A stretch of DNA of 64,000 nucleotides, from positions 124,001-188,000 of IMG/VR virus record IMGVR_UViG_3300005056_000001. The stretch is one strand, 5' to 3'. The translations under genes were made by a program, and so were the position numbers. Numbering within the stretch: the stretch's first letter is position 1; the number at the start of each line of letters is the position of its first letter. This document shows, in pieces, positions 1 to 64,000 of the stretch. The notes beneath the pieces are model-generated. The model saw only the letters and a list, made by a program, of their open reading frames with translations, did not search any database and had not been told where the DNA came from.

Positions 1-22
1 GAAGATCTATTGTGATGTTAGT

Positions 23-286
23 GTGGATTTTGAGCCACAATGGATACCCAACATCATTGCCCGTATACAAAAAATATATTTAGATGTTGTTGGACAAAAA
101 CACTTCATGTCTGTACTAGAACAATCCTACTCAGACAGACACAAAAGCGGAGGAGGTTCGTGCGATGATCGTTGTAACGGAAATTCCGAGACCGCCGTCA
201 ACTATTCACACCTTTTGTTTTGGGCAAAAAAGTTGAGATGGTTAGGAGAGAATTGTTTTGTTGTTTTGGAAGAGGAGAACGTTTAA
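23..286 (+). CDS. hypothetical protein (may be 5'-truncated by the window)
   Basis: ORF in a co-directional + strand gene run. Confidence 0.5.
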   Translation: MDFEPQWIPNIIARIQKIYLDVVGQKHFMSVLEQSYSDRHKSGGGSCDDRCNGNSETAVNYSHLLFWAKKLRWLGENCFVVLEEENV

Positions 287-310
287 TGTATCATAGCAAA
301 ATAAAACCCA

Positions 311-601
311 ATGGTAAAGATGTATTTTAAGGGAGGTTCAGGAATTGTGGCTCCTGTTGATTTTAATGGAACACCAATCAAGGAAGGTGACATATTAACA
401 CATTGTTGGTTCGAGAATGATTATACATCTTTCTTTGAGCGTCACACAAATATACACACACCGCAAGAAATCGAAAAAGAGGTTCATAAGCCCTCCGTGG
501 TGGTCAGGTTCGACAAAGAAAAATGCATATTCTATGGAGAAGGAATCACACAAAAACTCTATATGCACGACTTTAGGTTTAAGTGTGCAAAAATAGTATA
601 G
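311..601 (+). CDS. hypothetical protein with YopX-like motif
   Basis: DFNGTPIKEGDIL resembles the YopX DKNGxEIYEGDIL motif. Confidence 0.5.
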   Translation: MVKMYFKGGSGIVAPVDFNGTPIKEGDILTHCWFENDYTSFFERHTNIHTPQEIEKEVHKPSVVVRFDKEKCIFYGEGITQKLYMHDFRFKCAKIV

Positions 602-602
602 T

Positions 603-827
603 ATGTATGCGGAAAAATATATTCAAGTAATTTCAATGTTTACATGTACAGAAATGCCACTTTCGATTGTTGATGGTTACCTTTCAGGAACCGATGATGG
701 TGCTCAGGTCATAGTGGACGAAATTAATAAAACATTAAAGACAGAATTTTATTGGTGTACAGGTATCTCGATCCTAGAAATTGTTGAGCACTTGGTAAAG
801 GAATCAATAGACAATGAAAACATATAA
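603..827 (+). CDS. hypothetical protein
   Basis: tightly packed ORF. Confidence 0.6.
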   Translation: MYAEKYIQVISMFTCTEMPLSIVDGYLSGTDDGAQVIVDEINKTLKTEFYWCTGISILEIVEHLVKESIDNENI

Positions 828-1170
828 GATGAAAAACCTAAGCAACATTATAAAGGATTGTACGTCCATGTTACATTACACAGCAACAAAAAGGTTGGCC
901 AATGACGGATTTAATCAAGTCGGATACGACAAGCATTACACCTTCTTAAAATTGGGTAAATTGCTTGTTCACATATATGTATTTACGGATTCTATTGTGG
1001 TTAAAAAAGAATGTATGTCGGTAGAGGGCGAAAGTAAAACATTCTGCCGTGTATTCAAATTGAATGTCAACAATTTCGATGATGTGTATGACTTCGACGA
1101 TGTGTATGATTCTGTGCTCGAATATATTGAAAAACTTGTAAAAGAAAACAGCAAGGGATGTGTACAATAA
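814..1170 (+). CDS. hypothetical protein with an 18-bp tandem duplication (FDDVYD x2)
   Basis: overlapping operon-style ORF. Confidence 0.6.
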   Translation: MKTYKMKNLSNIIKDCTSMLHYTATKRLANDGFNQVGYDKHYTFLKLGKLLVHIYVFTDSIVVKKECMSVEGESKTFCRVFKLNVNNFDDVYDFDDVYDSVLEYIEKLVKENSKGCVQ

Positions 1171-2051
1171 TCATTAATCTAAAGCCTGAAATGGCAATGG
1201 AAGTATTGAAAGGCAAGGTTACCGACATATTCCGTAAAAGACATCCAAAGGAGGTGGTCACAAAAATATTGGTATATGTGCCCTACCCTGTTCGTAAACT
1301 TCTCATGATATTGGAGGTGTCTCCCCATAGAGTAGTGACGATGAAACAATACCACACCAACAAAACATTCGAAACAAATGCATTCGGTATAACCAAGGTT
1401 ACAGCCCTTAAAAATCCGATTGGACTCGATATGTTGGGGCGTCTCTTAAAGTTTTGGGGGGTTCATGGTGTCGGTTTCGTTTACCTCAAGGACAGGCCCA
1501 ATTTTGTCAAGTATTTAGACGACGAAGGAATCCTTAAACAGGCACCTGATTTCTTGGACGTGGTAAAACCAAGGATTAAGTGTAAGGCCACCACAAACAA
1601 CGGTAATAATTGTCGCAATTATGCCAAGATTAATGGTTATTGTATGACACATGCCCGAATCGTGCTTGATTACCGTGACGAGAATCGTTGTAGTGCAGGA
1701 ACATGTACCCAATACAGATTTCAGGAGCACGATGTTTGTTTGTCGCATCTTGGACAACGAACCCGACTAGAGGAAGAACGTAGGCACGAAGACAACCTAC
1801 TCAATAACGACAAATGCCTCATACAAACTTTTTTCGAGTTTTCCTATTATGAAATGTTTCATGTAGAGGAAGATTCAGAGCTTAGGGAAATTGGCATCTA
1901 TGATCAGGATATCAAATACCTAAAAAACGAGATGAGAAGTTTTACGTTTAATGAACTAGACGTACTATTTCTGACACCATTTTTGGACATGTATCCAAGG
2001 CTTGATTTGCGGGCTCGGTTAGAATGTTTTCTGAATGATCTGTTAAAATAA
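1158..2051 (+). CDS. ASCH/PUA-like domain fused to a Cys/His (DUF5763-like) zinc-finger region
   Basis: N-terminal IIINLKPE..GK...FRK...ILVYV; CKATTNNGNNCRN...GYCMTH. Confidence 0.6.
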   Translation: MCTIIINLKPEMAMEVLKGKVTDIFRKRHPKEVVTKILVYVPYPVRKLLMILEVSPHRVVTMKQYHTNKTFETNAFGITKVTALKNPIGLDMLGRLLKFWGVHGVGFVYLKDRPNFVKYLDDEGILKQAPDFLDVVKPRIKCKATTNNGNNCRNYAKINGYCMTHARIVLDYRDENRCSAGTCTQYRFQEHDVCLSHLGQRTRLEEERRHEDNLLNNDKCLIQTFFEFSYYEMFHVEEDSELREIGIYDQDIKYLKNEMRSFTFNELDVLFLTPFLDMYPRLDLRARLECFLNDLLK

Positions 2052-2119
2052 ATATCTTTATCCTTGTGAGTTAAATAATTAATGACTATTTTGCAAAAAA
2101 AACATCAGAAATAAATAAC

Positions 2120-2569
2120 ATGAGCACAATAATACTTTCCATAAAAGAAATATACACAAACGCAATAGCATCAGGCGAAAAAGACCACGAGTTTCGTAGT
2201 CGTCTTCCTAGAAAAGTGCCACATACCATGATTGTTTATGTCACACATCCTGTGGCAATGATTAAATATGTGTTGTCTGTTGATAAACCCGTGGCGCACC
2301 CCAATCAAATACCATTGGGCGGTCTTGGTAACGATATTTTCAATGACGGGCTTAAAAGGGGCAAATTTGCCTATCCAATAACCAAGGTGTTTGAATTAAA
2401 AACCCCGTTGTCTCTAAAGGATGCCCGTGAACTATGCGGATTTAATGCCCCACAGGCGTTTACATACCTAGAAAAATATCCACGGCTTGAGAAATGGCTC
2501 ATTGGTGCCGACATGAAAATATTAAACACAACAAACCCACAAAATGATAAAGACAGAGCAGAGCTATAA
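2120..2569 (+). CDS. ASCH domain protein
   Basis: IILSIK..Y..AI.SGEK..EFR...IVYVT.PV and terminal APQ.F.Y, typical of ASCH. Confidence 0.8.
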   Translation: MSTIILSIKEIYTNAIASGEKDHEFRSRLPRKVPHTMIVYVTHPVAMIKYVLSVDKPVAHPNQIPLGGLGNDIFNDGLKRGKFAYPITKVFELKTPLSLKDARELCGFNAPQAFTYLEKYPRLEKWLIGADMKILNTTNPQNDKDRAEL

Positions 2570-2957
2570 ACAAGCAAAGAAGCACATTAAGAGCTTCCAA
2601 AGAAACCTTGATGGATTAGAACCGCTTACAATGAGCGATCTTGACTATGATTTTGAACATAATTCGATAAGACACGTGGTCTTGAAAATGGAGGCAGAGG
2701 TAGAACAATTCGAGACAGCTCTATCGGGCAAGATGCCACACATTGACAATCCTACATTGGAAAATCTACACGAGGTTCTTATTTTGTGCCGTATCGCCAA
2801 GGGGGTAAATATAGAGGACTTGGCAAAAGAAGCAAACCTGTCCACAGAAATGCTCATGGAACACGAAAGAGACAATTTCGAAAACTGTCCTTGGTGGGTT
2901 GTGCAAAATATCACAGATATTCTTGGGATTAAAATTAAAATTAAATTTGATGAGTGA
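2544..2957 (+). CDS. XRE-type HTH protein, HigA-like
   Basis: MIKTEQSY N-terminus; LILCRIAKGVNIEDLAKEANLS...E HTH. Confidence 0.7.
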   Translation: MIKTEQSYKQAKKHIKSFQRNLDGLEPLTMSDLDYDFEHNSIRHVVLKMEAEVEQFETALSGKMPHIDNPTLENLHEVLILCRIAKGVNIEDLAKEANLSTEMLMEHERDNFENCPWWVVQNITDILGIKIKIKFDE

Positions 2958-3222
2958 AATAAAAACTATGAAAATATATATCCTTGAACAAACCGATTCC
3001 GATTCTGTTCCTGTTAATTACGCAACAAACGATTCAGAACTGCTCGCACTAAACAAAGCCTATATCGAAAGTTGTAATGTTTATCTTGTACAAAACCAAA
3101 AAATAAACCACCAAGAAGGTCTGATCGAATATGAATACGTAGAAGTTGCAGAATTAGAATTTGGTAATTGGTATGGCGCAACAATTAAATTTATCGAGCT
3201 CACAAGACTACCAAAAAAATAA
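2950..3222 (+). CDS. hypothetical protein, paralog of 3227..3718
   Basis: shared MKIYIL..YATND.ELL.L.KA..NQKIN..FIELT. Confidence 0.65.
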   Translation: MSEIKTMKIYILEQTDSDSVPVNYATNDSELLALNKAYIESCNVYLVQNQKINHQEGLIEYEYVEVAELEFGNWYGATIKFIELTRLPKK

Positions 3223-3226
3223 AATT

Positions 3227-3718
3227 ATGAAAATATATATTCTTGATCCAATGGTGACATGCGAAACGCCATTATCATACGCAACAAACGATTACGAACT
3301 TTTAACCCTCCACAAGGCTGTGTTTAAAAGATTGAGTGTTGGTGTTAGAAACCAAAAAATCAATCAGTCTGAGAAAACAGTGGAATTTGAAGGGACTGCC
3401 ACGGTTAATGGCGATAATTGGTTCAGAGACACCACAAGATTCATCGAACTCACAAAAACAAACCAAGAGGTTAAATGGTCAACGCTTGATAGTGTGGATG
3501 GTAACCGATCATTAAGTCAGCACGGATTTATTGGATGTGATCGTGGTTGGGATCAATACGAAGGGAATAGAACTCTTTGTAGTAGTCAGGTTGGCGCAGA
3601 CGACGGAGAAGGTGGAGGTATTTATGCAACTATGGACGGTATCAAGTCGGAATTGTTTAACGAGGACACCGCCTGTAAAAAATGTTTAAAAATTTATAAT
3701 GAAAAATACAATGAGTAA
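3227..3718 (+). CDS. hypothetical protein with a C-terminal Cys/His zinc motif
   Basis: paralog of the upstream gene; H..TLC...CKKC. Confidence 0.65.
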   Translation: MKIYILDPMVTCETPLSYATNDYELLTLHKAVFKRLSVGVRNQKINQSEKTVEFEGTATVNGDNWFRDTTRFIELTKTNQEVKWSTLDSVDGNRSLSQHGFIGCDRGWDQYEGNRTLCSSQVGADDGEGGGIYATMDGIKSELFNEDTACKKCLKIYNEKYNE

Positions 3719-3980
3719 GTCTATACGAGCAATCAAGCTAACCACACAAAACGGTGATTGGGAAGGGTTTTATGTTGACGGGATGTTAATTTCCGAGAAC
3801 ACAACATTGGGAGAGGGCGATTCTGACACTTTCCTTTGGGACATGGCCGTTAAATATTGCTTTACAAAAGAACAATATCTGTCTGAGGTTCTTAATGATT
3901 TTGACACAACAAACCTGTACGAGTGTGGAAATTTCCCTATCAACCTGTCGGAGCTCACAGGGGATTATATAAACAAGTAA
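3699..3980 (+). CDS. hypothetical protein
   Basis: GDWEGFYVDG motif common in small phage proteins. Confidence 0.6.
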   Translation: MKNTMSKSIRAIKLTTQNGDWEGFYVDGMLISENTTLGEGDSDTFLWDMAVKYCFTKEQYLSEVLNDFDTTNLYECGNFPINLSELTGDYINK

Positions 3981-3989
3981 ATACTTAAA

Positions 3990-5075
3990 ATGAAAGAGCA
4001 AATATTAACAATTAAAAGGGTATTTTTTAAGGCAAAAATCGTTGAGATTGCCTTTGAAGAAGTTAAGGAGTCTTTGTGGTGTAAGTCCAATGTCTTAAAT
4101 AAGGCCCTAGAGGATGCCAATCTATCGGACATTGTGTGTAACCATGGCTATGTTGGCCGAAAAACGAAATGGGTCTTGGGTGATGATTGGGAATTTGATT
4201 CGTTCCTTCCGACACCTGAATCATACACCAACCCGTTAAAGATAATGTTGCACGACAGCAAGTTTATGCAAAGTTTTGTTAAATGGGAGGATTCGGGCAA
4301 GAAGGAGTTCGAGAGAACTTTCCTTAAGATGGTCAAGCAAATTGCAGATTTTTACAATGCCCCACAGCCACTAATACAAGGCAAAGACGGTATTGTTATT
4401 GCAACGCTTTCGGATATGATGCTTGCCATAAACGAGTCGAATAAGGAGGTATTCCTGAAAGACCTGTGTGGGTTTTTGACTAGCGTTAGTGCCATGAAAT
4501 CAAACTTGCCCACCAATGCTGCCACACTAACAACAACACACTACGATTGGAACGAAAGTGGCGACAACAGTCTAAAAGTAAACAATTGTGGTGTTGTGGA
4601 TCTATGGAAGTACAAAAAACTTTCGACACAATCCCTGTTGTTTCTAGACCGAATCTCCTTACACCTAGAATCCGTTAAAAAAGACGGTAGGTACGAAACG
4701 TTTGGGTCTGCCTTGCGAACTATGGGGATTGTACCATACACAACAAGAGATGGTGTGGATGAGCCTGTGCACATACATAGTGATTCTGACGATACAATTG
4801 TAGAACGAATCATGGAGTATCACAAGGTGAACGAATTGGTTGTGCCTAAAGTAACCCGTGTGCTGAACATTGAACAGGCCGCAATCATTGAGTTGTTGGC
4901 ACAATATATGAACACATTCCCCTCGGAACGATTGAGTGCTGTGTTGTACCAAAAAGACATTTTGATTTGCGAGGAGGACACCATGAACCTTCGTGACATC
5001 TCAAAAGACAGCGACAACGAAATACTTTCACGTATTGTAAAAATAAAAAACTTAAATTTTGAAAGTTATGAATAA
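3990..5075 (+). CDS. hypothetical protein with two C-terminal ~60-aa repeats
   Basis: repeats ending DSD..I..RI, shared with the next gene. Confidence 0.7.
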   Translation: MKEQILTIKRVFFKAKIVEIAFEEVKESLWCKSNVLNKALEDANLSDIVCNHGYVGRKTKWVLGDDWEFDSFLPTPESYTNPLKIMLHDSKFMQSFVKWEDSGKKEFERTFLKMVKQIADFYNAPQPLIQGKDGIVIATLSDMMLAINESNKEVFLKDLCGFLTSVSAMKSNLPTNAATLTTTHYDWNESGDNSLKVNNCGVVDLWKYKKLSTQSLLFLDRISLHLESVKKDGRYETFGSALRTMGIVPYTTRDGVDEPVHIHSDSDDTIVERIMEYHKVNELVVPKVTRVLNIEQAAIIELLAQYMNTFPSERLSAVLYQKDILICEEDTMNLRDISKDSDNEILSRIVKIKNLNFESYE

Positions 5076-5517
5076 CGAAAAAAACAGCCAAATGGAAATA
5101 TTAGGACTTGTGTCCTTGTATTTGGCACGATACCCGTCAAACCGATTTGGACAGGCGTTGTATAATTTGGACATTATGCAGTTTGACGGGATTTTTGATG
5201 CCCATGGACTACAGAAATTGCGTGTTATTAAATCCGACAGCGACGAGGACGTGGTCAAACGTACGTTGGTTGCATCAGAAAAATTCGGGTTGACACCAAC
5301 ACTTGAAATTAGTCCGATACCCGTCCATCAAAAAATACTTGATAAAATTGAAAATGCGATCAAAAAATATCCCAATCTTCCATTCGTGGAAATCTTACAC
5401 ATGGTAAATATCCTTGCTGTTTGCACGATTAAAGAAGATGGCGAGGACGTTTTGTACCAACTAGACATTCATGCCAAGGAAGACAACGCAATCCTAAAAG
5501 GGGCCTACTATGTATAA
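5068..5517 (+). CDS. hypothetical protein, two ~60-aa repeats (DUF1040/YihD-like)
   Basis: YPSNRFGQAL...DSDEDVV; YPNLPF..IL...EDNAIL. Confidence 0.6.
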   Translation: MNNEKNSQMEILGLVSLYLARYPSNRFGQALYNLDIMQFDGIFDAHGLQKLRVIKSDSDEDVVKRTLVASEKFGLTPTLEISPIPVHQKILDKIENAIKKYPNLPFVEILHMVNILAVCTIKEDGEDVLYQLDIHAKEDNAILKGAYYV

Positions 5518-5664
5518 GGTAATCAAATAACAGTCAAATAAACTATGCGCTCAATATCAGTATGTTATACTGTATTGGCGCATTTTTTTGTTGGACAAAT
5601 CAAATAAGAATCAATAACAATCGGTTTTATTTTGTGGTTTGGTTATTTTGTACTATTATTGTGT

Positions 5665-6102
5665 ATGAAAAAAATAAAATGTAAAGACTTTGGGATTTAT
5701 AGAATCCAAGGTGGCAGAAAATACAACAGGTTCTTTTGGGAATTCTTTACAAGAGCAACACAACAGACAGAAAGTGATTATCGTGATTATTACGGTTGGG
5801 GGGCTATAGACTGTGCTGTTGCCGAGCTAGAGTATGACCACAATATTTATATCGACATTAACTCCATGGGATTTGGTGGTAGAATCTTTTATATACCAAA
5901 AGAAAACCAAAACGCATTGTGTATACTAAAGGATGTTGTTCTGTCGCATTCTACTAAACACAAGCAGTACAAAAAAACTTACTTACCCGTCGGTCAGGGT
6001 TGGGATTGTAGAGAAGAAAAAAGAAAACGTCAGATAGAACTGTATGCGGCTATAAAGGACAAAAGGATTGATTACTATTTTTGCAAAAACCAAAAAAAAT
6101 GA
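5665..6102 (+). CDS. hypothetical protein
   Basis: ORF; ATG at 5665. Confidence 0.6.
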   Translation: MKKIKCKDFGIYRIQGGRKYNRFFWEFFTRATQQTESDYRDYYGWGAIDCAVAELEYDHNIYIDINSMGFGGRIFYIPKENQNALCILKDVVLSHSTKHKQYKKTYLPVGQGWDCREEKRKRQIELYAAIKDKRIDYYFCKNQKK

Positions 6103-7355
6103 TAAAATTCATCGTACACACCGACACATATTCAGGGAACTTCACACGTCAACTATGTGCCTATGTAACAGGACATCTTAGAGAATGTGAAAGAGGACAC
6201 GAATATGTCAAAAGCGAAACTACAGAAATTTTTAGGGGGTATGTAGAGACTGTAACAGACGACCGTAACACACACACACCTGTTTTGATTCATATCAACC
6301 CGTCAATGACCAATGTCTCGGGAATGATTTTCGACCCCAAAGACAAAGACCAACTAAACTTGGCCATAGAGAAAGGAATTGAGGGGATTAGAGACTATGA
6401 CCTCAATCCTGCCATGGAAAGGCTCGCTTTCTATAAGGGCACCAAATACCAATACATCGACAGGATCAAAAAAGAAATCGTGGGTATTGGAAAGAAAATA
6501 GAAAAATATAAGACTGCACATGATGTTCCTTCGGGTCGTGCCTATGCATCGGTTTGTATTTTCTTTAAGGACAACATTCCTCAACACAAATTGGAGATAG
6601 CAAAAACCTTGGCGGGAGAGTTTTTCGAAAAAGATGAATTCGACGAAATAAAAATGCAAAATATCGAGATTGTTAGAGATGTAGAGGTTGGTACAGATGG
6701 AGTCGAAGAAATCTACAACAACCCGCCACATGACGTCATTGAATCCGAGCTTGTTGACAAAACGATCGAGTTTAAGGATGTTGTTTTTGAGCCACGAATT
6801 GAGGTTAGACAGTGTAATTCCAACAAGGCCGAATACAAAGTCTCAATAACACTTCATGAGTGTAACTACTTTGAAAAAATACGAGTCCTGAATGCTCCTG
6901 ACGGATGTGTTAAAGTATACGATGGGTGTGATGGCTATAGAACCACTGTGACAATCGAAGACGAAGGCAAGAATGTTATCAACCAAAAACTTGCCGAAAT
7001 TTTTGGGCAAGAATATACTCTTCCAAAGCGTGGCAAGGACAGTCTTATGTTCTCGGTCATGAAAGACAGCATGACCAAGGCAGGCTCTAAAGACGTAAGC
7101 GACGAGGCTGTTTTAGAAATCATTGACGAATTCTTTTCTCCAAAGGAATTTACACACCACATCCCTGAATCCGATCTTATGATGTGTGTTAACAGATTTT
7201 ACATGGCAGGATTCGACAATAATATTGCACACCCATCAATGGACTATTTTAGACTCAGTTATAGACTCACCGTCACGGAGTTTATTGGAAAGTTGGACGA
7301 GGTCATTTCGAATAAAAAACTATTTGATATTGTAGTGAAAAATATAAAACGTTAA
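6099..7355 (+). CDS. hypothetical protein
   Basis: long ORF with an ATGA overlap. Confidence 0.7.
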   Translation: MIKFIVHTDTYSGNFTRQLCAYVTGHLRECERGHEYVKSETTEIFRGYVETVTDDRNTHTPVLIHINPSMTNVSGMIFDPKDKDQLNLAIEKGIEGIRDYDLNPAMERLAFYKGTKYQYIDRIKKEIVGIGKKIEKYKTAHDVPSGRAYASVCIFFKDNIPQHKLEIAKTLAGEFFEKDEFDEIKMQNIEIVRDVEVGTDGVEEIYNNPPHDVIESELVDKTIEFKDVVFEPRIEVRQCNSNKAEYKVSITLHECNYFEKIRVLNAPDGCVKVYDGCDGYRTTVTIEDEGKNVINQKLAEIFGQEYTLPKRGKDSLMFSVMKDSMTKAGSKDVSDEAVLEIIDEFFSPKEFTHHIPESDLMMCVNRFYMAGFDNNIAHPSMDYFRLSYRLTVTEFIGKLDEVISNKKLFDIVVKNIKR

Positions 7356-7364
7356 GGTTATGTT

Positions 7365-7400
7365 AAAAATCGGTATCTATACTTGTGGGTACCGATTTTT
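7365..7400 (+). terminator. intrinsic terminator hairpin
   Basis: AAAAATCGGTA...TACCGATTTTT. Confidence 0.6.
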
Positions 7401-7447
7401 GATTACATTTGTAAGGTAATCATTACTAACAAACAAAAATAAGCATC

Positions 7448-7729
7448 ATGAACAATTCTAATTTAGACATATTCAACAAAAGAATACAAAACGACACGAA
7501 CTCAACAATGGATTTTAGAACGTTGATTTGTCAACTATACGATAGTGCCATAAAGCACTACCATATTAAGCTTGATACTACCTTAGCCGATAATACAGCT
7601 AGATACTGTAGGTTGGTTGGTATGAAAACAGCCGTATTAGCGTTAGGTGTAACAAAGGCTACTTATGACCAAATTGATAATATGGCAAAGACTCAAGCAT
7701 GTGTAGACATCCAAAATTGTGATTCCTAA
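7448..7729 (+). CDS. hypothetical protein
   Basis: preceded by a TACATTTG box (7404-7411). Confidence 0.6.
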   Translation: MNNSNLDIFNKRIQNDTNSTMDFRTLICQLYDSAIKHYHIKLDTTLADNTARYCRLVGMKTAVLALGVTKATYDQIDNMAKTQACVDIQNCDS

Positions 7730-7834
7730 TTGTCTGTATAACAATCAAAAATAAAAAAGTAAACCCTAAAAAATACACCACATTCCAAAAACTTTTTGTA
7801 TATTTGTATATTCTTAATTCTAAAAGTATAAAAA

Positions 7835-9106
7835 ATGGAGATTCGTCTTAAAAATATTGCATGTATCAAGGACAGCACCATAAAGATTGGCGGACTGACG
7901 GTCTTAACAGGGGAAAACAACACAGGCAAAAGTATACTAGGCAAGGTTTTATATGGTATACAAGCAGGTGTTTTTCAACAAAAACATGCCTATATATCCC
8001 ACAAGGAAACTGTGATGACAATTCTTTGTAAGGAATTGGTTGTCTTTATTAGAGATTGTAGTTCCTATGACAGGAGACGTAGTGTGCGAAAAATATTCTC
8101 TCCAAAACATTATTTTGATGAGCTGATGTCAATGATTGATGAGCAAGACGCAAAAGTTTTTGAGGGATGGAAAGATAACATCTATGATAATGCAGCCAAA
8201 TTCTTGGAAAGGAAAAATGACCTTGATATTGTTAGGGTAAAATTGGACAGCATGATCCACGCCCTAAAAATTGCCCCAAACAGAAGGGATGAACTAGTCG
8301 GATGTGTGGGTCGGAATTTATCGAATAACCTGCAAGGGAACATTAAGCACGACCGCAAAAAAGAGGCCCGTATTGTTGTAAGTGATGAACAAGGCGAAAT
8401 AATAAATATTTCGGCTTCTGAAAATAGCCATATTGTTGATTCGGTGTCGTTGCGTGAGGATTATGTGTTTAATGCGGTTAGTGTGGTTGAGTCGCCTGTT
8501 TACCTACAATTAAGCCTCTCGGATACGCTCATACCCTACCAAGAACAGCTAATGACTATGTTGGTGGATGGAAAATATTATAAATGTCCCGAGGAAAGTG
8601 TTTGTGGCGACCATGATATATGGCTAGACAAACAAATAAAAAATATAACCTCTATTATAGGCGGTACTATTTCTTCTTGCCCAAAAGGGTTTGTGTTTAT
8701 AAAAAACATGAATGTTGATGGTAAGCGTGGATTTAAGGACATCCCGTCAACTGCCTGTTCTCTTGGTGTCCTGACATTTGGCATGATACAATTGTTATTA
8801 AAGGGACATGGTATTGTAAAAAATGGAGTCGTGTTTATTGACACTCCTGAAGCCCATTTACACCCCAAGCAACAAGTAGAATATGCCAAGGTAATAGCCG
8901 AATTAATTAAATATGGGGTTAATGTGATATTAACCACCAATAGTCCCTACATGCTCAAGGCATTGGTTGAGTACACAAAAGAATGCCCGTCCAATTATTA
9001 TTTTGCGACTCGTGGAGAGGGCGGTTGCAATATGGAAAATATCACATATAATCTAAACAAGGCATTTGTTTCGTTTGCGGAACCATTGCAGGATCTTGTT
9101 TGGTAA
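7835..9106 (+). CDS. AAA_15/AAA_21-type ABC ATPase with degenerate catalytic motifs
   Basis: Walker A LTGENNTGKS; Walker B FIDTPEAHLHP; H-loop TTNSP; TATATTTG box at 7799-7806. Confidence 0.85.
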   Translation: MEIRLKNIACIKDSTIKIGGLTVLTGENNTGKSILGKVLYGIQAGVFQQKHAYISHKETVMTILCKELVVFIRDCSSYDRRRSVRKIFSPKHYFDELMSMIDEQDAKVFEGWKDNIYDNAAKFLERKNDLDIVRVKLDSMIHALKIAPNRRDELVGCVGRNLSNNLQGNIKHDRKKEARIVVSDEQGEIINISASENSHIVDSVSLREDYVFNAVSVVESPVYLQLSLSDTLIPYQEQLMTMLVDGKYYKCPEESVCGDHDIWLDKQIKNITSIIGGTISSCPKGFVFIKNMNVDGKRGFKDIPSTACSLGVLTFGMIQLLLKGHGIVKNGVVFIDTPEAHLHPKQQVEYAKVIAELIKYGVNVILTTNSPYMLKALVEYTKECPSNYYFATRGEGGCNMENITYNLNKAFVSFAEPLQDLVW

Positions 9107-9142
9107 AAAATATTGTATAACGTTTTTTCAAAAAACAAAAAA

Positions 9143-9481
9143 ATGAAAGTAAGAATACTATTCACGGTAAAAACCTATTCAACGTCAGAACAGGTAGTAA
9201 AAGATATCGACGTAAGCAATGCACAATTTAAATTATTGAGCAATACGGGCCGAAACACAGACAAGAAAGTAAAACGGTACTGTGAAACCACCTTCCCAAT
9301 GGCAGACGAGGTATGGATAACATCCATTAAGCGCATAGGACAGTCAGGAGGCTCCAAGAACAACCAAGAAGATAGCACAAGTAATTGGAGTATGTGGGGT
9401 GTAGTAAAGGGGGTGTTAAAGCTGCCATTTTATGTATTAAGAACACTTTGGAGACTGTTCCTTTGGATCTTGCCTGCATAA
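9143..9481 (+). CDS. hypothetical protein, hydrophobic C-terminus
   Basis: ORF with A-rich leader. Confidence 0.6.
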   Translation: MKVRILFTVKTYSTSEQVVKDIDVSNAQFKLLSNTGRNTDKKVKRYCETTFPMADEVWITSIKRIGQSGGSKNNQEDSTSNWSMWGVVKGVLKLPFYVLRTLWRLFLWILPA

Positions 9482-9498
9482 AAAAGAAAATTATATTA

Positions 9499-9553
9499 TA
9501 CAGGGTCATCATACAGGGTCATTGTCCAACATGAACAATGACCCTGTATGATG
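9499..9553. terminator. hairpin between convergent genes, with a TACAGGGTCAT direct repeat
   Basis: CATCATACAGGGTCATTG...CAATGACCCTGTATGATG. Confidence 0.55.
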
Positions 9554-9568
9554 TATTCTTTTCGTAAA

Positions 9569-11131
9569 TTAAACCTTGACATTTATAATTTTGCCTGCTA
9601 CAACCAAGCGATTGTCGCCATCAATTATTTTATAAATCACGGCACCTTCTCCGTGGGCATACTCGTCGATGTCATACCTAAACACAGAACCCTCAATGTT
9701 CCTGTATTGTTTGGTTCCTATTTCCATAATCGTGAAAGAAGGAACGGTATTTTGGATTGGGTTGTCAATAGTGGCGGTACTGCTGTCCCTTGGGTTCTTT
9801 TCTTCGTACTTGCGATTAAACTCGACCGAGTTTGTTAGGTCTTTGTTGTACACACCCACGATATCAACAACTTGCTTGACAGGGTATAACGTAATCTCGG
9901 CGGTACTAAAGCTCTGAATATAGACAGCCTTGTCAACCTGTACAATTGTTGGTGCATCAAACACGGCCTGCATCTCGGTGATGTTCTGTGTGATATTATT
10001 TATTAGGTTGTACTCCTCTAAATCAACATCAAATGTGACCCCAAACAAAGACGTTACGTCCGATATAAGTATAAACGAGGTCTTGATTATCGAGGCACCG
10101 TCCAATGTTGTTAAACGGCCTGTTATCGAAACCTCGATATGGTCTGTGGCACTGTTTAGGTTTGTTGGGTGATGGGTTATTGTGTTAAATGGTGCCAAGG
10201 AGTTTTCCACGAAAAGACTTGTGGTACCAACAGCACTATTTCCTATGTCATACTGAACCAACGACACCTCATAAATAAGCGAATTGAAGCTTATACCCTG
10301 TACCTGCAAATAGTCCTCCAAAACAAACCTTGTGTGTATCATCCTAAAGGTTACCTCACCATTGGTTTGTGACACCTCGATGTCGATGTCGTTGTTCTCG
10401 AATGACACCGCAATACTGTTCTCGTTGATTATTTCAGGAATAATCTTTGTGAATGTCAAGGCACTTTCCACAAACGGAACAATGCCTGTTGCAGGAAGCA
10501 CACTATATTCGACAAAAAGGGCCTCGGGTGTGTCTGTTCCAAACAACAATGTGTTTATCTCAACAGCATCAGGAGCAGTCATGGACTGTAAACGGGCAAT
10601 AGACAACAGTCTAAATTCTATTTCAGAATTATAGATAGTGCCATTAAGCACGATTTCTCGATCGCTTGCCACAATCTTAGGCAGCGTATAGTCATCATAA
10701 ATATTAACAAGGTCTACGATACCATTGGAACCCCTGTACTGAATCGAAAGGTATTGGAGCGCATTTGTGGCAGGGTTGTAATTGAAACCGCTCGCAAACA
10801 TTAGTTTGCACACAATAAAATCTAGGTTGCTACTCAGGGGTGACACCACAAAATTACTCAGCTCGGCATCATTATGAAAATTTGGGGCAAAATGTGTGTC
10901 AGGATAATAATTGGGAGTCGGGCTAAGGATTACCTTGTCGGTTCCGTTAAGTGTATTGGGGATATATCCGATGCTATTGGTGCGCTCCTCTATTTCACCG
11001 TCCTCGAATAGTAATTGCTGACGTGTATTGCCGTATTGATTCAGGTATAGATTTGTCGTGTTAAGATCCACACTATTGATGTCGTCACTTAAAATCAATA
11101 ATACATTGGGTGCTAAAACTATTTGTTGCAT
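9569..11131 (-). CDS. putative virion structural protein
   Basis: 520 aa, acidic and beta-rich composition; GTACATA 16 nt upstream. Confidence 0.55.
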   Translation of the reverse strand: MQQIVLAPNVLLILSDDINSVDLNTTNLYLNQYGNTRQQLLFEDGEIEERTNSIGYIPNTLNGTDKVILSPTPNYYPDTHFAPNFHNDAELSNFVVSPLSSNLDFIVCKLMFASGFNYNPATNALQYLSIQYRGSNGIVDLVNIYDDYTLPKIVASDREIVLNGTIYNSEIEFRLLSIARLQSMTAPDAVEINTLLFGTDTPEALFVEYSVLPATGIVPFVESALTFTKIIPEIINENSIAVSFENNDIDIEVSQTNGEVTFRMIHTRFVLEDYLQVQGISFNSLIYEVSLVQYDIGNSAVGTTSLFVENSLAPFNTITHHPTNLNSATDHIEVSITGRLTTLDGASIIKTSFILISDVTSLFGVTFDVDLEEYNLINNITQNITEMQAVFDAPTIVQVDKAVYIQSFSTAEITLYPVKQVVDIVGVYNKDLTNSVEFNRKYEEKNPRDSSTATIDNPIQNTVPSFTIMEIGTKQYRNIEGSVFRYDIDEYAHGEGAVIYKIIDGDNRLVVAGKIINVKV

Positions 11132-11198
11132 AATATATGGTTTAGTGTATGTACTTTTTTGTACATATATTTACAATAACTTCTATTAAAAAAATATT

Positions 11199-11516
11199 AT
11201 GACACGTGTACAAAGACCCTCAATAAAAAATAAACCAATAAGCGAATCAACAGACTTTCCAAGCTTCTATGGCATTGATGACATGGTTACCTTTATACCC
11301 ATGTTCCGCCATCAAGAAAAATATGGCATTGTTTTAAATTATGGCATTGGTAGAATTGTTGCCGTAAGATTTACCAAGGCAAAAGTATTCTACGATATCA
11401 TAGGCGACTATCATGGAATATTATTCGACAATGTGGACTCCAATAATCTCGAGTACCCTACCGAATATCTGAATATTCCCGACCAACAACCATTTCCCGA
11501 ATGCGAAAGAGTGTAA
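11199..11516 (+). CDS. hypothetical protein
   Basis: GRIVAVRFTKAKVFYD; GTACATA at 11161. Confidence 0.6.
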   Translation: MTRVQRPSIKNKPISESTDFPSFYGIDDMVTFIPMFRHQEKYGIVLNYGIGRIVAVRFTKAKVFYDIIGDYHGILFDNVDSNNLEYPTEYLNIPDQQPFPECERV

Positions 11517-11678
11517 TAATTTTCAAATATTTTCTTGGTACTGTAACGAAAATTGTGTAGTATTGTGTTGTTACTAGCACACAATTTAAATTTGTGGCTA
11601 ATTATTTAGTCAAATAAAGCCCATTTTTGTAACAAATTGTTACTATTTTTGTTACGGACTGAGCCACAAAGTATTACT

Positions 11679-12386
11679 ATGGAAAATAAAGAAAACATAT
11701 TCGCCCTGTTAAGAACTTGTGATGTTGCCAATATTAACCTAGCAATGGTATTGGACAAAGGGAATGGCGGAAATGTCTTTCGATACCTTGAGGATGATTT
11801 TAAGGAAATGTTAGACACAATCAAAAGAGAGAAGTCATTGGATACTGAATCTGTGTGGAGGTTTCTATTTAAATCGGTCGGATTGGTAGAGGATTATGGC
11901 AGTATAACATACATACCAAAAAATATTGGGCTGTTACAGAACCTTGAAATTGTTGCCATTAAACAGTGTAACATCGAAACTATTCCTGAATCGTTTTTTG
12001 AACTCAAAAATCTTACAGAAATAACTATTAGTTATTGCAATCTGAGAAGTATATCTGAAGGGTTTTCGTGCCTCACAAAATTAGATTATCTTAATTTAAG
12101 TGATAACAACATCGAACGCATACATCCGAAATTTAACGGCCTTAAAAAATTGGAATTTCTTAATTTGTCTAACAATAACATTAATCATATTCCTGATTGT
12201 ATCTATGAAATGTCTACGTTATGTACATTATTTTTGGGTAATAATAACATTACGACAATATCTAATAAAATAGAAAATTTGTCTTCGTTAATGTGCATAT
12301 CCTTGAGAGAAAACAACATAACAACACTTCCTACATCAACAAATGCTTTGGATGTGCTTAAACAATTTTTCACCATAACAGACTAA
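11679..12386 (+). CDS. leucine-rich repeat protein
   Basis: ~23-aa LxxLxLxxNxI repeats; N-cap LL....NINLA. Confidence 0.9.
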   Translation: MENKENIFALLRTCDVANINLAMVLDKGNGGNVFRYLEDDFKEMLDTIKREKSLDTESVWRFLFKSVGLVEDYGSITYIPKNIGLLQNLEIVAIKQCNIETIPESFFELKNLTEITISYCNLRSISEGFSCLTKLDYLNLSDNNIERIHPKFNGLKKLEFLNLSNNNINHIPDCIYEMSTLCTLFLGNNNITTISNKIENLSSLMCISLRENNITTLPTSTNALDVLKQFFTITD

Positions 12387-12389
12387 AAC

Positions 12390-12800
12390 ATGAAAAATAG
12401 AAACCAACCAAAAGACTTATACACAACACGAAGAAGGTTTGAAACTATAATGTACGACAAATTTGTCGAGGCCAACATGTATGACGACGACAAGGTAGAA
12501 GCAATCGAAGCCCATGCCATTGCCAAAAAGATTGAAAATGTTTACGAAGACATGGATGCCTATATAGAACAAGAAGATTACGAACTAACATTTTCCGAAG
12601 CAGTAGAAGTGTTATTCGAAAATGGGTGTGTGGTAATAAGAGGCGAAGACTTTAAAGAAGGCGTTTATATTTTCAGCCGTGACAGTGTGTTATACACAAA
12701 AGGTAAGGATTCTGCTCCGATATTGTTTGTGTTGTCTAGAAGAGACTTTGAACAAAAATGGAAATGTCTAAGCACGACCGAGGCATGGAAATTAAAATAG
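12390..12800 (+). CDS. hypothetical protein
   Basis: ORF adjacent to the LRR gene. Confidence 0.6.
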   Translation: MKNRNQPKDLYTTRRRFETIMYDKFVEANMYDDDKVEAIEAHAIAKKIENVYEDMDAYIEQEDYELTFSEAVEVLFENGCVVIRGEDFKEGVYIFSRDSVLYTKGKDSAPILFVLSRRDFEQKWKCLSTTEAWKLK

Positions 12801-12801
12801 T

Positions 12802-13317
12802 CTACAGACCTTCTTTATGTTTTTCCTTGGCCAATTGCTCGACCTCGGAGTCCTCATATCTTTTGTGTGACACAATGGTAATCTGTTCGACATCAAAAAC
12901 GGCATATTCATAGCCGATCTCGGGCTCTTCTTGATTAAGGGCAATAACCGCATCATAGTCACCCTTTCTTGCACGGGCTAGTACTTCCTTTGACATGTCG
13001 TCTGTCGTCCTGATAAACATAGGATTTTCGATGTCTAGGCGGCATGTGATTACACATGGCGTGAATGGTTCATAGTCCGTTGGTAGTCCGTCGGCAACTA
13101 ATTTATACATAAAGGCATTTACCTTGTCTATGAGTCTTGAGTATACCTGTGCGGTGTTTTTTGACGAAGAGAAATGTAGTGCAACCTCATCGGCTTTCTT
13201 GTCTGTTCGTTCTCCCTTAAATTCTGTGGAAAATTGGTCAAACACCTTTGGTGTTCCGTGATATACCTCCACGTTTTTGTACGGGACTTTTGGGATTGTT
13301 TCTACGATTCTTCTCAT
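12802..13317 (-). CDS. ART-PolyVal-like ADP-ribosyltransferase
   Basis: VYHGT...FDQF...HFSS....A..YS; LDIENP; YDAVI...E..YEYAVFD.EQI. Confidence 0.75.
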   Translation of the reverse strand: MRRIVETIPKVPYKNVEVYHGTPKVFDQFSTEFKGERTDKKADEVALHFSSSKNTAQVYSRLIDKVNAFMYKLVADGLPTDYEPFTPCVITCRLDIENPMFIRTTDDMSKEVLARARKGDYDAVIALNQEEPEIGYEYAVFDVEQITIVSHKRYEDSEVEQLAKEKHKEGL

Positions 13318-13318
13318 G

Positions 13319-13627
13319 TTATGCCTGTACTATTCTGATTGAAGAAAAATGTTTTGAGGTTGCCGTAAGCCGAACCAACTTTCTTTGGGTGGCAGTATAC
13401 TCGGCGATCTCAAAATCATAAAACTTTATACTGTCCTCGCCATCTGCAAACAGAATACTGTCCTCGCCAATCGAAATTTTAACATCATACATCTTTATAC
13501 AGGCACAGGCATTTCCTTCGATGGAGGCCTCTATTTTTAGGTTCTTTCCGACCAATTGTTCCATGTCTGCCACGGATTGGAGCGAGTCGTCTGTCAACCC
13601 CTCAACACTTTCGATTATGCGTCTCAT
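13319..13627 (-). CDS. putative internal head protein (MRRIIE N-terminus)
   Basis: start reassigned to 13627; GTACATA upstream. Confidence 0.55.
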   Translation of the reverse strand: MRRIIESVEGLTDDSLQSVADMEQLVGKNLKIEASIEGNACACIKMYDVKISIGEDSILFADGEDSIKFYDFEIAEYTATQRKLVRLTATSKHFSSIRIVQA

Positions 13628-13943
13628 TTTTAATGATTTTATTGTTAATATTGTATGTACCAATGTTCGGGAGGAGGTGTTCTTACTCTACAACCAATCT
13701 TGTATCTGTCGTTTAATGGCAGACAACGCCCAAGCATCACCACTCGAAATTTCAACATGGTGCTGTTTGATGTAGTCTTGAACCATTTTAGAACGCTCTT
13801 TAGTCCCTTTTTTAGACTTAATCACTGTATCGGTTTTTGTATTAACACCCTTCGATTTTTTCATATTTAATTATCTTTAATCTTTGCTAAAAAATGCCAC
13901 GTTTAGCTCCTTGGTACTTATGATTATATACAACATGGTCGTT

Positions 13944-13997
13944 TTTTAGCATACCCAACTATCGGGTTTTGACATTTATAGTTGGGTATGCTAAAAC
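13944..13997. terminator. long inverted repeat / terminator
   Basis: TTTTAGCATACCCAACTAT...ATAGTTGGGTATGCTAAAA. Confidence 0.6.
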
Positions 13998-14010
13998 ATA
14001 ATGTTTGTTA

Positions 14011-14364
14011 CTACTCTCTGAATAAGAATTTATATAGACGGTCTTTGAAAACAACATCCGTAAAAAGAGCTCGTGGTGAATCTTTACCTGTTATACTAAG
14101 AGCATTATAATCTATGTTAACAAGACCATTCAAGGATAACTTGATATCACCCCCACGTGTCTCAATCCATAACTTACCATTTTCTAATACTGCATAGACA
14201 GAAGCATCGGTTGTATATGAAAACACCTCGTCACTCTTTGATGGATTTGGTGAATTGTAAATAAAAATTCTCATTTCTCTTTTTGTGCCATTAATCTCTC
14301 TCAATAGCTCATTGAAATCCGTACTCCTTGTTGATTCGTTTAATGATTTATATACTCTTCTCAT
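14011..14364 (-). CDS. putative internal head protein (MRRVYKSLNE N-terminus)
   Basis: N-terminal motif shared with neighbours; GTGCATA upstream. Confidence 0.55.
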   Translation of the reverse strand: MRRVYKSLNESTRSTDFNELLREINGTKREMRIFIYNSPNPSKSDEVFSYTTDASVYAVLENGKLWIETRGGDIKLSLNGLVNIDYNALSITGKDSPRALFTDVVFKDRLYKFLFRE

Positions 14365-14453
14365 AATTATATTTTGTTGTTAACGTTATATGCACCATAA
14401 TTTAAACTATCGCACATGTACTATTGGTTGATTTATTCAAGGATAAAATCGTA

Positions 14454-14636
14454 TTACTCCTCAGATTTCTTTTTCTTCTTTTTCCTTTTAAGATATGCCT
14501 TGTGTGACACATCCCCAATATGGGCTGCAAAATCTCCGCTCCCCTTATCACTGTCGGATGTTGTTTTTGTGTTGCCTGTTGCAGTCGGGTTGGGTGATGT
14601 TATTTCACCAATCCCGACCAAACCTTCAGGAGCCAC
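14454..14636 (-). CDS. probable frameshifted C-terminal module of 14660..16669
   Basis: open in the -1 frame from the A9 run at 14669-14677. Confidence 0.45.
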   Translation of the reverse strand: MAPEGLVGIGEITSPNPTATGNTKTTSDSDKGSGDFAAHIGDVSHKAYLKRKKKKKKSEE

Positions 14637-14659
14637 GCTATCATAGCCACCATCTTCTT

Positions 14660-16669
14660 TTACTTTACTTTTTTTTTACTCTCGGGTTCCTCGTCTGTGT
14701 ATTCGTCCTCTACCTCATTCCAAAAGTCGTCAATCAAGTCCTTGGGAATTTTACCCACCGACCCATACTCTTTGTACTTTGGAGTCTTCAATTTTTTGTC
14801 AAGAAATGCCTGATATTCTTTTTGGGTACCTTCGTTTAATAGATTATTACTGTTAACGTATTTATTAATATCCTTAAGGGTTTCTATATTATTAACCTCA
14901 AAGGCATATCCCTCCCAAGATACCGCCCAAAATTGTTTTGTGTCTTTATCGTAATATAGGTATTTTAACAAGTACGCCTTTGCAATCCAAGGACTCATCT
15001 TGATTTTCTGCATCCCTTTTAAAATACGCTTGGCTTCTTTGTTTGGCGCAGCTTCCTTGACACTCTTCTTATTCATAGACTTCTTGGCAATCGCAATAAT
15101 AGCGGCATCATCAATATCAGGATTATCTTTTTTAATCCCTGCAATCATATCGTCTACTTTTTCTTGTTTGTAATTGTCGCCATGTATTTTTTTGTACATT
15201 TTAGTAATTGCTTGTTTTGCGTCGATGTCTTTGGCTTCGTTTTTACCTTTCTTCTCGGGTTCCTCGTCGGTGTATTCGTCCTCTACCTCATTCCAAAAGT
15301 CGTCAATCAAGTCCTTGGGAATTTTACCCACCGAGCCATACCCTTTGTACTTTGGAGTCTTCAATTTCTTGTCAAGAAATGCCTGATATTCTTTTTTTGT
15401 GCCTTCTGCAAACACCTCGTATCCGTCAATAATATCCAACATACTGTTTAGGTTTTCAATCAGTGCCTTTGGTAAAAGAGCAACCGAATTATACCCCATC
15501 AAACGGGCCTGTCGTTCTGCAATTTCGCCATATTCGGCAATTGCCTCATCAACTGTTTGGTTGGATGTGTTTTTGAGGCGGTTCATAATATTACGAATAT
15601 TCTTGAACGGAAGAGGAATTCGTATCACATCCACCATTTGTTCGGGATCAACAACATTTCCATAAATCCAAGAATGGTGTCCGTCCATTAGGCGGTCTTC
15701 GTGGTCAATAAAATATACACGGTCAAACGGGTCATATGTCTCGTCATGAACCATACCCTTAACCTTTTCAACATTAAATTCTTGTTGTGACGCCTTTAGA
15801 TTCTTGATCTTCATTCGACTTTTCTTGGCATCCCACTTAAACATCATGTGCTTAACCGTGGCAGGAATATCGTTTATCTGTGGAAGATAGTCTCGATTGT
15901 ATCCTAGGTTGTTGTTTTTTGCCTTGGTTACAAAGTTTTCGATTGATGTGGTGTGCATCCCTTTTGTGATGTCCAAAACACTGTCATCAAATACTTCCCA
16001 AATATTTTTCTTATTAGATTTCATTATTGTTGTTCTTTTATTTTCGTTTTTTGGCTTTAATAATCTTGAGAATATACCTAAAACACCGCTAGGTTTAATA
16101 TTTTTGTTGTTATTATACTTTCCTTTCCATAAACCAAGCCCACTGCTTCCATCAAAAACCATTACTGTATCATAGTCGGATCGTGTTACTACTAAATCCC
16201 CCATCTCAAACGAGACATGGGCATACACAATAGGGGCATAGTTATTATCGAAATAACTTTTAATTTCTCTAGCTATACTATCATACTTCTTGGGTAGTAG
16301 AACGCCATCCATTCCGTAATCGCTGTCGCTTAGGTCGATACCATACGATTCGTATATACGCATAACGTGATAATTTGCGGATGGCAGTCCTTTTATATGA
16401 AATATATCCACAATCTCTTGGTCGGTATCAATTATTGCTTTGGTGATACCTTCTGCGTCTTTTCTTACAATAAATCCCCCACCCTCACTAACATACCGCA
16501 GGATGAAGATATTATTAGCCTTTTTGGTAAACATTTCCTTCATAATCTTTCGCCAAACAACCTTTCCGAATTTAGGCAAATATTTATGATTTTTAGGAAA
16601 AATTTTATTGAGCTTTTTTTCAAGGTTAGGGTATCTACTAACACCCATCCTTTCGGTTATGTTTTTCAT
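14660..16669 (-). CDS. modular virion-core-like protein with a ParB/Srx-like domain and a duplicated ~51-aa module
   Basis: LKASQ.E...IDHEDRLMDGHHSW; EGTxKEYQAFLDKKLK...FWNEVEDEY twice. Confidence 0.7.
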   Translation of the reverse strand: MKNITERMGVSRYPNLEKKLNKIFPKNHKYLPKFGKVVWRKIMKEMFTKKANNIFILRYVSEGGGFIVRKDAEGITKAIIDTDQEIVDIFHIKGLPSANYHVMRIYESYGIDLSDSDYGMDGVLLPKKYDSIAREIKSYFDNNYAPIVYAHVSFEMGDLVVTRSDYDTVMVFDGSSGLGLWKGKYNNNKNIKPSGVLGIFSRLLKPKNENKRTTIMKSNKKNIWEVFDDSVLDITKGMHTTSIENFVTKAKNNNLGYNRDYLPQINDIPATVKHMMFKWDAKKSRMKIKNLKASQQEFNVEKVKGMVHDETYDPFDRVYFIDHEDRLMDGHHSWIYGNVVDPEQMVDVIRIPLPFKNIRNIMNRLKNTSNQTVDEAIAEYGEIAERQARLMGYNSVALLPKALIENLNSMLDIIDGYEVFAEGTKKEYQAFLDKKLKTPKYKGYGSVGKIPKDLIDDFWNEVEDEYTDEEPEKKGKNEAKDIDAKQAITKMYKKIHGDNYKQEKVDDMIAGIKKDNPDIDDAAIIAIAKKSMNKKSVKEAAPNKEAKRILKGMQKIKMSPWIAKAYLLKYLYYDKDTKQFWAVSWEGYAFEVNNIETLKDINKYVNSNNLLNEGTQKEYQAFLDKKLKTPKYKEYGSVGKIPKDLIDDFWNEVEDEYTDEEPESKKKVK
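14680..14833. repeat. ~154-bp direct repeat, copy 1
   Basis: near-identical to 15253-15406. Confidence 0.9.
15253..15406. repeat. ~154-bp direct repeat, copy 2
   Basis: near-identical to 14680-14833. Confidence 0.9.
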
Positions 16670-16791
16670 TATTGTTGTTTTAAGTATATTTTAATCTGAC
16701 TTGTAGTATGTACAAACCACAAGACCACGAACAACAAACGGTTTTTTGCGTTTATTAGATTAATACATCACCATTATTATATATAGAACAA

Positions 16792-17532
16792 ATGTTAGAC
16801 CATTATACACTTAAGAATATCCTTGTCTTTGACATCGAAACAGCATCAGGAGAAAAATCCTACAACGACCTAAGCGAGTCCATGAAAATGGCTTGGAAGC
16901 ATAAACATTCGCTCATAAAGGAAGAGATTAGTCTTGAGGCCTCCTACGAGAAGTTTGCGGCACTGTACCCCGAATTTGGACGGGTGGTGTGTATTTCGTG
17001 TGGTGTGACACTGAGCATGAAGGATGACGATGGAAAGCCTCGGAACAAGGTTATTACAGTTAAGTCGTTCTATGGGGATGACGAGGTAAAAATCCTGACA
17101 GATTTCGCAAAGACCATTACGGAATTTGACACCAAAAACCGTTCGACTTACCTATGTGGGCACAATATCAACAAGTTCGATATCCCGTTCCTTGCAAAGC
17201 GTATGGTTATTAATAGGCTTCCTATTCACAAAAAACTGTCCTTTGTTGGATTGCCACCATGGAAAATTGATTGGTGTATCGACACGATGGATGCATGGAA
17301 AATGGGCAATTTCCAAGGAGCAGAGTCTATTAAGGTATTGGCACCCGTTTTTGGAATCGAAACCCCAAAGGATGACATCGACGGGAGTATGGTATCAAAC
17401 GTTTTTTGGAATGAGAAGGGCGGAGATGTTCGCATTAAGGTATATTGTGTCAAGGACGTGATTGCAACCACCAAAATTTTGTTGGCAATGCGTAACGAGT
17501 CTATTGAATTGGAACATAATATCGTTAATTAG
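16792..17532 (+). CDS. DEDD 3'-5' exonuclease (PolB-exo-related)
   Basis: LVFDIET, GHNINKFDIPFL, YCVKDV. Confidence 0.88.
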   Translation: MLDHYTLKNILVFDIETASGEKSYNDLSESMKMAWKHKHSLIKEEISLEASYEKFAALYPEFGRVVCISCGVTLSMKDDDGKPRNKVITVKSFYGDDEVKILTDFAKTITEFDTKNRSTYLCGHNINKFDIPFLAKRMVINRLPIHKKLSFVGLPPWKIDWCIDTMDAWKMGNFQGAESIKVLAPVFGIETPKDDIDGSMVSNVFWNEKGGDVRIKVYCVKDVIATTKILLAMRNESIELEHNIVN

Positions 17533-17636
17533 GGCAATATGGTGTCTTAACAAAACATTAACATTTTTGGCTTAGGTGTTTTGATGTGGATGTTGTATAT
17601 TTGAATATAATTATTATTCACATAAAACTATTTATT

Positions 17637-17951
17637 ATGAATTTATTCAAACCAACACCCATTGGCACACAGATTACCCGCCACAAAAAAAATATCAAAC
17701 AACGCCAACTAGTACTTGACAACCTAGACGATAAACGGAAGCTTGTTGTAGACGAGTTTGATTTGTACAAAAACTCGAACAACACGTGCGTCAACACATT
17801 TAAAAAATTAGAGGCAAAGATGGAGAAAATCGACAAAAAAATCGGCAACACCGAGGAAAGGGTTGATGGTTTACATTATGAGTTGGCAACATTGCTTCAG
17901 ATGAAAAAAAAAGGGGTGGCGGCTGTCAGAAAAACCGACTACAAAAAATAA
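17637..17951 (+). CDS. coiled-coil hypothetical protein
   Basis: TATATTTG box at 17596-17603; terminator hairpin ~17960-17998. Confidence 0.6.
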   Translation: MNLFKPTPIGTQITRHKKNIKQRQLVLDNLDDKRKLVVDEFDLYKNSNNTCVNTFKKLEAKMEKIDKKIGNTEERVDGLHYELATLLQMKKKGVAAVRKTDYKK

Positions 17952-18061
17952 AAATACCACAAAAAAATACTGCCCCAAATCAGGGCGGTATTTTTTTGTT
18001 GGTATTAAGTCCATTATTGTCCTTTGTACATAGACTATTAACCAACAAAACACAAAAAACA

Positions 18062-18448
18062 ACGAGACGTGTTCAGAGAATAAATGAAGAAGCCTATGAG
18101 GTGGACAACAAATATAAATTACACACATCACTACAGGAGTTTATGGACGAGTGGTCTATAGATTATACATGGAAAGGTGCCCTTGAAATGATGCTTGGGA
18201 ATGGTCTTAGCCTGATTGAGATTAATGGCTATGGATTCGACCAAAAATTAATTGCTGACTATGAGGTTATGTATGTTAGACAGCGTTTTGATTTTCATAA
18301 AAGCAATGAACGGGGCGGGTCTGTATTCCAAACCTACAACAAGGAAGCCATTACAAGTGTCGCTTTTGACCACAAAGGCAGAGACCTTGTTTTCGTTATT
18401 GAGCTTAAAAATAAACTCACGATTACGGCATATGTAAACAAAGACTAG
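18062..18448 (+). CDS. putative internal head protein with an ACG start, (M)RRVQRINEE
   Basis: GTACATA at 18026, A-rich leader, ACG where related N-termini have ATG. Confidence 0.5.
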   Translation, partial: TRRVQRINEEAYEVDNKYKLHTSLQEFMDEWSIDYTWKGALEMMLGNGLSLIEINGYGFDQKLIADYEVMYVRQRFDFHKSNERGGSVFQTYNKEAITSVAFDHKGRDLVFVIELKNKLTITAYVNKD

Positions 18449-19194
18449 TCTAAACTAGTCTTTGTACTTTTTGTTTGTGGAATGTCGGACTTTATTTGGG
18501 TATAGGCTGCCGTGAATGCGGCAGTTAGACTTGGTATAAATGCCAATATTGTTGGTGCCAATGCTGCCGTGTACGGGCTAGGGCTTGCACTTGCTGCCAA
18601 CTTTGTTGCAAAACTAGTCAATTCGTTAACCACGGTTTGTATCAGATCAGCAATTGCATCATGCACATCGGCATTTTTTGTTCCTAGTGTTGCGGGTTCG
18701 GCAGACTTGTTTTCGGTTCCCAAGGAAACCATGTCCTTTAGGATGTGGACAACACGACCATCGGCTTCTAGTCGTATCGTGTTGTCCACTCCAATCATAA
18801 ATTTTGCCGTCTTAGAGCCTTTCTCTAGCTCAACCACAAATCCGTCAGACTCAAGATAGCGAACCGTAATAAAGCCGTCAGAACCGAAATCCTCTAGGTT
18901 TTTATACAAAAGAACTGCGGCAGATTCGTAATCTCCGTCAGGAATGGCGGCCTCGTTTATGTAGTGCCCCCCTGCATACCACACAGGATGATAAATACTG
19001 TTCTTGATAAACGTGCACACAACCTCGGAACCCACAGAAGGCAGGTCATGACGGTTGCGTGTCACATAACTAGGCAATGCCCAAGGGATTAAATCCTCGT
19101 CCAATTCATCATACCATCCACGAACCCGAACCTTTATGCGTCCAATCTTTTTTGGGTCTGTGATATCAATAACCTCGCCTAGAAACTCTTCCAT
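18445..19194 (-). CDS. gp5-like baseplate hub/spike protein (N-terminal OB fold)
   Basis: GEVIDITDPKKIGRIKVRV..LIPWA..LPSVGSEV..F. Confidence 0.85.
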   Translation of the reverse strand: MEEFLGEVIDITDPKKIGRIKVRVRGWYDELDEDLIPWALPSYVTRNRHDLPSVGSEVVCTFIKNSIYHPVWYAGGHYINEAAIPDGDYESAAVLLYKNLEDFGSDGFITVRYLESDGFVVELEKGSKTAKFMIGVDNTIRLEADGRVVHILKDMVSLGTENKSAEPATLGTKNADVHDAIADLIQTVVNELTSFATKLAASASPSPYTAALAPTILAFIPSLTAAFTAAYTQIKSDIPQTKSTKTSLD

Positions 19195-19217
19195 GAAATT
19201 TTACGATATGTACAAGA

Positions 19218-19916
19218 TTAAAAATCCTTTATTCGCTTTATGTATTTGTCACACACCGAGGTTTTTGATAAAGACTCCATAATGTCTTTGGTATTCTTGA
19301 ATGTATTTCCGTGTATTACTATAGTCCTTAGTCCCGAAACACGACCAATTGATTTCGGTAAAACATACAGTTCATTGTTTTGGAGCAAAAGTTCCTTTAG
19401 ATTGGTCAGGTTCCCGACCTCCTTTGGAAGTTCCCTGATACGGTTGTTGTCAACAAACAGATCCTCCAAGTTTTTAAGGTTGCAGATCTCGTTTGGTATT
19501 TCCTTCAGTAGGTTGTTTGAAAGAACCAATCTTTCTAGCGACTTTAAATTACCAATTTCCTTGGGCAGACTAGTGAGTCCGTTGTTTGCCAAATTAAGCC
19601 ATGTTAGATTGGGTAATCCACATAGATCAATTGGTATCTGTCCAAGGTGGTTTATTCTCAAATTAACATGCCTTAAATTTTTCAAATAACCTAGGCCACC
19701 CTTCAGGGTATCCAAAGAACAGCAAGACAAGTCCAAAACCGTTTCTTGTATCAACAGCTCAAAATCAATATTTATTAAGTTCATGAGCCATTCCAACTCA
19801 CCTCTGAGTGTATCAATAACCTTGGTACCCTTTGATTTGTCCAACTCTTCTGCCGACACAAAATCTCCAAGCAACAACATGTCGTATACTATTTTTTGGT
19901 CTTCTGTGAAATTCAT
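19218..19916 (-). CDS. leucine-rich repeat protein
   Basis: LPKEIGNLKSLERLVLSNNLL-type repeats. Confidence 0.92.
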   Translation of the reverse strand: MNFTEDQKIVYDMLLLGDFVSAEELDKSKGTKVIDTLRGELEWLMNLINIDFELLIQETVLDLSCCSLDTLKGGLGYLKNLRHVNLRINHLGQIPIDLCGLPNLTWLNLANNGLTSLPKEIGNLKSLERLVLSNNLLKEIPNEICNLKNLEDLFVDNNRIRELPKEVGNLTNLKELLLQNNELYVLPKSIGRVSGLRTIVIHGNTFKNTKDIMESLSKTSVCDKYIKRIKDF

Positions 19917-19917
19917 A

Positions 19918-20094
19918 TTAATAGGGTTTTCTTATCGGCCCCAAGAAAATGCTAGGAATATCCTTGGCTGTCATTTCTTTCTTGCTGCCATCTTTAAATG
20001 TGACCATGTGTGTGCCTGTGTTTGACTCTTTGATTTCGTACAGTTTTGCCGACTTCTGTGCGTACTCCTTGAGGTTACTGTCTTTTTTGCTCAT
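19918..20094 (-). CDS. hypothetical protein (58 aa, not in the ORF track)
   Basis: MSKKDSNLKEY...PIRKPY*; fills the gap exactly. Confidence 0.6.
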   Translation of the reverse strand: MSKKDSNLKEYAQKSAKLYEIKESNTGTHMVTFKDGSKKEMTAKDIPSIFLGPIRKPY

Positions 20095-20095
20095 T

Positions 20096-20395
20096 TTATT
20101 GGTTTTTATTTTTGGTTATTAATTTCAATACTGTTTTTGCTTCGACTAGACCATGTGTTTCATTGATAGTGGTTATCATAGCGTCAACCCCCATGGTTTG
20201 ATGGTAATACGGACGTTCTCCGTTGTCTAGTTTGTCCACCAACTCATTAATCTTCTTGGTTAGTGTCTTCTTGTATGCCTTTACTTTAATCTTAACAATA
20301 TCCTTGGCCGTAAGGTTGTAATATGTGATATTTTCTTCAGTGCTGCTGTAAATGCAGTATAGCCCGTTCGGTTGTTTTATAATTTGTTCTGCCAT
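20096..20395 (-). CDS. hypothetical protein
   Basis: IIKQPNGLYCIYSS, a common phage N-terminus. Confidence 0.65.
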   Translation of the reverse strand: MAEQIIKQPNGLYCIYSSTEENITYYNLTAKDIVKIKVKAYKKTLTKKINELVDKLDNGERPYYHQTMGVDAMITTINETHGLVEAKTVLKLITKNKNQ

Positions 20396-20405
20396 GTCCC
20401 TTGCT

Positions 20406-21686
20406 TTAGTCTCCCATTAAAAAATCAATTGCATCATTATCGTCGTCTATGATCTCATACACACCATCCTCGGTTTTGACCTCTTCTATCTCCTTGACAT
20501 GTACAAGATATTTTCTGTAATACTCAATCTTGTCTGAATACTTAAAGTCGGTCTGTGGGTCGTTAAACTTCAGATCCGAAAGCATGCTCAACAGACTGCT
20601 CGGGAGCTCTTGTTTGTTTATGAGCACCATTCTTCGGTTGCTATAAAATCCTTTTCGGATATCGGCCCTGAATTTTTTTGTGTCGAAACCTTTGTTCTCC
20701 ATACGTTTTGACTTGTCTGATTCGACAACAAATTCTACAACCCTGTCAATAAACTTTTCGTCATACAAAAGTTTCATTGATGGTCGAAGCTTTTTACCCT
20801 CTGTATCGACCTTCCCCTCGTGCTCCTCATTGATTGTTGCCACAAACTTTTTAATCTGTGTAGGAGTCGTTTTGCGCCTCATTACCTTGTTGGTCTTGGT
20901 TGTGGTTCGCCAAAGGTTTATTGCATGTATATTGTCGCCATCATCCCCACGAATGATTTTTTCGAGCATATATGCAAAGGGGCAGATATAAACGATGTTT
21001 AATATACTTTTGTATATCCCGTATATTTTTGTTTCGGGATGAATAAACTTGGAAGATTTAGACAGGACGTATCTAAGGTTATGATAGTGCTGTCCCATAA
21101 ATTTTGGGTTCTTGGATTTTGAGGTGTCACGCTCCAAGTCCTCCACGAATTCTCTCATGGATTCCGAAAGAAACAAGGTGTGTGTCTGTGGATTAAGTCT
21201 GTAACAGATATCATTAAGACTTTGATTTGCGTCGCCATCTGCCGAGAATATAAAACAGTCGTATCCCATGCCGTTGATGACACTGCCCACATAGGCCATA
21301 ATATCATCTGCCTCGGCCTTGTGTACACCAAGGACATAGACCCCGAACTGTTCCTGAATGATGTTTAGGAATTTGTTGTAGGCCAAATCAATTGTGTCCC
21401 AATCCATATCATCGTCCTTCTTTTTGCGGGTGCCCTTGTAGCCCTTGTCGTTGGTGCTTTCAAGAACCATTTGTGGGAACTCTTCATAGTAGTCGCAGGT
21501 ATGTCTCCATGACGGCTTAGAATCCTTGGTAAACAGAATACCCCATGGACGGTAATCCACAATGGCATTCTTGAGCGAGCCAAGAAATTTATTCACAAGC
21601 ATATTACATTGGTCGGGACTTGTTATTTTGGTACCACTATGCAATGCCCTGTGCATGAAGTAGGTACCATCCATTATCATTAACAT
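20406..21686 (-). CDS. rnh: T4-like RNase H / 5'-3' flap exonuclease
   Basis: IMDGTY, DSKPSWR, YKGTR, EADD, SADGD, GDDGDNI; start reassigned to 21686. Confidence 0.85.
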   Translation of the reverse strand: MLMIMDGTYFMHRALHSGTKITSPDQCNMLVNKFLGSLKNAIVDYRPWGILFTKDSKPSWRHTCDYYEEFPQMVLESTNDKGYKGTRKKKDDDMDWDTIDLAYNKFLNIIQEQFGVYVLGVHKAEADDIMAYVGSVINGMGYDCFIFSADGDANQSLNDICYRLNPQTHTLFLSESMREFVEDLERDTSKSKNPKFMGQHYHNLRYVLSKSSKFIHPETKIYGIYKSILNIVYICPFAYMLEKIIRGDDGDNIHAINLWRTTTKTNKVMRRKTTPTQIKKFVATINEEHEGKVDTEGKKLRPSMKLLYDEKFIDRVVEFVVESDKSKRMENKGFDTKKFRADIRKGFYSNRRMVLINKQELPSSLLSMLSDLKFNDPQTDFKYSDKIEYYRKYLVHVKEIEEVKTEDGVYEIIDDDNDAIDFLMGD

Positions 21687-21687
21687 A

Positions 21688-22689
21688 TTATTTGGTTTTA
21701 GGGGTTTTAATAATGGTAGAAAACAGGCGTTCAACCTTTTTTTGTAAGTCATCCACACAGTCGTTGACCCAAAAAATAATATCACACTCCTTGAAAATGT
21801 CAATGGTAAAGGAGGTTTCTGATTCTAAGGGTTTGTTTGGGTCAAAAATTCCAATCACCAAATCAAACATTCCTTTTTGGTTACAAGACCGTAATTCTTC
21901 AATAGAACGCATTCCTGCATACATATCATTATTCAACAGAATATACTCGGCAAGTCTAGATTTATTGGGTGTGTTGTATTCGCATATCATGTCAAACCAC
22001 TCGTCTCTCTTACTCCTTCTGTCAAGAAAACATTCCTCTAGTGTTTTGTATCCATACTTGTCCTTGAGTGCCTTAAAAATAAACAATTCATTGGCTGCTG
22101 TTGACGAGTCGCAATGGGTAAGGCCCACAACCTTGTTTATGATTTCTGCCAAGGTGCTTTTCCCGTGCTCTTTGTGTCCTAGTATAAGAAATTTAGTTTT
22201 TGTTTTTGCCCCAAATTCCTCGATTGTATCAACTCTTAGATGCGTCTTATAGTCTTGATTGTGTGATGCAGAATATAGGTAGGTTAATATACCCGCCTCA
22301 TTTAGCTCTTTGACGTGGTGAGCCCCATCGTCCAAGAAAATGTCAACATTGTGCTTCTTTAATGTTTCGACCTTGTTCGCCACCGTATAAACAGGGGCAT
22401 CAGGGAACCCATTTCGTGAAAGCCATAACTCACTTATACGGGAAGGAATCTTACGTGCCGTACAATACCCATCCACCTTAAAATTAATTTTATCGGGCGA
22501 GTTCAGAACAGGCATTAGTAGCCAAAAATCTTTGTCGTTTTCTACCTTATGTAGATTGTCCACAAATCTTTTGTCGTTATATTCGGAAGGTCTTGATTTG
22601 TCTTCGAAATCGAACCAATTATTAAAATGTGTGACAAAATCTGCCAATACACCATCAATGTCCAAGAATACTTTTTTGGTTTGTATCAT
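21688..22689 (-). CDS. HAD 5'(3')-nucleotidase fused to a P-loop dNMP-kinase-like domain
   Basis: DIDGVLADF...FLDD; then GHKEHGKST...GMRS..E. Confidence 0.78.
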   Translation of the reverse strand: MIQTKKVFLDIDGVLADFVTHFNNWFDFEDKSRPSEYNDKRFVDNLHKVENDKDFWLLMPVLNSPDKINFKVDGYCTARKIPSRISELWLSRNGFPDAPVYTVANKVETLKKHNVDIFLDDGAHHVKELNEAGILTYLYSASHNQDYKTHLRVDTIEEFGAKTKTKFLILGHKEHGKSTLAEIINKVVGLTHCDSSTAANELFIFKALKDKYGYKTLEECFLDRRSKRDEWFDMICEYNTPNKSRLAEYILLNNDMYAGMRSIEELRSCNQKGMFDLVIGIFDPNKPLESETSFTIDIFKECDIIFWVNDCVDDLQKKVERLFSTIIKTPKTK

Positions 22690-22738
22690 CTTTATTTTTT
22701 ACGCAACAATGTTGCTGTTAATAGTATTGTACTAACGC

Positions 22739-22993
22739 CTATTGTTTATATTTATCGTTTAAATAATTTTTAAACATACGTTTATTTATCCATGAAGCCA
22801 TCTTGTACGTGATAAATAAAAATAGCACATGTAATACAGGAGCAAGGAAACTCACACATCCAAACAAAAATAATAGAAGTGTAAATAAAAAACTACCTTC
22901 TACTATCAGTTCGATGTTTATGAGAGTCAAAAAAACGTTTGGGTAACGTTTCTGTCTCCATATTTTATACTCTCTGAGTTGTTGTTTAGTCAT
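22739..22993 (-). CDS. small membrane protein
   Basis: two hydrophobic segments. Confidence 0.55.
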   Translation of the reverse strand: MTKQQLREYKIWRQKRYPNVFLTLINIELIVEGSFLFTLLLFLFGCVSFLAPVLHVLFLFITYKMASWINKRMFKNYLNDKYKQ

Positions 22994-24017
22994 AATACGT
23001 CCTGTCTTTTTCGGCCATTGATGCAATCACCTTTGTCCTGAAAACATTGCGTTGTGGGTATGCCTTCAATATTTTGTTCATCTCAAACAGGATTCCCATG
23101 ATAACAACCTTTCTTGAGGCTGTCTCATAGATGTGCGAAAGTGATCCGATCGCATCCATTGTGTCCATGCACATAATGCGGGCACCCTCGACCATACCAA
23201 GCTTTCTTGCACCCGTAATAAATTCGTCGAAACATCGAGAGGCACGCTCTACGCCATATTCCTCCAACTCCTCGAATATGGCCTTGCCGCTCTTGGAGCA
23301 AAACACGGCACGCAGCAGTGGCGACATATTGTCCCCGAACTTCACGTCAGACATTGTGATGCGTGCCTCTTTTGTGTCATTGAGTGTTTGTAGGTGTTGA
23401 ATACCGTTCCGTAAACATTCCTTGTATGTTTTAAACAGGTATTCAACAACACCGTCCTCGACAGGCTTGACCGAAATGTTTTTATAGTAGGCACAAATAG
23501 CAGACTTCATTTCGTGTAGCTCCTTTTTGGTGAGGTCAAAGGTCACGACATTTGCCATAACCCGATTGAATAATGCACCCTCAAGAGAAAGTGTGTTCGA
23601 GGTCAATATAAAGTTGGTATTCACACTTTTCTCCATTGAACTTGCCAATTGTTCCTGTCCGTTTTTGTGTAAACGGTTTATCTCATCAATAAAGATAATA
23701 CTCTTACCGATACGGGCACGTCCTAGAAATTCGTCTACAACTTTGCGGATGTGTTCGGGTTTTGTTTTTGAGGCATCCAAGTACAGTTTCGACCCCTTGT
23801 GGTGGTAATATAACGAGAATATTGATTTACCCTTTGTGGTTTTACCGTTTCCGAACGAACCAAAAAATAAATAGTTTCGGTCTATTCCGTTTTCGGTTTC
23901 ATGGATCTGTCCAAGTATTCTTGGATGTAGGATGATTTCATTCTTCTTGACGGGACGTTTGTCTATTTCCCATGATCCTGTGTTTTTCATATTAATGTTT
24001 TCGTTTATGAATACCAC
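22986..24017 (-). CDS. clamp-loader AAA+ subunit (gp44/RFC-like)
   Basis: W..KRP, GSFGNGKTT, FIDEINRL, FILTSN. Confidence 0.8.
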   Translation of the reverse strand: MVFINENINMKNTGSWEIDKRPVKKNEIILHPRILGQIHETENGIDRNYLFFGSFGNGKTTKGKSIFSLYYHHKGSKLYLDASKTKPEHIRKVVDEFLGRARIGKSIIFIDEINRLHKNGQEQLASSMEKSVNTNFILTSNTLSLEGALFNRVMANVVTFDLTKKELHEMKSAICAYYKNISVKPVEDGVVEYLFKTYKECLRNGIQHLQTLNDTKEARITMSDVKFGDNMSPLLRAVFCSKSGKAIFEELEEYGVERASRCFDEFITGARKLGMVEGARIMCMDTMDAIGSLSHIYETASRKVVIMGILFEMNKILKAYPQRNVFRTKVIASMAEKDRTYYD

Positions 24018-24079
24018 GAAAGTAAGTAGAATATGTCACAAAACAAAAAATCCCACACATTATGTGCAGGATTTTTTGT

Positions 24080-24517
24080 TTATTTTATATAACCAAGCCC
24101 AACCAACATTTTTCTGACCACAAACCAATCAATAAAGGGTCTTTCGCTCCTTGTTAAGTCCCATGTTAATGGTGCCCCAAGTGTAATATCGTCAATAATT
24201 AGCCTACAGTCGGCCTTTGGAGAGTCTGTCCATTCGTGTTGGTCGGGTGTATTTTGGATCCCGTACAGCGGAATATTGTTATCTCGGAACCAACCAACAG
24301 CCATTTCAAGCGAACTGATACCGTTATCTTTTTGGTTGCCACGCATGGTGAATAACACCAACAAATGTCCGTTGTCCACCAATTCTCTTAGGACAGGAGC
24401 CGCACCAATATCATTACCAATATAAGGATACTCATGGGACAGTGGATGTGTTGCGCATGTTCCGTCAAAATCAATTGCTATTTTGGTGGGTTTCATGGGT
24501 TTAATGCTTCGTTTCAT
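24080..24517 (-). CDS. HAD-family phosphatase (BT0820-like)
   Basis: IAIDFDGT, LFTMR, SPK...IIDD. Confidence 0.8.
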   Translation of the reverse strand: MKRSIKPMKPTKIAIDFDGTCATHPLSHEYPYIGNDIGAAPVLRELVDNGHLLVLFTMRGNQKDNGISSLEMAVGWFRDNNIPLYGIQNTPDQHEWTDSPKADCRLIIDDITLGAPLTWDLTRSERPFIDWFVVRKMLVGLGYIK

Positions 24518-24975
24518 TGTTTTTTGTTTCTAACCAAACCCAAGTCATACCGAATACTTTTCCATATGTCGGCACCCGAACCATAATCGTTGAATACATA
24601 TTCCTTGGCGGGTCTTGTTCCTAAATCCCATACACCATTGTTTTCGTAGCTATCAAATTTAATTTTGGTGTACTTCCGAATGTGCCACATAAAGTTGGAT
24701 ACCAATCCAATGGTATTAAAAGAATTGTTATGAATTTCTATACCATTCTTTTCTACAATTATACTCAGTCTACCGCTATCAAGCAATGTTTTATCAACAT
24801 ATTGACAATAGAAGTTTGTGGACATATTCCATGCAAACATCATATTTCCATGCTTTTCTAGTATAGCCAAAATGTCGGTACGGTGCTCCTCGTTATCGGT
24901 AAATTCCTCTGTATATCGTGGTTTAATATTTCTAAAAAATAGTAACTCCGCTTTTTTGTCTATATTTTCCATCAA
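24514..24975 (-). CDS. hypothetical protein
   Basis: overlapping ORF. Confidence 0.6.
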   Translation of the reverse strand: MMENIDKKAELLFFRNIKPRYTEEFTDNEEHRTDILAILEKHGNMMFAWNMSTNFYCQYVDKTLLDSGRLSIIVEKNGIEIHNNSFNTIGLVSNFMWHIRKYTKIKFDSYENNGVWDLGTRPAKEYVFNDYGSGADIWKSIRYDLGLVRNKKQ

Positions 24976-25026
24976 TGTTCCTGTTTATTAGTAATGATGT
25001 AGATAACGAAAAATATGCGGTTGTGT

Positions 25027-25728
25027 TTAACCCCGTCCTGTTATATTTGACGGGAGGTGGTTCCATGACACGTCCATTAACTTGGTTTGTACCAAGGTAA
25101 TAATTTCCATATAAAGATTGAGTCCGTTGTCGAAGGTGAAAATATTCTCCGAATCATCGGATCCAATATCTTCCCACCAAAGCGTTACTTTCTTGGATGT
25201 TATTTTAAGCTTCCCTACGATATTGGCAAGATCCCAATACTTGTCGTAATTGTCGTCGCCTGCACCCTTTGGTTTTGGTTTAAAAACACGATTTTGGGCC
25301 ACAAAAATATCGGATTCGATTGCCACCGTTTGCTGTTCCATGTTATATAGTGCCACCTTGGCCAATATTTTATTGGCAAGATTCCTTAGACGGGCATACT
25401 TTAGGGTATCAAAAACCATTTGTGAGTAATTGATATTGTTGTGATATAGTGGTCTTCTGATCTTCCATTGTATGATGTAAAACTTTCGGAATGTTGCAAG
25501 ATTGTAATGCGACACATCTATCAAGTCACAGACTTCCTTGTTGAATGTAAAAAGTTTTAACATACCGTCGTCAATATGAAATTGTCCGTATTCTTTGTTG
25601 TACACAGAAACGCTTTCGCTGAGTGGTTTATAATTATTGACAGCCTCCGTCAATAAATCCTCGTTTACACGTATTGCCTCCACCAACTCTTTTGATGGCA
25701 GTTGTTCGTTTTTGATATATTTGCCCAT
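25027..25728 (-). CDS. hypothetical, possibly late/head protein
   Basis: GTACATA upstream (25759-25765); LVE/VNE/LTE/LSE motifs near the N-terminus. Confidence 0.6.
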   Translation of the reverse strand: MGKYIKNEQLPSKELVEAIRVNEDLLTEAVNNYKPLSESVSVYNKEYGQFHIDDGMLKLFTFNKEVCDLIDVSHYNLATFRKFYIIQWKIRRPLYHNNINYSQMVFDTLKYARLRNLANKILAKVALYNMEQQTVAIESDIFVAQNRVFKPKPKGAGDDNYDKYWDLANIVGKLKITSKKVTLWWEDIGSDDSENIFTFDNGLNLYMEIITLVQTKLMDVSWNHLPSNITGRG

Positions 25729-26285
25729 TGTGATATTTATAATAATGAATACTTTGTGTATGTACCTTTGAAAAAAATCAATGTGTAGATAGCCGTTTTT
25801 TAGGGTTTTTTAGGCTTTACATATTATAAAAAATTATATCCTTACTGTTACTAGGGGTTTTGTGCAAAAAGCCTAGTAACAGCTATGCCACTCTAGCCCT
25901 GTATATGTCGTGGTTACAGCCCTGCTTTTTTTGTGGTTTTTTGTCAGCTATTCAATGTAAGAAGTGACAAAAACGCACAATACTTGCCGAAAATCAAGAA
26001 AATAAATGCTTTTTGGTCAAAACACCCTCGCTTTTTTTCGATTTGCTTTTTGGTTAAACTTTTTGGTTGACCGCAAACCCTTTACCTGTCGAGTGTTTAG
26101 ACTGACCAATCGGTCATTCAAAAAGTGCGTACCTATTATAACAAAAAACTATTATAGACGTCCAATTTTCCGTTTTTTGTGATAGTTCACGGTTTTTTTG
26201 GAAGAAAAGGTAATTATACGAATCAGTGTCAACAAATCGCTTTTGATTGCGTTAATGTTGTATTGATAACTTATTAAAATACAAT

Positions 26286-26777
26286 ATGGAAAACAACAAG
26301 GACACAGAGTCAATACAATACAATCAGGCAAATAAAAGACAGGTAAAGATATTATTGGAAGAGGGTGTCGAGTCTCCTTTCTATGCCACAAGCGGTTCGG
26401 CAGGAATGGACGTTCGTGCATACATCAACGGATCTGTAACCTTACAGCCATTTGAGCCCGTCCTTATCCCTTTGGGGTTTTGCATGGAAGTGCCATTGGG
26501 ACTTGAGGCACAATTAAGACCAAGAAGCGGTCTTGGAAAATTGGGGATCTCGATACCGAATGCGCCTGCCACTATTGACAGCGACTATAGAGGCCCTGTT
26601 AGTGTGCTACTGATTAACCTAACCACTAAACCATACACAATCCAACCAAACGACCGTGTGGCACAAATGGTTATTGCTCCCTACGAATATATCCAATGGG
26701 AAGAGGTAGAAGATTATTCAGATTTATCAACAACAACGAGAGGTAGCGGAGGCTATGGCTCAACAGGAAAAAAATAA
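26286..26777 (+). CDS. dut: trimeric dUTPase
   Basis: SAGMDV, RPRSG, TIDSDYRG, RVAQMV, RGSGGYGSTG. Confidence 0.97.
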   Translation: MENNKDTESIQYNQANKRQVKILLEEGVESPFYATSGSAGMDVRAYINGSVTLQPFEPVLIPLGFCMEVPLGLEAQLRPRSGLGKLGISIPNAPATIDSDYRGPVSVLLINLTTKPYTIQPNDRVAQMVIAPYEYIQWEEVEDYSDLSTTTRGSGGYGSTGKK

Positions 26778-27916
26778 TGGCCGAACGCAAAGAATATAGT
26801 TTAAAGCTGACATACAAAGTCAACGGTAGGTACCCCACAATGGGCGAATTTGTGGCACTGATGCAGGACGATGATTGTCACTATACGGTTTGTCCAAGAG
26901 ATATGCTTTCTGACGAAGACATGGAGGGTGTGTTCTTGGGGCACGTAAAGGAAAATCCGTTTTATTCGGAAGACAACAAGAAAGAGCCTATCGTAACCGT
27001 TGGGGTCTGTCAGAGCAGTGTCAATTTAAATGATATCGACATAGATGATATTAGTACATTCAGTACAGTAGACCTGCCTGCCGACAAGTTGGTTGTGTTG
27101 GATGTTATGGTCGGCAACGACACCACAAATCTTGAGTTTTCATCGACACAATTTGAGGGTCTAGGTTTTTATGCATGGATTTGTGAGAACGACACCGAGT
27201 CGGGAAAGTATATTAATTTCTTGGCATTCAAGGAAATCACAGAACGTTACTACGAACTATGCAAACAACCCCTCCCAAGGATTTTCCTAACAGACATAAA
27301 CCTGACAGACAATCCTACCCCCAACGTCAAAACCACAACCGCACGTGATGATTATATTCGGGAATATTTACACAAAACACTTCCCAACGAGAAATTGACC
27401 GAGTATAGTATACAGAAATCGTTTGTCGAGAATATTGAGTCACTATGTGTGGTACATCCATACCTAATGAACAACGGGATTGCCATGAGGATAGTGGTCA
27501 AGTCCGACTTGCTATTTAGATACATCCCGAATGACGAGAATATTTACGTGCATAATTTCGCACGTGAATTTATGGTTGCCTCTGCATACCTAGGAACAGA
27601 CATTACGGTGGTGTGTAACAATGTTCCGTTGTGTAGGGATATGCTCAATGCTGCCGACATTCCATACCACAACGTGACAACCCCAACATTGACCATAAGC
27701 GAGTACAATTACACCTGTATAAACGAGCATTGTTTTGAGGGTTTTGTGTCTGTATTTAGCACACTATTCAAGACGATATTATTGGATTTCCAAAACCTTG
27801 TCGGCTTTACCTATGACGAACAAAAGCGAACATTGGACAATCTATATAGTAGCTCATTCCAATATTCGTCACAGATGCTTAATGATATTATTAACCATAT
27901 AAAAACAACCAAATGA
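26777..27916 (+). CDS. hypothetical protein
   Basis: long ORF coupled to dut. Confidence 0.7.
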   Translation: MAERKEYSLKLTYKVNGRYPTMGEFVALMQDDDCHYTVCPRDMLSDEDMEGVFLGHVKENPFYSEDNKKEPIVTVGVCQSSVNLNDIDIDDISTFSTVDLPADKLVVLDVMVGNDTTNLEFSSTQFEGLGFYAWICENDTESGKYINFLAFKEITERYYELCKQPLPRIFLTDINLTDNPTPNVKTTTARDDYIREYLHKTLPNEKLTEYSIQKSFVENIESLCVVHPYLMNNGIAMRIVVKSDLLFRYIPNDENIYVHNFAREFMVASAYLGTDITVVCNNVPLCRDMLNAADIPYHNVTTPTLTISEYNYTCINEHCFEGFVSVFSTLFKTILLDFQNLVGFTYDEQKRTLDNLYSSSFQYSSQMLNDIINHIKTTK

Positions 27917-28242
27917 TTGACTACAGATTAAAGATATTAAATGTTGCACTAGAAGATTCACAAAAGGCGAATTACATAAAACAGATCGGACTCGATATTG
28001 ATGACGTGGTAAATAACACAACACATCAACAAATGTATAGGTCTGTCAAGGAAATGACCACAACAGTATATTTCGGGGACAGTATTGAGAGTCGGGTCGT
28101 ATTGATGCGGGGAAGCGAATATGACTTGTTGGTACAAACCATCAACGAGATCAAAGAAAGTCAACAACCAATGACAGAAGAACAGGATTCGGTACTCGAG
28201 ATTTTATTGACTAGTGAAGATATTGTGCCTCCAATAAAATAA
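27913..28242 (+). CDS. hypothetical protein
   Basis: ATGA overlap. Confidence 0.6.
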   Translation: MIDYRLKILNVALEDSQKANYIKQIGLDIDDVVNNTTHQQMYRSVKEMTTTVYFGDSIESRVVLMRGSEYDLLVQTINEIKESQQPMTEEQDSVLEILLTSEDIVPPIK

Positions 28243-28354
28243 TATCAAAAAATACTAAAATATTTGGGGCTTGCTTTGGTCATATGATTTTTTTATCGTA
28301 CTTTCGTTTTATATTATTGAATCAATAAACGATATAGTACGATAAATAAATCAT

Positions 28355-30358
28355 ATGGCATTAAGTAAGAGAAATGAAATCGCCTTCAAAAAGGTGATGC
28401 AAGAACAGGTGCTTAAGTTTGTAGTCAACAAGGAGACAGGGGACAAGTTGGACAGAAAGCGATTGGCAGACACCGTAAATGTGGCATTGGCAATTTTCAA
28501 TGCAATGGAGGACGGACACAAAGAAATCCAAATTCAGGCCCCAACAGGCTCGGGGAAATCTTTGTTGGCCTTTATACAAGGACTCCATGCAGAGAACATA
28601 TACACCGAAAACAAGAAAGATTCGGTTAAAAACTTTATTCCTTATACAGACGATGATGGCGAAAGGGTAAACACTCCACCAAGCATACCCAAGGCCTGTT
28701 ATATCGTGACGCCAAGGAAAAGCCTTCAGGAACAATACGACAGGGACATAAAGAAATTTGGTCTCAATGCGCCTGTATTGAAGGGTCAGAATTCATATCC
28801 CTGTATTATTGACAGGAGCCGCACGTTCGCAAAACGGCCTTGCTCAAAACATTCCATACGCAAATTGAAGACTGAGATGGCGTGTGCAAAAGACTGTCCT
28901 TACCTGATTGCTAGGGATGGTGCCATCAATTCAAATATCTGTGTAATGAACAATCACTACCTAATGACGGTGTTGTTAAATGAGCACGAGGGGTTTAAGG
29001 CAAGAGATATTCTAATTATTGACGAGTCGCACAAGTTTACCGAAGACTTGAGACAAATGTATTCTGTGAGTGTGTTATATAATATCAGGAAAAAAGATCT
29101 GATTGATGCACTCAAGCAGTTACAAAATTTTGCCCCTGAAATCCCTCTTGTATATGAGCGAATTTTTGATGACATCTATGAGGTATCCGAAATACTAGAC
29201 ACCATCGACCACGAATCAAAAGGTGACGATTGGATCGACAATGTTCCTAGCATAGTAAAACATCTTGGAAGTGTTAGCGTCGGAATGAAAAGTATTGTAG
29301 AGGACATCAAAGAAAGCCTTGACAAAAAAGACATGGACGGTGAATTGGTCTTCAATACGATACACACCGACGAAATGAAAGATGTGTTGGCAGAGTATGC
29401 CAATGACTCCGATGTTATTGGGCGTATATACGAATCAGTCAAGGACGACACATCAAACCTAATCATAGATATAATTGAAGACACCCAAGATCCCACAAAA
29501 AACGGGCTTAAGTTTTCTGTAATGCATATTGACAAAATGTACAAAAAACTTTTTGCCGATTTCAAACACATAATATTCATGTCGGCAACTCCTCCAAAAA
29601 CGTTTTTTGACGAATTGGGAGTAGAGGATGGCAAGCGTTTGCTCATTAAATCGAAATTTTCGACAAAAACCGCACCTGTTATTATACCAAGAGATATGGT
29701 ACTGTCAATGTCCTACAAAAACAGAGACGACAACTTTGAGGAAATGTTTCAGAACGTCGAAAAGATTTGCGACTTTCACCTGACAAAACCACAACTGCCC
29801 AACAACGGATTTATCCACACAGGAAGTTATTTGTTCCAATCCAAGATGCAGGAGTATTTCTATAACCACCCAATGAACGAAAATTTTATTTGGTGTGATG
29901 TGGCATCCGATATCGAGGCAGGCATGACACACCTAGAAGAGAATCCAAACGAGGGTATTATTTTGGTGTCTCCTTCTATACTTGAGGGTGTGGACGGCAA
30001 AGAAGCCACCGCACGGTTTCAAATTGCCCTAAAGTGTCCATATCCATCAATGGCAGACAGATACATCCAACGCCTATTAAAGGAAAACGAAACTCTATAC
30101 AGAGAAATGGTCAGACGTGGAATCGAACAACTAATAGGCCGTGTACAGCGAACACCAAAGGATGTCGGGATCACCTATCTATTGGACGAGTCGTTTTCGT
30201 TCTTCTTGAAAAAGAATCCTGTGAACCCACATGTCCGTGCCAAGATTAAACGTGTGGTATTCTCTGATATCATGAAGGTGCTCAAGGACGTAAAGCTTTG
30301 GCGTGACAGACCCCTAACCAAGATTATTGCAGGAGATTATAAGGGGCTGTATATGTAG
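28355..30358 (+). CDS. DinG/Rad3-family SF2 helicase
   Basis: APTGSGKS, Cys cluster, DESH, MSAT, EGVD, QLIGRVQR. Confidence 0.92.
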   Translation: MALSKRNEIAFKKVMQEQVLKFVVNKETGDKLDRKRLADTVNVALAIFNAMEDGHKEIQIQAPTGSGKSLLAFIQGLHAENIYTENKKDSVKNFIPYTDDDGERVNTPPSIPKACYIVTPRKSLQEQYDRDIKKFGLNAPVLKGQNSYPCIIDRSRTFAKRPCSKHSIRKLKTEMACAKDCPYLIARDGAINSNICVMNNHYLMTVLLNEHEGFKARDILIIDESHKFTEDLRQMYSVSVLYNIRKKDLIDALKQLQNFAPEIPLVYERIFDDIYEVSEILDTIDHESKGDDWIDNVPSIVKHLGSVSVGMKSIVEDIKESLDKKDMDGELVFNTIHTDEMKDVLAEYANDSDVIGRIYESVKDDTSNLIIDIIEDTQDPTKNGLKFSVMHIDKMYKKLFADFKHIIFMSATPPKTFFDELGVEDGKRLLIKSKFSTKTAPVIIPRDMVLSMSYKNRDDNFEEMFQNVEKICDFHLTKPQLPNNGFIHTGSYLFQSKMQEYFYNHPMNENFIWCDVASDIEAGMTHLEENPNEGIILVSPSILEGVDGKEATARFQIALKCPYPSMADRYIQRLLKENETLYREMVRRGIEQLIGRVQRTPKDVGITYLLDESFSFFLKKNPVNPHVRAKIKRVVFSDIMKVLKDVKLWRDRPLTKIIAGDYKGLYM

Positions 30359-30403
30359 TGTGCTTTTGGATGTAATACTAATAATTGATTAAACAAGATA
30401 ACA

Positions 30404-31192
30404 ATGAAAACGACATTCACAAAGGAGTACCTAAGAACCGTCACGAATTCTTTTGAACAGAATACAGTAGACGGAATATCGTTTGGTGAAAATGAAGAAG
30501 TGACACTACAAGTACTTTTTGATTACATGAACATCGAAGATTTTATTCGGTTATTATGCCGAAAATCGGATCTCACAACAACACAACTACAAACATTTGC
30601 CGTAAAGAACGCAAGCCATGTACTTCCTTTGTACGAGAAACAATACCCAAACGATAAGACTATGCGTGAGTGTATAGAATGCACCAAGCTATATTTGAAC
30701 AAAGAGGCTACAATACAAGAATTGAAAGGAAAACGTGACAATTGCAGGAGCACATGGGCGGTTACTAATAATGTTTCAAATATTGCCTATAACGCCACGA
30801 GAACAGCTTCAACTGCTGCCAATACTGACACATCTGCTGCTGCCCATTATGCGGCCACAATCATTGACAGCACTATTGCACATTGTGCCGTTCTAGTAGC
30901 GTCTATTGTTTTTGGTACCGCCAATGTTGCCTTAAATAAGGCTATAGGTATCAAACACCTTGATAGTATTGTTTTTGGCGTCGCTTTCGATGCCGTGTTT
31001 GCCACATCTTCTAATGACATTCCTGATTTTGATACTGTTGATTATAGATATCATACTTGCTATCACTCTGTTGACAATGTCGAGGCCTACGATTTAGCCA
31101 CGGCTACACTCAGTGCTGCTACTAATGTTACGGCATTCGACTACAGAGAAATGGTCAGGAAATTCGTGTTTGAGACATTACAATACAGTTAA
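30404..31192 (+). CDS. Imm5-like domain protein with an Ala-rich tail
   Basis: FA...A.HVLPLYEKQYPND...RECIE. Confidence 0.6.
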   Translation: MKTTFTKEYLRTVTNSFEQNTVDGISFGENEEVTLQVLFDYMNIEDFIRLLCRKSDLTTTQLQTFAVKNASHVLPLYEKQYPNDKTMRECIECTKLYLNKEATIQELKGKRDNCRSTWAVTNNVSNIAYNATRTASTAANTDTSAAAHYAATIIDSTIAHCAVLVASIVFGTANVALNKAIGIKHLDSIVFGVAFDAVFATSSNDIPDFDTVDYRYHTCYHSVDNVEAYDLATATLSAATNVTAFDYREMVRKFVFETLQYS

Positions 31193-31203
31193 AACGTTAC
31201 GAC

Positions 31204-31238
31204 CAAATATTGACAAACCAAATATTGACAAACCAAAT
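31204..31238. repeat. 15-bp tandem repeat CCAAATATTGACAAA
   Basis: two full copies plus a partial copy. Confidence 0.8.
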
Positions 31239-31255
31239 TCTAACAAAACACAACA

Positions 31256-32146
31256 ATGAAAACGACATTCACAAAGGAGTATATGCTCAATAAAAATGGT
31301 CGGGACACCCCCGACTATATAGACAAAATCCCGTTTGACGAAAACGAGGAGATTACGTTACAGGGTCTTTTTGACTGTATGGATATTGGACATTTTAATG
31401 AGGTTTTGTGTGAGAATGCAGAACTTACAGACATCCAACTACAATCATTTGCCCTTGCAAACGCAAAACATGTCTTGTCTATTTATGAAAAAAAGAATCC
31501 TGAATGTGACATTGTGCGTGAGTGTATTAACCATGCAGATCGTTATTTGGCAGGGATGTCTACCATACAGGAAGTACAAAGATTCAGACACAAGGCATTG
31601 TCGGTATCAAAGGGTGGGAAAGTTGGATTCGCAAATGTATATAGTGCTGCACGCTCTGCTAGTACTGCTGCTTATTGTGCATACACAAGCCTAGATAAGG
31701 ACACAATTGCTGCAACTGCGGCTTTCCATGCAGACCAAGCAGTTAACTATGCCGTATTATACAATTGTGTCACCACGTCCTCCTACAAAGAAATGATCCG
31801 AGTTTTTGTATTCGAGACTATATTCCCAAAACAACCCGAAAAAACAACAAAACAGGTAAACGACAGCATAGAAGAAGATCTAAAAATCCAACACGAAGGA
31901 GATGTTTTTGCCTATGTTTATATGCAAAAAGCATCCGATATTTTCTTTTTTACACGAGAGTGTTATGTTATCAAAAAAGGTATTGTCTTTCTTATAGAAA
32001 AATCGGGACATGTACCAACAGCCAATACCGTGTTTGACACAGTAAACGACTGTACCAATATTGGGAAATATGACCCTGAAGCAGACTATCACAGGACAAG
32101 CACCGACTATGACTATGGAGAGGTTGTAAAAATGTCGGGGTTGTAA
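31256..32146 (+). CDS. Imm5-like domain protein, paralog of 30404
   Basis: identical MKTTFTKEY start and shared core. Confidence 0.6.
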   Translation: MKTTFTKEYMLNKNGRDTPDYIDKIPFDENEEITLQGLFDCMDIGHFNEVLCENAELTDIQLQSFALANAKHVLSIYEKKNPECDIVRECINHADRYLAGMSTIQEVQRFRHKALSVSKGGKVGFANVYSAARSASTAAYCAYTSLDKDTIAATAAFHADQAVNYAVLYNCVTTSSYKEMIRVFVFETIFPKQPEKTTKQVNDSIEEDLKIQHEGDVFAYVYMQKASDIFFFTRECYVIKKGIVFLIEKSGHVPTANTVFDTVNDCTNIGKYDPEADYHRTSTDYDYGEVVKMSGL

Positions 32147-32180
32147 TGAATAAAAACATATATTAAATAAAACAATAAAA

Positions 32181-32849
32181 ATGAAAGACAACAAGGAAAA
32201 TATCAACGAGGTGAACGACATAAGGTCATGGGCATCATACTCAAAGAATCAAAGAACCAAAAGAATGGAACCATTCTTGGATAGTTTTTTGCCGCTACTA
32301 AAGACAAAAACAGAGGTTCATGAGTCGAAAAACGGTAGTTACGGCGTGCGTTACGAGCAGGGTTTTTTAGATTTTTATCCTAAATCCGACAAGTTATTGG
32401 TTAGAAGTAAAAACAAATGGCTTACTGATGGTGTGTTTTTCCTGTGTGGGATTTTTTCGTTGGAATTTGAACCAAAAACCGAAAACGCCGATGTGAAATT
32501 TAAACCAAAAAAACAAAACGCCGATGTAAATTGGGAAGGTGAATACAAGATGGTCGAAGACTTCCTGACTCAATTATTGGGCCCGCAATACAACGTTGAT
32601 ATGTTGCAGGGCAATGCCACAAACGTGATAGATGCCATCAAAAAATTGGCATGTATTAATTCTGTCAAAACAACATGGAGATTTGTGGCATGGGAAAACC
32701 AAGTCGATCACGATAAGGATGTTCCATTTTTTCTTAAAGATTTTACCAATTTTAACGAGATGAAATTATTTAGTGCAGAGCATCACAACTCCGAATCGTA
32801 TCCCAATTACATTTCTGATTATATTAAAATCATGCCAAATGGCGAGTAA
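32181..32849 (+). CDS. hypothetical protein
   Basis: ORF with an internal 33-bp tandem duplication. Confidence 0.65.
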   Translation: MKDNKENINEVNDIRSWASYSKNQRTKRMEPFLDSFLPLLKTKTEVHESKNGSYGVRYEQGFLDFYPKSDKLLVRSKNKWLTDGVFFLCGIFSLEFEPKTENADVKFKPKKQNADVNWEGEYKMVEDFLTQLLGPQYNVDMLQGNATNVIDAIKKLACINSVKTTWRFVAWENQVDHDKDVPFFLKDFTNFNEMKLFSAEHHNSESYPNYISDYIKIMPNGE

Positions 32850-32873
32850 TTTTAAACACTTAAAAAAGAGAAG

Positions 32874-33074
32874 ATGATACAAAAAGAAGATTGGATGTTC
32901 AAGGGTGCCATTATTTTGGCACTAGGCGAAAAAGGGGTTATCACCAAAATGCCCGAAACTACCATTAAGGGGATTGATTATGTGTATTCTATGTTTGTTA
33001 AGCTTGAAGGCGAAAAACAGGCAGGTAAATATCATCCTGACGACATTAAAGAGCTTGTGGTTCCTGTGGTTTAA
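32874..33074 (+). CDS. small hypothetical protein
   Basis: ORF followed by a terminator. Confidence 0.55.
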   Translation: MIQKEDWMFKGAIILALGEKGVITKMPETTIKGIDYVYSMFVKLEGEKQAGKYHPDDIKELVVPVV

Positions 33075-33096
33075 CAACAACAAAGACAATCGAAGT

Positions 33097-33141
33097 CAAT
33101 AAAAAAGACTCTACATAATTAATGTAGAGTCTTTTTTATTG
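33097..33141. terminator. bidirectional terminator
   Basis: CAATAAAAAAGACTCTACAT...ATGTAGAGTCTTTTTTATTG. Confidence 0.75.
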
Positions 33142-33165
33142 CTTGGGTATCCTGTCAATTAAAAT

Positions 33166-33528
33166 CTAACGCAATGTCTTTTTTATTACCTTATGTGTTA
33201 GTGCGGTCTCCAACTCGTAATCATAATCGGGATCTAAAACGGCTTCCAATAGATTTGCCTTGTGAACCTCTTCTAGTGTGATGTCGAAATGATTGAGTAT
33301 ATCCACAAACATCAAGGCTATATTTTCTTTATGGTCTTCTACCGAAATGTAGCTTGCTTGATTAATGGCGATTAGCTGAATTATGGCATGTCCCAAGGAT
33401 ATACCACAAGATCTATTGATAGGCGGAAGTCTAAACGAAATGCGCTCTTTGCTGTTACTATTGGTGCTTGTGTTTAGGTTCACGGCTTGACTTTCATGAT
33501 TGCCAATTTCTGTTATTTTCATTTTCAT
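33166..33528 (-). CDS. hypothetical protein
   Basis: ORF. Confidence 0.55.
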   Translation of the reverse strand: MKMKITEIGNHESQAVNLNTSTNSNSKERISFRLPPINRSCGISLGHAIIQLIAINQASYISVEDHKENIALMFVDILNHFDITLEEVHKANLLEAVLDPDYDYELETALTHKVIKKTLR

Positions 33529-33649
33529 TATTTAGTGTAATACAATACATTTTATTATAAGGCTGTAATATACGAAAATAATATCATTATTCCGCAATGG
33601 TCACATTTAGTTTGGTGACGAAAAGAAACTTTGAAATAAAACAAAGTAT

Positions 33650-33712
33650 TTTTACGTAAAACTTGCGTAATCCAAAACCTTGTTGTAGATTCGTTGTATA
33701 CCAAGAAGGTAG
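33650..33712 (+). promoter_or_regulatory. repeated early promoter with 5' stem-loop
   Basis: TTTTACGTAAAA-C-TTGCGT-N17-TAGATTCG, then TACC AAGAA GGTA. Confidence 0.8.
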
Positions 33713-33740
33713 CAACAGAAAAACATAAAAAACGAATATC

Positions 33741-34103
33741 ATGAATACTTCTAACAATACCAACAATACCACTACGATTACAATCAAACACAGATACACA
33801 GGAAAAACAATCCATAAGAGTATATCTGTGGGTAACACACTACGCAAAACTGCTTTGGAAGCGGTGAGATTGAGTGTGGATTTAAGTTATGCTGACCTGC
33901 ATAATATAGACCTAAGCGATTCTGACCTAACACATGCAAGTCTTATGTGTGCCAATTTAAATGGTGCCAACCTAAGAGGTGTGAATTTTTATGGTGCGGA
34001 CTTAGAAGAGGTAGACATGAGAGGTGCAGATATGGCGGGTGCATCTTTAACTGATGCATATACCGTGGGAATGTTTCCTCTTGTACCCGCCTTGAACTAT
34101 TAA
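33741..34103 (+). CDS. pentapeptide repeat protein
   Basis: ADLHN/SDLTH/ANLNG/ANLRG/ADLEE/ADMAG. Confidence 0.92.
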   Translation: MNTSNNTNNTTTITIKHRYTGKTIHKSISVGNTLRKTALEAVRLSVDLSYADLHNIDLSDSDLTHASLMCANLNGANLRGVNFYGADLEEVDMRGADMAGASLTDAYTVGMFPLVPALNY

Positions 34104-34138
34104 GTCCATAGCTCATTGACGACTTATTTTTTCATAGC

Positions 34139-34180
34139 AACAAGCCACAGCTCCTATAATAGGCGGTTGTGGCTTGTTTT
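34139..34180 (+). terminator. terminator hairpin (stem shared with 49881-49922)
   Basis: AACAAGCCACA...TGTGGCTTGTT. Confidence 0.7.
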
Positions 34181-34343
34181 TGGTTAGTGACGCAAAATAA
34201 AGGTAATTTAAATCGTGTATCTCAAACACTTGTTGTATATTACATCACTTCAAAATTATAAGGACAGAAAATAGAATTGGTAAAATAGAAGTCCTATAAT
34301 TTAGTCATAAAACCATTACAGAAACGGACTTAAAAGTATAAAA

Positions 34344-34982
34344 ATGAGTTGGCAGACAAAAAAGCTTTTGTATGAATTAAAAAACATAGAAATAGCAAAA
34401 TATAACGTAAATTTTAAATTTTTTTATGTACCTTGGAAGTCACAGGTCTTTGTTTATTGTGAGTTTAACAATGTTTTTTCTAGATATACAATGCATGGTG
34501 TTTGGGATAAAAAAGAATCTTTAGTGCTTATGATAGGACATTGGGATATCGAAGAAAAGAAACCATGTAGCTACTTTGAGCAAATATCAGCAGCACTGAA
34601 GGCCTCTATTAAAAGTAAAATAAAGACCATATCGAATGGTGATGTATTCTATGGAGATTCATTTTATTACTCCAATAGTATACTAAACGTATCAAAATTC
34701 GAATTCGGTAAAGTAAAACCATTAACATGGGACACAAGACACTCTTTATTTTACGACTACAAAAAAAAGAAATTCACACTAAATACAAATACAACAGTTC
34801 CTCAATTTCCGACAGGAAGACACGTGTCACGTATTTGTTCCGAAACATTCAAGAACTTGGATTCTTTCTTTGGTGATACCGAATGTTGGGGGGTTTTTGG
34901 TGGTAAGCGATCTAAAGATAACATCGACTACTTTGAAGGATTCTTAAAGGATTTGCAAACAAATAAAAATATTTTTACGTAA
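34344..34982 (+). CDS. hypothetical protein
   Basis: ORF whose stop overlaps the next promoter repeat. Confidence 0.6.
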   Translation: MSWQTKKLLYELKNIEIAKYNVNFKFFYVPWKSQVFVYCEFNNVFSRYTMHGVWDKKESLVLMIGHWDIEEKKPCSYFEQISAALKASIKSKIKTISNGDVFYGDSFYYSNSILNVSKFEFGKVKPLTWDTRHSLFYDYKKKKFTLNTNTTVPQFPTGRHVSRICSETFKNLDSFFGDTECWGVFGGKRSKDNIDYFEGFLKDLQTNKNIFT

Positions 34983-35016
34983 AACTTGCGTAATCAAAAA
35001 ACTTGTTGTAGATTTG
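34973..35016 (+). promoter_or_regulatory. repeated early promoter
   Basis: TTTTACGTAAAA-C-TTGCGT-N17-TAGATTTG. Confidence 0.8.
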
Positions 35017-35049
35017 TATCAACAATTAATCAGGTACTAAAAACACACA

Positions 35050-35286
35050 ATGAAAAATCCGACTTCTTACGTTTTAACTAAAAAAGTAACCGCATACAGC
35101 ACTAACGAGTTGTTAAATTTTGGCGGAAAATGGAGGCTGTATACAGACAATCAAATGTACGGTAAAGAGCCTATAATAAAAGAAAAGAGAATAGAAACCC
35201 TACTAAAGGGAGGCTGTATCAAAAAAGTCTTACTAGACAGGAATTTGGCAATAAATACGGTTACGTACAAGTATGTATTTGTGTAA
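35050..35286 (+). CDS. hypothetical early protein
   Basis: directly behind the promoter repeat. Confidence 0.6.
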   Translation: MKNPTSYVLTKKVTAYSTNELLNFGGKWRLYTDNQMYGKEPIIKEKRIETLLKGGCIKKVLLDRNLAINTVTYKYVFV

Positions 35287-35346
35287 CAAAAGTAACAACA
35301 AGAAGAATTTATTTAAAATTAGAAAACATATAAAACAGCTTTAATT

Positions 35347-35901
35347 ATGGCAACCTTTAAAAGAAATTTCAAGACACAGGCACACCTAGCAACATCAAAG
35401 AGTAATGCGCAAGCACCCATGAACTATATCATCTTCGAGGACGGTAACATAGTGGCCATTAATAGACATATTATACTTGTACAACCATTGACAGGGCATG
35501 GATTCTCTGAAGAAGAGATCGACTGTCTAGAGGGTAAGGCTTTACACCGTGATGCCTTCCAAGAGATTCTGCGCTATGACAGCATAAAAGTAGGTACAAC
35601 AGGTATTACATGCCTAAAGGGCAAGGTCAAAGTAGTATTCCCTTTGGAGACGTTGAAAGAACAGGGTGTTGACCGATTCCCTGAATACAAGTGTTTAATC
35701 CCTGACAATAATAATCCACAAGAGTTAGACACTATCAACCTTGACCTAAGCATTTTGTCAATGGTTACAAAACTAACCCTAAACATCAAGGGTCGGGTAT
35801 CGTTCACTTTCTATGGTCGTCTTAGGGGTTGTGTATTATGTGGTTTGGATGTTGATGAAACTATCTTGGTAATACCTTGTGAGGATGCACAACCAACATA
35901 A
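35347..35901 (+). CDS. beta-sliding-clamp-like fragment protein
   Basis: IVAINRHII...RFPEYKCLIP...LVIP pattern. Confidence 0.45.
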   Translation: MATFKRNFKTQAHLATSKSNAQAPMNYIIFEDGNIVAINRHIILVQPLTGHGFSEEEIDCLEGKALHRDAFQEILRYDSIKVGTTGITCLKGKVKVVFPLETLKEQGVDRFPEYKCLIPDNNNPQELDTINLDLSILSMVTKLTLNIKGRVSFTFYGRLRGCVLCGLDVDETILVIPCEDAQPT

Positions 35902-35930
35902 ACCTTCTGCCAATAAGCGTAGGAAAAATA

Positions 35931-35967
35931 AAAAGAAGCCTGCCCACAAAGGGTGGGCTTCTTTTTT
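35931..35967 (+). terminator. intrinsic terminator
   Basis: AAAGAAGCCTGCCC...GGGTGGGCTTCTTTTTT. Confidence 0.7.
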
Positions 35968-35993
35968 AAACAACAAAACAAAATAAACACTAC

Positions 35994-36566
35994 ATGAAAT
36001 GTTACCAAATAAAAGTAATGTTATTAGAAAAAGGCGATTATGTACGGGTATATCGTGGTTTGGCAAGGGTTCGCAAAGACGAAGTGTTTACCAACAAAGA
36101 AAGAATGGTAGAGGTCGAGATGTTGGACGATAATAGCCTTATAGTCGAAGGGGATATTATTAATGTTGACCGTGATATTGTGTTATACAACACGGACTAT
36201 AAATACTCCATGGAGGTTATGAAATATGTTGCGGCAGAGTACAACATAAAACTTGTACAGGTTGTAAAGGGTGACAAGTATTGTGTGGCAGATGGCGAGG
36301 AATCCTATATCAATCGGAGTTTTATTATCGGTAACGACGAGATTCAATTGGGGATTTATGAGAGTGACGAGCTAAGGTGTGCTTCTTTCTTTCATGAGTT
36401 GGGACATACTATGGTTACTGACGATTTCGCACAGGTTGTTGAAGGAATGTGGCATATAGAAGTAATGGCATGGCGAATTGGCTTTAATACAGCAAAGGGT
36501 TATGATATTTTGTTCAGCGATAGCACAACTAAATGGGCAGAGGAACAAATAGCAACCTATAAGTAG
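35994..36566 (+). CDS. HExxH metallopeptidase-like protein
   Basis: FFHELGH...E..AW. Confidence 0.6.
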   Translation: MKCYQIKVMLLEKGDYVRVYRGLARVRKDEVFTNKERMVEVEMLDDNSLIVEGDIINVDRDIVLYNTDYKYSMEVMKYVAAEYNIKLVQVVKGDKYCVADGEESYINRSFIIGNDEIQLGIYESDELRCASFFHELGHTMVTDDFAQVVEGMWHIEVMAWRIGFNTAKGYDILFSDSTTKWAEEQIATYK

Positions 36567-36615
36567 CAGGCATTGCAGGCGAAAACATCATATAATACCA
36601 TAAAAGCATCAAGAA

Positions 36616-37137
36616 ATGGAACACCAACAAGAATTAATCTCCCTTATAAAATCAAACGCCAATCTAATACATGTTCTTAAGTGTGTCCGTGGGGTCGATT
36701 CTAATTTTTGGTTGGGAGGCGGCACAATCAGAAGCCTTGTGTGGGACAAAATACACAACATAGAGCCCAAAAAGAGTCAGGATTATGATATTATACATTT
36801 CAGTGTCGAAAATGTGACATTGGAACATGACCTCATGCTTCAGCAAAAACTTATGGTTGTTGACCCAACAATACTTTGGGAGGTCTCAAACCTGTTAAGG
36901 CATTCATTTAAACGTAAAAACCTGTATCACGGATGTTCTGATTGGACTGACAAGGCTTCCTGTGTTATGGTTCGATTATTGGCAGACAATTCGATTGATG
37001 TTATTGCGCCACACGGGCTGTCATATGTGTTTAATTGTGTGTTGTCGCCCAACACAACCACAGAGGAATATCTAAAATTCTTACGTAAAAAGAAGTGGCT
37101 CCAACGCTATTCTAAGTTAACATTAAAAATTGATTAA
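36616..37137 (+). CDS. nucleotidyltransferase family protein (DUF925-like)
   Basis: WLGGGTIRSLVWD...DYDIIHF...WEV.N...APHGL...KKW. Confidence 0.8.
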   Translation: MEHQQELISLIKSNANLIHVLKCVRGVDSNFWLGGGTIRSLVWDKIHNIEPKKSQDYDIIHFSVENVTLEHDLMLQQKLMVVDPTILWEVSNLLRHSFKRKNLYHGCSDWTDKASCVMVRLLADNSIDVIAPHGLSYVFNCVLSPNTTTEEYLKFLRKKKWLQRYSKLTLKID

Positions 37138-37141
37138 AAAG

Positions 37142-37666
37142 ATGGAAAATAAAATACCACAAGAAGTACAGGGGATAATGGACATGATCGAGGCACGGGT
37201 TATGGAATATAAAAAGCCGACTCCATACACAATAATATTCCTACGCCACAACCTTGGGCGTGGGTGTAAACTTGGCGAAGGTGTTCAGGATTATAGAATC
37301 GTGTATGAGATATGTTTTGAGGGTGATAGAGCAAGCAGGGCAATGATTTGTAAATACACCTCGAACGATTATAAGATGTTAATTTTTCATAACATTATGG
37401 GATTTATCCCACTAAGCGAAGAAAGTCTCAACAGCATCATAAACCCGACACAAAAAACAAGGTCTTTCTGTCTTGGGAGCAAGGTTAAATTCCAATACGA
37501 CAATGAATGGTCAGAGTTATTAAATGAAGATATTCGTTCAATCGACTATTGCCTGTTGGGATTCGACTCGACCCGTTTTATCCTAATCAAATGGGAAGAC
37601 AGAGGAGGAATAGACATAATTATAAAAGAAAGAAATATTTATTCGACCCTAGAGTTGGTGGATTAG
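37142..37666 (+). CDS. hypothetical protein
   Basis: ORF. Confidence 0.6.
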   Translation: MENKIPQEVQGIMDMIEARVMEYKKPTPYTIIFLRHNLGRGCKLGEGVQDYRIVYEICFEGDRASRAMICKYTSNDYKMLIFHNIMGFIPLSEESLNSIINPTQKTRSFCLGSKVKFQYDNEWSELLNEDIRSIDYCLLGFDSTRFILIKWEDRGGIDIIIKERNIYSTLELVD

Positions 37667-37703
37667 TTTTTTGTGGTTATATTGCGACATAAAAATAATA
37701 CAA

Positions 37704-38078
37704 ATGATAAAGGAACTTGAACAATTAGAGCTAGTCACATCCGATGGATACCTAGAACAGCTCGTGTATGAATCAATAAAAAGCTTTGAGGCATATTGGA
37801 CAAATCGTGTGGACATGGCTTATGGTGTCACAAACATTGAGTTTGATGTTGGTATAGAAGTGTTAGTTAAAAGCGCAATCGGCACATCTATCAAATTTAA
37901 TTTAGTCAGTGCGAATTTTTGTCCAAGGAATGGTATCGGTTGGATACATAAAGGCTCGTTTGGTGTATGTGAATTATTTGTACAACTATCAGGAATTTAT
38001 CAAAAGGGTGCAACACCACAAAGCATGGCTGTCCTTCTTCGAACATTACACGAAAATCTAACAAAAATAATAAAATAA
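37704..38078 (+). CDS. hypothetical protein
   Basis: ORF. Confidence 0.6.
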   Translation: MIKELEQLELVTSDGYLEQLVYESIKSFEAYWTNRVDMAYGVTNIEFDVGIEVLVKSAIGTSIKFNLVSANFCPRNGIGWIHKGSFGVCELFVQLSGIYQKGATPQSMAVLLRTLHENLTKIIK

Positions 38079-38539
38079 TGGGAGTATCAACAACAGCAAT
38101 AATCCACAAGGGTATAAGTATTGAAAAAATTAAAGACTGTATCGAAAAAACATACGGTGAGGTGACAATATACAAAACGGGTATGGATAATTTTGTAACA
38201 TTTTTATTCAAAGTATACAATCGCACACGAAAACTGTCAATCTTTGGCGGAACTTATGCACAAGACGACCACGGTATTGATGGCATAGTTTTATCAATGA
38301 GTGGTAATAGTGCGTATATTTTTGCTGTCCTAAACAACATCCTAAAGGAGTTCGGGGGGTATATGGAGCACAACGATGTATTCATGCCCATAAATATCGA
38401 ACAGTTCAACAAGGGAGCCAATTTAACACCCAAAGAATTATTGGTAAATGACATAATCAGCACCGTTGGTTACGAACACCTAACAGAAATACTTGGATTA
38501 TTTGAGAAACATTCACTATTAACACAAGATAAAACATGA
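38078..38539 (+). CDS. hypothetical protein
   Basis: coupled ORF. Confidence 0.65.
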   Translation: MGVSTTAIIHKGISIEKIKDCIEKTYGEVTIYKTGMDNFVTFLFKVYNRTRKLSIFGGTYAQDDHGIDGIVLSMSGNSAYIFAVLNNILKEFGGYMEHNDVFMPINIEQFNKGANLTPKELLVNDIISTVGYEHLTEILGLFEKHSLLTQDKT

Positions 38540-38934
38540 ATAGCCACATGAAAAAGTATTCAATGCTAGACTATGAGAGTTGTAAAGGCAGACTGCCAAA
38601 ATGGATTATTATTAATTCTGTTACAAGAGGGCCTGTCCTTATTATTGGTGTGGTAGAATGGCATCGAGACCTTCTGAACGACACCGCCAACTATACTAAA
38701 GAAGACCAAGTATTGGGAGGAGGCGAATTTCGCAAAAGTAGACGCAACAAGGAACTATTTTTGTTTGGAGAATCAGGGGATTATGGAAAATGTGACGTGG
38801 AGGATGTTATGGGTGCATTCGAGAACTATGACAATATTCCTGCCGATCTAAAGGATTATTCGGTACGTTTCTCGACATTGATTAGTGCCTACACGGCCAC
38901 CAAAGAAGAAAATTCGATAAATATCAAAAAATAA
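38536..38934 (+). CDS. hypothetical protein, paralog of 38940
   Basis: PKWII...G.V..HR.L...GGG...G.S...G.C. Confidence 0.65.
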   Translation: MNSHMKKYSMLDYESCKGRLPKWIIINSVTRGPVLIIGVVEWHRDLLNDTANYTKEDQVLGGGEFRKSRRNKELFLFGESGDYGKCDVEDVMGAFENYDNIPADLKDYSVRFSTLISAYTATKEENSINIKK

Positions 38935-38939
38935 ACATC

Positions 38940-39302
38940 ATGACATTCCCAAAATGGATAATTATAGAGGACGAAAACGCCGAGTACCAATTCATTTGGG
39001 GCAAGGTAAACAAACACCGTCAGCTTATTGACTTTAACCTAGACTACGACAAAGAAACTGTCACGGTTATTGGTGGTGGATGGTGGAATATTGTGAAAGA
39101 CGGCTTCTTTGTTTATGGCAACTCGGTACAGTTCGGGGGTTGCGAGGAGAGTGTTGTCGAAAGTGCCATTCTGAACTACATAGAAAACAAGGACGATATA
39201 CAAGTCTATGAACCCATAGACAAATATAATATTTTCCAATCCTTCATGACACATTATCATGATGCCGTGTCTATGGATACATTCACCGAAATAAAGAAAT
39301 GA
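38940..39302 (+). CDS. hypothetical protein, paralog of 38536
   Basis: same motif pattern. Confidence 0.65.
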   Translation: MTFPKWIIIEDENAEYQFIWGKVNKHRQLIDFNLDYDKETVTVIGGGWWNIVKDGFFVYGNSVQFGGCEESVVESAILNYIENKDDIQVYEPIDKYNIFQSFMTHYHDAVSMDTFTEIKK

Positions 39303-39334
39303 GATACCAAGAAAGGTGTCTATAAACAAAAAAC

Positions 39335-40285
39335 ATGATAGATATATATACAGCAGCCGAACGATCAGTCTTAAACAAAATGATCGAGGATTTTAACATC
39401 CAAAATTCGTACAAGAAAGACCGACACCCAAGCGAAAAGGAGTTACTAAGATGGGTTCTCCACAAAAAAATCGGACTAGACACAAACCCACGAAAACATC
39501 CTGTATATCACAAGGATTTAATGTTTTGGTATGAAACATCCTCGGCAATCACCGATTTTCCGAAAGCAGGCGACACAATTAGACTGCGCAATATCGGTTC
39601 CGACACCTTCTTTAGAGATGTTGTCGTAATGGAAAATAATGGATTGTGTGTGTGCCTAACGTATCAGGATAACGAATACACCCTCCGCCTAGACAAGTTC
39701 GGTTCTTGGGGATGGGCACTTTCTAACATAATTGGAAAGGAAAACGAGGATTGGACAGAGGAAGAGCAAAAGCTTTGGAGAGTCGGTGGTCTTATTTACC
39801 ACGAACAACGATACGAGACTGCCTGTCTTGAAAAAGCAAAGACAATTCTTGATAAATCCAACAGGGGGGCAACGAAAGAGCATGAGCTATTGGTGTCAAA
39901 GCTAATGGAGTATGTTAGGTCGGCAAATGAAGAGGTTGTTGCCCATGAAATGAAAGAACGGTGTGTCGTGCCTTGCACAATAGGCGATGCTGTCATTAAT
40001 AGTTATCAAATAGTGCCATCTAATACATCGCCTGACAAAGGTGTGTCGATAGACTGTATTGCGATCTCGGGTTCCTTTATGGGGGAGTCGTTCATGTTTC
40101 ATGTTTTGCCAAATAACATGAATTTGACAGACCCGTCCTCCGACCTTTGGAGTTTTCCTAATAACGAAGACGACGGCTCTGTGATTGGCGAAATCAAGAA
40201 AAACTACACAGATTTTGTATTTTTCATTACCAAGACAATTAATATTTATAAACATAATAACATAAAATTTAATGAAGAATATTAA
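39335..40285 (+). CDS. hypothetical protein
   Basis: C-terminal domain resembles 40272 and 42063. Confidence 0.7.
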   Translation: MIDIYTAAERSVLNKMIEDFNIQNSYKKDRHPSEKELLRWVLHKKIGLDTNPRKHPVYHKDLMFWYETSSAITDFPKAGDTIRLRNIGSDTFFRDVVVMENNGLCVCLTYQDNEYTLRLDKFGSWGWALSNIIGKENEDWTEEEQKLWRVGGLIYHEQRYETACLEKAKTILDKSNRGATKEHELLVSKLMEYVRSANEEVVAHEMKERCVVPCTIGDAVINSYQIVPSNTSPDKGVSIDCIAISGSFMGESFMFHVLPNNMNLTDPSSDLWSFPNNEDDGSVIGEIKKNYTDFVFFITKTINIYKHNNIKFNEEY

Positions 40286-40691
40286 ACACAATAGCGAGGT
40301 AAGGAAGTATCTTGACATTATTGAGGGTCTTGTTTCTGATCTGTCAAAAAACAAATTGAGCAGCCTGCTTGCTGTTCGTAAGATGGGAGATTTGCAGATT
40401 AATGACTGTGAGTTGTGTTATAATAAGGTGTACAACAAAGATATAGGCGAGCTTCAAAAAACGCTTCATACCATACATGTTTTTGCTACCTACAAAGACA
40501 AAAAAATCGAATTTGATATTTATCCGTGGCGTGTGACATTAATGGAATTGAATTTGAATGAGGACAATATCACAATGACAGACGAGCATTTCGACGATAC
40601 ATTACTTTTGGAAATTCAGTCCAACTACAATCATTTTTGTAGGTTTGTGTTGGATTGTATTGAGCTCCACAACGAGATCACTCAGAAGTAA
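40272..40691 (+). CDS. hypothetical protein
   Basis: EI..NY..F..F motif. Confidence 0.65.
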   Translation: MKNIKHNSEVRKYLDIIEGLVSDLSKNKLSSLLAVRKMGDLQINDCELCYNKVYNKDIGELQKTLHTIHVFATYKDKKIEFDIYPWRVTLMELNLNEDNITMTDEHFDDTLLLEIQSNYNHFCRFVLDCIELHNEITQK

Positions 40692-40743
40692 TATTAAGGC
40701 GTTACCAATAAGATATTAAGACACATCCTATATAAAACAAAGA

Positions 40744-41979
40744 ATGATCAAAAAAATAAAAACGGTAGAGTTGTTTGCAGGGGTTGGGGGTTTTAGATTG
40801 GGCTTGGAGAAGTACAATAAGTACGAAATCGTTTGGAGCAACCAATGGGAACCATCCACGAAAAAACAACATGCATCATTGGTGTATGAGGCAAGATTTG
40901 GAACCAAGAACCATTCAAATGAGGACATTGGTTGTGTCCAAACAGAAGAGATACCCGACCATGACCTCCTTGTTGGGGGTTTCCCTTGTCAGGACTATTC
41001 GGTTGCCACAACCCTAAACAATGCCAAGGGTTTGGTGGGGAAAAAGGGGGTTTTGTGGTGGTCTATCCATAGAATACTAAAGGAAAAGGCCCACAAACCA
41101 AAATACTTGTTGTTTGAGAATGTAGACCGACTCTTGAAGTCTCCGTCTAGCCAAAGAGGACGAGACTTTGGGGTTATGCTAAAGAGCCTGTCTGAACTAG
41201 GCTATGCCATTGAATGGCGTGTGGTGAATGCTGCCGAATATGGCATGCCACAAAGAAGACGTCGGGTGTTTTTTATAGGCTATCACAAATCAACAAGCAT
41301 TTATAAAAAACTCGAAAGTGCCAATAAGTCGGAATGGATTACAAAGGACGGCACAATCACAGGCGCATTTCCTGTCAATAGCCAAGAAGAGCCTTGTAAC
41401 AATTTTAAGTTGGATGGTAGCCTTGTCGAGATTACCGAGGACTTCAACAAAGGCGGAAAGATGTCTCCGTTTTTAAACTCGGGTGTGATGATAGACGGAA
41501 ACGTTTACACAACAAAGACTATACCTTTATATGATGGTCGGAAGACAGTCCTTAAAGACATCCTACAAAGCGAGGGTATCGAAGACGAATTCTATATCGA
41601 CGGTAATGACCACGACAGATGGAAATACCTGAAGGGCTCCAAAAAAGAACAACGAACAACCAAGGATGGTTTTACCTATAACTATACCGAAGGATCCATG
41701 ATTTTCCCTGATGCCTTAGACAATGCGTCTAGGACAATTATCACAGGAGAAGGAGGAAAGTCACCCTCACGATTTAAGCACGTCATAGAATCAAAAGAGG
41801 GCCTAAGACGATTGATACCTGTTGAACTAGAGCGATTGAATATGTTTCCTGACGACCACACCAAATTGGATGGTATTTCCAACACAAAACGTGCATTTTT
41901 TATGGGGAATGCCTTGGTTGTGGGAGTGATCGAGAAGTTGGGTGAGGTATTGTTTGAGCGTGTTGGTGGAGATTTGTAA
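40744..41979 (+). CDS. dcm: C5 cytosine DNA methyltransferase, M.Sau3AI-like (probable GATC specificity)
   Basis: ELFAGVGG, VWSNQWEPS, GGFPCQDYSVA, ENVDRLLKSP, QRRRR, MGNALVV. Confidence 0.92.
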   Translation: MIKKIKTVELFAGVGGFRLGLEKYNKYEIVWSNQWEPSTKKQHASLVYEARFGTKNHSNEDIGCVQTEEIPDHDLLVGGFPCQDYSVATTLNNAKGLVGKKGVLWWSIHRILKEKAHKPKYLLFENVDRLLKSPSSQRGRDFGVMLKSLSELGYAIEWRVVNAAEYGMPQRRRRVFFIGYHKSTSIYKKLESANKSEWITKDGTITGAFPVNSQEEPCNNFKLDGSLVEITEDFNKGGKMSPFLNSGVMIDGNVYTTKTIPLYDGRKTVLKDILQSEGIEDEFYIDGNDHDRWKYLKGSKKEQRTTKDGFTYNYTEGSMIFPDALDNASRTIITGEGGKSPSRFKHVIESKEGLRRLIPVELERLNMFPDDHTKLDGISNTKRAFFMGNALVVGVIEKLGEVLFERVGGDL

Positions 41980-42062
41980 GGAGTCTAATTACTCAAGAAA
42001 TTTATAGGAGATTTTTTAACAACAAAGCTTTTCGGTGCAAGAAAGGCAATAACACTAATATA

Positions 42063-42662
42063 ATGAACACAAAAATATTACCAAGAACAATTGGCAAGGT
42101 AGAGTATATACAACATTTAGGTATCGAATCCGAGATACCTTCTTTGAACACCGATACAACATGGATGAAACGGCTAATCCTCTTTGTAAAAATAGAAGGT
42201 AAAGAATATCAGATTGAGGTTAATCCTGTTGCAATGATGGGGAAAACGTATGACCTGTCAAGAAGTTATGTGACGGAAAATGATGTGTTGGTAGACTTTA
42301 AAAAACAGATTGAAATTCTTTCCGAAATAGCAAAACATTACGAATTTTTTGTACGTATGGTTTTTGATCTTGTGCTTGAAAGACAAGACGATGTGTCTAA
42401 AGACCCGATTTTTCATGCAGACATCAAAAACGTTACTGTCACGGAAGACAAAGTCCTAGGACATGTCAGTATCGACATAAACGGTGTGTTGGTGCACGAG
42501 GGTACTTATGACACATTCGACTCTGATATTATTGGAACGGAATGGGGGAGCTTCAAAACCCACAAAATACTGACAAATAATATATGTGAAAGTCTTACGG
42601 CTGACGGAGGCTTTGTTGTGCTTACAAAAACACCACCGATAAAAACCAAAATTAAAAATTAA
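42063..42662 (+). CDS. hypothetical protein
   Basis: EIAKHYEFFVRMV similar to 40272. Confidence 0.65.
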   Translation: MNTKILPRTIGKVEYIQHLGIESEIPSLNTDTTWMKRLILFVKIEGKEYQIEVNPVAMMGKTYDLSRSYVTENDVLVDFKKQIEILSEIAKHYEFFVRMVFDLVLERQDDVSKDPIFHADIKNVTVTEDKVLGHVSIDINGVLVHEGTYDTFDSDIIGTEWGSFKTHKILTNNICESLTADGGFVVLTKTPPIKTKIKN

Positions 42663-42666
42663 AATT

Positions 42667-42891
42667 ATGGAATTTACAGGAAATTATAATTTGTGTGGTG
42701 ATTGTAATCATATTTACGACTTCAACGATGTGTGTCCCGAATGCTCGAGTAATGATATTCAAGACATTAACAGTAATGAAGTTAAGGAGTTCATAGGAAA
42801 AGGGAATGTCAAGGAGGATATAAGACTAAAAACTATGTTAATACGCCATGATGATTACGTATTAAAGCCATTGACCGTTTTGGGTAAATAG
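42667..42891 (+). CDS. zinc-ribbon protein
   Basis: CGDC...CPEC. Confidence 0.65.
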   Translation: MEFTGNYNLCGDCNHIYDFNDVCPECSSNDIQDINSNEVKEFIGKGNVKEDIRLKTMLIRHDDYVLKPLTVLGK

Positions 42892-42956
42892 TAGATTAAC
42901 GAATGTCACCTCCTGTGCACATAAAAAAAATTATTACAAACTAAGTTAACACAACA

Positions 42957-43613
42957 ATGAAAAAATCAAAATTCTATAATACAGATTACTGTACTCCACA
43001 ATTGGATGCCAATGCAATACTAATAGATACCAATATAGACGATCGAAAACTTTTGCTTCGTGTTTGTACAGAACTGAAAAATTGTATTAGCAAGACTGTT
43101 CGCCAAGAAGAGGACAAAAGGCTAGAGGACGTTATTCTAGTCTGTGAAACCATGATAGTGAACACATATGTAGACGAATCTAAAGATATAACAGAGTATG
43201 ATGTGTCCACATTCAAGAGAGGTTTAGTGGGGGCCATAAACGACAGTATTTGGATAATCAAAGACATCTGCAAAAACATCAAATGGGACAACTGCAACAG
43301 ACACGAAAATTCCTACGAGAAGTTTTGTGCAATACTGTCCTTGCTAAATGGTGACATTGATTCTGACCTGAGCACGCTTAATATCCTTATGGAGGACGAT
43401 AGTTCGTGTGAGATGTGCTGTGTAAGTTTGGAGGGTGAGACCATCATGGAGGGTAATTATTGGGACTTTCATAATGGCTGTCATGGACTAAATAAATATC
43501 TTAGGTTTGACACTAGACGTGAACTCGTTGGTTGTCTGAAAAGTTATTATCAGGGCATGGGATTCAAGGTTAATAGCAGCAATACTACATATGATTACGA
43601 GAGTAAGTATTAG
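42957..43613 (+). CDS. hypothetical protein
   Basis: ORF. Confidence 0.65.
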   Translation: MKKSKFYNTDYCTPQLDANAILIDTNIDDRKLLLRVCTELKNCISKTVRQEEDKRLEDVILVCETMIVNTYVDESKDITEYDVSTFKRGLVGAINDSIWIIKDICKNIKWDNCNRHENSYEKFCAILSLLNGDIDSDLSTLNILMEDDSSCEMCCVSLEGETIMEGNYWDFHNGCHGLNKYLRFDTRRELVGCLKSYYQGMGFKVNSSNTTYDYESKY

Positions 43614-43635
43614 TACAAAACCAACATAAAACATA

Positions 43636-44157
43636 ATGAAAGAACTGATTAAAGAGGTCGAGGTCGCCATGGAGTCCCTTAAAGACTACAATAAATTCAA
43701 ACACCTTTACTCCGACGACGGTGCCGAGCGAGAACTTGCCGAGTTGCGCAGGACGTTGGGCACTATCTCGAATAGACTAAAGCTGTCAAGTGTACGCAAG
43801 GTAGAACACCCAAGCAACAAGGCATATGAAACAGCAGGATCCCGCCAAGGGAAAATGGTCAGGATCAGGCCATGTGCCAAGGAGTGCGAAGATAAAACTT
43901 ATCTCGGTATTTTGATTGGAGAAATCGCCTCTTCTTCCAAGATGAGAATTTTGGACAAGGATACCATACAGGTCGATTTTTGTAGACACAACCCTGCAAT
44001 TTTTGTTCCTAAACTAGGAAAGGTAATATTCGGATACGAAAGTTGGTGGGGCGTTATCAAAACAGAGGACGACCTAAAAAGCATAACAAACAAAAACATT
44101 CAGGACGTTTGGTACGTTAAGATGTTAAACGAACTTAACAAACAATCCGATGAATGA
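43636..44157 (+). CDS. conserved phage hypothetical protein
   Basis: IRPC...KTYLGILIG...NPAIFVP...ESWWG. Confidence 0.7.
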   Translation: MKELIKEVEVAMESLKDYNKFKHLYSDDGAERELAELRRTLGTISNRLKLSSVRKVEHPSNKAYETAGSRQGKMVRIRPCAKECEDKTYLGILIGEIASSSKMRILDKDTIQVDFCRHNPAIFVPKLGKVIFGYESWWGVIKTEDDLKSITNKNIQDVWYVKMLNELNKQSDE

Positions 44158-44368
44158 ACAAACCATGCTCCTTGAGTACAATGATGCCTTAATAAGGGCC
44201 AAAAAGAGGTTCCAAGAAGAATTTGTATTGGACACAAGCCTGTCTCCCGAAAAACAAACCGAAATGTTGTTGACACAGGAGGTCGAATTAATGGCCGAGG
44301 AAACAATACCAATTTTCAAAAAATGGCTAGACGAAATGAAGGAAGAAATACTTTCAGAAATCTCATAA
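44150..44368 (+). CDS. hypothetical protein
   Basis: ORF. Confidence 0.55.
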   Translation: MNEQTMLLEYNDALIRAKKRFQEEFVLDTSLSPEKQTEMLLTQEVELMAEETIPIFKKWLDEMKEEILSEIS

Positions 44369-44377
44369 ATACAAATA

Positions 44378-44671
44378 ATGTCCACAAACCATAAAGCAAG
44401 CCCCGAAGATATATTTTCCGAGACCCGTCAACGTTTATTAGACGGAGAATTAGGATACGACGACGCTCAGAATTGGCTCAGAGAGAAGCACAGAAAACAT
44501 GTATGTATTTTGTGGAGTGTGAAGATAAAATCTTTCTACGGGGAATTTTGTGACATGGGCTTGGGTACGGTCACAAGCTATAAAATCAACAGCAAAATCG
44601 TGTTCAGTGATGATTACGATTTGTTGCTGTTTGATTGTATTGATTATGTGCTTTCTTTGACAAAAAAATGA
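44378..44671 (+). CDS. hypothetical protein
   Basis: WLREKH motif seen in Bacteroidota phage proteins. Confidence 0.6.
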   Translation: MSTNHKASPEDIFSETRQRLLDGELGYDDAQNWLREKHRKHVCILWSVKIKSFYGEFCDMGLGTVTSYKINSKIVFSDDYDLLLFDCIDYVLSLTKK

Positions 44672-44681
44672 TTAAATAGCA

Positions 44682-44954
44682 ATGAACAAGCAATTTAGAA
44701 CAATCGAAAAATGCGATAAAGGAATTGAATGGATTTTATTATGCGAATATAGTGAACATCACATGAAAGTTATTGAACAACATTTGTTGCATAATGAAAA
44801 GGGATGGGATATGTTTAACAATTCTGCATATTTTGGGAGTCCTTTGGAAGCATTATATATGATTCAAAATGAAAACAGTATATCAAAATATTTGACTGAT
44901 GAAAGAACACAGGAAATTCTCGCATTGATTGAAAACGATGATAGTGAAGATTGA
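44682..44954 (+). CDS. hypothetical protein
   Basis: ORF. Confidence 0.55.
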   Translation: MNKQFRTIEKCDKGIEWILLCEYSEHHMKVIEQHLLHNEKGWDMFNNSAYFGSPLEALYMIQNENSISKYLTDERTQEILALIENDDSED

Positions 44955-44991
44955 AATTTAAGAAATGAAATAAACCACTTTAAATAAATTA

Positions 44992-45219
44992 ATGAAAAAG
45001 TTATTATTATTATGCTGTCTATGTGTATCCTGCAACGATTTTAATCCACATTATGGATGTTTTGTTGTAAAGGAAATGGAGGCTCATACTAGATCAAGAA
45101 TGCGTTATCAATTAACACCGATTCAAGGACGTGGGAACATGTACCTATACGCAAGCCCTAACCAATACCTCATTGGTGACACGGTTTGTTTGGAAGGATT
45201 ATCGGTACAAAAAAAATAA
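44992..45219 (+). CDS. putative small lipoprotein
   Basis: MKKLLLLCCLCVSC lipobox-like signal. Confidence 0.55.
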   Translation: MKKLLLLCCLCVSCNDFNPHYGCFVVKEMEAHTRSRMRYQLTPIQGRGNMYLYASPNQYLIGDTVCLEGLSVQKK

Positions 45220-45388
45220 TCATGACAAACATAAAACTCCTAGTCAAGAAGTCCCAACAAGAAAATGTCGAGAATCGCAAAAACATGTACGACAATATAG
45301 GAAAGCCCACAGGTGAAATCATCCCAAGCAGCAACACCCATTACCTAAACATGCTGAGTGGGCTCTTTGAAATCTTAAACAAAAACAA

Positions 45389-45721
45389 ATGAATCAAAAA
45401 GTAAAAGAAATTCCTAGCCAATCCATAGAACTTGCCACGTCTTTGGGTTTTATCTATGACAATGAACCAACGAACTATTCGGCGATATTCAATTGGATAA
45501 GGGATGTTTATGGCCTATCCTGCACGGTTTCGATGAACCATGACTATAGCGGTTATTTCTTCATGATAAACGTGTTGTCCAAAAAAATTAAATGGTATGT
45601 CCTAGAAGATGACCTGAAGACCATAAAGTTGGAGAAAAGCTATTACATTATACAGGATATGGGGCTTGAGTCTATCTTAAGGCATATTAAGGAGACATAC
45701 CCGCTTGGTTATAGCATATAA
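45389..45721 (+). CDS. hypothetical protein
   Basis: LGF...P....F.WIR motif. Confidence 0.6.
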   Translation: MNQKVKEIPSQSIELATSLGFIYDNEPTNYSAIFNWIRDVYGLSCTVSMNHDYSGYFFMINVLSKKIKWYVLEDDLKTIKLEKSYYIIQDMGLESILRHIKETYPLGYSI

Positions 45722-45728
45722 CAGTCTT

Positions 45729-46403
45729 ATGGAAAAACAACAAAATCGCATACTCGGGAAAAACTATCGTAGCATCCGACACATTTTTGGATCCAAAAAT
45801 CCTGATAGTGACAAGTATCTTGACCCGATAAAACAAGCTTTTCTTACCAAGAAACATCGTGGTAATGACCTAATAATCAACCTAGAAAAATATGATGGCA
45901 CCAATACAGGAGTCGTAAAGGTGGATGATATAATCTATCCGATTACAAGACAAGGATATAAGGCCACGTCTTCTCCTTTCCGAATGCACCACGACTTTGC
46001 CGATTGGGTAAAATTCGAGGACGGTATTTTTGATTTTCTAAAAAATGGAGAACGTCTTGTTTTTGAATGGTTGGGGTCTCATGGACTTTCTTATAGCGGA
46101 GGAAATATTGTCTTGTTGGACATGTTTGACTCAAACAACAAACGAGTACCGTTTTTTGACCTCATAAACCTACATTGCAAGGTTCCGTTGGCTAGGGTAC
46201 TCCACATGGGGCGACAGATTTCTATAGACGATTCTATGGCACTATTAATGGACTCCCATACCCATGACATTAAATGCAATGATACGCCCGAGGGTATGGT
46301 TTACAGAAGAGAAGTCGAGGGTAAATTTGACTATATGGGTAAATTCGTCAGACACGACTTTGAGGCAGGCAAAAATTTTAATATAATCGAACAAACAATA
46401 TAA
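45729..46403 (+). CDS. RNA ligase (Rnl2-like nucleotidyltransferase domain)
   Basis: EKYDGTN (motif I), FEW, EGMVYR, KFVR. Confidence 0.75.
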   Translation: MEKQQNRILGKNYRSIRHIFGSKNPDSDKYLDPIKQAFLTKKHRGNDLIINLEKYDGTNTGVVKVDDIIYPITRQGYKATSSPFRMHHDFADWVKFEDGIFDFLKNGERLVFEWLGSHGLSYSGGNIVLLDMFDSNNKRVPFFDLINLHCKVPLARVLHMGRQISIDDSMALLMDSHTHDIKCNDTPEGMVYRREVEGKFDYMGKFVRHDFEAGKNFNIIEQTI

Positions 46404-46408
46404 CGAAC

Positions 46409-46828
46409 ATGAAATTTAAAATTGAAACATGCACAGAGATGTCCGACAATAACAACATGTCCCAAGAAGATATAGACGCAAAACAGCAGAAACTTGCCGA
46501 GGAAGGCATGAATGATTACATGGACTATATGCACGAAGCATCCCAAGCCCGCATTTTTCATAACAACGAAATCCTAAACACCATTTTTAAGGAAAAGGGC
46601 GAGGCGTTTCACCAAGACCTCTTGGCATACTGTGTGGGCTTGGAAAATATCGGAAAAGTTAGCATAAAATCAGAGCCAATTGGTACCATACAAAAAGAGG
46701 ATTGTGGCCAAATAGAACATGTATGGATTACGCAAACAACAGGATTTTTCGGGGATGATTTCCATGGTACTGCCTGTATTAAATTGTCCGAAAAACGTTA
46801 TCTTCATGTGCCATATTCAATGACGTAA
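46409..46828 (+). CDS. hypothetical protein
   Basis: ORF. Confidence 0.6.
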   Translation: MKFKIETCTEMSDNNNMSQEDIDAKQQKLAEEGMNDYMDYMHEASQARIFHNNEILNTIFKEKGEAFHQDLLAYCVGLENIGKVSIKSEPIGTIQKEDCGQIEHVWITQTTGFFGDDFHGTACIKLSEKRYLHVPYSMT

Positions 46829-46839
46829 TCAATAATATC

Positions 46840-47034
46840 ATGGAAAATATATACGAATACAAGAATAAAAAATATCGCATTTTTTCTGAAAGTAAAATGA
46901 AGCTTGATGGTGTTTGGGAAGATTGTATAATTTATCAAACTCTGTATCATAACCCTGACGGATGGATATGGGTCAGAACAAAAGAGGAATTTTTTAAATT
47001 GTTTACTGTTGTTTCAACAACCCCCAAAGTATAA
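46840..47034 (+). CDS. DUF1653-like small protein
   Basis: YK.KKY...IIYQ.LY....WVR..EEF. Confidence 0.6.
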   Translation: MENIYEYKNKKYRIFSESKMKLDGVWEDCIIYQTLYHNPDGWIWVRTKEEFFKLFTVVSTTPKV

Positions 47035-47435
47035 TGAAAAAATACGAGGACAAAGAAAGTATAAAGAAGAATGCAAAGGATCGATGGAAAAACATTCTTG
47101 AGGAGCATGACAATCCCAAGCCTATAGACCCGACCACCAAGGAAAATACCAAGGCTCTTGATGTGTTGATAGTAAAGTACAAAGACCTTAAAGAGTTGGC
47201 GGCAAAAAACTTGGAATTATTCAGGTCAACAAAAGAAGAGGACGAATACTTTGCCGTGTGGAATGTATACAGTTTGATTCTCTTTGACTTGGAGGACATG
47301 CGGATGTCTAGTTGGAACATGCGACTTGTGCCCTGCAAGACGTCGAGAGTGTATGCAAAAACAGTACCACAAGACCAAGTACCCGTAAGCAACGATATTG
47401 CCAAGAATGATCCACCCGAACAAGCATCCGAATGA
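47034..47435 (+). CDS. hypothetical protein
   Basis: ORF. Confidence 0.55.
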   Translation: MKKYEDKESIKKNAKDRWKNILEEHDNPKPIDPTTKENTKALDVLIVKYKDLKELAAKNLELFRSTKEEDEYFAVWNVYSLILFDLEDMRMSSWNMRLVPCKTSRVYAKTVPQDQVPVSNDIAKNDPPEQASE

Positions 47436-47767
47436 AATATAAAACCTACCTAAAAAACAGGACGCTTTTTGAGAAACGCTACCTTGAAGATGAACACAAA
47501 CGGTTTTTATGTAAGGGTTTGCTTGTGGAACTGCTAAATAGTATCCATAACAAGGCCCTGTTTTTCATGGTGTATTCCTATGACAGGAAAATGCAGGGTT
47601 CTATGGTACTAAGGTGTTTGGACACAAAAAGATTTGTGACAATTACGGGTCAGAACATGTCGGCACTGACAAGCCTTGATCTAACAAGGTCTTGTTTTGA
47701 TACGTATGGAGAAGTCGAGTATGACAGAATTATAAAATTTTGTAAGCAAAAAAGTAATAAAAAATGA
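47432..47767 (+). CDS. hypothetical protein
   Basis: ORF. Confidence 0.55.
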   Translation: MKYKTYLKNRTLFEKRYLEDEHKRFLCKGLLVELLNSIHNKALFFMVYSYDRKMQGSMVLRCLDTKRFVTITGQNMSALTSLDLTRSCFDTYGEVEYDRIIKFCKQKSNKK

Positions 47768-47967
47768 GTTATAATCCACCCGAGTGTTCTGATGATTTTG
47801 AACAGATTCAGAATATGTCGGACATGAGTCGATTAATGCAGGATACCACAAAGGCCTTTACCGAATTATTGAGTCTGTCACTGTCAGCAGCACTGTCAAG
47901 TATCGAGACTCTTTCAATGCCACACACGAATGAAAACACCGACAACAACACACCCGAGGAGGATTAA
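47764..47967 (+). CDS. hypothetical protein
   Basis: ORF. Confidence 0.5.
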   Translation: MSYNPPECSDDFEQIQNMSDMSRLMQDTTKAFTELLSLSLSAALSSIETLSMPHTNENTDNNTPEED

Positions 47968-48001
47968 CATCCTCCTACCAAACAATAAAAAGACACTATG
48001 T

Positions 48002-48361
48002 CTAGGTCAACAAGGTTTTTATGTCTTGTTTTAGCCTAGTCATAGTGTCAGATTGTTGAAGCTCGCTGTCAGATGTTTCCTTTTCCAATATTCGGAGAGT
48101 ACCAAGCAGACATTCCATTTGTGCAATGTCTAATTCTAAAAGATAATTTCCTGATGTATTAAAAAAGTAATCCTTCATTGCCGCAATTCCGTGCTTTCCA
48201 CAGTCGTCGAAGTTGCCCAAGCATATATTATAGACATACGTTGTGGATATCGGGAATATGTTTAGCGGGTCATCCTTTTTTAGTCTTGAATACACGGCAG
48301 GCGAGATGTGCAGGTCTTCTATTGCCTTTACGGTTCTTTGTTTTAGCTCTTCGTTGTTCAT
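48002..48361 (-). CDS. hypothetical protein
   Basis: last gene of the minus-strand early operon. Confidence 0.6.
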   Translation of the reverse strand: MNNEELKQRTVKAIEDLHISPAVYSRLKKDDPLNIFPISTTYVYNICLGNFDDCGKHGIAAMKDYFFNTSGNYLLELDIAQMECLLGTLRILEKETSDSELQQSDTMTRLKQDIKTLLT

Positions 48362-48861
48362 TTTCCTTTTCTTTTGATCTTAAAAATATAATTACAGCCA
48401 TAGGTCAGCATAGTCACATTGAATTTTAGAATATAGATGGATGCCGTCCCTAGTTTCTGCAAAACAAAACCACCACCAATATAAATTCCACTGTGGATAA
48501 GCTCTACGCAATGTCCAAGATTTTTCCCGAAAAGAATGCTATCGCCCTTCTTAAGTGTGTTTCTGTCTACCTTTGAGACGTCTGTTTTTTCGAACAAGTA
48601 TTCCTTTTTTATTGGGTCTAGGCTTTTGTGTTCTGTTACTTCTGTTGTGAAGTTGTGACAGTTTTTGTACCTGAACCGTTTTTCGTTGCAGAAGCGTCCA
48701 AGGTTAGCCTGTTGTTGTCGGGGTAGTCCTACCGCCTTGTTGTCAATTTTTATATCCACCTTCCCGACATTCTGATCAGGAATTTCAATTTCTCTTGCCT
48801 TGTACATATAGCCATTAAAGGACTCTTTTGTTTTGGTGTTTTTTGCCTTTAGGAATTTCAT
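48358..48861 (-). CDS. NlpC/P60 (papain-fold)-like Cys-His protein
   Basis: NCHNF...KKGD.ILF...HSGIYIG. Confidence 0.55.
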   Translation of the reverse strand: MKFLKAKNTKTKESFNGYMYKAREIEIPDQNVGKVDIKIDNKAVGLPRQQQANLGRFCNEKRFRYKNCHNFTTEVTEHKSLDPIKKEYLFEKTDVSKVDRNTLKKGDSILFGKNLGHCVELIHSGIYIGGGFVLQKLGTASIYILKFNVTMLTYGCNYIFKIKRKGK

Positions 48862-49211
48862 TTAAATCTTTTTGTACGAACCTCATTTCTAAGGTTCTGT
48901 AGGTCAATCTGTAGGTCAGGCTCAAACACAAAGCCTGTTTCTGTTCTGACAGCCCAACGGATTATTGGGAATGTGCCAAACAAACCGTGCCATATGGCCA
49001 AGAATGGTGCAACTGCCGTGCTCATGCTAGGAAGTATGATTGTGGCTGTCTGTCCTGCCTTTAAGTCCTCGAACTCGTCGAGTTCTAGCAGTATTGTTTC
49101 TAGTTGGTTTATTAATGTTTCGGGGGAGGTTTGATCCAACATACCTACCTTTGGTTGGTGGGTTGTTCCGTTGACTATGGCAGGATGCCCCGAGAAGTTT
49201 AGTATTTGCAT
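48858..49211 (-). CDS. csx15: Csx15-family protein (CRISPR type III ancillary homolog), stand-alone
   Basis: ILNFSGHP...IILP....A...LA..HG..G.FP.IR...DLQ.LR...R.KR. Confidence 0.8.
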   Translation of the reverse strand: MQILNFSGHPAIVNGTTHQPKVGMLDQTSPETLINQLETILLELDEFEDLKAGQTATIILPSMSTAVAPFLAIWHGLFGTFPIIRWAVRTETGFVFEPDLQIDLQNLRNEVRTKRFK

Positions 49212-49265
49212 TTTTTGATTTTTAAGGTGGATGTAAGTGGTTTTGTTGCTTGGGTGGTCGTGCTA

Positions 49266-49448
49266 TTATAGGTAATCAGCATCAAGACCACTATTCATTA
49301 ACCCTTCAAAGGCGTGCATTACACACACACCGTCATCCTCCCATATTAGAAGTATTCTCTTTACTGCCCCTTCTAGGCTTGGTGGAAATGTAATAATGTA
49401 TTCAGCACCATCCTCGTCTCTTAAATTTATATTAGTTTTACCGTTCAT
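49266..49448 (-). CDS. small hypothetical early protein
   Basis: directly downstream of an RNA motif copy. Confidence 0.65.
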   Translation of the reverse strand: MNGKTNINLRDEDGAEYIITFPPSLEGAVKRILLIWEDDGVCVMHAFEGLMNSGLDADYL

Positions 49449-49530
49449 AATATTTCGACACTTTCAGCCGCTTGTTACCTTATCCTATTTTGGCAATCGT
49501 ATGCAGCATTACTATAGGGCTGCTATTTTT
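49449..49530 (-). ncRNA. candidate structured cis-regulatory RNA, copy D
   Basis: 4-copy repeat with structure-preserving substitutions. Confidence 0.7.
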
Positions 49531-49546
49531 AATTAAGTTTTTTATA

Positions 49547-49750
49547 TTAAAAACCGTACTCTCTTGCAATGCTCATTGCTAGTACGTAACACTTTTCTTC
49601 ATTCGAATCCCCGTTGGAGAATTTATTAAAACTATAATCCTCTAACGACCTTAGCACCTTTCCACATAACCGTTTCCATGCTAGGTTGCTTTTGGTAGAT
49701 TACATCGCTTCTATCTCGTGTAATTCCTTTAAAGCTTTTGCGTAATCCAT
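49547..49750 (-). pseudogene. 67-codon gene interrupted by TAA at codon 17
   Basis: MDYAKALKELHEIEAM*STKSNLAWKRL...AREYGF*. Confidence 0.55.
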
Positions 49751-49793
49751 GATGTTTTTAGTGTTAAAAGTGTACTACCTTATTGGTATGCAA

Positions 49794-49835
49794 CGAATCT
49801 ACAACAAGTTTTTAATTACGCAAGTTTTACGTAAA
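49794..49835 (-). promoter_or_regulatory. repeated early promoter, copy D (16-nt spacer)
   Basis: TTTACGTAAAAC-TTGCGT-N16-TAGATTCG. Confidence 0.78.
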
Positions 49836-49880
49836 ATATTTTACTTTATTTCAAAACTTTCTTTTTGTAAATTGCAACAA

Positions 49881-49922
49881 AACAAGCCACAAACCCCGAC
49901 ATATAAGTGGTTGTGGCTTGTT
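49881..49922 (-). terminator. terminator hairpin (stem shared with 34139-34178)
   Basis: AACAAGCCACA...TGTGGCTTGTT. Confidence 0.7.
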
Positions 49923-49975
49923 TTAAATTATTTTAAGGATTGTAAGTCCACTATTCATTAACCATTCGACACTTT

Positions 49976-50329
49976 CTACCTACGTTTAATATAATAATAT
50001 TTTATATCAACCAAGGAACTAACCGACAAAAACCTAGGAGTAAGAACAATAACATTTTCACTAGTCCCCATCCTTTTGTAATTCGGATTAAAATCGTCAT
50101 ACATATTCAATGTATAGGTCAGTGTGTCTACAAACTTATCCGAGACAATAACAAGTGTTAATAATGAGTCATTGACGCATATTGTGCCTGACTCATTGAT
50201 GTATTCACCTAAAACAACTTCATTGCTTAAAGAAACCTTTGTGACAGTTTTTACTTGGCTGTAACATAATGTCTGTCCGTAACAGTATGACGTAAGCAAT
50301 AACAATAAAGGAAATAATAATTTTTTCAT
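49976..50329 (-). CDS. putative secreted protein
   Basis: signal peptide MKKLLFPLLLLLTSYCYG-Q (Bacteroidota-style Gln at +1). Confidence 0.6.
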   Translation of the reverse strand: MKKLLFPLLLLLTSYCYGQTLCYSQVKTVTKVSLSNEVVLGEYINESGTICVNDSLLTLVIVSDKFVDTLTYTLNMYDDFNPNYKRMGTSENVIVLTPRFLSVSSLVDIKYYYIKRR

Positions 50330-50481
50330 TTTGTGTGATTTTGTGATTCTGTTGTGTATTAAAATATTTTTGTTAAAGGCATATATGTACCTAACTTTGT
50401 AGGTACTTTCTAAGGTAGCGTTTTAGGCCCTTTTCTCCTTCTGTAAGGCTTTCTTGGTCATATTAAAAGGTGTATGCTTCT

Positions 50482-50904
50482 TTATGCCATTGCTGACATA
50501 TATTCTCCTTTTGGTATACTATCAATTCTGTTAATTGATTTGATGAGGAATTTTCTCCTTTCCCAATTAGGCAAATCTACCTTCCAATCTTCATAGTTGG
50601 AAGAGTCTAAACATTTCCTGCTTGGTTTGTCCCTAGTAACAGCGGAGATAACTCCGCCTAGCATGGTTGTTTTAACATAAGCAATCGCCTCCTCTTTCGA
50701 GGGTACACTTAACCCACATATTGGGCGGTTCAGGTATACATCGCCATTCGTTTCATCTTTATCCGTGAGACTTACCTCACAGATAAATTTGCTAATTATC
50801 CCGACACATGTTGTGTAAGCTGCCCCATCTTCACGGTATGCTACACAGGCAACAGATGGAAAAATAACACCGCCAATACTCTGTACATTTATTATGATTT
50901 GCAT
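50482..50904 (-). CDS. hypothetical early protein
   Basis: directly downstream of an RNA motif copy. Confidence 0.65.
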   Translation of the reverse strand: MQIIINVQSIGGVIFPSVACVAYREDGAAYTTCVGIISKFICEVSLTDKDETNGDVYLNRPICGLSVPSKEEAIAYVKTTMLGGVISAVTRDKPSRKCLDSSNYEDWKVDLPNWERRKFLIKSINRIDSIPKGEYMSAMA

Positions 50905-50986
50905 AATATTTCAGCACTTTCAGCCGCATGCCACCTTATCCTATTTGAGTGATCGTATGCAGCTAAATTATAGGGCTGCTATGTTT
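50905..50986 (-). ncRNA. candidate structured cis-regulatory RNA, copy C
   Basis: as copy D. Confidence 0.7.
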
Positions 50987-51000
50987 TTAATTGTAATTTT

Positions 51001-51240
51001 CTATATCTTACTTGCAAGGTTTTTAACGCCTATTTTTTCACCGTAACTGTTTACTGCTGCGTCAACATCATTCAGCTCTGTATACGAAATCAACTCGTAT
51101 AATTCAAACCCTTGTTGGGGAGTTAGAGTATAAAATTCTACTTGGTTCCCGATATTGAATTCAATCCCTGCTTCAATACAACGGTTTGAGTTATTACATA
51201 ATGCATTGTATGTGTCGAGTACTGTATTAGAAGTTTTCAT
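51001..51240 (-). CDS. hypothetical early protein
   Basis: start reassigned to 51240, behind the promoter. Confidence 0.65.
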   Translation of the reverse strand: MKTSNTVLDTYNALCNNSNRCIEAGIEFNIGNQVEFYTLTPQQGFELYELISYTELNDVDAAVNSYGEKIGVKNLASKI

Positions 51241-51282
51241 AATATTAGTCTTTTTTAAGTGTACTACCTTATTGGTATGCAA

Positions 51283-51325
51283 CAAATCTACAACAAGTTT
51301 TTTAATTACGCAAGTTTTACGTAAA
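51283..51325 (-). promoter_or_regulatory. repeated early promoter, copy C
   Basis: TTTACGTAAAAC-TTGCGT-N17-TAGATTTG. Confidence 0.8.
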
Positions 51326-51363
51326 GTTAATTCAAAGTATTTCAAACTTTATTCCGAAACAAA

Positions 51364-51417
51364 AAACAAAAACCGTCATAACCCTGTATTTATCAGTGAT
51401 ATGACGGTTTTTGTTTT
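51364..51417. terminator. terminator hairpin
   Basis: AAACAAAAACCGTCATA...TATGACGGTTTTTGTTT. Confidence 0.7.
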
Positions 51418-51429
51418 AGATTAAAATTA

Positions 51430-51837
51430 CTACTTCTTTGGTAAGTCAATATTTTTACCAAAGAAAACGACATCAATAAGGTCGTCAACTCTAGATGTTA
51501 CAGCCTTTGACGAGGTCAGGTCGTTCCATTTGGTTTCTTTGACAGTTTCGGACGTCGCATTTGTCCAATAGCTGTTGCAATTTCCGTACATCATGGCCGA
51601 ATGATAGGCTTGATCGTCTGCCATTTCTTCGGCAGTTGAAAAGCTTTTTCCGCTGTTAGATTTGAATGGTTTATCCATGCTATTTGTTTTAAGTGTTAGA
51701 GAACCCTCATTAATGTAATCTATATGCTTTGTAGGTGGCTCGTCGTAAATACCAACCATTTCCCCGTGTGGAAACTCTTTGATTTCTGCAACTTCGTAAA
51801 GTGTGCCTCCGAATATTACTTGGTCGCCCTTTTTCAT
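51430..51837 (-). CDS. hypothetical protein
   Basis: ORF in the cassette array. Confidence 0.65.
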   Translation of the reverse strand: MKKGDQVIFGGTLYEVAEIKEFPHGEMVGIYDEPPTKHIDYINEGSLTLKTNSMDKPFKSNSGKSFSTAEEMADDQAYHSAMMYGNCNSYWTNATSETVKETKWNDLTSSKAVTSRVDDLIDVVFFGKNIDLPKK

Positions 51838-51902
51838 ATCTATATTAGTTTAAAATGTTAAGGTTTGTAAGCAGGTTTGTACTTGCTTAGGTTACTATAC
51901 AG

Positions 51903-52187
51903 TTAAATACTAGTGATTTCAACAGAACCCAACTTTCCTCTAAAATTATACATGAATTTCACCCATTCCCCTTTTACGGGTTCGTAGCATTGGAAGTAAT
52001 CTTTCATTGTTACGCATCCCACTTCCTCAAGCCCCCATACCTCAAGGACTTTTATAATTTCGGGTAGCCAACCCGTAGATAGAGCAACTACATCTGACTC
52101 ATGATATGCTGTGTCATACAACTCCGCATTTAGTTTTTCTATTTTCGCTACAGCTAGTGTAGCATTTTTAAGATTTATAGTTTTCAT
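51903..52187 (-). CDS. hypothetical early protein
   Basis: directly downstream of an RNA motif copy. Confidence 0.65.
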   Translation of the reverse strand: MKTINLKNATLAVAKIEKLNAELYDTAYHESDVVALSTGWLPEIIKVLEVWGLEEVGCVTMKDYFQCYEPVKGEWVKFMYNFRGKLGSVEITSI

Positions 52188-52269
52188 AATAATTCGGCAC
52201 TTTCGGCCGCTTGTCGCCTTATCCCATTTAGGTGATCGTATGCAGCATTACTATAGGGCTGCTATGTTT
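52188..52269 (-). ncRNA. candidate structured cis-regulatory RNA, copy B
   Basis: as copy D. Confidence 0.7.
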
Positions 52270-52307
52270 TAATTAAAATTTTCTATAATTACCCTTTCGG
52301 TATGCAA

Positions 52308-52349
52308 CGAATCTACAACAAGTTTTTAAATTACGCAAGTTTTACGTAA
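52308..52349 (-). promoter_or_regulatory. repeated early promoter, copy B
   Basis: TTACGTAAAAC-TTGCGT-N17-TAGATTCG. Confidence 0.8.
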
Positions 52350-52503
52350 TATTAATTTGAAATATTTTAAAACTTTCTTTTTGTTTTAAATTACATTAAG
52401 AATTGTAAGCAGTTTTTGCACTTGCTTAGGTATTATTTCTATCTCTACACAAAACCGTATCCACCAATAAATAGGATTGAAACACTTCGTCTTTCCCCCC
52501 TTG

Positions 52504-53169
52504 TTACATGATATCTTTATCTAATTCGGCAATTTCTTGCAGGAGTTTGGCTTTCCTTGCCTTAGCCCTAGCTATCTTAGGGCTGCCGAATCTTACCCAA
52601 AATTCGGGGAAAAATTCCCCTGTGCTATCCGTCTCTATTAGGTCGTCCACAGAAAACATTCTTAATAGAGTATGATTAGGTAACGTGCGTCTCAGCTCAT
52701 CTAAGATGCAAAAATATAGGAATCCTTTAAATCCTATACTTTCTAGTGCTTGAATCAAGCCCTTTAGCTGATTCAACCTATCTTGTTCGGGTAATCGCCT
52801 ATAGATTCTTAACGTCTCAAGGAGGTGATTCTGTATTAATTCCCCGTTATATGTTATTGGGGCATCCCCTACGTGGTTCTTTACTACATCTAGGTATACC
52901 TGAAATATACTTACTGAAGGAGTAAGCACCTCGCTATGGTGCTCTTCTGTATTCCATTCAGAAAGCTCGAAGCCATCCCATCGGCTTTTTTCTTCGTTAT
53001 AAAAGTATTCATATACTCGCCCATCAAGTATTAAGTACTTGTTGGACTTCAATTCAGACTCTTCCTCCTTTGTCAAATCAACAAGGAATCCCTGCCAATT
53101 ATCAAACTGACACTCTTTAGACTTAATTAAGTCTAATGTCCCCGTACTTAAAACTTCAAATCTACTCAT
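52504..53169 (-). CDS. hypothetical early protein
   Basis: directly downstream of an RNA motif copy. Confidence 0.7.
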   Translation of the reverse strand: MSRFEVLSTGTLDLIKSKECQFDNWQGFLVDLTKEEESELKSNKYLILDGRVYEYFYNEEKSRWDGFELSEWNTEEHHSEVLTPSVSIFQVYLDVVKNHVGDAPITYNGELIQNHLLETLRIYRRLPEQDRLNQLKGLIQALESIGFKGFLYFCILDELRRTLPNHTLLRMFSVDDLIETDSTGEFFPEFWVRFGSPKIARAKARKAKLLQEIAELDKDIM

Positions 53170-53251
53170 AATATTTCGGCACTCTCAACCGCTTGTCACC
53201 TTATCCTATTTGAGTGATCGTGTGCAGCATTACTATAGGGCTGCTATGTTT
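53170..53251 (-). ncRNA. candidate structured cis-regulatory RNA, copy A
   Basis: as copy D. Confidence 0.7.
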
Positions 53252-53289
53252 TAATTAAAATTTTCTGTCATTAACCTTTCGGTATGCAA

Positions 53290-53332
53290 CAAATCTACAA
53301 CAAGGTTTTTAATTACGCAAGTTTTACGTAAA
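53290..53332 (-). promoter_or_regulatory. repeated early promoter, copy A
   Basis: TTTACGTAAAAC-TTGCGT-N17-TAGATTTG. Confidence 0.8.
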
Positions 53333-53529
53333 ATTAATTCAAAGTATTTTAAAAAATCCACAAAAAACAAAAACTACAATTTATTACACCACTTCCTTTG
53401 TATATCAAAAACTAATTCCTATATTGCAGAATAATGGTGTAAGTATCATGTTTATTCACATTAACCAACGACAAACAGATACCTCACAAGTCTTTTGGCG
53501 TTCCTAAAGTAGGACATAAAAAACAACCT

Positions 53530-54735
53530 TTGAAGAAAAACAAGACATATAAATACAGGTTATCCCCTAATGTTACACAAAGCATTATGCTGAATAAAAC
53601 ATTCGGTTGTGTGCGTGCATATTGGAATAATCTTGTTGCGACATTTAATTCGTATGATAAAGTAACTAATCCCAAGCCTTTATTTAATACAGGAAAGGAG
53701 TTTAGTGACGTTTTTGTTTACGCAAAGGAAGTATCTGCTGCATCACTACAGCAAAAGTTTCGTGATTTTTCTCAATTCAAAAATCAGTTCTTCAATAAAA
53801 AAAGGAAAAAGAAAATAGGAAGGCCAAGCTTTAAGAAAAAAGGTTTTGGAGATTCCTTTAGATTGCCCAACCAAAAAATCCGTATCAAGGATAACAAAAT
53901 TAGACTTGAAAAGATTGGTTGGGTTAAATTTGACAACCACAGACAATTGCCTGTGGATTCACGTGTCCTGTCAATAACAGTAAAGAAAGACAGTGTAGGA
54001 GATTATTTTGCTTCTGTCTGTTTTGAGTATGTATGGAAGCCCAAGATAAATAGAATGAACATTATAGAGTCAAAAAAGGAAGTATCTACTATAAAACCAA
54101 ATGTGGGCATCGACCTAGGACTTACCTATTTAGCCATCCTTTCGGATGGTACAGTATTCTTGAATCCTAAATATCTTAGAGAAAGCCAATCTAAGCTTAA
54201 AAAGTCACAAAGAATCCTTTCCCGAAAAATAAAAGGTAGTGTACGATGGAACAGGCAACGGATAAAGGTTGCCAAATTACACCGTAAGATTGTTCGTCAA
54301 CGTGATTGGTCACATCATAACATAACCACGTGGATAGCCGACAATTACAACAACGTAGGGATTGAAACGTTAAGTATACAAAACATGATGAAGAACAGGA
54401 AACTTTCTAAATCTTTTGCTGATACCTCACTAAGTAAATTTGTCAATATGCTTATTTATAAGGTAGATGATAGAGGCAACGAGGTAGTCAGACTAGGAAC
54501 GTTTGTTCCTTCGACAAAAGAATGTTCTTCCTGTTCACACCAACAGACCGTTGCGCTATCTGAAAGAACCTTTAAATGCGAATGCTGTGGATTTGCCATG
54601 GATAGGGACTTGAATGCAGCAATAAATATTAAGAAAAAGACCGTAGGAGTTAATGCGGTCATCGCCAATGGCGACAAACGAACACTGAGCAACAAGAAGT
54701 CTCTACACCCGAATGTGGGTGTAAAGCAGTTGTGA
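53530..54735 (+). CDS. tnpB: TnpB RNA-guided endonuclease (IS200/IS605, IS1341-type, no tnpA)
   Basis: YKYRLSPN..FGCVR..WN; GIDLG; IETL; CSSC/CECC; DRDLNAAINI. Confidence 0.95.
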   Translation: MKKNKTYKYRLSPNVTQSIMLNKTFGCVRAYWNNLVATFNSYDKVTNPKPLFNTGKEFSDVFVYAKEVSAASLQQKFRDFSQFKNQFFNKKRKKKIGRPSFKKKGFGDSFRLPNQKIRIKDNKIRLEKIGWVKFDNHRQLPVDSRVLSITVKKDSVGDYFASVCFEYVWKPKINRMNIIESKKEVSTIKPNVGIDLGLTYLAILSDGTVFLNPKYLRESQSKLKKSQRILSRKIKGSVRWNRQRIKVAKLHRKIVRQRDWSHHNITTWIADNYNNVGIETLSIQNMMKNRKLSKSFADTSLSKFVNMLIYKVDDRGNEVVRLGTFVPSTKECSSCSHQQTVALSERTFKCECCGFAMDRDLNAAINIKKKTVGVNAVIANGDKRTLSNKKSLHPNVGVKQL

Positions 54736-54815
54736 TGACGTGTTTATAAAGTAATTCGGTGGCGTTATACGTCGCTGTTTTTAGTAACTATTAACTGTAA
54801 AAGGCGGAGACTACA
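54640..54815 (+). ncRNA. probable TnpB omega/reRNA region (boundaries uncertain)
   Basis: hairpins TACACCC..GGGTGTA and GGTGGCGT..ACGTCGCT at the tnpB 3' end. Confidence 0.45.
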
Positions 54816-54838
54816 CAATTAACCATATCAAACAACAA

Positions 54839-55072
54839 ATGGGAACTGTTTTTATTAATGACATTATCAATGACATGGATAAATGGACAGAGACTATCGA
54901 AGCATTTGATGATGTTGAATATGTCCAATTTGATGTGATCGAGTTGGATGTCACACAAGAAACATTCAATTTCTTTTATAATTTGTGTGGGGATTTCAAC
55001 AACGACCACACAACGTTCTACCTCGAGGGCACAACAATGTGCAATCCTACAGAACAGGCAAAACAATCTTAA
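54839..55072 (+). CDS. small acidic hypothetical protein
   Basis: resembles the repeat unit of the next gene. Confidence 0.55.
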   Translation: MGTVFINDIINDMDKWTETIEAFDDVEYVQFDVIELDVTQETFNFFYNLCGDFNNDHTTFYLEGTTMCNPTEQAKQS

Positions 55073-55090
55073 TTTTTAATAAAAGACACA

Positions 55091-55663
55091 ATGAAAGTAC
55101 TAAAAGTAAGCGGCTGTGATTATGCGGCCATGTCATTCGAAGAAAAATTCAAGGGCAAATCTGTGGACGGACTAATTGATGATATTGCCAATGTTCGAAA
55201 AGAGCTTGGAGACGATGACAATCTAGAAGACCCCGACGATCTTGAGTTGGTTGTCGAAGAAATTCCGTTAACAGAGCGTGGCTTTGAATGGATGAAAAAC
55301 CATTTAATTGACTTGGACGAGGATCAAACCAAGCATCACTTTATTTATGGCGAGGGTGAAATTATTGGCGAGGGATTCAAGGTGGAGAAATACCGTGTTC
55401 TGTGTGTGACAGGAGAAGAATATGCGGCTGCCGAGTTTAGCGAACTATTCGAAGATGTGCCTGTGGTCGAAATAATGAACAAGCTAGAAGACTATCAAAA
55501 ATCATTTACCATAGAGGGCAATGATGGGGCCGATGTAAGTATAATGGAAGAGCTATACACAACAAAGGAATTCGACAACTTCTTCGACAACAATGTGGAT
55601 GTGGAAACCCGAAAGGATACATTTTATTGGATAGAGACCTCTAAATTATTTCGGTCTTACTAA
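55091..55663 (+). CDS. acidic protein with an internal duplication
   Basis: KVLKVSGCDYAAMSFEE / RVLCVTGEEYAAAEFSE. Confidence 0.7.
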   Translation: MKVLKVSGCDYAAMSFEEKFKGKSVDGLIDDIANVRKELGDDDNLEDPDDLELVVEEIPLTERGFEWMKNHLIDLDEDQTKHHFIYGEGEIIGEGFKVEKYRVLCVTGEEYAAAEFSELFEDVPVVEIMNKLEDYQKSFTIEGNDGADVSIMEELYTTKEFDNFFDNNVDVETRKDTFYWIETSKLFRSY

Positions 55664-55736
55664 AATAAGGCAAAAAGGAAATATCATTATTTTGATATTT
55701 CCTTTTGTTTTTGTGTAATTTTCACTATATTGCAGA

Positions 55737-56702
55737 ATGAACATAAAAATATACAAAAACGGAACAATGCCCGAAATGCTAGAGGGTGTGTACCCATTCG
55801 AATGTTACACAATACAGCCATTGCCACACGAGCGATTCGAGACAAAATCTCAACAACTATGGATGGATGGTGCAAGAGATCTTTGGATAAAGGACTATCT
55901 TTATACCAAGGAAACACATGCATGGATACATTTTGAATCAATTTCCTCGATGATATGTCACGACCCCAACAACTTTTTGTCGCTTATTGGCAGCAAGATA
56001 ACGGAGGCAGGTCTTGGAATTGAATATATACGATCTATGATAGCGTATCATGATAACTATTTAGACGATCTTCCTGTTATGAAAAAAGAAATCGCACTAC
56101 CAAACGTAGAAGTTGCAGTCTCAAGCGCAAAAAACAAAATATTGCAGGGTGTTAAACCCTTTATGACATTCCGAATAGAGGATATAATTGGTTACGATCT
56201 ATATATATCGGATGGCGATCTGTGGGTAAAGGACGACCACCATCAAGAAATGCACAATACCCGTTGGGTAGAATTCTTGGATCTGTACGACATCTACACG
56301 ATCTCCAAAGACAATGTTGAATTTATTGCCAATACACGTAAAATGCTTACAGAAAACTTTTTGGTTGGTGATAAGTATAATTCCATGATGCTTGCCTATT
56401 ATGACTACCACAAGGTTCGTGTGGCTTATATTGGACAACGTCTCAAACCCGAATTCATAAAAGAACTCGAACGTTTAGACATGACCATTCCCGACGAGCT
56501 TTTGGAAGAGTTTATTGATAAATATAAACCCGAGGTATGTGACACACTTGAACGTGGAGACCTATTACAGTTTATTGGAAAAAAGGTCACAGGAATGGAT
56601 TGGCCATGTAATGGCGACGACCAAAGTAGCAAAATCGAGTTTTTTAGAATTCTTCATAAAAACAGTAAGTCATTTGGTATTGAAATAATAAACACAAAAT
56701 AA
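55737..56702 (+). CDS. hypothetical protein
   Basis: long ORF. Confidence 0.7.
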   Translation: MNIKIYKNGTMPEMLEGVYPFECYTIQPLPHERFETKSQQLWMDGARDLWIKDYLYTKETHAWIHFESISSMICHDPNNFLSLIGSKITEAGLGIEYIRSMIAYHDNYLDDLPVMKKEIALPNVEVAVSSAKNKILQGVKPFMTFRIEDIIGYDLYISDGDLWVKDDHHQEMHNTRWVEFLDLYDIYTISKDNVEFIANTRKMLTENFLVGDKYNSMMLAYYDYHKVRVAYIGQRLKPEFIKELERLDMTIPDELLEEFIDKYKPEVCDTLERGDLLQFIGKKVTGMDWPCNGDDQSSKIEFFRILHKNSKSFGIEIINTK

Positions 56703-56704
56703 TC

Positions 56705-57313
56705 ATGAAAATAACAATTTTAACAGAGTCGTTTCATAGACCCCAAAAGAAAAAGGATATCGTTATGTCACATGACGGAACAATGTACATTTCGGAAACA
56801 AACATGGGTTCACGTATTGCGCCCGACAAAAGAATTGTGTTGGTCTATTTTTGCATACCTCTGTACCAAGAAGACGGTCTAATAAAGGCAGAGGTTGGTG
56901 ATTGGATAATTGTGTCTAGATTTGGGGAAACAAGAGCTCCACGAAAAGTTACACAAGATTATATCGAATACAACCCACTGCCTATGCGTGGAACGTACAA
57001 AATAATCGCAACCAATAATGTCGAGATTATGTCCGACATTAACCCCACAGAAAAAGGTGTGTGTGTTCCTATACATGTTCTTAAGGGATTCGTGAAATGG
57101 AACAACAACAATCTGAATGCTCCTAGTATCCACGACAACCTAGACTTGACTTCAACAGACTTCGGCTTGTTGGGCAGAGACGACATTCAGGATGCGGCTG
57201 CCAACACAACATTAATGGACATGGCAGAATCAAATCCGTCAGATATTACAATATTTGAGAAAGGTTTTGAAGAAGGCGCAAAATATGTCCTAAACCACAC
57301 AAAATTTTTATAA
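56705..57313 (+). CDS. hypothetical protein
   Basis: IK...GDW...KIIAT motif seen in Bacteroidota phages. Confidence 0.65.
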   Translation: MKITILTESFHRPQKKKDIVMSHDGTMYISETNMGSRIAPDKRIVLVYFCIPLYQEDGLIKAEVGDWIIVSRFGETRAPRKVTQDYIEYNPLPMRGTYKIIATNNVEIMSDINPTEKGVCVPIHVLKGFVKWNNNNLNAPSIHDNLDLTSTDFGLLGRDDIQDAAANTTLMDMAESNPSDITIFEKGFEEGAKYVLNHTKFL

Positions 57314-57762
57314 TGAACAAGAAAGCATGGTACCCCGAATGGTATTGGACAGGCAAGCGTGTCGATGATGCCAAGTTAATAAACAATCCACATATTAAAC
57401 AGGAGGGTGAACGAGAGGATCGAATTGTTGAAACACGTGAATTATTGAACGAGATGTCGGGATGGGACTCGTTTACATGGAAAGAAGCCTGTAATATACA
57501 AAACTACCTATTGGCCCGAAACAATTGGTGTGGTGTCAAGGCAGGGATACGTGAACACACTGTTGGCTTCGACAACGCCAAGAAGCCACAAGACATTGAT
57601 GTGTCGAGTATATTTCCTGTGTCGGTCATGTTGTATCCAACAAAGGACGAGTTGTTGGAATGGTACTATAGGTTTCAATTGGAGCATCCTTTTAGCGACC
57701 TAAACGGCCGTGTTGGAGGAATAATAGTTTCGGTTCTTTATGACAGGCTAAATCAAAAATAA
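57313..57762 (+). CDS. minimal Fic/Doc-like protein
   Basis: HPFSDLNGRVGG. Confidence 0.75.
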   Translation: MNKKAWYPEWYWTGKRVDDAKLINNPHIKQEGEREDRIVETRELLNEMSGWDSFTWKEACNIQNYLLARNNWCGVKAGIREHTVGFDNAKKPQDIDVSSIFPVSVMLYPTKDELLEWYYRFQLEHPFSDLNGRVGGIIVSVLYDRLNQK

Positions 57763-58187
57763 TGGAACAAACACTAGAAGAAATCGCAAGATCCGCAGTT
57801 GTCGAGGTAAAGGAGTACTTTCCTGTTACATTCACACGACTCAAAAGTTACGATTCACACATAAGACACATCACAAGCCTAGAAAGTGAAACGCTCGATG
57901 CTGACAGATTGAAATGTCTTAGATTAATCAGCAACATCTTGACCACACAACCATATCTTAGTTTCTTTATACAAGACCCTGAGTCTGAAATACCTGTTTT
58001 GTTTTCGGGTTGGGAGGTGGCTTTTGTGAATAAAGAAACTACCTACATAGCCAATGGCAATAATATACTGTCATTTGTTAATCTGAACACACTTTGTGTC
58101 TGTATGTCTATTGACGCATTTAGTAAAACCCATGTACATTCGCTTTTTGATATAACCCGAAAGTTTGAGCTTGAGATTTTGGGTTAA
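57762..58187 (+). CDS. hypothetical protein
   Basis: coupled ORF. Confidence 0.6.
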   Translation: MEQTLEEIARSAVVEVKEYFPVTFTRLKSYDSHIRHITSLESETLDADRLKCLRLISNILTTQPYLSFFIQDPESEIPVLFSGWEVAFVNKETTYIANGNNILSFVNLNTLCVCMSIDAFSKTHVHSLFDITRKFELEILG

Positions 58188-58230
58188 AAGGCGTTATTGT
58201 GGTAGAATTTTATAAAAAATAAACAACAAC

Positions 58231-58644
58231 ATGAAATTAAAGATTAAGATTCCGATCAAATTTGGCAACATCGCAATAACCAAAAACAGTATAAGCGGTG
58301 ACACCAATGACAGTTCTAATTGGGACTCGTTTTCGTTTCCTTTGCCTGAAGGGGATTGGTACATTGAAAGTAGTGATATGGGACACATTGTGTTGGTTAA
58401 CAAGACTCCTGTGTATGAATATATTGACATCAGAGTCAGAGCCGCACTAGACAGTGACGGTTCTGTGTTTAGACCCGAGAACCCAAGATTCATAGGAGAG
58501 CTTTGGTGGAAGGGTGGTTTGGTTCATACAACAGTCGATTCAGACACGAAAGACGAGGCCTACAAAAAAGTCTTGACACACATTAACTACGAGAATGAAC
58601 ATCTAGAATCAGGGATGTATTTACAGGATCCGAGCAACCAATAG
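58231..58644 (+). CDS. hypothetical protein
   Basis: ORF. Confidence 0.6.
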   Translation: MKLKIKIPIKFGNIAITKNSISGDTNDSSNWDSFSFPLPEGDWYIESSDMGHIVLVNKTPVYEYIDIRVRAALDSDGSVFRPENPRFIGELWWKGGLVHTTVDSDTKDEAYKKVLTHINYENEHLESGMYLQDPSNQ

Positions 58645-58718
58645 GAAGAGTCGGATTGTCCAAAAACATTTTTTGATTTTTCACTGAGTTTTGTTAATAC
58701 GTTTAAGCCAAAAAATAT

Positions 58719-58997
58719 ATGAATGCAAATTTTCACATAGAAGAGTATTGTAGTTCGACACCAACCTACGCTGTTCTAACAAACGAAGACTTGAAAAATT
58801 ATTACACCACAGACTTTTATAGCCCCGAGTCCGAAAAAGGTTATAACGATGAGGACTACTATAATACCAACAAGATCATAGACATTTATAGTCCTGAATC
58901 CGAGGTCGAAAAGGGTTATAACGAGTAGGATTCCCACAATGGCGACAAAATCATAGAAAGCTTTGCGGACTATGGAAGAAGAATGAATACAAATTAA
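58719..58997 (+). pseudogene. chimeric duplicate of fragments of 59006 and 59391, with an internal TAG
   Basis: MNxNFHIEEY start plus two YSPES..EKGYN copies. Confidence 0.65.
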
Positions 58998-59005
58998 CTA
59001 CGAGC

Positions 59006-59380
59006 ATGAATACAAATTTTCACATAGAAGAATATAACAATCCGAACCCAACCTACATTGTTCTAACCATGAGCTATGTAAGTTTTAGCGACTACTTGCC
59101 CGAGATTGCCAAGGTTTTAAATCTTAAAACCTTCAAGGGCACCGTTTTGTTTGATTTACTTTTGAATAATGGCAGACATCATAGATTTTATGATGTCGAG
59201 TTTTCCGATAAGACGTTTCAACTGTCCACATTTAAAAATATTAAACCAAATCAAGACCTCCTGAAATTCTGTGCAAACTTTTATATCAAAAATTTATCGT
59301 TGATTGATGATAGCCTTTTCCCTGAATCCGAAAACACCCTGATAAAAAATCATATTAAAGAGTATTCACAAACAATATAA
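59006..59380 (+). CDS. rnlB: RnlB/LsoB-family antitoxin, orphan
   Basis: IVLTMSY.S...L.EI...L....FKGTVLFDLLLNNG...RF. Confidence 0.78.
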   Translation: MNTNFHIEEYNNPNPTYIVLTMSYVSFSDYLPEIAKVLNLKTFKGTVLFDLLLNNGRHHRFYDVEFSDKTFQLSTFKNIKPNQDLLKFCANFYIKNLSLIDDSLFPESENTLIKNHIKEYSQTI

Positions 59381-59390
59381 ACAATAAATA

Positions 59391-59786
59391 ATGAGTAAAA
59401 AACGTGTAATGTACGGCGGTGTAGCCGATTGGACTGTAGCAAACAAGGAGATGTATGAACACTTGAGCAAAACAGTCGTTTCTATAAATTTCTTTGAGAT
59501 CGGAGCAGGGTCAGAGCTAGATTGGATTGTTGCCGCAGACATGAAATCTGCTAGAGAATGGCTAAAAAGAGAAAGTGGGAACACCAAAAGTAGGACAAAG
59601 CAGTTGTCCAATGATGTTTTGGACGACTATTACATCACAGACATTTATAGTCCCGAATCCGAGGCAGAAAAAGGTTATAACGAGGAAGACTACTTCCGTG
59701 GCTACAAAATCATAGAAAGCTTTGCGGACTATGGAAGACGTCTTAAGAATAGTTGTCCACATTTGATTGCGTCAACAAAAGAGTAA
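59391..59786 (+). CDS. hypothetical protein
   Basis: ORF. Confidence 0.65.
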   Translation: MSKKRVMYGGVADWTVANKEMYEHLSKTVVSINFFEIGAGSELDWIVAADMKSAREWLKRESGNTKSRTKQLSNDVLDDYYITDIYSPESEAEKGYNEEDYFRGYKIIESFADYGRRLKNSCPHLIASTKE

Positions 59787-59917
59787 TTAGCGATCTGCTT
59801 GTTTCATGAAATATGTGTATACACTTATTTTGTTACACAAGCATTCAACGTTTTTGAGTGTGTAAAGTTCCTGATTTTGCCAATGTTTTATATATGTGTC
59901 TTTATATAGACCAACAA

Positions 59918-59952
59918 AAATGCCCAATAATTATAATAATTATTGGGCATTT
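59918..59952. terminator. hairpin between convergent genes
   Basis: AAATGCCCAATAATTAT..ATAATTATTGGGCATTT. Confidence 0.7.
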
Positions 59953-59954
59953 GC

Positions 59955-60944
59955 TTATACATCCTTTAGTTGCTCCTTAATACTATCGGCCAGAAATTTG
60001 GCTAAATTGACAGGAACAGCATTCCCAATCATTTTATATCCTGTGGCAACTTTTTTGTAATGAAAAATAAAATCATCAGGAAATGTTTGTATCCGTGCAC
60101 ATTCTCTTACGCTTAGGCGTCTGTATAAATGTTCTTGTGTGGGTTCGAATATGCGCTTGTCACGCTCAATAGATACCATTTTTGGAGCCTGTGGATGTAT
60201 GGGGGCATGTCTTCCTCCTGCCTGAATAGTAAAGGACTGTTCGTTCCAACTTCTGACCCTGTTTCTTGACATATACATTGACGAAAAACCTCCGATCATA
60301 TATTCATGGTTGGGTACTTTGCACTGTCCGTTGCTATAATTCTTTTCTAGCGCAGCAAGGCTATTGTGTTGTAAGTCCGATATTGTCTCCTGTAGTGTTA
60401 TTTTCGGGAATGTAATGTCAGGAAATTTGAAATCGAAACCCAAATCTTTTCGGATGCCAATAAATATCACACGTTTTCTGTCTTGGGGAACATTGTAGTC
60501 GGATGCATTAAGGAGTTTGAATGATAGGTTATAACCAACACCCGCATTTTTTAACATTTCCTTTATGTTATCCAAGGCAGATTCGTGTTTTTTGAGCAAC
60601 ATACCACTCACATTTTCTGCCAAGAAGAATTTGGGTTGTTTGTCATTAAGGATTCTAATAAAGTCAAAGAACAACTGTCCTCTTTTGTCGTCCATACCCT
60701 TAAGACTACCTGCTTCGCTCCAACTTTGGCAGGGCGGGCCACCGATGATACCATCACAATCAGGAACCGCATCCGAGGTTATTTTTGTGATACTTCGTTT
60801 GTCCAATATGGTTTCGGGATGATTCTTTTCATAGGTTTCCCAAATATCCTTGTCATATTCGTTGGCCCAAATAACATCAAAGCCTGCCTTTTGGAATCCT
60901 AAATCCAATCCGCCTGCACCCGCAAAAAAAGAAACTACTTTCAT
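59955..60944 (-). CDS. C5 cytosine DNA methyltransferase, M.HaeIII-like (probable GGCC specificity)
   Basis: FAGAGG, GGPPCQSWSEAG, ENV, QDRKR, TRD MSRNRVR.W.E..FTIQA.GR...HPQAP. Confidence 0.93.
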   Translation of the reverse strand: MKVVSFFAGAGGLDLGFQKAGFDVIWANEYDKDIWETYEKNHPETILDKRSITKITSDAVPDCDGIIGGPPCQSWSEAGSLKGMDDKRGQLFFDFIRILNDKQPKFFLAENVSGMLLKKHESALDNIKEMLKNAGVGYNLSFKLLNASDYNVPQDRKRVIFIGIRKDLGFDFKFPDITFPKITLQETISDLQHNSLAALEKNYSNGQCKVPNHEYMIGGFSSMYMSRNRVRSWNEQSFTIQAGGRHAPIHPQAPKMVSIERDKRIFEPTQEHLYRRLSVRECARIQTFPDDFIFHYKKVATGYKMIGNAVPVNLAKFLADSIKEQLKDV

Positions 60945-61037
60945 TTGTATATATTTCGTTTTGTAATAAACATTGTTAAATTACAAAAATAAACAATTTT
61001 GTTTATATAATGAAATTATTGTGTGTATTTTTTAGTC

Positions 61038-61532
61038 CTAATCAATACCCTTAAACGGCTTGAAGTGTTCTGTTATAATAAGAAACTTTGACCTGCTGTT
61101 GTTTGCATAGCTTATCATGGCCGTCCATTTCATTTTGTTTGTCTCAAAGTCACGGCTTCCTTTTATTGTCTGTGACAGTGGCTTTACCTCAACAAGCCAT
61201 CTTTCGTCGTTATCTGTGTTGACCACAAAATCAATATAATAATTTCCTTGTTTGTAGCCCTTTATTTCATTGCCTCTTTTATATCCAACCGCAAATGGTT
61301 CCGAATCCCACGACACGACCTTGGCACACCTTTCGCACCATATCATAAATTTACGCTCAAGGGATGATCTGTATATCGGGCGATATTGACCAATGTATTT
61401 GTTCTTCAGGGGGAGTTGAAAGTATCCATTGTCGTACACAAGTTTTTTGTTTGGCTTGTTATTCCTCATACGGGCACCACTTTCTTGGGTGATTTCCCCG
61501 ATTATTATTTTTTGGGCGTTCTTGTTTTTCAT
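61038..61532 (-). CDS. T4 gp4-like head completion nuclease (TnsA-like PD-(D/E)XK)
   Basis: KYIG....IYRSSLERKFM.WC...W.SE...YYIDF...LVEVKP. Confidence 0.85.
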   Translation of the reverse strand: MKNKNAQKIIIGEITQESGARMRNNKPNKKLVYDNGYFQLPLKNKYIGQYRPIYRSSLERKFMIWCERCAKVVSWDSEPFAVGYKRGNEIKGYKQGNYYIDFVVNTDNDERWLVEVKPLSQTIKGSRDFETNKMKWTAMISYANNSRSKFLIITEHFKPFKGID

Positions 61533-61648
61533 GTGTTATATATTTAATTATGTACATAACCCTAAACAAAGTTTGGATATAATAAATATTGTCCTATCTT
61601 TGCAATTGAACACAAGGCCTTTATGGCTATTTTTTCACAAAATTTAGT

Positions 61649-62521
61649 ATGATGAGACATTTTAATAATGTATTCTTTTATCTATTTTTAATAGTTCCTT
61701 GTTTGGCAATGAACAGAACCGAAACAACACGTTCACAGGAAGTAAACCATACTACCTACCTACCACAAGCGACAGTAAGCCCAAAAAAGATTTGGGTAAT
61801 CAACAAATCCTCTGCGAAATATGAACACGTATACTCTCCTGATAGTGTGCACATCCGAACAGACGTTAATGTCGAATTTATTGACAGCACAAACAAAATA
61901 CGAATAATTACCAATGACCTAGACACCACATTTCTTGATATGTCCACAAGGTATGCAACAAGCAGAACCGTGACATATCCCGACGATAATGCCGCAAAAT
62001 TTTCCATGATTTGTGCCGAATTGGGGGGTTCTATATTAATCGACTACGACAAGGCACACACAGAGGCACTAATCATTTCGGCAAGTATGGAAAATAGGCT
62101 ATATGTGGATAGCGTGCACACCAACAAAGGAAAGACAGAGGTGTTTTGCAAGTCCTACATGAAGAGTCGTTATGGGGATGGTTCGTTCCAATCATTATAC
62201 ACCCCAAAACAATACTGTGCAATGGTCTGCAAGTCCTACAAGCAATTTGGGTATGGGCATAGCGTCAGAACCCGACAGACATACAAAAAATTGATCGGGC
62301 TTTGTGCTGTTTGGAATTCGATGCAAAATCCTGTACAGAAATTGACAGACATGGGCATGGTCGAGGCAAACATGATACTGAGCTATTGTCATGGTGGATA
62401 TATTTCACTTCATAGAGGACGTACATTGGATTTTTCTATGTTAAACACCGACAATATGAAAATGATAATCACGTCTTCCTATTATGGAATGTGTCTAAAT
62501 ACAGTCTTGGCACATGCATAG
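61649..62521 (+). CDS. putative exported protein
   Basis: N-terminal signal-like segment; TATCTTTG box at 61595. Confidence 0.6.
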   Translation: MMRHFNNVFFYLFLIVPCLAMNRTETTRSQEVNHTTYLPQATVSPKKIWVINKSSAKYEHVYSPDSVHIRTDVNVEFIDSTNKIRIITNDLDTTFLDMSTRYATSRTVTYPDDNAAKFSMICAELGGSILIDYDKAHTEALIISASMENRLYVDSVHTNKGKTEVFCKSYMKSRYGDGSFQSLYTPKQYCAMVCKSYKQFGYGHSVRTRQTYKKLIGLCAVWNSMQNPVQKLTDMGMVEANMILSYCHGGYISLHRGRTLDFSMLNTDNMKMIITSSYYGMCLNTVLAHA

Positions 62522-62621
62522 GCAGAAATATAATTTTAAAAACCCCAAACAATTTTTTGTTTGGGGTTTTTTTTGTATGTTTGTATACCCTAGATGATTT
62601 GGGGAACTTAAATCAATAAAA

Positions 62622-62900
62622 ATGAAAAAGGATTTTTATCTTATTAGAGAAGAATCACGACCATTCCAAGAATGTGGATATGACCTTATGGATGTCGTCT
62701 CGGCAACAAGCTACGAAGAGGTTGTGAAGAATTATATTGAGGAAGAATTTATATTTGGAGGCAAAATCGAGGTTTTAGAAAACACCAAGGAGGATTTTAA
62801 ATTTAACGTCTTACGGGATCGGTATATCTTTGACACCTTCTGTCTTGTAACACAAGACGAATATACCGAGTGTTATCAAAGACTAATCGAAGAATCATAG
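62622..62900 (+). CDS. hypothetical protein
   Basis: TATGTTTG box at 62576. Confidence 0.6.
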   Translation: MKKDFYLIREESRPFQECGYDLMDVVSATSYEEVVKNYIEEEFIFGGKIEVLENTKEDFKFNVLRDRYIFDTFCLVTQDEYTECYQRLIEES

Positions 62901-62902
62901 CC

Positions 62903-63847
62903 ATGGAACAAGAAAAGTTATTAAGACTTATCGAAACAGGACTTGATGTTAATATAGAATTGGCATTACAACTGTCCAAGGCGAACGGTATACCCATCGA
63001 CATGTCCGAATATAGGGAGGCACTGACTTGGTACCACGAACACGACATACATATAGGACACGACTTTCTTGATGTAGGCAACCTCTCTGTCAAAGACCTT
63101 TTAAGAAAAGTGCTATTGGTTAGAAGTATTAATATTCCATTAACCAACACAGACTCGTTGCCCAAGTGTATCCGAAGGTTCAAAAACCTTGTCACGTTGT
63201 CGGCATTCGGCAATGGCCTTGCGGAGTTACCCCAAGAAATTGGAGAGCTCGCAAACTTACAGGTATTATCCCTTGCCGACAACAAGCTGACATCATTGCC
63301 CGACACTATCGGAAGGTTAAGTGCTCTTAAATACCTAGACATAGACAACAATAATATTTCGGTACTACCTAGCACTATGAGAAATCTTGATGGTCTACTA
63401 GGAATCCGACTACTCGACAACGATTTTGAGCGGTTTCCTGACGTTCTCTGTGGGCTCAGAAACCTCCGTGAACTAAAAATGGGTCGCAATAAGATTGGGT
63501 CGATTCCAACAAAAATTGGGTTACTGACAAACCTCACAAGCCTTGACGTGTCTAATAATTGTATAAAAGAATTACCAAAGGAATTGTTTAACCTTGACAA
63601 ACTCAAGGTTTTGTCAGTATTTAACAATGAAATAAAAGAGCTCCCAAAAGAAATAGGAAGCCTTGAGTGTCTAGAAAAATTGTACCTGAGCAACAATCCA
63701 ATCGAATGTGTGCCAACAACGATAACCAATCTGACCAATCTTGACGAGTTTATTCTTCTTGGGTCAAACATGAACAAAGTAAGGCAGGCGCAAACAAGCG
63801 AATTACTATTGACGTTACCACATAAACCCGAATTCATAGTCTCCTAG
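62903..63847 (+). CDS. leucine-rich repeat protein
   Basis: about nine 23-aa repeats such as LPQEIGELANLQVLSLADNKL; N-cap LI....NIELALQL. Confidence 0.93.
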   Translation: MEQEKLLRLIETGLDVNIELALQLSKANGIPIDMSEYREALTWYHEHDIHIGHDFLDVGNLSVKDLLRKVLLVRSINIPLTNTDSLPKCIRRFKNLVTLSAFGNGLAELPQEIGELANLQVLSLADNKLTSLPDTIGRLSALKYLDIDNNNISVLPSTMRNLDGLLGIRLLDNDFERFPDVLCGLRNLRELKMGRNKIGSIPTKIGLLTNLTSLDVSNNCIKELPKELFNLDKLKVLSVFNNEIKELPKEIGSLECLEKLYLSNNPIECVPTTITNLTNLDEFILLGSNMNKVRQAQTSELLLTLPHKPEFIVS

Positions 63848-63854
63848 AAATATC

Positions 63855-64000
63855 ATGACAACAGAAACTAAAATACACATTACGATTACCGATCTATTTA
63901 CTTCTGCAATAGAAAGTAATATCATATCGGGCTATAAATTAATGGCAGCAAATGACACCGAAATCGACCTGTCTGATTATAGGGAAATTTATAATTGGCT
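63855..64000 (+). CDS. partial CDS, probable further LRR paralog (N-cap only)
   Basis: LF.S..ESNI..G..L..AN...IDLSDYRE..W matches the N-cap of 62903. Confidence 0.6.
   Translation, partial: MTTETKIHITITDLFTSAIESNIISGYKLMAANDTEIDLSDYREIYNW

What the first reader, a model, noticed from the sequence alone, without database searches (positions are those of the whole stretch)
7835..9106. Defence-type ABC ATPase with both catalytic residues substituted: possible decoy
Seen: Walker A is intact, but Walker B reads IDTPE (family IDEPE), the H-loop reads TTNSP (family TTHSP), there is no partner nuclease, and the gene has its own promoter box. Established: AAA_15/21 ATPases are the sensor or scaffold subunits of PARIS, Septu, Gabija and retron-associated systems, and the Glu and His are needed for hydrolysis. 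Inference: an ATP-binding, non-hydrolysing subunit could poison or sequester a host defence complex.
Basis: partly seen in the sequence, partly recalled or inferred. Interest (0 to 1): 0.62.

Follow-up and report, generated by a model that had tools for sequence, protein, structure and literature searches.

The report
Solo dead defence ATPase in jumbo phage
A 368-kb phage carries a lone copy of an ATPase that bacteria normally pair with a nuclease to fight phages; this copy has lost the residues needed to burn ATP but is still kept intact, so it may jam that kind of bacterial defence, which no experiment has yet tested.

Summary
ORF 7835..9106 (+) encodes a 423-aa ABC-type ATPase (Pfam AAA_15/AAA_21) with an intact Walker A. 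The Walker B Glu is Thr337 and the H-loop His is Asn369. Among 188 relatives and 115 further loci, no other member has lost both. The predicted signature motif is also degenerate (N307A, S/T310L, K313L), and W346 is Gln.

The family is a two-gene cassette: ATPase plus a roughly 200-aa PD-(D/E)xK (NERD-like) nuclease. The homologous nuclease lies next to the ATPase in 105 of 115 loci. The closest named systems are HEC-02 and PD-T4-4. The 368-kb phage has no such nuclease.

The phage protein sits inside the family tree on a branch 3.4 times the median length, yet it keeps an open frame, 84 of 100 class-conserved columns and a confident ABC fold. It is therefore a maintained pseudo-ATPase, not a relic.

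The decoy or poison-subunit reading is plausible (about 0.3). It fits a host-type promoter box and the precedent of viral orphan cas genes. It is untested, and the target family is rare in the likely host phylum. Rivals are a new module with the two flanking ORFans, or another non-catalytic role.

The parts
7362..7403 (+). Strong hairpin followed by a U-run, after the upstream 424-aa gene. Likely terminator that sets the 5' boundary of the unit.
   Evidence: dG -22.1 kcal/mol, z -6.6, 0 of 200 shuffles fold as well. Sequence read.
7404..7411 (+). TAnnTTTG box (TACATTTG), 44 nt upstream of the 93-aa ORF. Matches the Bacteroidota sigma-A -7 element.
   Evidence: the motif peaks 30-60 nt upstream of called starts genome-wide (34 sites against about 3 per 10-nt bin elsewhere). 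That this is the Bacteroidota -7 consensus is my own knowledge.
7448..7729 (+). ORFan of 93 aa, first ORF of the putative three-ORF unit.
   Evidence: No Pfam, PHROG, PADLOC or NCBIfam hit. No usable Atlas lead.
7799..7806 (+). TAnnTTTG box (TATATTTG), 36 nt upstream of the ATPase start codon.
   Evidence: No sigma-70 consensus site and no GTACATA late-type motif lie here.
7835..9106 (+). Gene for the 423-aa ABC-type (AAA_15/AAA_21) pseudo-ATPase P0001. It is a solo derivative of the ATPase subunit of an ATPase + NERD-like nuclease defence cassette.
7910..7933 (+). Walker A / P-loop, residues 26-33 (GENNTGKS), intact.
   Evidence: G26, N28, G31, K32 and S33 match the family's invariant or near-invariant residues.
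8753..8773 (+). Predicted signature (C-loop) motif, residues 307-313, at the N-terminal cap of helix 310-323. It is degenerate: N307A, S/T310L and K313L; only G311 is kept.
   Evidence: Family values are N 158/188, S or T 163/188 and K or R 181/188. Calling this the signature motif rests on its place in the AF2 model and is inferred.
8828..8851 (+). Walker B, residues 332-339 (VVFIDTPE). D336 is kept. The catalytic Glu is replaced by Thr337 (codon ACT, 8843-8845). The invariant E339 is kept.
8933..8947 (+). H-loop, residues 367-371 (TTNSP). His is replaced by Asn369 (codon AAT, 8939-8941).
8990..9103 (+). C-terminal beta-hairpin and helix, residues 386-423, ending in the family's AEPLQDLVW-type tail. 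This is the only region that is no more diverged than in ordinary members, so it is a candidate retained interaction surface (inferred).
   Evidence: rank 29 of 107, against 1-2 of 107 for the other regions..
9143..9481 (+). ORFan of 112 aa with a hydrophobic/amphipathic C-terminal tail, 36 nt after the ATPase stop. It is not related to the family's nuclease partner.
   Evidence: (no relative among 5.8 billion clusters).
9502..9559 (.). Long perfect hairpin between the unit and the convergent 520-aa gene. Likely a bidirectional terminator that sets the 3' boundary of the unit.
   Evidence: dG -35.3 kcal/mol, z -7.1, 0 of 200 shuffles fold as well. Sequence read.

Best explanation
P0001 is a pseudo-ATPase. 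It descends from the ATPase subunit of a two-gene bacterial defence cassette made of an ABC ATPase and a small PD-(D/E)xK/NERD-like nuclease. The nearest named systems are HEC-02 and PD-T4-4. A jumbo phage, probably infecting Bacteroidota, captured the ATPase without its nuclease.

Shown here:
- The protein keeps the P-loop, the Walker B Asp, the PE-H-LHP block, the overall fold and the family's C-terminal element.
- It has lost the catalytic Glu, the H-loop His and the signature-motif residues.
- Selection keeps the frame open.

Inferred:
- It still binds nucleotide but cannot hydrolyse it or close a productive ATP sandwich, so it must work by binding.
- Most likely mechanism: it is made early from a host-type promoter and acts as a dominant-negative mimic of the host's ATPase subunit. 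One route is to enter the host ATPase oligomer. Both composite sites of a mixed dimer would then be crippled: its own site lacks Glu and His, and the partner's site faces a dead signature motif. The other route is to hold the nuclease in an inactive complex. Either way the defence never fires.

I give about 0.85 to the pseudo-ATPase-from-a-defence-cassette part. The confidence figure for this entry applies to the anti-defence mechanism.
For: - Family membership and fold.
- Cassette structure: 5 of 5 homolog contexts have an adjacent downstream gene of 185-222 aa. Of 115 viral and genomic loci, 107 have a downstream ORF and 105 of those form one family with a conserved D...ExK motif. Two partners hit HEC-02B weakly.
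- Published support for the cassette: HEC-02 is an ABC ATPase plus a NERD nuclease, and both genes are needed for defence (10.1101/2024.01.29.577857).
- No partner in the phage.
- Derived and accelerated: P0001 is nested in a 36-row clade (SH-aLRT 91) with an end branch of 1.48 against a median of 0.43.
- Losses unique to P0001.
- Still under selection: a 423-codon open frame in 38% GC DNA, 84 of 100 class-conserved columns kept, and 21 of 25 columns conserved at 90% or more kept. The locus is identical in three metagenomes.
- The C-terminal element is conserved at the normal family level.
- Timing and context: a TAnnTTTG box lies upstream and the GTACATA motif is absent. GTACATA precedes the tail sheath, tail protein, terminase and baseplate spike genes. 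The neighbours are ORFans plus an ART-PolyVal ADP-ribosyltransferase.
- Literature: NTPase active-site motifs are needed for defence in vivo. In the systems tested in that study, mutating them left DNA cleavage by the purified complexes intact (10.1101/2025.07.10.664194). PtuA E396Q and signature-motif Q361L mutants are ATPase-deficient or non-toxic yet still assemble (PMC12819146). Viral orphan cas genes inhibit CRISPR by forming defective complexes (10.1101/2023.06.24.545427). A subunit-poisoning mechanism has been proposed for AcrIB4 (10.1101/2025.06.06.658234).
Against: - No binding, inhibition or expression data exist.
- Co-folding with the nuclease of the nearest relative gave no verdict, which counts neither way.
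- P0001 is at most about 31% identical to any of roughly 15 billion proteins. A poison subunit would be expected to stay close to its target, at least at the interfaces.
- The family is rare in the presumed host phylum: 0 of 400 other sampled Bacteroidota species genomes match at E<=1e-40.
- The host is unknown.
- Loss of the signature motif and of three other conserved charged residues may also abolish co-assembly.
- The gene looks co-transcribed with two ORFans, which fits a new module as well.
- Stand-alone Septu PtuA shows that a non-hydrolysing ATPase can be a true defence component.
- A lone H-to-N change occurs in a normal bacterial cassette, P0189.
Confidence: 0.3

Rival explanations
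1. Effector-swapped phage module. The ATPase-like protein works with the co-transcribed ORFans: the 93-aa protein and the 112-aa protein with a hydrophobic tail. Together they form a new three-gene unit, for example superinfection exclusion or host takeover. P0001 would act as an ATP-binding sensor or scaffold, and the small tail-anchored protein would replace the nuclease as the output.
For: Two strong hairpins bracket exactly these three ORFs, and there is no terminator between them. The 112-aa ORF starts 36 nt after the ATPase stop. Stand-alone Septu PtuA works without hydrolysis as an ATP-level sensor (PMC12819146). ABC-ATPase defence systems swap effectors freely (10.1101/2024.01.29.577857).
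Against: Both small ORFs are ORFans with no relative anywhere, so no conserved linkage can be shown. Every prophage-borne defensive member keeps DEPE, THS and the nuclease. The loss of the signature motif and the fast divergence point to release from the ancestral mechanism, not to a simple partner swap.
Confidence: 0.25
2. Exaptation to a phage housekeeping role unrelated to defence. The protein would be a non-catalytic nucleotide- or DNA-binding scaffold used in replication, recombination or assembly.
For: The fold resembles SMC/Rad50 heads. The window also holds replication and recombination genes: a helicase, a 5'-3' exonuclease and a PolB-type exonuclease. Purifying selection acts on the fold without the catalytic residues.
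Against: No other phage in IMG/VR or INPHARED carries an ortholog, which is unusual for a core function. It lies among ORFans, not inside a replication operon. It descends from an accessory defence cassette.
Confidence: 0.2
3. Still an active ATPase. Another residue would take over catalysis, for example the invariant E339 two positions after Thr337. The protein would then keep the ancestral sensor activity with an unrecognised effector.
For: E339 is invariant in 188 of 188 relatives and is kept in P0001. ATPase-deficient PtuA mutants retain some activity (PMC12819146). A lone H-to-N change exists in a normal cassette, P0189.
Against: The Glu, the His and three signature residues are lost together, and no other member shows this combination. 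From general knowledge of ABC ATPases, replacing the Walker B Glu or the H-loop His abolishes or greatly reduces hydrolysis. The same pair of losses marks the degenerate, non-hydrolytic sites of CFTR NBD1 and TAP1.
Confidence: 0.1
4. Decaying remnant. The phage captured half a cassette and the gene has no function.
For: It has a long branch, has lost catalytic residues, is solo and has no orthologs in other phages.
Against: The frame is open for 423 codons in DNA where about 1 codon in 15 would be a stop by base composition (my estimate). After about 1.5 substitutions per site, 84% of class-conserved columns are still kept. The fold is confident, the N- and C-termini are precise, and the locus is identical in three samples.
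Confidence: 0.08

Closest known systems
HEC-02 (HEC-02A ABC ATPase + HEC-02B NERD nuclease; Payne et al., bioRxiv 10.1101/2024.01.29.577857)
   Same: The ATPase is an ABC type with Insert 1 and Insert 2 elaborations. PADLOC HEC-02A models are among the best hits for P0001 (1e-18) and the best for canonical family members (1e-25 to 1e-30). The family's partner carries a PD-(D/E)xK-type D...ExK motif, and two partners hit HEC-02B weakly. The gene order is ATPase then nuclease, with overlapping genes.
   Different: The family's ATPase is about 100 aa longer than the HEC-02A models (about 430 against 338 aa), and matches cover mainly the C-terminal lobe. P0001 has no HEC-02B-like partner and has lost the catalytic Glu, the His and the signature motif.
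PD-T4-4 (PD-(D/E)XK nuclease + P-loop NTPase; Vassallo et al. 2022; bioRxiv 10.1101/2025.07.10.664194)
   Same: This is the best PADLOC hit for P0001 (PD-T4-4_A, 4e-23). It has the same nuclease-NTPase logic and forms higher-order complexes.
   Different: The match is partial. The family's partners do not hit any PD-T4-4_B model. P0001 is solo and catalytically degenerate.
Septu / retron type I-A PtuA (PDB 8EEA, 8EE4, 9N69, 9VKZ)
   Same: These are the closest solved structures by sequence profile (7e-12) and by fold (Foldseek 5e-8). They share the D-E...HLHPKWQ...THSP motif layout. Stand-alone PtuA binds ATP without hydrolysing it.
   Different: PtuA pairs with an HNH nuclease (PtuB) and keeps the Glu, which is E396 in Ec78 PtuA. 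Fold similarity is only TM about 0.4 and identity 12%.
Viral orphan cas genes acting as anti-CRISPRs (Katz et al., bioRxiv 10.1101/2023.06.24.545427); AcrIB4 subunit poisoning (EVADES preprint 10.1101/2025.06.06.658234)
   Same: The concept is the same: a virus carries a lone homolog of one subunit of a multi-subunit defence complex, and this homolog assembles into a defective complex or sequesters a component.
   Different: Those cases involve CRISPR-Cas subunits and some were tested experimentally. Here the subunit is an ABC ATPase and nothing has been tested.
Degenerate nucleotide-binding sites of heterodimeric ABC proteins (CFTR NBD1, TAP1); from my own knowledge
   Same: The Walker B Glu and the H-loop His are lost together while the P-loop is kept, which gives stable ATP binding without hydrolysis.
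   Different: In those proteins the same domain keeps a good signature motif to serve the partner's active site. P0001 has lost its signature motif too, so both sites of any dimer would be compromised.

Membership tests
AAA_15 / AAA_21 ABC-type ATPase superfamily (Pfam PF13175, PF13304) | Profile match above the curated gathering score | tested here: met
   AAA_15 scores 48.9 bits (cut-off 32.1). AAA_21 scores 37.8 bits (cut-off 27).
AAA_15 / AAA_21 ABC-type ATPase superfamily | ABC ATPase fold, with a Rad50/SMC/PtuA-like head and a helical insert | tested here: met
   AF2 pLDDT is 93.6. The Foldseek top hits are PtuA, retron Eco8, and SMC and Rad50 heads, each at probability 1.00.
AAA_15 / AAA_21 ABC-type ATPase superfamily | Full catalytic motif set: Walker A, signature, Walker B D-E and H-loop His | tested here: not met
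   Walker A and the Walker B Asp are present. The Glu is Thr337, the His is Asn369, and the signature motif is degenerate.
ATPase + NERD-like nuclease cassette (HEC-02/PD-T4-4-like family defined here) | The ATPase is homologous over its full length to family members | tested here: met
   Hits cover residues 1-423 at 1e-39 to 1e-25. phrog_14430 matches at 8e-40 over residues 1-388. P0001 is nested inside the family tree.
ATPase + NERD-like nuclease cassette (HEC-02/PD-T4-4-like family defined here) | An adjacent downstream PD-(D/E)xK partner gene of about 170-250 aa | tested here: not met
   The partner is present in 105 of 115 loci. It is absent next to P0001 and absent from the whole 368-kb phage.
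ATPase + NERD-like nuclease cassette (HEC-02/PD-T4-4-like family defined here) | Confers phage defence | not testable with these tools
   This is shown only for HEC-02 and PD-T4-4 in the literature. The family itself is not modelled in PADLOC 2.0.0.
PARIS (AriA/AriB) | An AriA-type ATPase with an adjacent or fused Toprim AriB | tested here: not met
   AriA models are only secondary hits at 5e-15 and cover only the C-terminal motif. No Toprim gene lies nearby.
Septu (PtuA/PtuB) | PtuA with an adjacent HNH nuclease PtuB | tested here: not met
   PtuA models hit at 9e-12 or weaker. NCBIfam PtuA scores 21 bits against a cut-off of 500. There is no HNH neighbour.
Gabija GajA / OLD family | An ATPase fused to a Toprim nuclease domain | tested here: not met
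   The protein ends at residue 423 with no Toprim domain. GajA and Old hits (4e-9, 3e-11) cover only short motifs.
Phage anti-defence protein (subunit mimic or poison) | Binds a component of a defence system and abolishes defence | not testable with these tools
   The one co-folding job gave no verdict. No experimental data exist.
Phage anti-defence protein (subunit mimic or poison) | Early expression and an accessory, fast-evolving locus | tested here: inconclusive
   It has a host-type TAnnTTTG box and lacks the late-type GTACATA motif. The neighbours are ORFans plus an ART-PolyVal gene.

The most novel reading that the evidence does not exclude
P0001 would be the first anti-defence protein known to have evolved by capture and catalytic inactivation of the ABC-ATPase subunit of a nuclease-NTPase defence system. 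As a poison subunit or effector trap it would hold HEC-02/PD-T4-4-like complexes, and possibly related ABC-ATPase complexes, in the off state. That would extend the 'viral orphan cas gene' principle beyond CRISPR to the largest class of ATPase-nuclease defences.
Probability: 0.27. Interest if true: 0.8.

Novelty: new variant of a known kind. Interest (0 to 1): 0.5.

Why it matters
ABC-ATPase plus nuclease systems (Septu, PARIS, Gabija, OLD, Lamassu, HEC-01 to HEC-04, PD-T4-4) are among the most common bacterial defences. It is still unclear what the ATPase does and how phages escape most of these systems.

P0001 is a naturally occurring subunit that selection has kept, that appears hydrolysis-dead and signature-dead, and that a lytic-type jumbo phage carries. 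This makes it a ready reagent. If it inhibits its parent family, it would show that phages can turn off such systems by subunit mimicry. It would also show which surfaces of the ATPase matter for assembly as opposed to firing.

If instead it works with the two flanking ORFans, it shows a defence sensor being re-wired to a new output inside a virus. Either way it is a clean case of pseudo-enzyme evolution from an immune gene.

There are limits. It is a single orphan lineage from an uncultured phage with an unknown host, so direct tests need heterologous systems.

Tried and rejected
- **Close relatives of the gene or phage.** Megablast and tblastn against 50,697 phage records found nothing closer than 32% identity over 27% of the protein. 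Pattern scans of IMG/VR with P0001 and with both neighbouring large genes found no relatives. No syntenic comparison and no dN/dS were therefore possible. The three contigs that carry the locus are identical.
- **The 112-aa downstream ORF as a diverged nuclease partner.** Rejected: 16% identity, no D...ExK motif and no family hits.
- **A partner elsewhere in the phage.** Neither the 5-sequence profile nor the 105-sequence iterated HMM hits any frame.
- **Heterodimer with the phage's second small ABC-like ATPase** (203 aa, intact motifs), with P0001 as the 'degenerate half'. Judged unlikely because P0001's own signature motif is also dead. Not tested further.
- **Co-folding of P0001 with the nuclease encoded next to its nearest relative.** No verdict (score 0.15, mark 0.32). 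This is not evidence either way.
- **Sequencing-run search** for expression and population variants.
- **One context look-up** (P0009) failed with a server error.
- **Atlas and BFVD searches.** They gave no leads for the two ORFans or for viral look-alikes with dead motifs.
- **A sigma-70 promoter upstream of the gene.** No consensus site in 7730-7834.
- **Membership of PARIS, Septu or Gabija.** Considered and rejected (see Membership tests).
Full report
**Setting.** The window is bases 124,001-188,000 of a 368,109-bp virus record with direct terminal repeats, that is, a jumbo phage. GC content is about 38%. Shine-Dalgarno motifs are almost absent: 3 of 215 long ORFs have one. The nearest phages, by a helicase, are Tenacibaculum phages pT24 and PTm1 and a Chryseobacterium phage. 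A Bacteroidota host is therefore likely, though this is inferred.

**The observation.** ORF 7835..9106 (+) encodes 423 aa, stored as P0001.
- It matches Pfam AAA_15 and AAA_21 above their gathering scores. It also matches phrog_14430 over its full length at 8e-40.
- Among PADLOC models the best hits are PD-T4-4_A, PDC-M47A, NsnB, HEC-02A and AriA.
- I aligned it with 188 relatives, drawn from a word search and an exhaustive search of 1.84 billion representatives.
- Walker A is intact.
- Position 337 is E in 183 of 188 relatives. The exceptions are four distant outgroup proteins and P0081.
- Position 369 is H in 187 of 188 relatives. The exception is P0189.
- P0001 alone has lost both.
- All 115 further loci, 35 from IMG/VR and 80 from GTDB genomes, read DEPE and (S/T)HS. 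One of the two genome-scan patterns contained DEPE. The other pattern and both viral patterns were neutral at these two positions.
- In the AF2 model (pLDDT 93.6), T337 and N369 sit directly after the Walker B strand and the H-loop strand.
- The codons are ACT and AAT, so the Glu-to-Thr change took several steps.

- The motif at the N-terminal cap of helix 310-323, the predicted signature motif, has lost N307, S/T310 and K313.
- W346 is Q.
- Conserved charged positions 214, 238 and 242 are lost.
- In total 16 of 100 class-conserved columns deviate. This is the highest count among 108 sequences, against a median of 4.

**What the family is.** In five of five homolog contexts, a gene of 185-222 aa with no Pfam match overlaps or abuts the ATPase stop codon.
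- Across the 115 loci, 107 have such a downstream ORF, and 105 of those belong to one family by iterated HMM.
- That partner carries nearly invariant D, D, E-x-K and K residues, the PD-(D/E)xK pattern. Two partners hit HEC-02B weakly.
- HEC-02 is an ABC ATPase plus a NERD (PD-(D/E)xK) nuclease, and both genes are required for defence (10.1101/2024.01.29.577857).
- PD-T4-4 is a PD-(D/E)XK nuclease plus an NTPase that form higher-order complexes (10.1101/2025.07.10.664194).
- Canonical family members hit these PADLOC models only partially. The family is therefore a relative of these systems, not a member of a modelled system.
- It occurs in many phyla and often as a prophage moron. One example sits inside a P2-like tail module and another just before a terminase gene.
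- By sequence and fold, the nearest solved structures are Septu and retron PtuA, then OLD, AriA and Rad50/SMC heads.

**What is different in the phage.**
- No partner exists next to the gene or anywhere in the 368-kb genome.
- In a tree of 120 sequences, P0001 lies inside the family, in a 36-row clade with SH-aLRT support of 91. Its end branch is 1.48, against a median of 0.43. The substitutions are therefore derived and the lineage is accelerated.
- It is among the most diverged members in the N-lobe, the insert and the C-lobe. Its C-terminal 38 residues, which end in the family's AEPLQDLVW-type tail, are conserved at the normal family level.
- The frame is open, 84 of 100 class-conserved columns are kept, the fold is confident, and the locus is identical in three metagenome assemblies. 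This argues for a protein under selection and against a relic.

**Local anatomy.**
- Two strong hairpins, at 7362-7403 and 9502-9559 (z -6.6 and -7.1), bracket three ORFs. These are a 93-aa ORFan, the ATPase and a 112-aa ORFan with a hydrophobic tail.
- The two ORFans have no relatives.
- No sigma-70 consensus site precedes the ATPase.
- A TAnnTTTG box lies 36 nt upstream of the ATPase and another lies 44 nt upstream of the 93-aa ORF. Across the genome this motif peaks 30-60 nt before start codons. From my own knowledge it is the Bacteroidota sigma-A -7 element.
- A second, much sharper motif, GTACATA, lies 18-60 nt before about 50 genes. These include the tail sheath, a tail protein, the large terminase and the baseplate spike. 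It is a late-type signal, and the target gene lacks it.
- Together these points suggest early transcription by the host polymerase, but this is inferred.
- The neighbourhood is mostly ORFans, plus an ART-PolyVal ADP-ribosyltransferase and LRR proteins.

**Mechanism.** What is shown is a solo, maintained derivative of a defence ATPase that lacks the catalytic and signature motifs.
- From established ABC-ATPase biochemistry, it should still bind nucleotide through the P-loop and the Walker B Asp. It should not hydrolyse it or form a productive sandwich.
- In related systems the E-to-Q mutant and a signature-motif mutant still assemble, but the E-to-Q mutant releases less active complex and the signature mutant has lost the wild-type toxicity (PMC12819146).
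- NTPase motifs are needed for defence in vivo. In the systems tested in that study, mutating them left DNA cleavage by the purified complexes intact.
- A phage-made dead subunit could therefore poison the host ATPase oligomer or trap the nuclease.
- Viral orphan cas genes set the precedent, as does the proposed AcrIB4 subunit poisoning.

I rate this mechanism at about 0.3, for these reasons:
- Nothing has been tested, and the co-folding job gave no verdict.
- Identity to any known member is at most about 31%.
- The family was not found in 400 other sampled Bacteroidota genomes.
- The operon-like layout fits a new module with the ORFans about equally well (0.25).
- The other rivals are a housekeeping exaptation (0.2), residual activity through another residue such as E339 (0.1) and a relic (0.08).

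**Verdict.** The family assignment should be changed to a HEC-02/PD-T4-4-like ATPase plus NERD-nuclease cassette. I class the finding as a new variant of a known kind, with interest 0.5.

Noticed in passing
Genome-wide. In the window at about 11154(-)/11161(+), 13660(-), 16713(-), 18026(+), 19213(-), 25765(-), 50390(-) and 61552(+)/61555(-): The motif GTACATA, often as (T/G)GTACATA(C/T/A), lies 18-60 nt upstream of about 50 start codons. Of 93 genome occurrences, 57 are within 120 nt upstream of a start, a 9.9-fold enrichment. It precedes the tail sheath, tail protein, large terminase and baseplate spike genes, so it is probably this phage's late promoter.
   Followed up: partly
G000:C1 about 49,110-49,153 (-), outside the window: Three copies of GGTACATAC spaced 21-22 nt apart lie upstream of one gene. 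This looks like a tandem array of the late-type motif.
   Followed up: no
L008:1396-2007 (-), which is G000:C1 about 64,411-65,022, outside the window: The phage has a second, minimal ABC-like ATPase of 203 aa with an intact Walker A, DEPE and an H-loop His. It hits AriA, HEC-02A and PtuA models and lies next to an LRR protein. It too appears to lack a nuclease partner.
   Followed up: partly
window 12802..13317 (-): A 171-aa protein carries an ART-PolyVal ADP-ribosyltransferase domain (1.4e-10). This domain is typical of phage and plasmid 'polyvalent' host-takeover or counter-defence proteins. It lies 3.7 kb from the target.
   Followed up: no
window 11637..12386 (+), window 19218..19916 (-), and L008:2030-2896 (-): The phage encodes several small leucine-rich-repeat proteins (LRR_8, 1e-21 to 1e-22). 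This is unusual phage cargo, and one of them also has a TAnnTTTG box upstream.
   Followed up: no
window 53530..54735 (+): A TnpB / IS605 OrfB-type gene (OrfB_IS605, Cas12f1-like TNB and HTH domains) sits inside the jumbo phage genome.
   Followed up: no
window 40744..41979 (+): A C-5 cytosine DNA methyltransferase (3e-65), probably for self-protection against restriction.
   Followed up: no
L012-L014 (ENA metagenome contigs): A canonical ATPase-plus-nuclease cassette of this family is inserted inside a P2-like prophage tail module, between the gpD-like gene and the PAAR/gpU genes. In L016 another cassette sits just upstream of the terminase genes. These are typical moron or defence hotspots.
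   Followed up: partly
L146:4846-6257 (Logan contig, protein P0189) and L144/L145 (protein P0081): Rare single substitutions occur in short (about 300-aa) bacterial members. P0189 has H-loop H to N and still has an overlapping 179-aa partner. P0081 has Walker B E to N and sits on contigs of about 1.4 kb. Single losses may therefore be tolerated within working cassettes.
   Followed up: partly
L154, which is G000:C1:86703-90869 (-), outside the window: A 1389-aa SbcC/Rad50-like protein with a metallophosphoesterase-type PHROG match. This is a third ABC-type ATPase in the phage.
   Followed up: no
window 7835..9481 and flanks (L141-L143): The same locus is 100% identical in three assemblies from different samples: JGI 3300005056, JGI 3300029927 and ENA ERZ23495903 (a 368,684-bp contig, circularly permuted, that starts inside the ATPase gene).
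   Followed up: yes

What the first reader, a model, noticed from the sequence alone, without database searches (positions are those of the whole stretch)
11148..61558. Candidate late promoter GTACATA
Seen: GTACATA on the coding strand lies 12-54 nt upstream of the gp5-like gene (19207), gp4-like gene (61549), 520-aa structural gene (11148), and the starts at 11199 (11161), 13627 (13654), 16669 (16707), 18062 (18026), 25728 (25759) and 50329 (50384). A variant, GTGCATA, precedes 14364. Established: T4-like phages use a single -10-type late box (TATAAATA) read by gp55. Inference: this is a different late-sigma specificity. Roughly a dozen chance hits are expected in the window, so the positional enrichment is the evidence.
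Basis: partly seen in the sequence, partly recalled or inferred. Interest (0 to 1): 0.6.

Follow-up and report, generated by a model that had tools for sequence, protein, structure and literature searches.

The report
Variant T4-type late promoter GTACATA
GTACATA is very probably the late-gene promoter of this 368-kb jumbo phage: a re-specified version of the phage T4 late box, read by the host RNA polymerase carrying a tiny phage-encoded gp55-like sigma factor.

Summary
By count alone the window is not enriched (14 hits, 9.4 expected). However, 8 of the 14 lie in the 3.7% of oriented positions that are intergenic and upstream of a start (p=8e-9). Across the 368-kb genome GTACATA is the top upstream-enriched 7-mer (49 of 93 sites, 14.8-fold, p=2e-45). 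It is strongly directional, has no -35 partner, and heads long genes. Every functionally labelled one is a virion or packaging gene. A 66%-identical relative keeps the motif upstream of orthologous genes.

The genome shows no phage RNA polymerase. It has one sigma-like gene, outside the window: a 117-aa truncated homolog of T4 gp55 (HHalign 96.6%, E=7e-10) ending in SLDAIY, which resembles T4's clamp-binding SLDFLY.

Aligned to the T4 late box, GTACATA differs from ATAAATA at -12 and -9. These are two of the three bases that gp55 flips into protein pockets. Tenacibaculum phage PTm1 uses ATACATA instead, and full-length gp55 relatives use ATAAATA.

No transcript data were available, and no gp33 or sliding clamp was identified. 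Verdict: a new variant of a known kind.

The parts
11148..11154 (-). GTACATA box, 16 nt upstream of the 520-aa gene 9569-11131(-). It forms a back-to-back divergent pair with the box at 11161.
   Evidence: The gene's only relatives are hypothetical proteins of Tenacibaculum jumbo phages. Its PTm1 ortholog carries ATACATA upstream.
11161..11167 (+). GTACATA box, 31 nt upstream of gene 11199-11516(+), 105 aa.
13654..13660 (-). GTACATA box, 26 nt upstream of gene 13319-13627(-), 102 aa.
16707..16713 (-). GTACATA box, 37 nt upstream of the 669-aa gene 14660-16669(-).
19207..19213 (-). GTACATA box, 12 nt upstream of the gp5-like baseplate hub gene 18445-19194(-).
   Evidence: The gene matches phrog_37871, baseplate protein, at E=1e-55.
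25759..25765 (-). GTACATA box, 30 nt upstream of the 233-aa gene 25027-25728(-). This gene heads a same-strand string that includes a gp44-like clamp loader (22986-24017) and a 5'-3' exonuclease (20406-21752).
   Evidence: The 233-aa protein itself could not be assigned a function.
50384..50390 (-). GTACATA box, 54 nt upstream of gene 49976-50329(-), 117 aa.
61549..61555 (-). GTACATA box, 16 nt upstream of the head-closure (T4 gp4-like) gene 61038-61532(-).
   Evidence: The gene matches phrog_218, head closure, at E=3e-24. Its PTm1 and G001 orthologs carry ATACATA upstream.
61552..61558 (+). Overlapping opposite-strand GTACATA within the palindrome TATGTACATA. It is a possible divergent promoter for ORF 61649-62521(+), 90 nt away. 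Its use is uncertain.
18026..18032 (+). GTACATA copy of uncertain status. It lies inside ORF 17996-18448(+) if that gene starts at TTG 18017. Otherwise it is 68 nt upstream of GTG 18101 or 110 nt upstream of ATG 18143.

Best explanation
GTACATA is the core of this phage's late promoter class, with extended consensus W-T-D-GTACATA-N4-AAA. It is a single -10-like box with no -35 element. It corresponds to positions -12 to -6 of the T4 late box TATAAATA, with G in place of A at -12 and C in place of A at -9.

The likely mechanism is as follows. The host's core RNA polymerase carries a phage-encoded 117-aa sigma, a truncated homolog of T4 gp55. This sigma keeps the sigma-region-2-like domain, stops soon after helix H4, and ends in a clamp-binding-like tail (SLDAIY). 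It melts the box, reads non-template bases in pockets, and starts transcription about 5-7 nt downstream at an A-rich patch. About 50 such sites drive the virion and packaging genes on both strands.

Shown by analysis here: the motif's specificity, position, direction and conservation; the structural and packaging nature of the labelled downstream genes; the gp55 homology; and the switch of the box between related phages.

Inferred: that the element is a promoter; that it acts late; that this sigma reads it; the pocket-based explanation of the two base changes; and any coupling to a sliding clamp.
For: (1) Specificity. GTACATA is the top upstream-enriched 7-mer of the genome (56 of 93 within 100 nt upstream, p=2.6e-41; 49 of 93 in intergenic-upstream space, 14.8-fold). 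Most of the 21 single-base variants sit near background.

(2) Direction. In spacers between same-strand genes it points with the genes 31 times and against them 4 times. It occurs 24 times in divergent spacers and never in convergent ones.

(3) Architecture. Nothing is conserved upstream beyond three bases, and A is favoured at +5 to +7 after the box (42, 35 and 36 of 52 sites). This matches the T4 late promoter as described in PMC2988020.

(4) Downstream genes. The functionally labelled ones are tail sheath, large terminase, prohead protease, gp6-like wedge, gp5-like hub, adaptor, head closure, gp2-like DNA end protector and a tail protein. Motif-headed genes have a median length of 276 aa against 145 aa for the rest (p=1e-8). 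Motif-free blocks hold a helicase, methyltransferases and a transposase.

(5) Conservation. In relative G001 (sheath 66% identical) GTACATA is again the top 7-mer (29 of 46, p=4e-30). It precedes 19 of 25 orthologs of the motif-headed genes (18 as GTACATA, 1 as ATACATA). It is a conserved island in aligned spacers whose flanks and terminator hairpins differ.

(6) Sigma. The genome has one sigma-like gene, with weak hits to Pfam Sigma70_r2 and phrog_234, the T4 gp55 family. The family profile matches the gp55 family at HHalign 96.6%, E=6.9e-10, over 112 columns. The Foldseek top hits are nearly all sigma region 2 domains. The best query TM-score, 0.62, is to chain F of the gp55-dependent RNAP open complex 7D7C.

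(7) No other polymerase. There is no match to T7-like RNAP or to Rpb2_6 / Rpb1_2. This agrees with PMC7824862, which says group-2 jumbo phages lack an RNAP and encode minimal sigmas.

(8) Box switching. PTm1 (sigma 32% identical) uses ATACATA (44 of 108, p=1.6e-38) with GTACATA at background. G000 shows the reverse. Loci encoding full-length gp55 relatives use ATAAATA.

(9) Structure. gp55 inserts A-12, A-9 and A-8 into pockets (PMC7892883). The box changes at -12 and -9 and keeps A at -8. T99, the -8 pocket residue, is invariant. N13, a -9 pocket residue, is K or S in all three phages with C at -9 (G000, G001, PTm1), and also K in pT24, whose box is unresolved.
Against: There is no transcript or 5'-end evidence, because no RNA run was listed. 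'Late' rests only on gene function.

One motif-headed string contains replication-type genes, a clamp loader and an exonuclease.

No gp33 (phrog_254) and no gp45-type clamp (phrog_223) were found, so clamp coupling is unsupported beyond the sigma's tail.

The sigma lacks helix H5 of the HLH motif. Truncating that motif impairs open-complex formation and gp55-dependent transcription in T4 (PMC7892883).

The individual family hits for the sigma are below curated cut-offs, and its model is only moderate (pLDDT 65).

About 28 coding-region copies exist, so the 7-mer alone cannot be sufficient.

The pocket-residue correlation rests on few, phylogenetically related sequences.
Confidence: 0.8

Rival explanations
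1. GTACATA is the binding site of a phage-encoded transcription factor (an activator or repressor) next to promoters read by some other sigma. It would then not be the -10-like element itself.
For: GTAC is palindromic, and two pairs overlap as TATGTACATA or lie back to back. Tandem copies exist at genome 49104/49125/49147 and 222408/222419, as is common for operators. No transcription start data are available.
Against: The motif is strongly directional (31:4). Only 1 of 52 upstream sites has the TAT flank that a palindrome would need. No second conserved promoter element accompanies it. It aligns base for base with the T4-type box used by relatives of the same sigma family. Some boxes lie only 10-16 nt from the ATG, leaving no room for a separate downstream promoter.
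Confidence: 0.07
2. The box is a promoter, but it is read by a host alternative sigma factor or by an undetected, highly diverged phage RNA polymerase rather than by the gp55-like protein.
For: The link between sigma and box is correlative only. Diverged phage RNAPs such as the phiKZ type can escape Pfam models. The sigma here lacks part of the HLH motif that T4 gp55 needs (PMC7892883).
Against: The box changes between phages (GTACATA, ATACATA, ATAAATA) in step with divergence of the phage sigma, including between two phage types of Tenacibaculum-like hosts. No RNAP domain was found. PMC7824862 reports that this phage group has no RNAP.
Confidence: 0.07
3. The motif acts at the RNA level, as a processing site or a 5'-UTR element of late mRNAs, not as a DNA promoter.
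For: It is oriented with the downstream gene and lies in the would-be leader. PMC2988020 itself warns that some mapped T4 5' ends may come from processing.
Against: It also heads first genes in divergent spacers (24 copies), where an upstream transcript is least expected. Its distance to the ATG varies from 10 to 95 nt. It often directly follows a terminator-like hairpin and T-run. Its homology to the T4-type box and the presence of a gp55 homolog also argue against this reading.
Confidence: 0.04
4. The pattern is a chance or compositional artefact of AT-rich intergenic DNA.
For: The raw count in the window is not significantly above expectation.
Against: It is the top 7-mer at p=1e-41 to 1e-45. 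One-base neighbours of similar composition sit at background. The result is replicated in an independent relative.
Confidence: 0.01

Closest known systems
Bacteriophage T4 late promoters (TATAAATA at -13 to -6) read by gp55, with gp33 and the gp45 sliding clamp
   Same: Both are a single 7-8 bp -10-like box with no -35 element and an A/T-rich start region. Both have about 50 sites per genome, on both strands, upstream of virion genes (PMC2988020). Five of the eight box positions are identical (T-11, A-10, A-8, T-7, A-6). The phage encodes a gp55 homolog with a hydrophobic-acidic C-terminal tail, SLDAIY against T4's SLDFLY. A gp44-like clamp loader is present.
   Different: The box has G at -12 and C at -9, where T4 gp55 reads flipped adenines (PMC7892883). 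The sigma is 117 aa rather than 185 aa and lacks helix H5 and the long linker. No gp33 or gp45 homolog was detected. The host is probably a Flavobacteriia bacterium rather than an enterobacterium, which I infer from the relatives.
Known natural variants of the T4-type late box: Aeromonas phage Aeh1, with (a/g)C at -13/-12, and T4-like phages KVP40, 44RR and S-PM2 with a highly similar consensus
   Same: These are precedents that the 5' end of the box, at -13/-12, can vary between gp55-encoding phages (PMC2988020).
   Different: The variants I found described keep the run of A at -10 to -8. A C at -9, as in ATACATA and GTACATA, did not appear in the literature I could search.
Tenacibaculum phage PTm1 (Shirahamavirus), with ATACATA sites found here
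   Same: It has the same short gp55-like sigma family (32% identity). The box has the same geometry and direction (40:4). The same kinds of genes lie downstream: sheath, protease, the 635-aa probable capsid gene, head closure and others.
   Different: The first base is A rather than G, and each phage ignores the other's box.
Bacteroidota housekeeping sigma-A promoters (TTG at -33, TAnnTTTG at -7)
   Same: These use the same host polymerase core. Such boxes occur elsewhere in these phage genomes. They are strongly enriched in pT24 and PTm1, and they form part of a separate cassette in G000.
   Different: GTACATA has neither the TTTG end nor a -33 partner.

Membership tests
T4-type gp55-dependent late promoter | A single -10-like box with no conserved -35 element | tested here: met
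   A logo of 52 upstream sites shows information only from three bases before the core to +7 after it.
T4-type gp55-dependent late promoter | Box sequence TATAAATA (or NATAAATA) | tested here: not met
   The core is GTACATA. Five of eight positions match, with G at -12 and C at -9. ATAAATA-type boxes are not the enriched class in this genome. It is therefore a variant, not the canonical box.
T4-type gp55-dependent late promoter | The phage encodes a gp55-family sigma | tested here: met
   The 117-aa ORF at genome 260799-261152(-) matches the T4 gp55 family at HHalign 96.6%, E=6.9e-10. It also hits phrog_234 at E=0.004 and Sigma70_r2 at 19.3 bits. The Foldseek top hits are sigma region 2 domains, including chain F of the gp55-dependent open complex 7D7C.
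T4-type gp55-dependent late promoter | Located upstream of late (virion and packaging) genes, on either strand | tested here: met
   All nine functionally labelled downstream genes are virion or packaging genes. Sites occur on both strands. The timing itself was not measured.
T4-type gp55-dependent late promoter | Transcription starts about 6 nt downstream of the box, late in infection | not testable with these tools
   No RNA run was listed for this genome. The only indirect hint is an A-rich patch at +5 to +7.
T4-type gp55-dependent late promoter | Co-activator gp33 | tested here: inconclusive
   phrog_254 gave no match at E<=1. A scan for other proteins with the sigma-like C-terminal tail found none that were convincing. 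gp33 is small and fast-evolving. PMC7824862 reports gp33 orthologs in this phage group.
T4-type gp55-dependent late promoter | Sliding clamp (gp45) as activator, bound through a C-terminal motif on the sigma | tested here: inconclusive
   The tail SLDAIY-acidic resembles T4's SLDFLY-acidic, and a clamp loader is present. However, phrog_223 gave no match, and the 233-aa candidate could not be modelled (pLDDT 49).
Bacteroidota sigma-A promoter | TAnnTTTG at -7 with TTG at -33 | tested here: not met
   The core lacks TTTG and has no upstream partner. TAnnTTTG is a separate, weaker signal in this genome.
Promoter of a phage-encoded RNA polymerase (T7-like or phiKZ-like) | The phage encodes its own RNA polymerase | tested here: not met
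   There are no matches to PF00940, PF00562 or PF00623. The PF00940 search rang in no control genome, so it carries less weight.

The most novel reading that the evidence does not exclude
A 117-aa 'minimal gp55', consisting of a sigma region-2 domain plus a clamp-binding-like tail and lacking H5 of the HLH motif, suffices as a late sigma. Its flipped-base pockets would have been naturally re-specified in steps, ATAAATA to ATACATA to GTACATA, changing the bases read at -9 and then at -12. This would yield mutually exclusive sigma/promoter pairs in related Flavobacteriia jumbo phages. It would be the first natural series showing how a single-domain sigma changes the identity of its flipped -10 bases.
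Probability: 0.45. Interest if true: 0.7.

Novelty: new variant of a known kind. Interest (0 to 1): 0.6.

Why it matters
T4 late transcription is the textbook example of a one-domain sigma reading a single box, but I found few natural specificity variants described. This case offers three related phage lineages whose boxes differ at two of the three bases that gp55 is known to flip into pockets. Each phage ignores the other's box. That makes the question of how a sigma region-2 domain chooses its flipped bases directly testable, by sigma swaps and pocket mutations. The result also gives a practical annotation rule for late genes in a poorly annotated group of marine jumbo phages. If the pairs prove orthogonal, they could be compact sigma/promoter parts for Bacteroidota.

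Tried and rejected
- **RNA evidence:** The look-up of sequencing runs listed no RNA run.
- **gp33:** phrog_254 gave no match.
- **gp45 clamp:** phrog_223 gave no match, and local phmmer with T4 gp45 found nothing credible.
- **The 233-aa motif-headed protein (window 25027-25728) as the clamp:** no verdict. Pfam gave only a sub-threshold Nudix_N hit, the atlas was uninformative, the AF2 model had pLDDT 49, and Foldseek TM-scores were at most 0.2.
- **Genes next to the clamp loader in PTm1 and pT24:** they have no detectable G000 homologs.
- **Scan for other proteins ending in the sigma-like tail:** only the sigma itself matched.
- **Second sigma candidate (Sigma70_r4_2 hit):** it is a LAGLIDADG homing endonuclease.
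- **GTGCATA as a variant box:** rejected (2 of 44).
- **GTACATT (11 of 74):** it may belong to TAnnTTTG-type boxes (TACATTTG) rather than being a weak late box. This is unresolved.
- **pT24 late box:** ATAAATA is the best 7-mer upstream of late orthologs, but only weakly (7 of 22 against 28 of 266, p=0.009). I treat it as tentative.
- **Tool and script errors:** one search had a masking bug, and its classification was replaced. Searches were input errors.
- **Large representative-protein search:** not run, because the profile-profile comparison settled the sigma's family.


Full report
**Context.** The window is bases 124001-188000 of a single 368,109-bp viral contig with direct terminal repeats. 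It is therefore a complete or near-complete jumbo phage genome from a metagenome. Its structural proteins find only Tenacibaculum (Flavobacteriia) jumbo phages pT24, PTm1 and PTm5, at 23-30% identity. I made my own gene calls with a dicodon model blind to the motif: 529 genes, 88.8% coding.

**Observation.** Shuffles give 9.4, so the count alone is unremarkable. Position is what matters. Eight hits lie in intergenic DNA 12-54 nt upstream of a same-strand start codon. Only 3.7% of oriented positions qualify as such, giving p=8e-9.

Genome-wide, GTACATA is the most upstream-enriched 7-mer tested: 56 of 93 copies lie within 100 nt upstream of a start (p=2.6e-41). When restricted to intergenic DNA, 49 of 93 copies fall in 3.56% of positions (14.8-fold, p=1.6e-45). 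A third-order Markov model expects 51 copies in the genome against 93 observed. The excess roughly equals the number of upstream sites.

Most of the 21 single-base variants sit near the intergenic background. The exceptions are modest signals for GTACATT, GTACCTA, GTACAAA and TTACATA.

**Anatomy.** A logo of the 52 upstream sites gives W-T-D-GTACATA-N4-AAA. C is never seen just before the core. A is favoured at +5, +6 and +7 after it (42, 35 and 36 of 52). There is no information further upstream, so there is no -35 element. Distances from the box to the ATG run from 10 to 95 nt, mostly 10-55 nt.

The element is directional. In spacers between same-strand genes it points with the genes 31 times and against them 4 times. 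It occurs 24 times in divergent spacers and never in convergent ones. Several sites directly follow a terminator-like hairpin and T-run. Tandem sites exist at genome 49104/49125/49147, 222408/222419 and 261385/261418. Divergent pairs exist at window 11148/11161 and 61549/61552.

**Downstream genes.** Forty-eight genes are headed by the box. Their median length is 276 aa, against 145 aa for the other genes (p=1e-8). Every one that received a functional PHROG label is a virion or packaging gene:
- tail sheath
- large terminase
- prohead protease
- gp6-like baseplate wedge
- gp5-like hub
- head-tail adaptor
- head closure
- gp2-like DNA end protector
- a tail protein

Long blocks of small genes have no box, for example 100-120 kb with 33 genes. 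The box-free + strand blocks of the window hold a DNA helicase, a DNA methyltransferase and a transposase. There is one caveat. The box at window 25759 heads a string that also contains a gp44-like clamp loader and a 5'-3' exonuclease.

**Conservation.** A 137-kb contig, G001, has a sheath 66% identical to this phage's. In it GTACATA is again the top 7-mer (29 of 46, p=4e-30). The box precedes 19 of 25 orthologs of the box-headed genes, 18 as GTACATA and 1 as ATACATA. With a 60-nt window it is present upstream of 16 of 25 orthologs against 10 of 149 other genes (p=4e-10). In aligned orthologous spacers the box is a conserved island. Its flanks carry indels, and the upstream terminator hairpin has a different sequence.

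**The reading machinery.** No T7-like RNA polymerase and no multisubunit polymerase domains were found. Iyer et al. (PMC7824862) state that group-2 jumbo phages, where they place PTm1, lack an RNA polymerase and encode minimal sigma factors and gp33.

The genome has one sigma-like gene, outside the window at 260799-261152(-), encoding 117 aa. Its individual family hits are weak: Sigma70_r2 at 19.3 bits, against 13.1 bits for T4 gp55 itself, and phrog_234, the T4 gp55 family, at E=0.004. Homologs exist in G001 (66% identity), PTm1 (32%) and pT24 (30%).

A profile of this family matches a profile of T4 gp55 homologs at HHalign probability 96.6%, E=6.9e-10. The match covers 112 columns, aligned to gp55 residues 1-125. 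The AlphaFold model is only moderate (pLDDT 65), and no Foldseek hit is significant. Even so, the top hits are nearly all sigma region 2 domains. The best query TM-score, 0.62, is to chain F of 7D7C, the gp55-dependent RNAP open complex, which I take to be gp55. A second candidate, a Sigma70_r4_2 hit, proved to be a LAGLIDADG endonuclease.

The protein ends in VSLDAIY plus acidic residues. T4 gp55 ends in SLDFLY plus acidic residues, and that hydrophobic-acidic C-terminal segment is its sliding-clamp-binding epitope (PMC2988020). The short sigma stops soon after helix H4. It therefore lacks H5 of the helix-loop-helix motif and the long linker.

**Relation to the T4 box.** The T4 late box spans -13 to -6, lacks a -35 element, and is followed by an A/T-rich region (PMC2988020). 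Aligned at its 3' end, GTACATA occupies -12 to -6. It differs from ATAAATA only at -12 (A to G) and -9 (A to C).

Shi et al. (PMC7892883) show that gp55 unstacks and inserts three non-template bases into pockets:
- A-12 stacks on Y97.
- A-9 contacts N13 and H95.
- A-8 hydrogen-bonds to T99.

So the two changed bases are two of the three pocket bases, and the third, A-8, is kept. In alignment A6, T99 is invariant and Y97 stays aromatic. H95 is F in every non-T4 member, so it is not diagnostic. N13 is N in all full-length relatives with ATAAATA boxes. It is K in G000, G001 and pT24, and S in PTm1. This fits a remodelled -9 pocket. It remains a correlation among few related sequences, and the alignment of the N-terminal region is less certain.

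**A series of box specificities.** The same unbiased k-mer test gives ATACATA as the top 7-mer in PTm1 (44 of 108, p=1.6e-38), oriented 40:4, with GTACATA at background (3 of 63). In G000, ATACATA is at background (4 of 114). ATACATA precedes 9 of 20 PTm1 orthologs of the box-headed genes, including the sheath, the protease and the 635-aa probable capsid gene.

Loci from IMG/VR that encode more distant, full-length (156-190 aa) members of the sigma family show ATAAATA as their top upstream 7-mer. L095 and L096 score 5 of 6 (p=2e-8), and L090 scores 4 of 7. For pT24 the late box is unresolved. ATAAATA is the best candidate but only weakly. Its dominant signal is the Bacteroidota sigma-A type, TTG-N19-TAnnTTTG (16 of 32).

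I found no paper describing GTACATA or ATACATA as a phage promoter. The original PTm1 paper is not in the searchable library.

**What could not be shown.**
- No RNA run was listed, so transcription starts and timing are inferred.
- gp33 and a gp45-type clamp were not found.
- The 233-aa protein at the head of the clamp-loader string could not be modelled.
- No other protein carries the sigma-like tail.
- Clamp coupling is therefore only a hypothesis, based on the tail and the clamp loader.

**Verdict.** GTACATA is very probably the late promoter box of this phage, a re-specified T4-type box read through a truncated gp55-like sigma. I rate it a new variant of a known kind. Confidence is 0.8 for the promoter-plus-sigma reading and about 0.45 for the pocket re-specification story.

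Noticed in passing
window 7351-7376 (+), with 27 more copies genome-wide, e.g. genome 2708, 31265, 58752, 100206, 247249 and 309767: A second oriented intergenic cassette of about 90 nt. It consists of a direct repeat GTTAA-N6-(T/A)GTTAA(AAT), a conserved terminator-like hairpin, and a TAnnTTTG-like box. Of 28 copies, 25 are intergenic. About 23 lie 69-133 nt upstream of a same-strand start, in blocks of small genes that lack GTACATA, and none of those copies heads a GTACATA-headed gene. It is a candidate early or middle promoter, or a regulator-binding site.
   Followed up: partly
window 53530-54735 (+): A transposase gene inside the phage genome (phrog_506, E=9e-98). My gene call gives it a TTG start.
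   Followed up: no
window 40744-41979 (+) and 59955-60944 (-): Two paralogous DNA methyltransferases (phrog_116, E=9e-67 and 5e-89). They sit in non-late and late-adjacent contexts respectively.
   Followed up: no
window 11679-12386 (+), 19218-19916 (-) and 62903-63847 (+): Three paralogs of one family of unknown function (phrog_6688 / phrog_21719) are scattered among late genes.
   Followed up: no
genome 223622-224425 (+), outside the window: A LAGLIDADG homing endonuclease with an N-terminal sigma-region-4-like helix-turn-helix. It lies about 1.2 kb downstream of, and on the same strand as, a tandem GTACATA pair.
   Followed up: yes
genome 301536-302404, outside the window, compared with L046 7915-8095: The divergent spacer between the terminase gene and the 1070-aa gene is about 870 nt here but about 150 nt in relative G001. 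This points to an insertion between the two late promoters.
   Followed up: no
genome 49104, 49125 and 49147 (-), outside the window: Three GTACATA boxes lie in tandem with a 21-22 nt period inside a repeated unit (CCAATGGTACATACC-like), upstream of a 324-aa gene.
   Followed up: no
L045 (IMGVR_UViG_3300029927_000101, 8.7 kb): On this contig from a different sample, the sheath gene encodes a protein 100% identical to this phage's. The phage, or a near-identical one, therefore recurs in another sample.
   Followed up: no
window 25027-25728 (-): The 233-aa protein heading the clamp-loader gene string has almost no detectable relatives. Only one 59%-identical protein turned up among 5.8 billion. 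Its predicted secondary structure is a twofold helix-plus-sheet pattern. I considered it as a sliding-clamp candidate but could not test that.
   Followed up: partly

What the first reader, a model, noticed from the sequence alone, without database searches (positions are those of the whole stretch)
11679..64000. Family of at least four phage LRR proteins with a shared N-cap
Seen: LRR genes at 11679, 19218(-) and 62903, plus a truncated one at 63855. All have a related helical N-cap, approximately LL.....NI.LA..L. The three complete ones carry 23-aa repeats and no enzymatic domain. LRR expansions are known in some Bacteroidota but are unusual in phages. Inference: a diversified set of binders against host immune proteins, or cargo captured from an LRR-rich host.
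Basis: partly seen in the sequence, partly recalled or inferred. Interest (0 to 1): 0.6.

Follow-up and report, generated by a model that had tools for sequence, protein, structure and literature searches.

The report
Jumbo phage LRR gene family
A 368-kb marine jumbo phage carries about 29 leucine-rich-repeat genes (four of them in this window), most with a distinctive four-helix N-terminal cap that otherwise turns up almost only in Aureispira-like bacteria. This points to the phage's host and to a copied, expanded set of intracellular binding proteins whose targets are unknown.

Summary
The window is part of a complete 368,109-bp T4-like jumbo phage with a large terminase, a Gp23-like capsid protein, a baseplate spike and a replication module. 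All four window genes are LRR proteins with 23-residue repeats and no other Pfam domain.

Genome-wide there are 29 LRR ORFs, 6.2% of the genome, mostly in tandem arrays. Seventeen have 23-residue repeats and twelve have 22-residue repeats.

The shared N-terminus is a conserved unit of about 70 residues and four helices, confidently modelled by AF2. It has no Pfam family and no PDB fold match. A profile built only from non-phage sequences detects it in three of the four window genes; the 19218(-) gene is too divergent.

In reference genomes the cap was found only in Aureispira/Saprospiraceae, at 3-25 copies per genome in chromosomal contexts. It was found in 0 of 300 other Bacteroidota. It also occurs in two related phage fragments, but Tenacibaculum phage pT24 has no LRR genes.

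The best reading is a host-shared family of cytoplasmic LRR binders, amplified inside the phage lineage and kept under purifying selection. Their targets, and any anti-immune role, remain untested.

The parts
11679..12386 (+). LRR gene, 235 aa from the ATG at 11679 (the open frame begins at TTG 11637). It has an N-cap followed by six 23-residue LRRs.
   Evidence: Pfam shows LRR_8 at 2.4e-21 and LRR families only. Spacing is 23x5. The external N-cap HMM scores E 2.8e-6 on residues 1-32. phrog_6688 matches the LRR part only.
11679..11820 (+). N-cap region of the 11679 gene, holding the LL.T.D..NI.LA motif and the following helix.
   Evidence: Alignment A1 and the external HMM match.
19218..19916 (-). 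LRR gene, 232 aa, six 23-residue LRRs. Its N-terminal helical region is divergent and its N-cap membership is unproven. It lies 23 nt upstream of the baseplate spike gene on the same strand.
   Evidence: Pfam LRR_8 at 2.5e-22. Spacing 23x5. Not detected by the external N-cap HMM. Gap to the neighbouring gene.
62903..63847 (+). LRR gene, 314 aa. A four-helix N-cap (residues about 1-72) is followed by about ten 23-residue LRRs and a C-terminal helix.
   Evidence: Pfam LRR_14 at 2e-31. AF2 mean pLDDT 94.9, helices 3-11, 15-27, 35-47 and 63-71, then a regular strand/helix solenoid. Best PDB matches are Leptospira LRR proteins and SHOC2. N-cap HMM E 2.8e-19.
62903..63118 (+).
   Evidence: AF2 of the cap alone gives pLDDT 88.6. 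No Pfam family. No PDB match by Foldseek at E<=0.001, and best VIA Z is 4.5.
63855..64000 (+). First 48 codons (the N-cap) of a fourth LRR gene cut by the window end. The complete gene is G000 187855-188775, 306 aa, nine LRRs.
   Evidence: Translation. Whole-genome ORF and repeat count. N-cap HMM E 5.6e-12 for the whole protein.
18445..19194 (-). Context gene: baseplate spike-like protein with a gp5/VgrG-type OB domain, immediately downstream of the 19218(-) LRR gene.
   Evidence: Pfam Phage_base_V at 2.1e-7. phrog_37871, baseplate protein, at 1.4e-55.

Best explanation
These genes belong to one lineage-specific multigene family of small, LRR-only proteins with no signal peptide (about 190-375 aa). 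Each has a dedicated four-helix N-terminal cap followed by 5-12 LRRs. The family is shared between a lineage of T4-like jumbo phages and Aureispira-like Saprospiraceae, which are therefore the probable hosts. Inside the phage it grew by tandem gene duplication and by gain or loss of whole repeat units, and the copies are kept under purifying selection. Shown here: the architecture, the copy number, the two repeat classes, the taxonomic restriction of the cap, its presence in related phages, and the absence of catalytic domains. Inferred: the proteins act in the infected cell's cytoplasm as protein-binding adaptors or decoys modelled on the host's own N-cap-LRR proteins. In this view the variable concave LRR faces bind different host (possibly defence) proteins, while the conserved cap keeps the fold and possibly a common docking function.
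For: The genome holds 29 LRR ORFs, 6.2% of its length, in arrays at G000 56-75 kb, 99-118 kb, 186.9-192 kb and 213-214.6 kb, plus single genes elsewhere. There are two repeat classes: 83 units of 22 residues (consensus LexLxLxnNQLTTPPnLeGLVn) and 101 units of 23 residues (consensus LexLxLxxNxIxxLPxxIgxL). The N-cap is present in 22 ORFs. It is absent from Pfam. A profile search of 1.84 billion representative proteins gives 101 hits, almost all at the N-terminus of a protein and most of the longer ones carry LRRs. All 4 reference-genome hits are Aureispira or Saprospiraceae MAGs. These genomes hold 8, 18, 25 and 3 cap matches each. Only 4 of 101 sampled genomes of the same family (that of the Aureispira genome G003) have it, and 0 of 300 other genomes of its phylum. 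Host copies sit among housekeeping genes such as ThiC, TMP-TENI, Omp85 and SpoU, and in conserved synteny in two genomes. One is WP_052597083.1 of Aureispira sp. CCB-QB1. Some host members contain a BRCT domain, which points to an intracellular role. Related phages keep the family. Contig L046 is syntenic with G000 104-118 kb and has 5 tandem LRR genes. G401 (terminase 70% identical) has 4 cap matches and about 9 LRR ORFs. The more distant pT24 has none. The 22-residue class forms one phage-only clade with SH-aLRT 100, and its paralogs differ by gaps of whole repeat units. Omega is 0.1-0.3 in the cap. The AF2 model is a standard LRR solenoid, pLDDT 94.9.
Against: No binding partner, expression timing or localisation is known. 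No RNA run holds the region. There is no match to known defence or anti-defence models. dS is saturated for nearly all pairs, so positive selection on the concave face could not be tested. The tree cannot show who gave the family to whom. The cap's conservation could be purely structural. One copy sits beside a baseplate gene, which fits a virion role for that copy at least. The host assignment rests on this one family: the phage transposase has no match in five Aureispira-like genomes.
Confidence: 0.5

Rival explanations
1. The LRR proteins are virion-associated. They would be either host-recognition modules on baseplate or fibres, or proteins carried with the spike and ejected into the cell.
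For: The 19218(-) gene lies 23 nt upstream of, and on the same strand as, a gp5/VgrG-type baseplate spike gene. LRR/beta-helix domains on fibre proteins of the jumbo phage Goslar have been proposed to act in host recognition.
Against: Most LRR genes lie far from the capsid and terminase module at G000 276-301 kb, and sit beside replication or unknown genes. They are short and LRR-only, with no fibre, anchor or trimerisation domain. The PHROG families they match are unannotated and cover only the repeats. Host homologues are chromosomal, lack a signal peptide by inspection, and some carry BRCT.
Confidence: 0.15
2. The family is neutral or selfish cargo. Repeat-rich genes would duplicate easily and persist in a roomy jumbo genome without serving the phage, and many would be decaying.
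For: Two copies are split by frameshifts, at G000 100263-101050 and 109484-110526. One ORF keeps only the cap, at G000 120883-121380. No expression data exist.
Against: 27 frames are intact. Omega is 0.1-0.3 at saturated dS, which means long-term constraint. The arrays are conserved in position in a related phage contig, and the family is present in a phage whose terminase is only 70% identical. The genes are tightly packed and co-directional with their neighbours.
Confidence: 0.1
3. The LRR genes are host DNA wrongly joined to a phage contig, through a chimeric assembly or contamination.
For: The cap family is otherwise bacterial, and IMG/VR labels the related record G401 'provirus'.
Against: The genes lie at 12 separate places across the 368-kb record, interleaved with phage genes. 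The record closes on itself with a 99-bp terminal repeat. An independent contig from another sample shows the same phage-gene-plus-LRR-array synteny. Identity to host copies is only about 30-37%.
Confidence: 0.02

Closest known systems
N-cap-LRR proteins of Aureispira and related Saprospiraceae (e.g. WP_052597083.1, annotated only as 'leucine-rich repeat domain-containing protein')
   Same: Same N-terminal cap motif, KIxxLIxTGDxxNIELAxQLAKS, followed by 23-residue LRRs. They are multi-copy, occur in tandem arrays and lack a signal peptide.
   Different: The host copies are chromosomal. Some are much longer (500-815 aa), with duplicated cap+LRR units or a BRCT domain. They are only about 30-37% identical to the phage copies. 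No function has been described.
Leptospira LRR-only proteins (LIC10831, LIC11098, LIC12759; PDB 4u06, 4u08, 4u09)
   Same: Best structural matches. They are LRR-only proteins with 23-residue repeats of the same subtype (E 1.8e-17 to 5e-16, up to 35% identity).
   Different: From general knowledge, these are exported bacterial surface or secreted proteins. They do not have this N-cap. The phage proteins have hydrophilic N-termini with no signal peptide.
SHOC2, a eukaryotic LRR scaffold of the SHOC2-MRAS-PP1C complex
   Same: About 32% identity over about 240 residues of LRR solenoid, rmsd about 2 A. It is an example of an LRR-only adaptor that assembles other proteins in the cytoplasm.
   Different: It is eukaryotic, has 20 LRRs and has a disordered N-terminal region instead of the helical cap. 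There is no evidence of shared partners.
LRR multigene families of giant eukaryotic viruses (Klosneuvirus, Catovirus, Tupanvirus, Marseillevirus, entomopoxvirus)
   Same: They are viral paralog expansions of small LRR proteins. All top-50 matches in the viral structure library are of this kind.
   Different: These viruses infect eukaryotes. Several of their proteins carry F-box domains. None of the matches is from a phage, and the N-cap is not known there.
LRR gene sets of the 462-kb uncultured huge phage LR756500.1 and of Leptospira LE1-like phage-plasmids
   Same: They are the only other records among 50,697 phage genomes with many matches to the window LRR protein, at 19, 22 and 5 places. 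LR756500.1 has at least 7 LRR ORFs.
   Different: LR756500.1 has no N-cap, only one marginal match at E 0.006. It is at most distantly related: the only protein compared, the helicase, is 27% identical.
Internalin-type 22-residue LRRs (e.g. Listeria InlF, PDB 4fmz)
   Same: The phage's second class has a strict 22-residue period, and InlF appears among the structural matches.
   Different: There is no signal peptide, no inter-repeat Ig-like region and no wall anchor. The class has its own conserved C-terminal tail and the same N-cap as the 23-residue class.

Membership tests
Leucine-rich repeat superfamily (Pfam LRR_8 / LRR_4 / LRR_14) | Tandem units of 20-30 residues with the LxxLxLxxN core | tested here: met
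   Scores exceed the Pfam cut-offs for all three complete window genes. Spacing is strictly 23 residues in these genes and 22 in the second class. Unit consensus comes from 184 units.
Leucine-rich repeat superfamily (Pfam LRR_8 / LRR_4 / LRR_14) | Curved solenoid with a parallel beta-sheet on the concave face | tested here: met
   The AF2 model has pLDDT 94.9 with ten regular strand/helix turns. Foldseek E is 1e-17 to solved LRR proteins. This is a prediction, not an experiment.
N-cap-LRR family of Aureispira-like Saprospiraceae (unnamed, not in Pfam) | N-terminal helical cap with the motif KIxxLIxTGDxxNIELAxQLAKS, detected by a profile built without phage sequences | tested here: met
   E is 2.8e-19 for the 62903 gene, 5.6e-12 for the 63855 gene and 2.8e-6 for the 11679 gene. 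The 19218(-) gene is NOT detected, so this feature is not met for that copy.
N-cap-LRR family of Aureispira-like Saprospiraceae (unnamed, not in Pfam) | The cap sits at the extreme N-terminus and is directly followed by LRRs | tested here: met
F-box/LRR substrate receptors | F-box domain N-terminal to the LRRs | tested here: not met
   No F-box or any other Pfam family matches in 22 cap sequences at E<=1. The cap model has no significant PDB match.
IpaH/SspH/YopM-type LRR effectors | C-terminal NEL E3-ligase domain (IpaH/SspH) or a type III secretion context | tested here: not met
   Only LRR families are found in Pfam. The proteins end shortly after the last repeat.
Internalins | Signal peptide, internalin N-cap, inter-repeat Ig-like region, wall anchor | tested here: not met
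   No such Pfam domains. The N-termini are hydrophilic by inspection. No signal-peptide predictor was available.
Phage receptor-binding or tail-fibre proteins | Homology to annotated tail, fibre or baseplate families, or an anchoring domain | tested here: not met
   The PHROG matches (phrog_6688, 21719, 7816) are all 'unknown function' and cover only the repeats.
Known anti-phage defence components (PADLOC) | Match to a defence-system protein model | tested here: not met
   0 families for five representatives.

The most novel reading that the evidence does not exclude
The conserved N-cap may be a docking module rather than only a structural cap. It would plug interchangeable LRR 'receptors' into one conserved machine of Aureispira-like cells, following the logic of F-box or PRANC adaptors. 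The phage would then supply about 27 receptors of its own to redirect that machine onto host proteins. This would be the first bacteriophage counterpart of the repeat-protein host-hijacking families of giant eukaryotic viruses and poxviruses.
Probability: 0.12. Interest if true: 0.85.

Novelty: new variant of a known kind. Interest (0 to 1): 0.55.

Why it matters
Large paralog families of repeat proteins are a hallmark of giant eukaryotic viruses. They are hardly documented in phages. A broad comparative review of jumbo phages does not mention LRR, leucine or ankyrin at all, and only three other records among 50,697 phage genomes show several LRR matches. This phage devotes 6% of a complete jumbo genome to such a family. 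The family carries a previously unnamed N-terminal module that links the phage to a narrow bacterial clade, the predatory, filamentous Aureispira-like Saprospiraceae. My two literature searches turned up no paper on a phage of these bacteria. The finding therefore gives three things: a host prediction, a defined protein family to name and model, and a tractable system for asking how phages use host-like binding scaffolds.

Tried and rejected
- **Nearby phage genomes:** Megablast of 20 kb of the window against phage genomes found nothing.
- **First cap scans:** A tighter alignment, A2, worked. The single viral-contig hit was a 16-residue match in a low-GC giant-virus bin and was ignored.
- **Cap fold:** There is no Pfam family. 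Foldseek against PDB gave nothing at E<=0.001. The best VIA-align Z was 4.5, below the level that means anything for helical bundles. The ESM Atlas gave no usable hit.
- **dN/dS on close paralogs:** dS is saturated (>1, or undefined) for almost every pair, so no test of positive selection was possible.
- **Phylogeny of 98 cap+LRR sequences:** 60 of 95 inner branches are unsupported, so no donor or order of events can be named.
- **Bacteroidota promoter motif:** The -7 motif TAnnTTTG is not enriched upstream of LRR genes, at 2 of 28 against 8% of other genes.
- **Second host marker:** The phage transposase has no match in five Aureispira-like genomes.
- **Sequencing runs:** Only three DNA runs hold 6-8% of the sampled words and none is RNA.
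- **Tail sheath:** Pfam Phage_sheath_1 was not found in the genome.
- **Complex prediction (LRR with the neighbouring spike protein):** Not run, because adjacency was the only reason for it.
- **Other points:** No alternative genetic code was needed.


Full report
**What the window is.** The window is G000:C1:124001-188000 of a single 368,109-bp IMG/VR virus record with terminal repeats and a CheckV completeness of 100%. The exact end repeat is 99 bp and GC is 38.1%.

The record encodes these phage hallmarks:
- a large terminase (Pfam Terminase_6N, E 4.5e-14), 45.7% identical to that of Tenacibaculum jumbo phage pT24;
- a T4 Gp23-like capsid protein;
- within the window, a gp5/VgrG-type baseplate spike protein at 18445-19194(-);
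- also within the window, a replication set: a DinG/Rad3-like helicase, a clamp loader, a 5'-3' exonuclease and a 3'-5' exonuclease.

It is therefore a bacteriophage of the T4-like jumbo kind. It is not a bacterial fragment or a giant eukaryotic virus. No close relative exists among 50,697 deposited phage genomes.

**The observation.** Pfam finds only LRR families in them (LRR_8 E 2e-21 to 5e-23) and no enzymatic domain. The core motifs are spaced exactly 23 residues apart, with 6, 6 and 9 units. The ORF at 63855 is cut by the window end. In the genome it is a 306-aa gene with nine repeats.

To test the shared N-terminus without circularity, I built an HMM from 26 non-phage sequences only and scored all 1312 ORFs of the phage:

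| Window gene | E-value |
|---|---|
| 62903 | 2.8e-19 |
| 63855 | 5.6e-12 |
| 11679 | 2.8e-6 |
| 19218(-) | not detected |

So the cap is statistically supported in three of the four. The fourth is at best a very divergent version.

**Extent of the family.** A tblastn of the 62903 protein against its own genome gave 33 matches. ORF calling, motif counting and phmmer with five seeds converge on 29 LRR ORFs. Together they cover 22.7 kb, or 6.2% of the genome. Most sit in tandem, co-directional arrays with gaps of a few to a few dozen bases. The arrays are at G000 65-71 kb, 73.6-75.4 kb, 99.5-102.3 kb, 108.7-110.5 kb, 114.4-118.4 kb, 186.9-188.8 kb and 212.9-214.6 kb. Single genes lie at 56.5, 135.6, 143.2, 191.4, 254.8 and 306.5 kb.

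There are two repeat classes:
- Seventeen ORFs have 23-residue units, consensus LexLxLxxNxIxxLPxxIgxL (101 units).
- Twelve ORFs have 22-residue units, consensus LexLxLxnNQLTTPPnLeGLVn (83 units).

Twenty-two ORFs of both classes share the N-terminal motif KIxxLLxTGDxxNIELAxxLxKSNxIxLDLSxY..WL. Some members are atypical:
- One further ORF, G000 120883-121380, has the cap but no repeats.
- Two genes, 73659-74498 and 74517-75434, have a different N-terminal domain.
- Two genes are split by single frameshifts inside a repeat, at about 100571 and 110107. I describe these as broken and did not join them.

**Structure.** AF2 run with 32 family sequences gives a very confident model of the 62903 protein (mean pLDDT 94.9, pTM 0.91). 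It shows four helices (3-11, 15-27, 35-47, 63-71), ten regular LRR turns and a closing helix. The nearest solved structures are Leptospira LRR-only proteins and SHOC2. In the viral structure library the best 50 matches are all from giant eukaryotic viruses and none is from a phage.

The cap modelled alone is also confident (pLDDT 88.6). It has no Pfam family, no Foldseek match in PDB, only a non-significant best Z of 4.5 in an exhaustive comparison, and no Atlas cluster.

**Where else the cap occurs.** A profile of the cap searched against 1.84 billion representative proteins found 101 hits at E<=0.001. Almost all lie at residue 1-30 of the protein, and most of the longer hits carry LRRs. Few hits carry names. 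One is WP_052597083.1 of Aureispira sp. CCB-QB1, which is also present on the 7.3-Mb chromosome of Aureispira sp. CCB-E.

A scan of one genome per prokaryote species returned four confirmed loci. All are in Aureispira or Saprospiraceae MAGs. Those genomes carry 8, 18, 25 and 3 cap matches on many contigs. Only 4 of 101 sampled genomes of the same family (that of the Aureispira genome G003) have the cap at E<=1e-5. None of 300 other genomes of its phylum has it.

The host copies are chromosomal:
- Three tandem LRR genes lie between thiamine-synthesis genes.
- Another copy sits in the same neighbourhood in two genomes: CarboxypepD_reg, a 470-aa protein, the LRR gene, a 306-aa protein, a 193-aa protein, then Omp85.

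Longer host members are cap-LRR duplications or cap-LRR-BRCT-LRR proteins. This, together with the hydrophilic N-termini, argues for a cytoplasmic location. The narrow distribution makes Aureispira-like Saprospiraceae the most likely host. This inference rests on one family, since a second marker, the transposase, gave nothing.

**Related phages.**
- A 9.9-kb metagenomic contig (L046) shares NA37-like and GmrSD_N-like genes (46-49% identity) in the same order as G000 104-108 kb, and then carries five tandem LRR genes.
- IMG/VR record 3300000976_000170 (137 kb, terminase 70% identical) has four cap matches and about nine LRR ORFs.
- Tenacibaculum phage pT24 has no LRR genes.
- The 462-kb uncultured phage LR756500.1 has at least seven LRR ORFs but not the cap.

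The family is therefore a trait of this phage lineage and not a one-off insertion. LRR expansion has arisen at least one more time in huge phages.

**Evolution.** The 22-residue paralogs are 50-63% identical and form one phage-only clade (SH-aLRT 100). They differ by gaps of exactly one repeat unit. This shows expansion inside the phage by gene duplication and by repeat-unit gain or loss.

The 23-residue paralogs are only 30-40% identical to each other and 30-37% identical to host copies. The tree of 98 sequences is essentially a star, so neither the donor nor the number of transfers can be stated.

Synonymous divergence is saturated for almost all pairs. In the cap region omega is 0.1-0.3. 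This shows long-term purifying selection and argues against relics. One adjacent pair (69031/70002) has dS 0.31 in the cap against 1.79 in the repeats, which suggests gene conversion of the cap.

**How it most likely works.** Shown: LRR-only solenoids with a family-specific cap, no catalytic domain, no signal peptide by inspection, many diverged copies under constraint, and homologues in the probable host. Inferred: they act as binding proteins in the infected cytoplasm, and they copy a host family, so they could compete with or stand in for the host proteins as decoys or adaptors. Whether their targets are immune proteins is unknown. No PADLOC model matches, and the PHROG families that match the repeats have no annotated function.

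The main rival is a virion role. It is suggested only by the position of the 19218(-) gene next to the spike gene and by proposals for other jumbo phages. A neutral-cargo view fits the two frameshifted copies but not the rest. A chimeric assembly is excluded by the dispersed, interleaved arrangement and by the independent syntenic contig.

**Novelty.** The LRR fold and viral repeat-protein families are known. What is new:
- a 29-member family in a bacteriophage;
- its unnamed N-terminal module;
- the tie to Aureispira-like bacteria.

The literature held here offers no description. A jumbo-phage comparative review never mentions LRR. Searches for Aureispira with phage or with LRR gave nothing relevant. 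Other phage-LRR mentions concern single tail-module proteins.

**Limits.** I have no expression data, no partner and no experimental host. The count of 29 rests on simple ORF calling. The cap in the 19218(-) gene is unproven.

Noticed in passing
window 53530-54735 (+): A 401-aa transposase (phrog_506, E 9e-98) sits inside the phage genome. It has no match in five Aureispira-like genomes.
   Followed up: partly
window 40744-41979 (+) and 59955-60944 (-): Two paralogous DNA methyltransferases (phrog_116, E 9e-67 and 4.5e-89) suggest the phage modifies its own DNA.
   Followed up: no
window 18445-19194 (-): A short (249 aa) baseplate protein has a gp5/VgrG OB domain and an Ala/Ser/Thr-rich C-terminal half. 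It lies 23 nt downstream of an LRR gene, amid replication genes rather than the structural module.
   Followed up: partly
window 62803-63837 (-) and 19240-19689 (+): Long antisense open frames (344 and 149 aa) overlie LRR genes. Similar shadows occur at other LRR loci and weakly match LRR queries. They are probably artefacts of the repeat's codon pattern. A longest-ORF gene caller would pick the wrong strand at 62803-63837.
   Followed up: partly
G000 100263-101050 and 109484-110526 (outside the window; L034, L035): Two 22-residue-class LRR genes are each split into two overlapping ORFs by a frameshift inside a repeat. Whether this is real decay or an assembly error in repetitive DNA is not known.
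   Followed up: partly
G000 120883-121380 (+), about 2.6 kb upstream of the window start: An ORF carries the N-cap motif but no LRRs. It is either a remnant or a free-standing cap protein.
   Followed up: no
G000 73659-74498 (-) and 74517-75434 (-) (L033): Two LRR genes replace the helical cap with a different N-terminal domain of about 80-110 residues and unknown type.
   Followed up: no
G000 65045-71000, 99512-102320, 108719-110526: The 22-residue class ends in a conserved C-terminal tail, roughly P(T/S)HPTAxIxI. In the adjacent pair 69031/70002 the cap has dS 0.31 against 1.79 in the repeats, which hints at gene conversion of the cap.
   Followed up: partly
G000 50885-51704 (-): A cluster of four tRNA genes (Ser-TGA, Tyr-GTA, His-GTG, Ala-TGC) lies here. 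There are no tRNA genes in the window.
   Followed up: no
LR756500.1 (462-kb uncultured phage; L041, W01): An unannotated huge phage has at least seven LRR ORFs scattered over its genome but lacks the N-cap. This is an apparently independent LRR expansion in phages.
   Followed up: partly
L044/L045 (Logan contigs carrying P0135): A cap-LRR gene lies between a block of defence-like genes (PAPS_reduct, a Dnd-associated protein, an SMC-like ATPase, an SNF2 helicase) and a lysis-like block (Amidase_2, GH108) with small ORFs. The origin of the contig, bacterial island or phage, was not resolved.
   Followed up: no
G000 ends: The 'direct terminal repeat' is exactly 99 bp. That length could be an assembler overlap of a circular or circularly permuted genome rather than a physical terminal repeat.
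   Followed up: no
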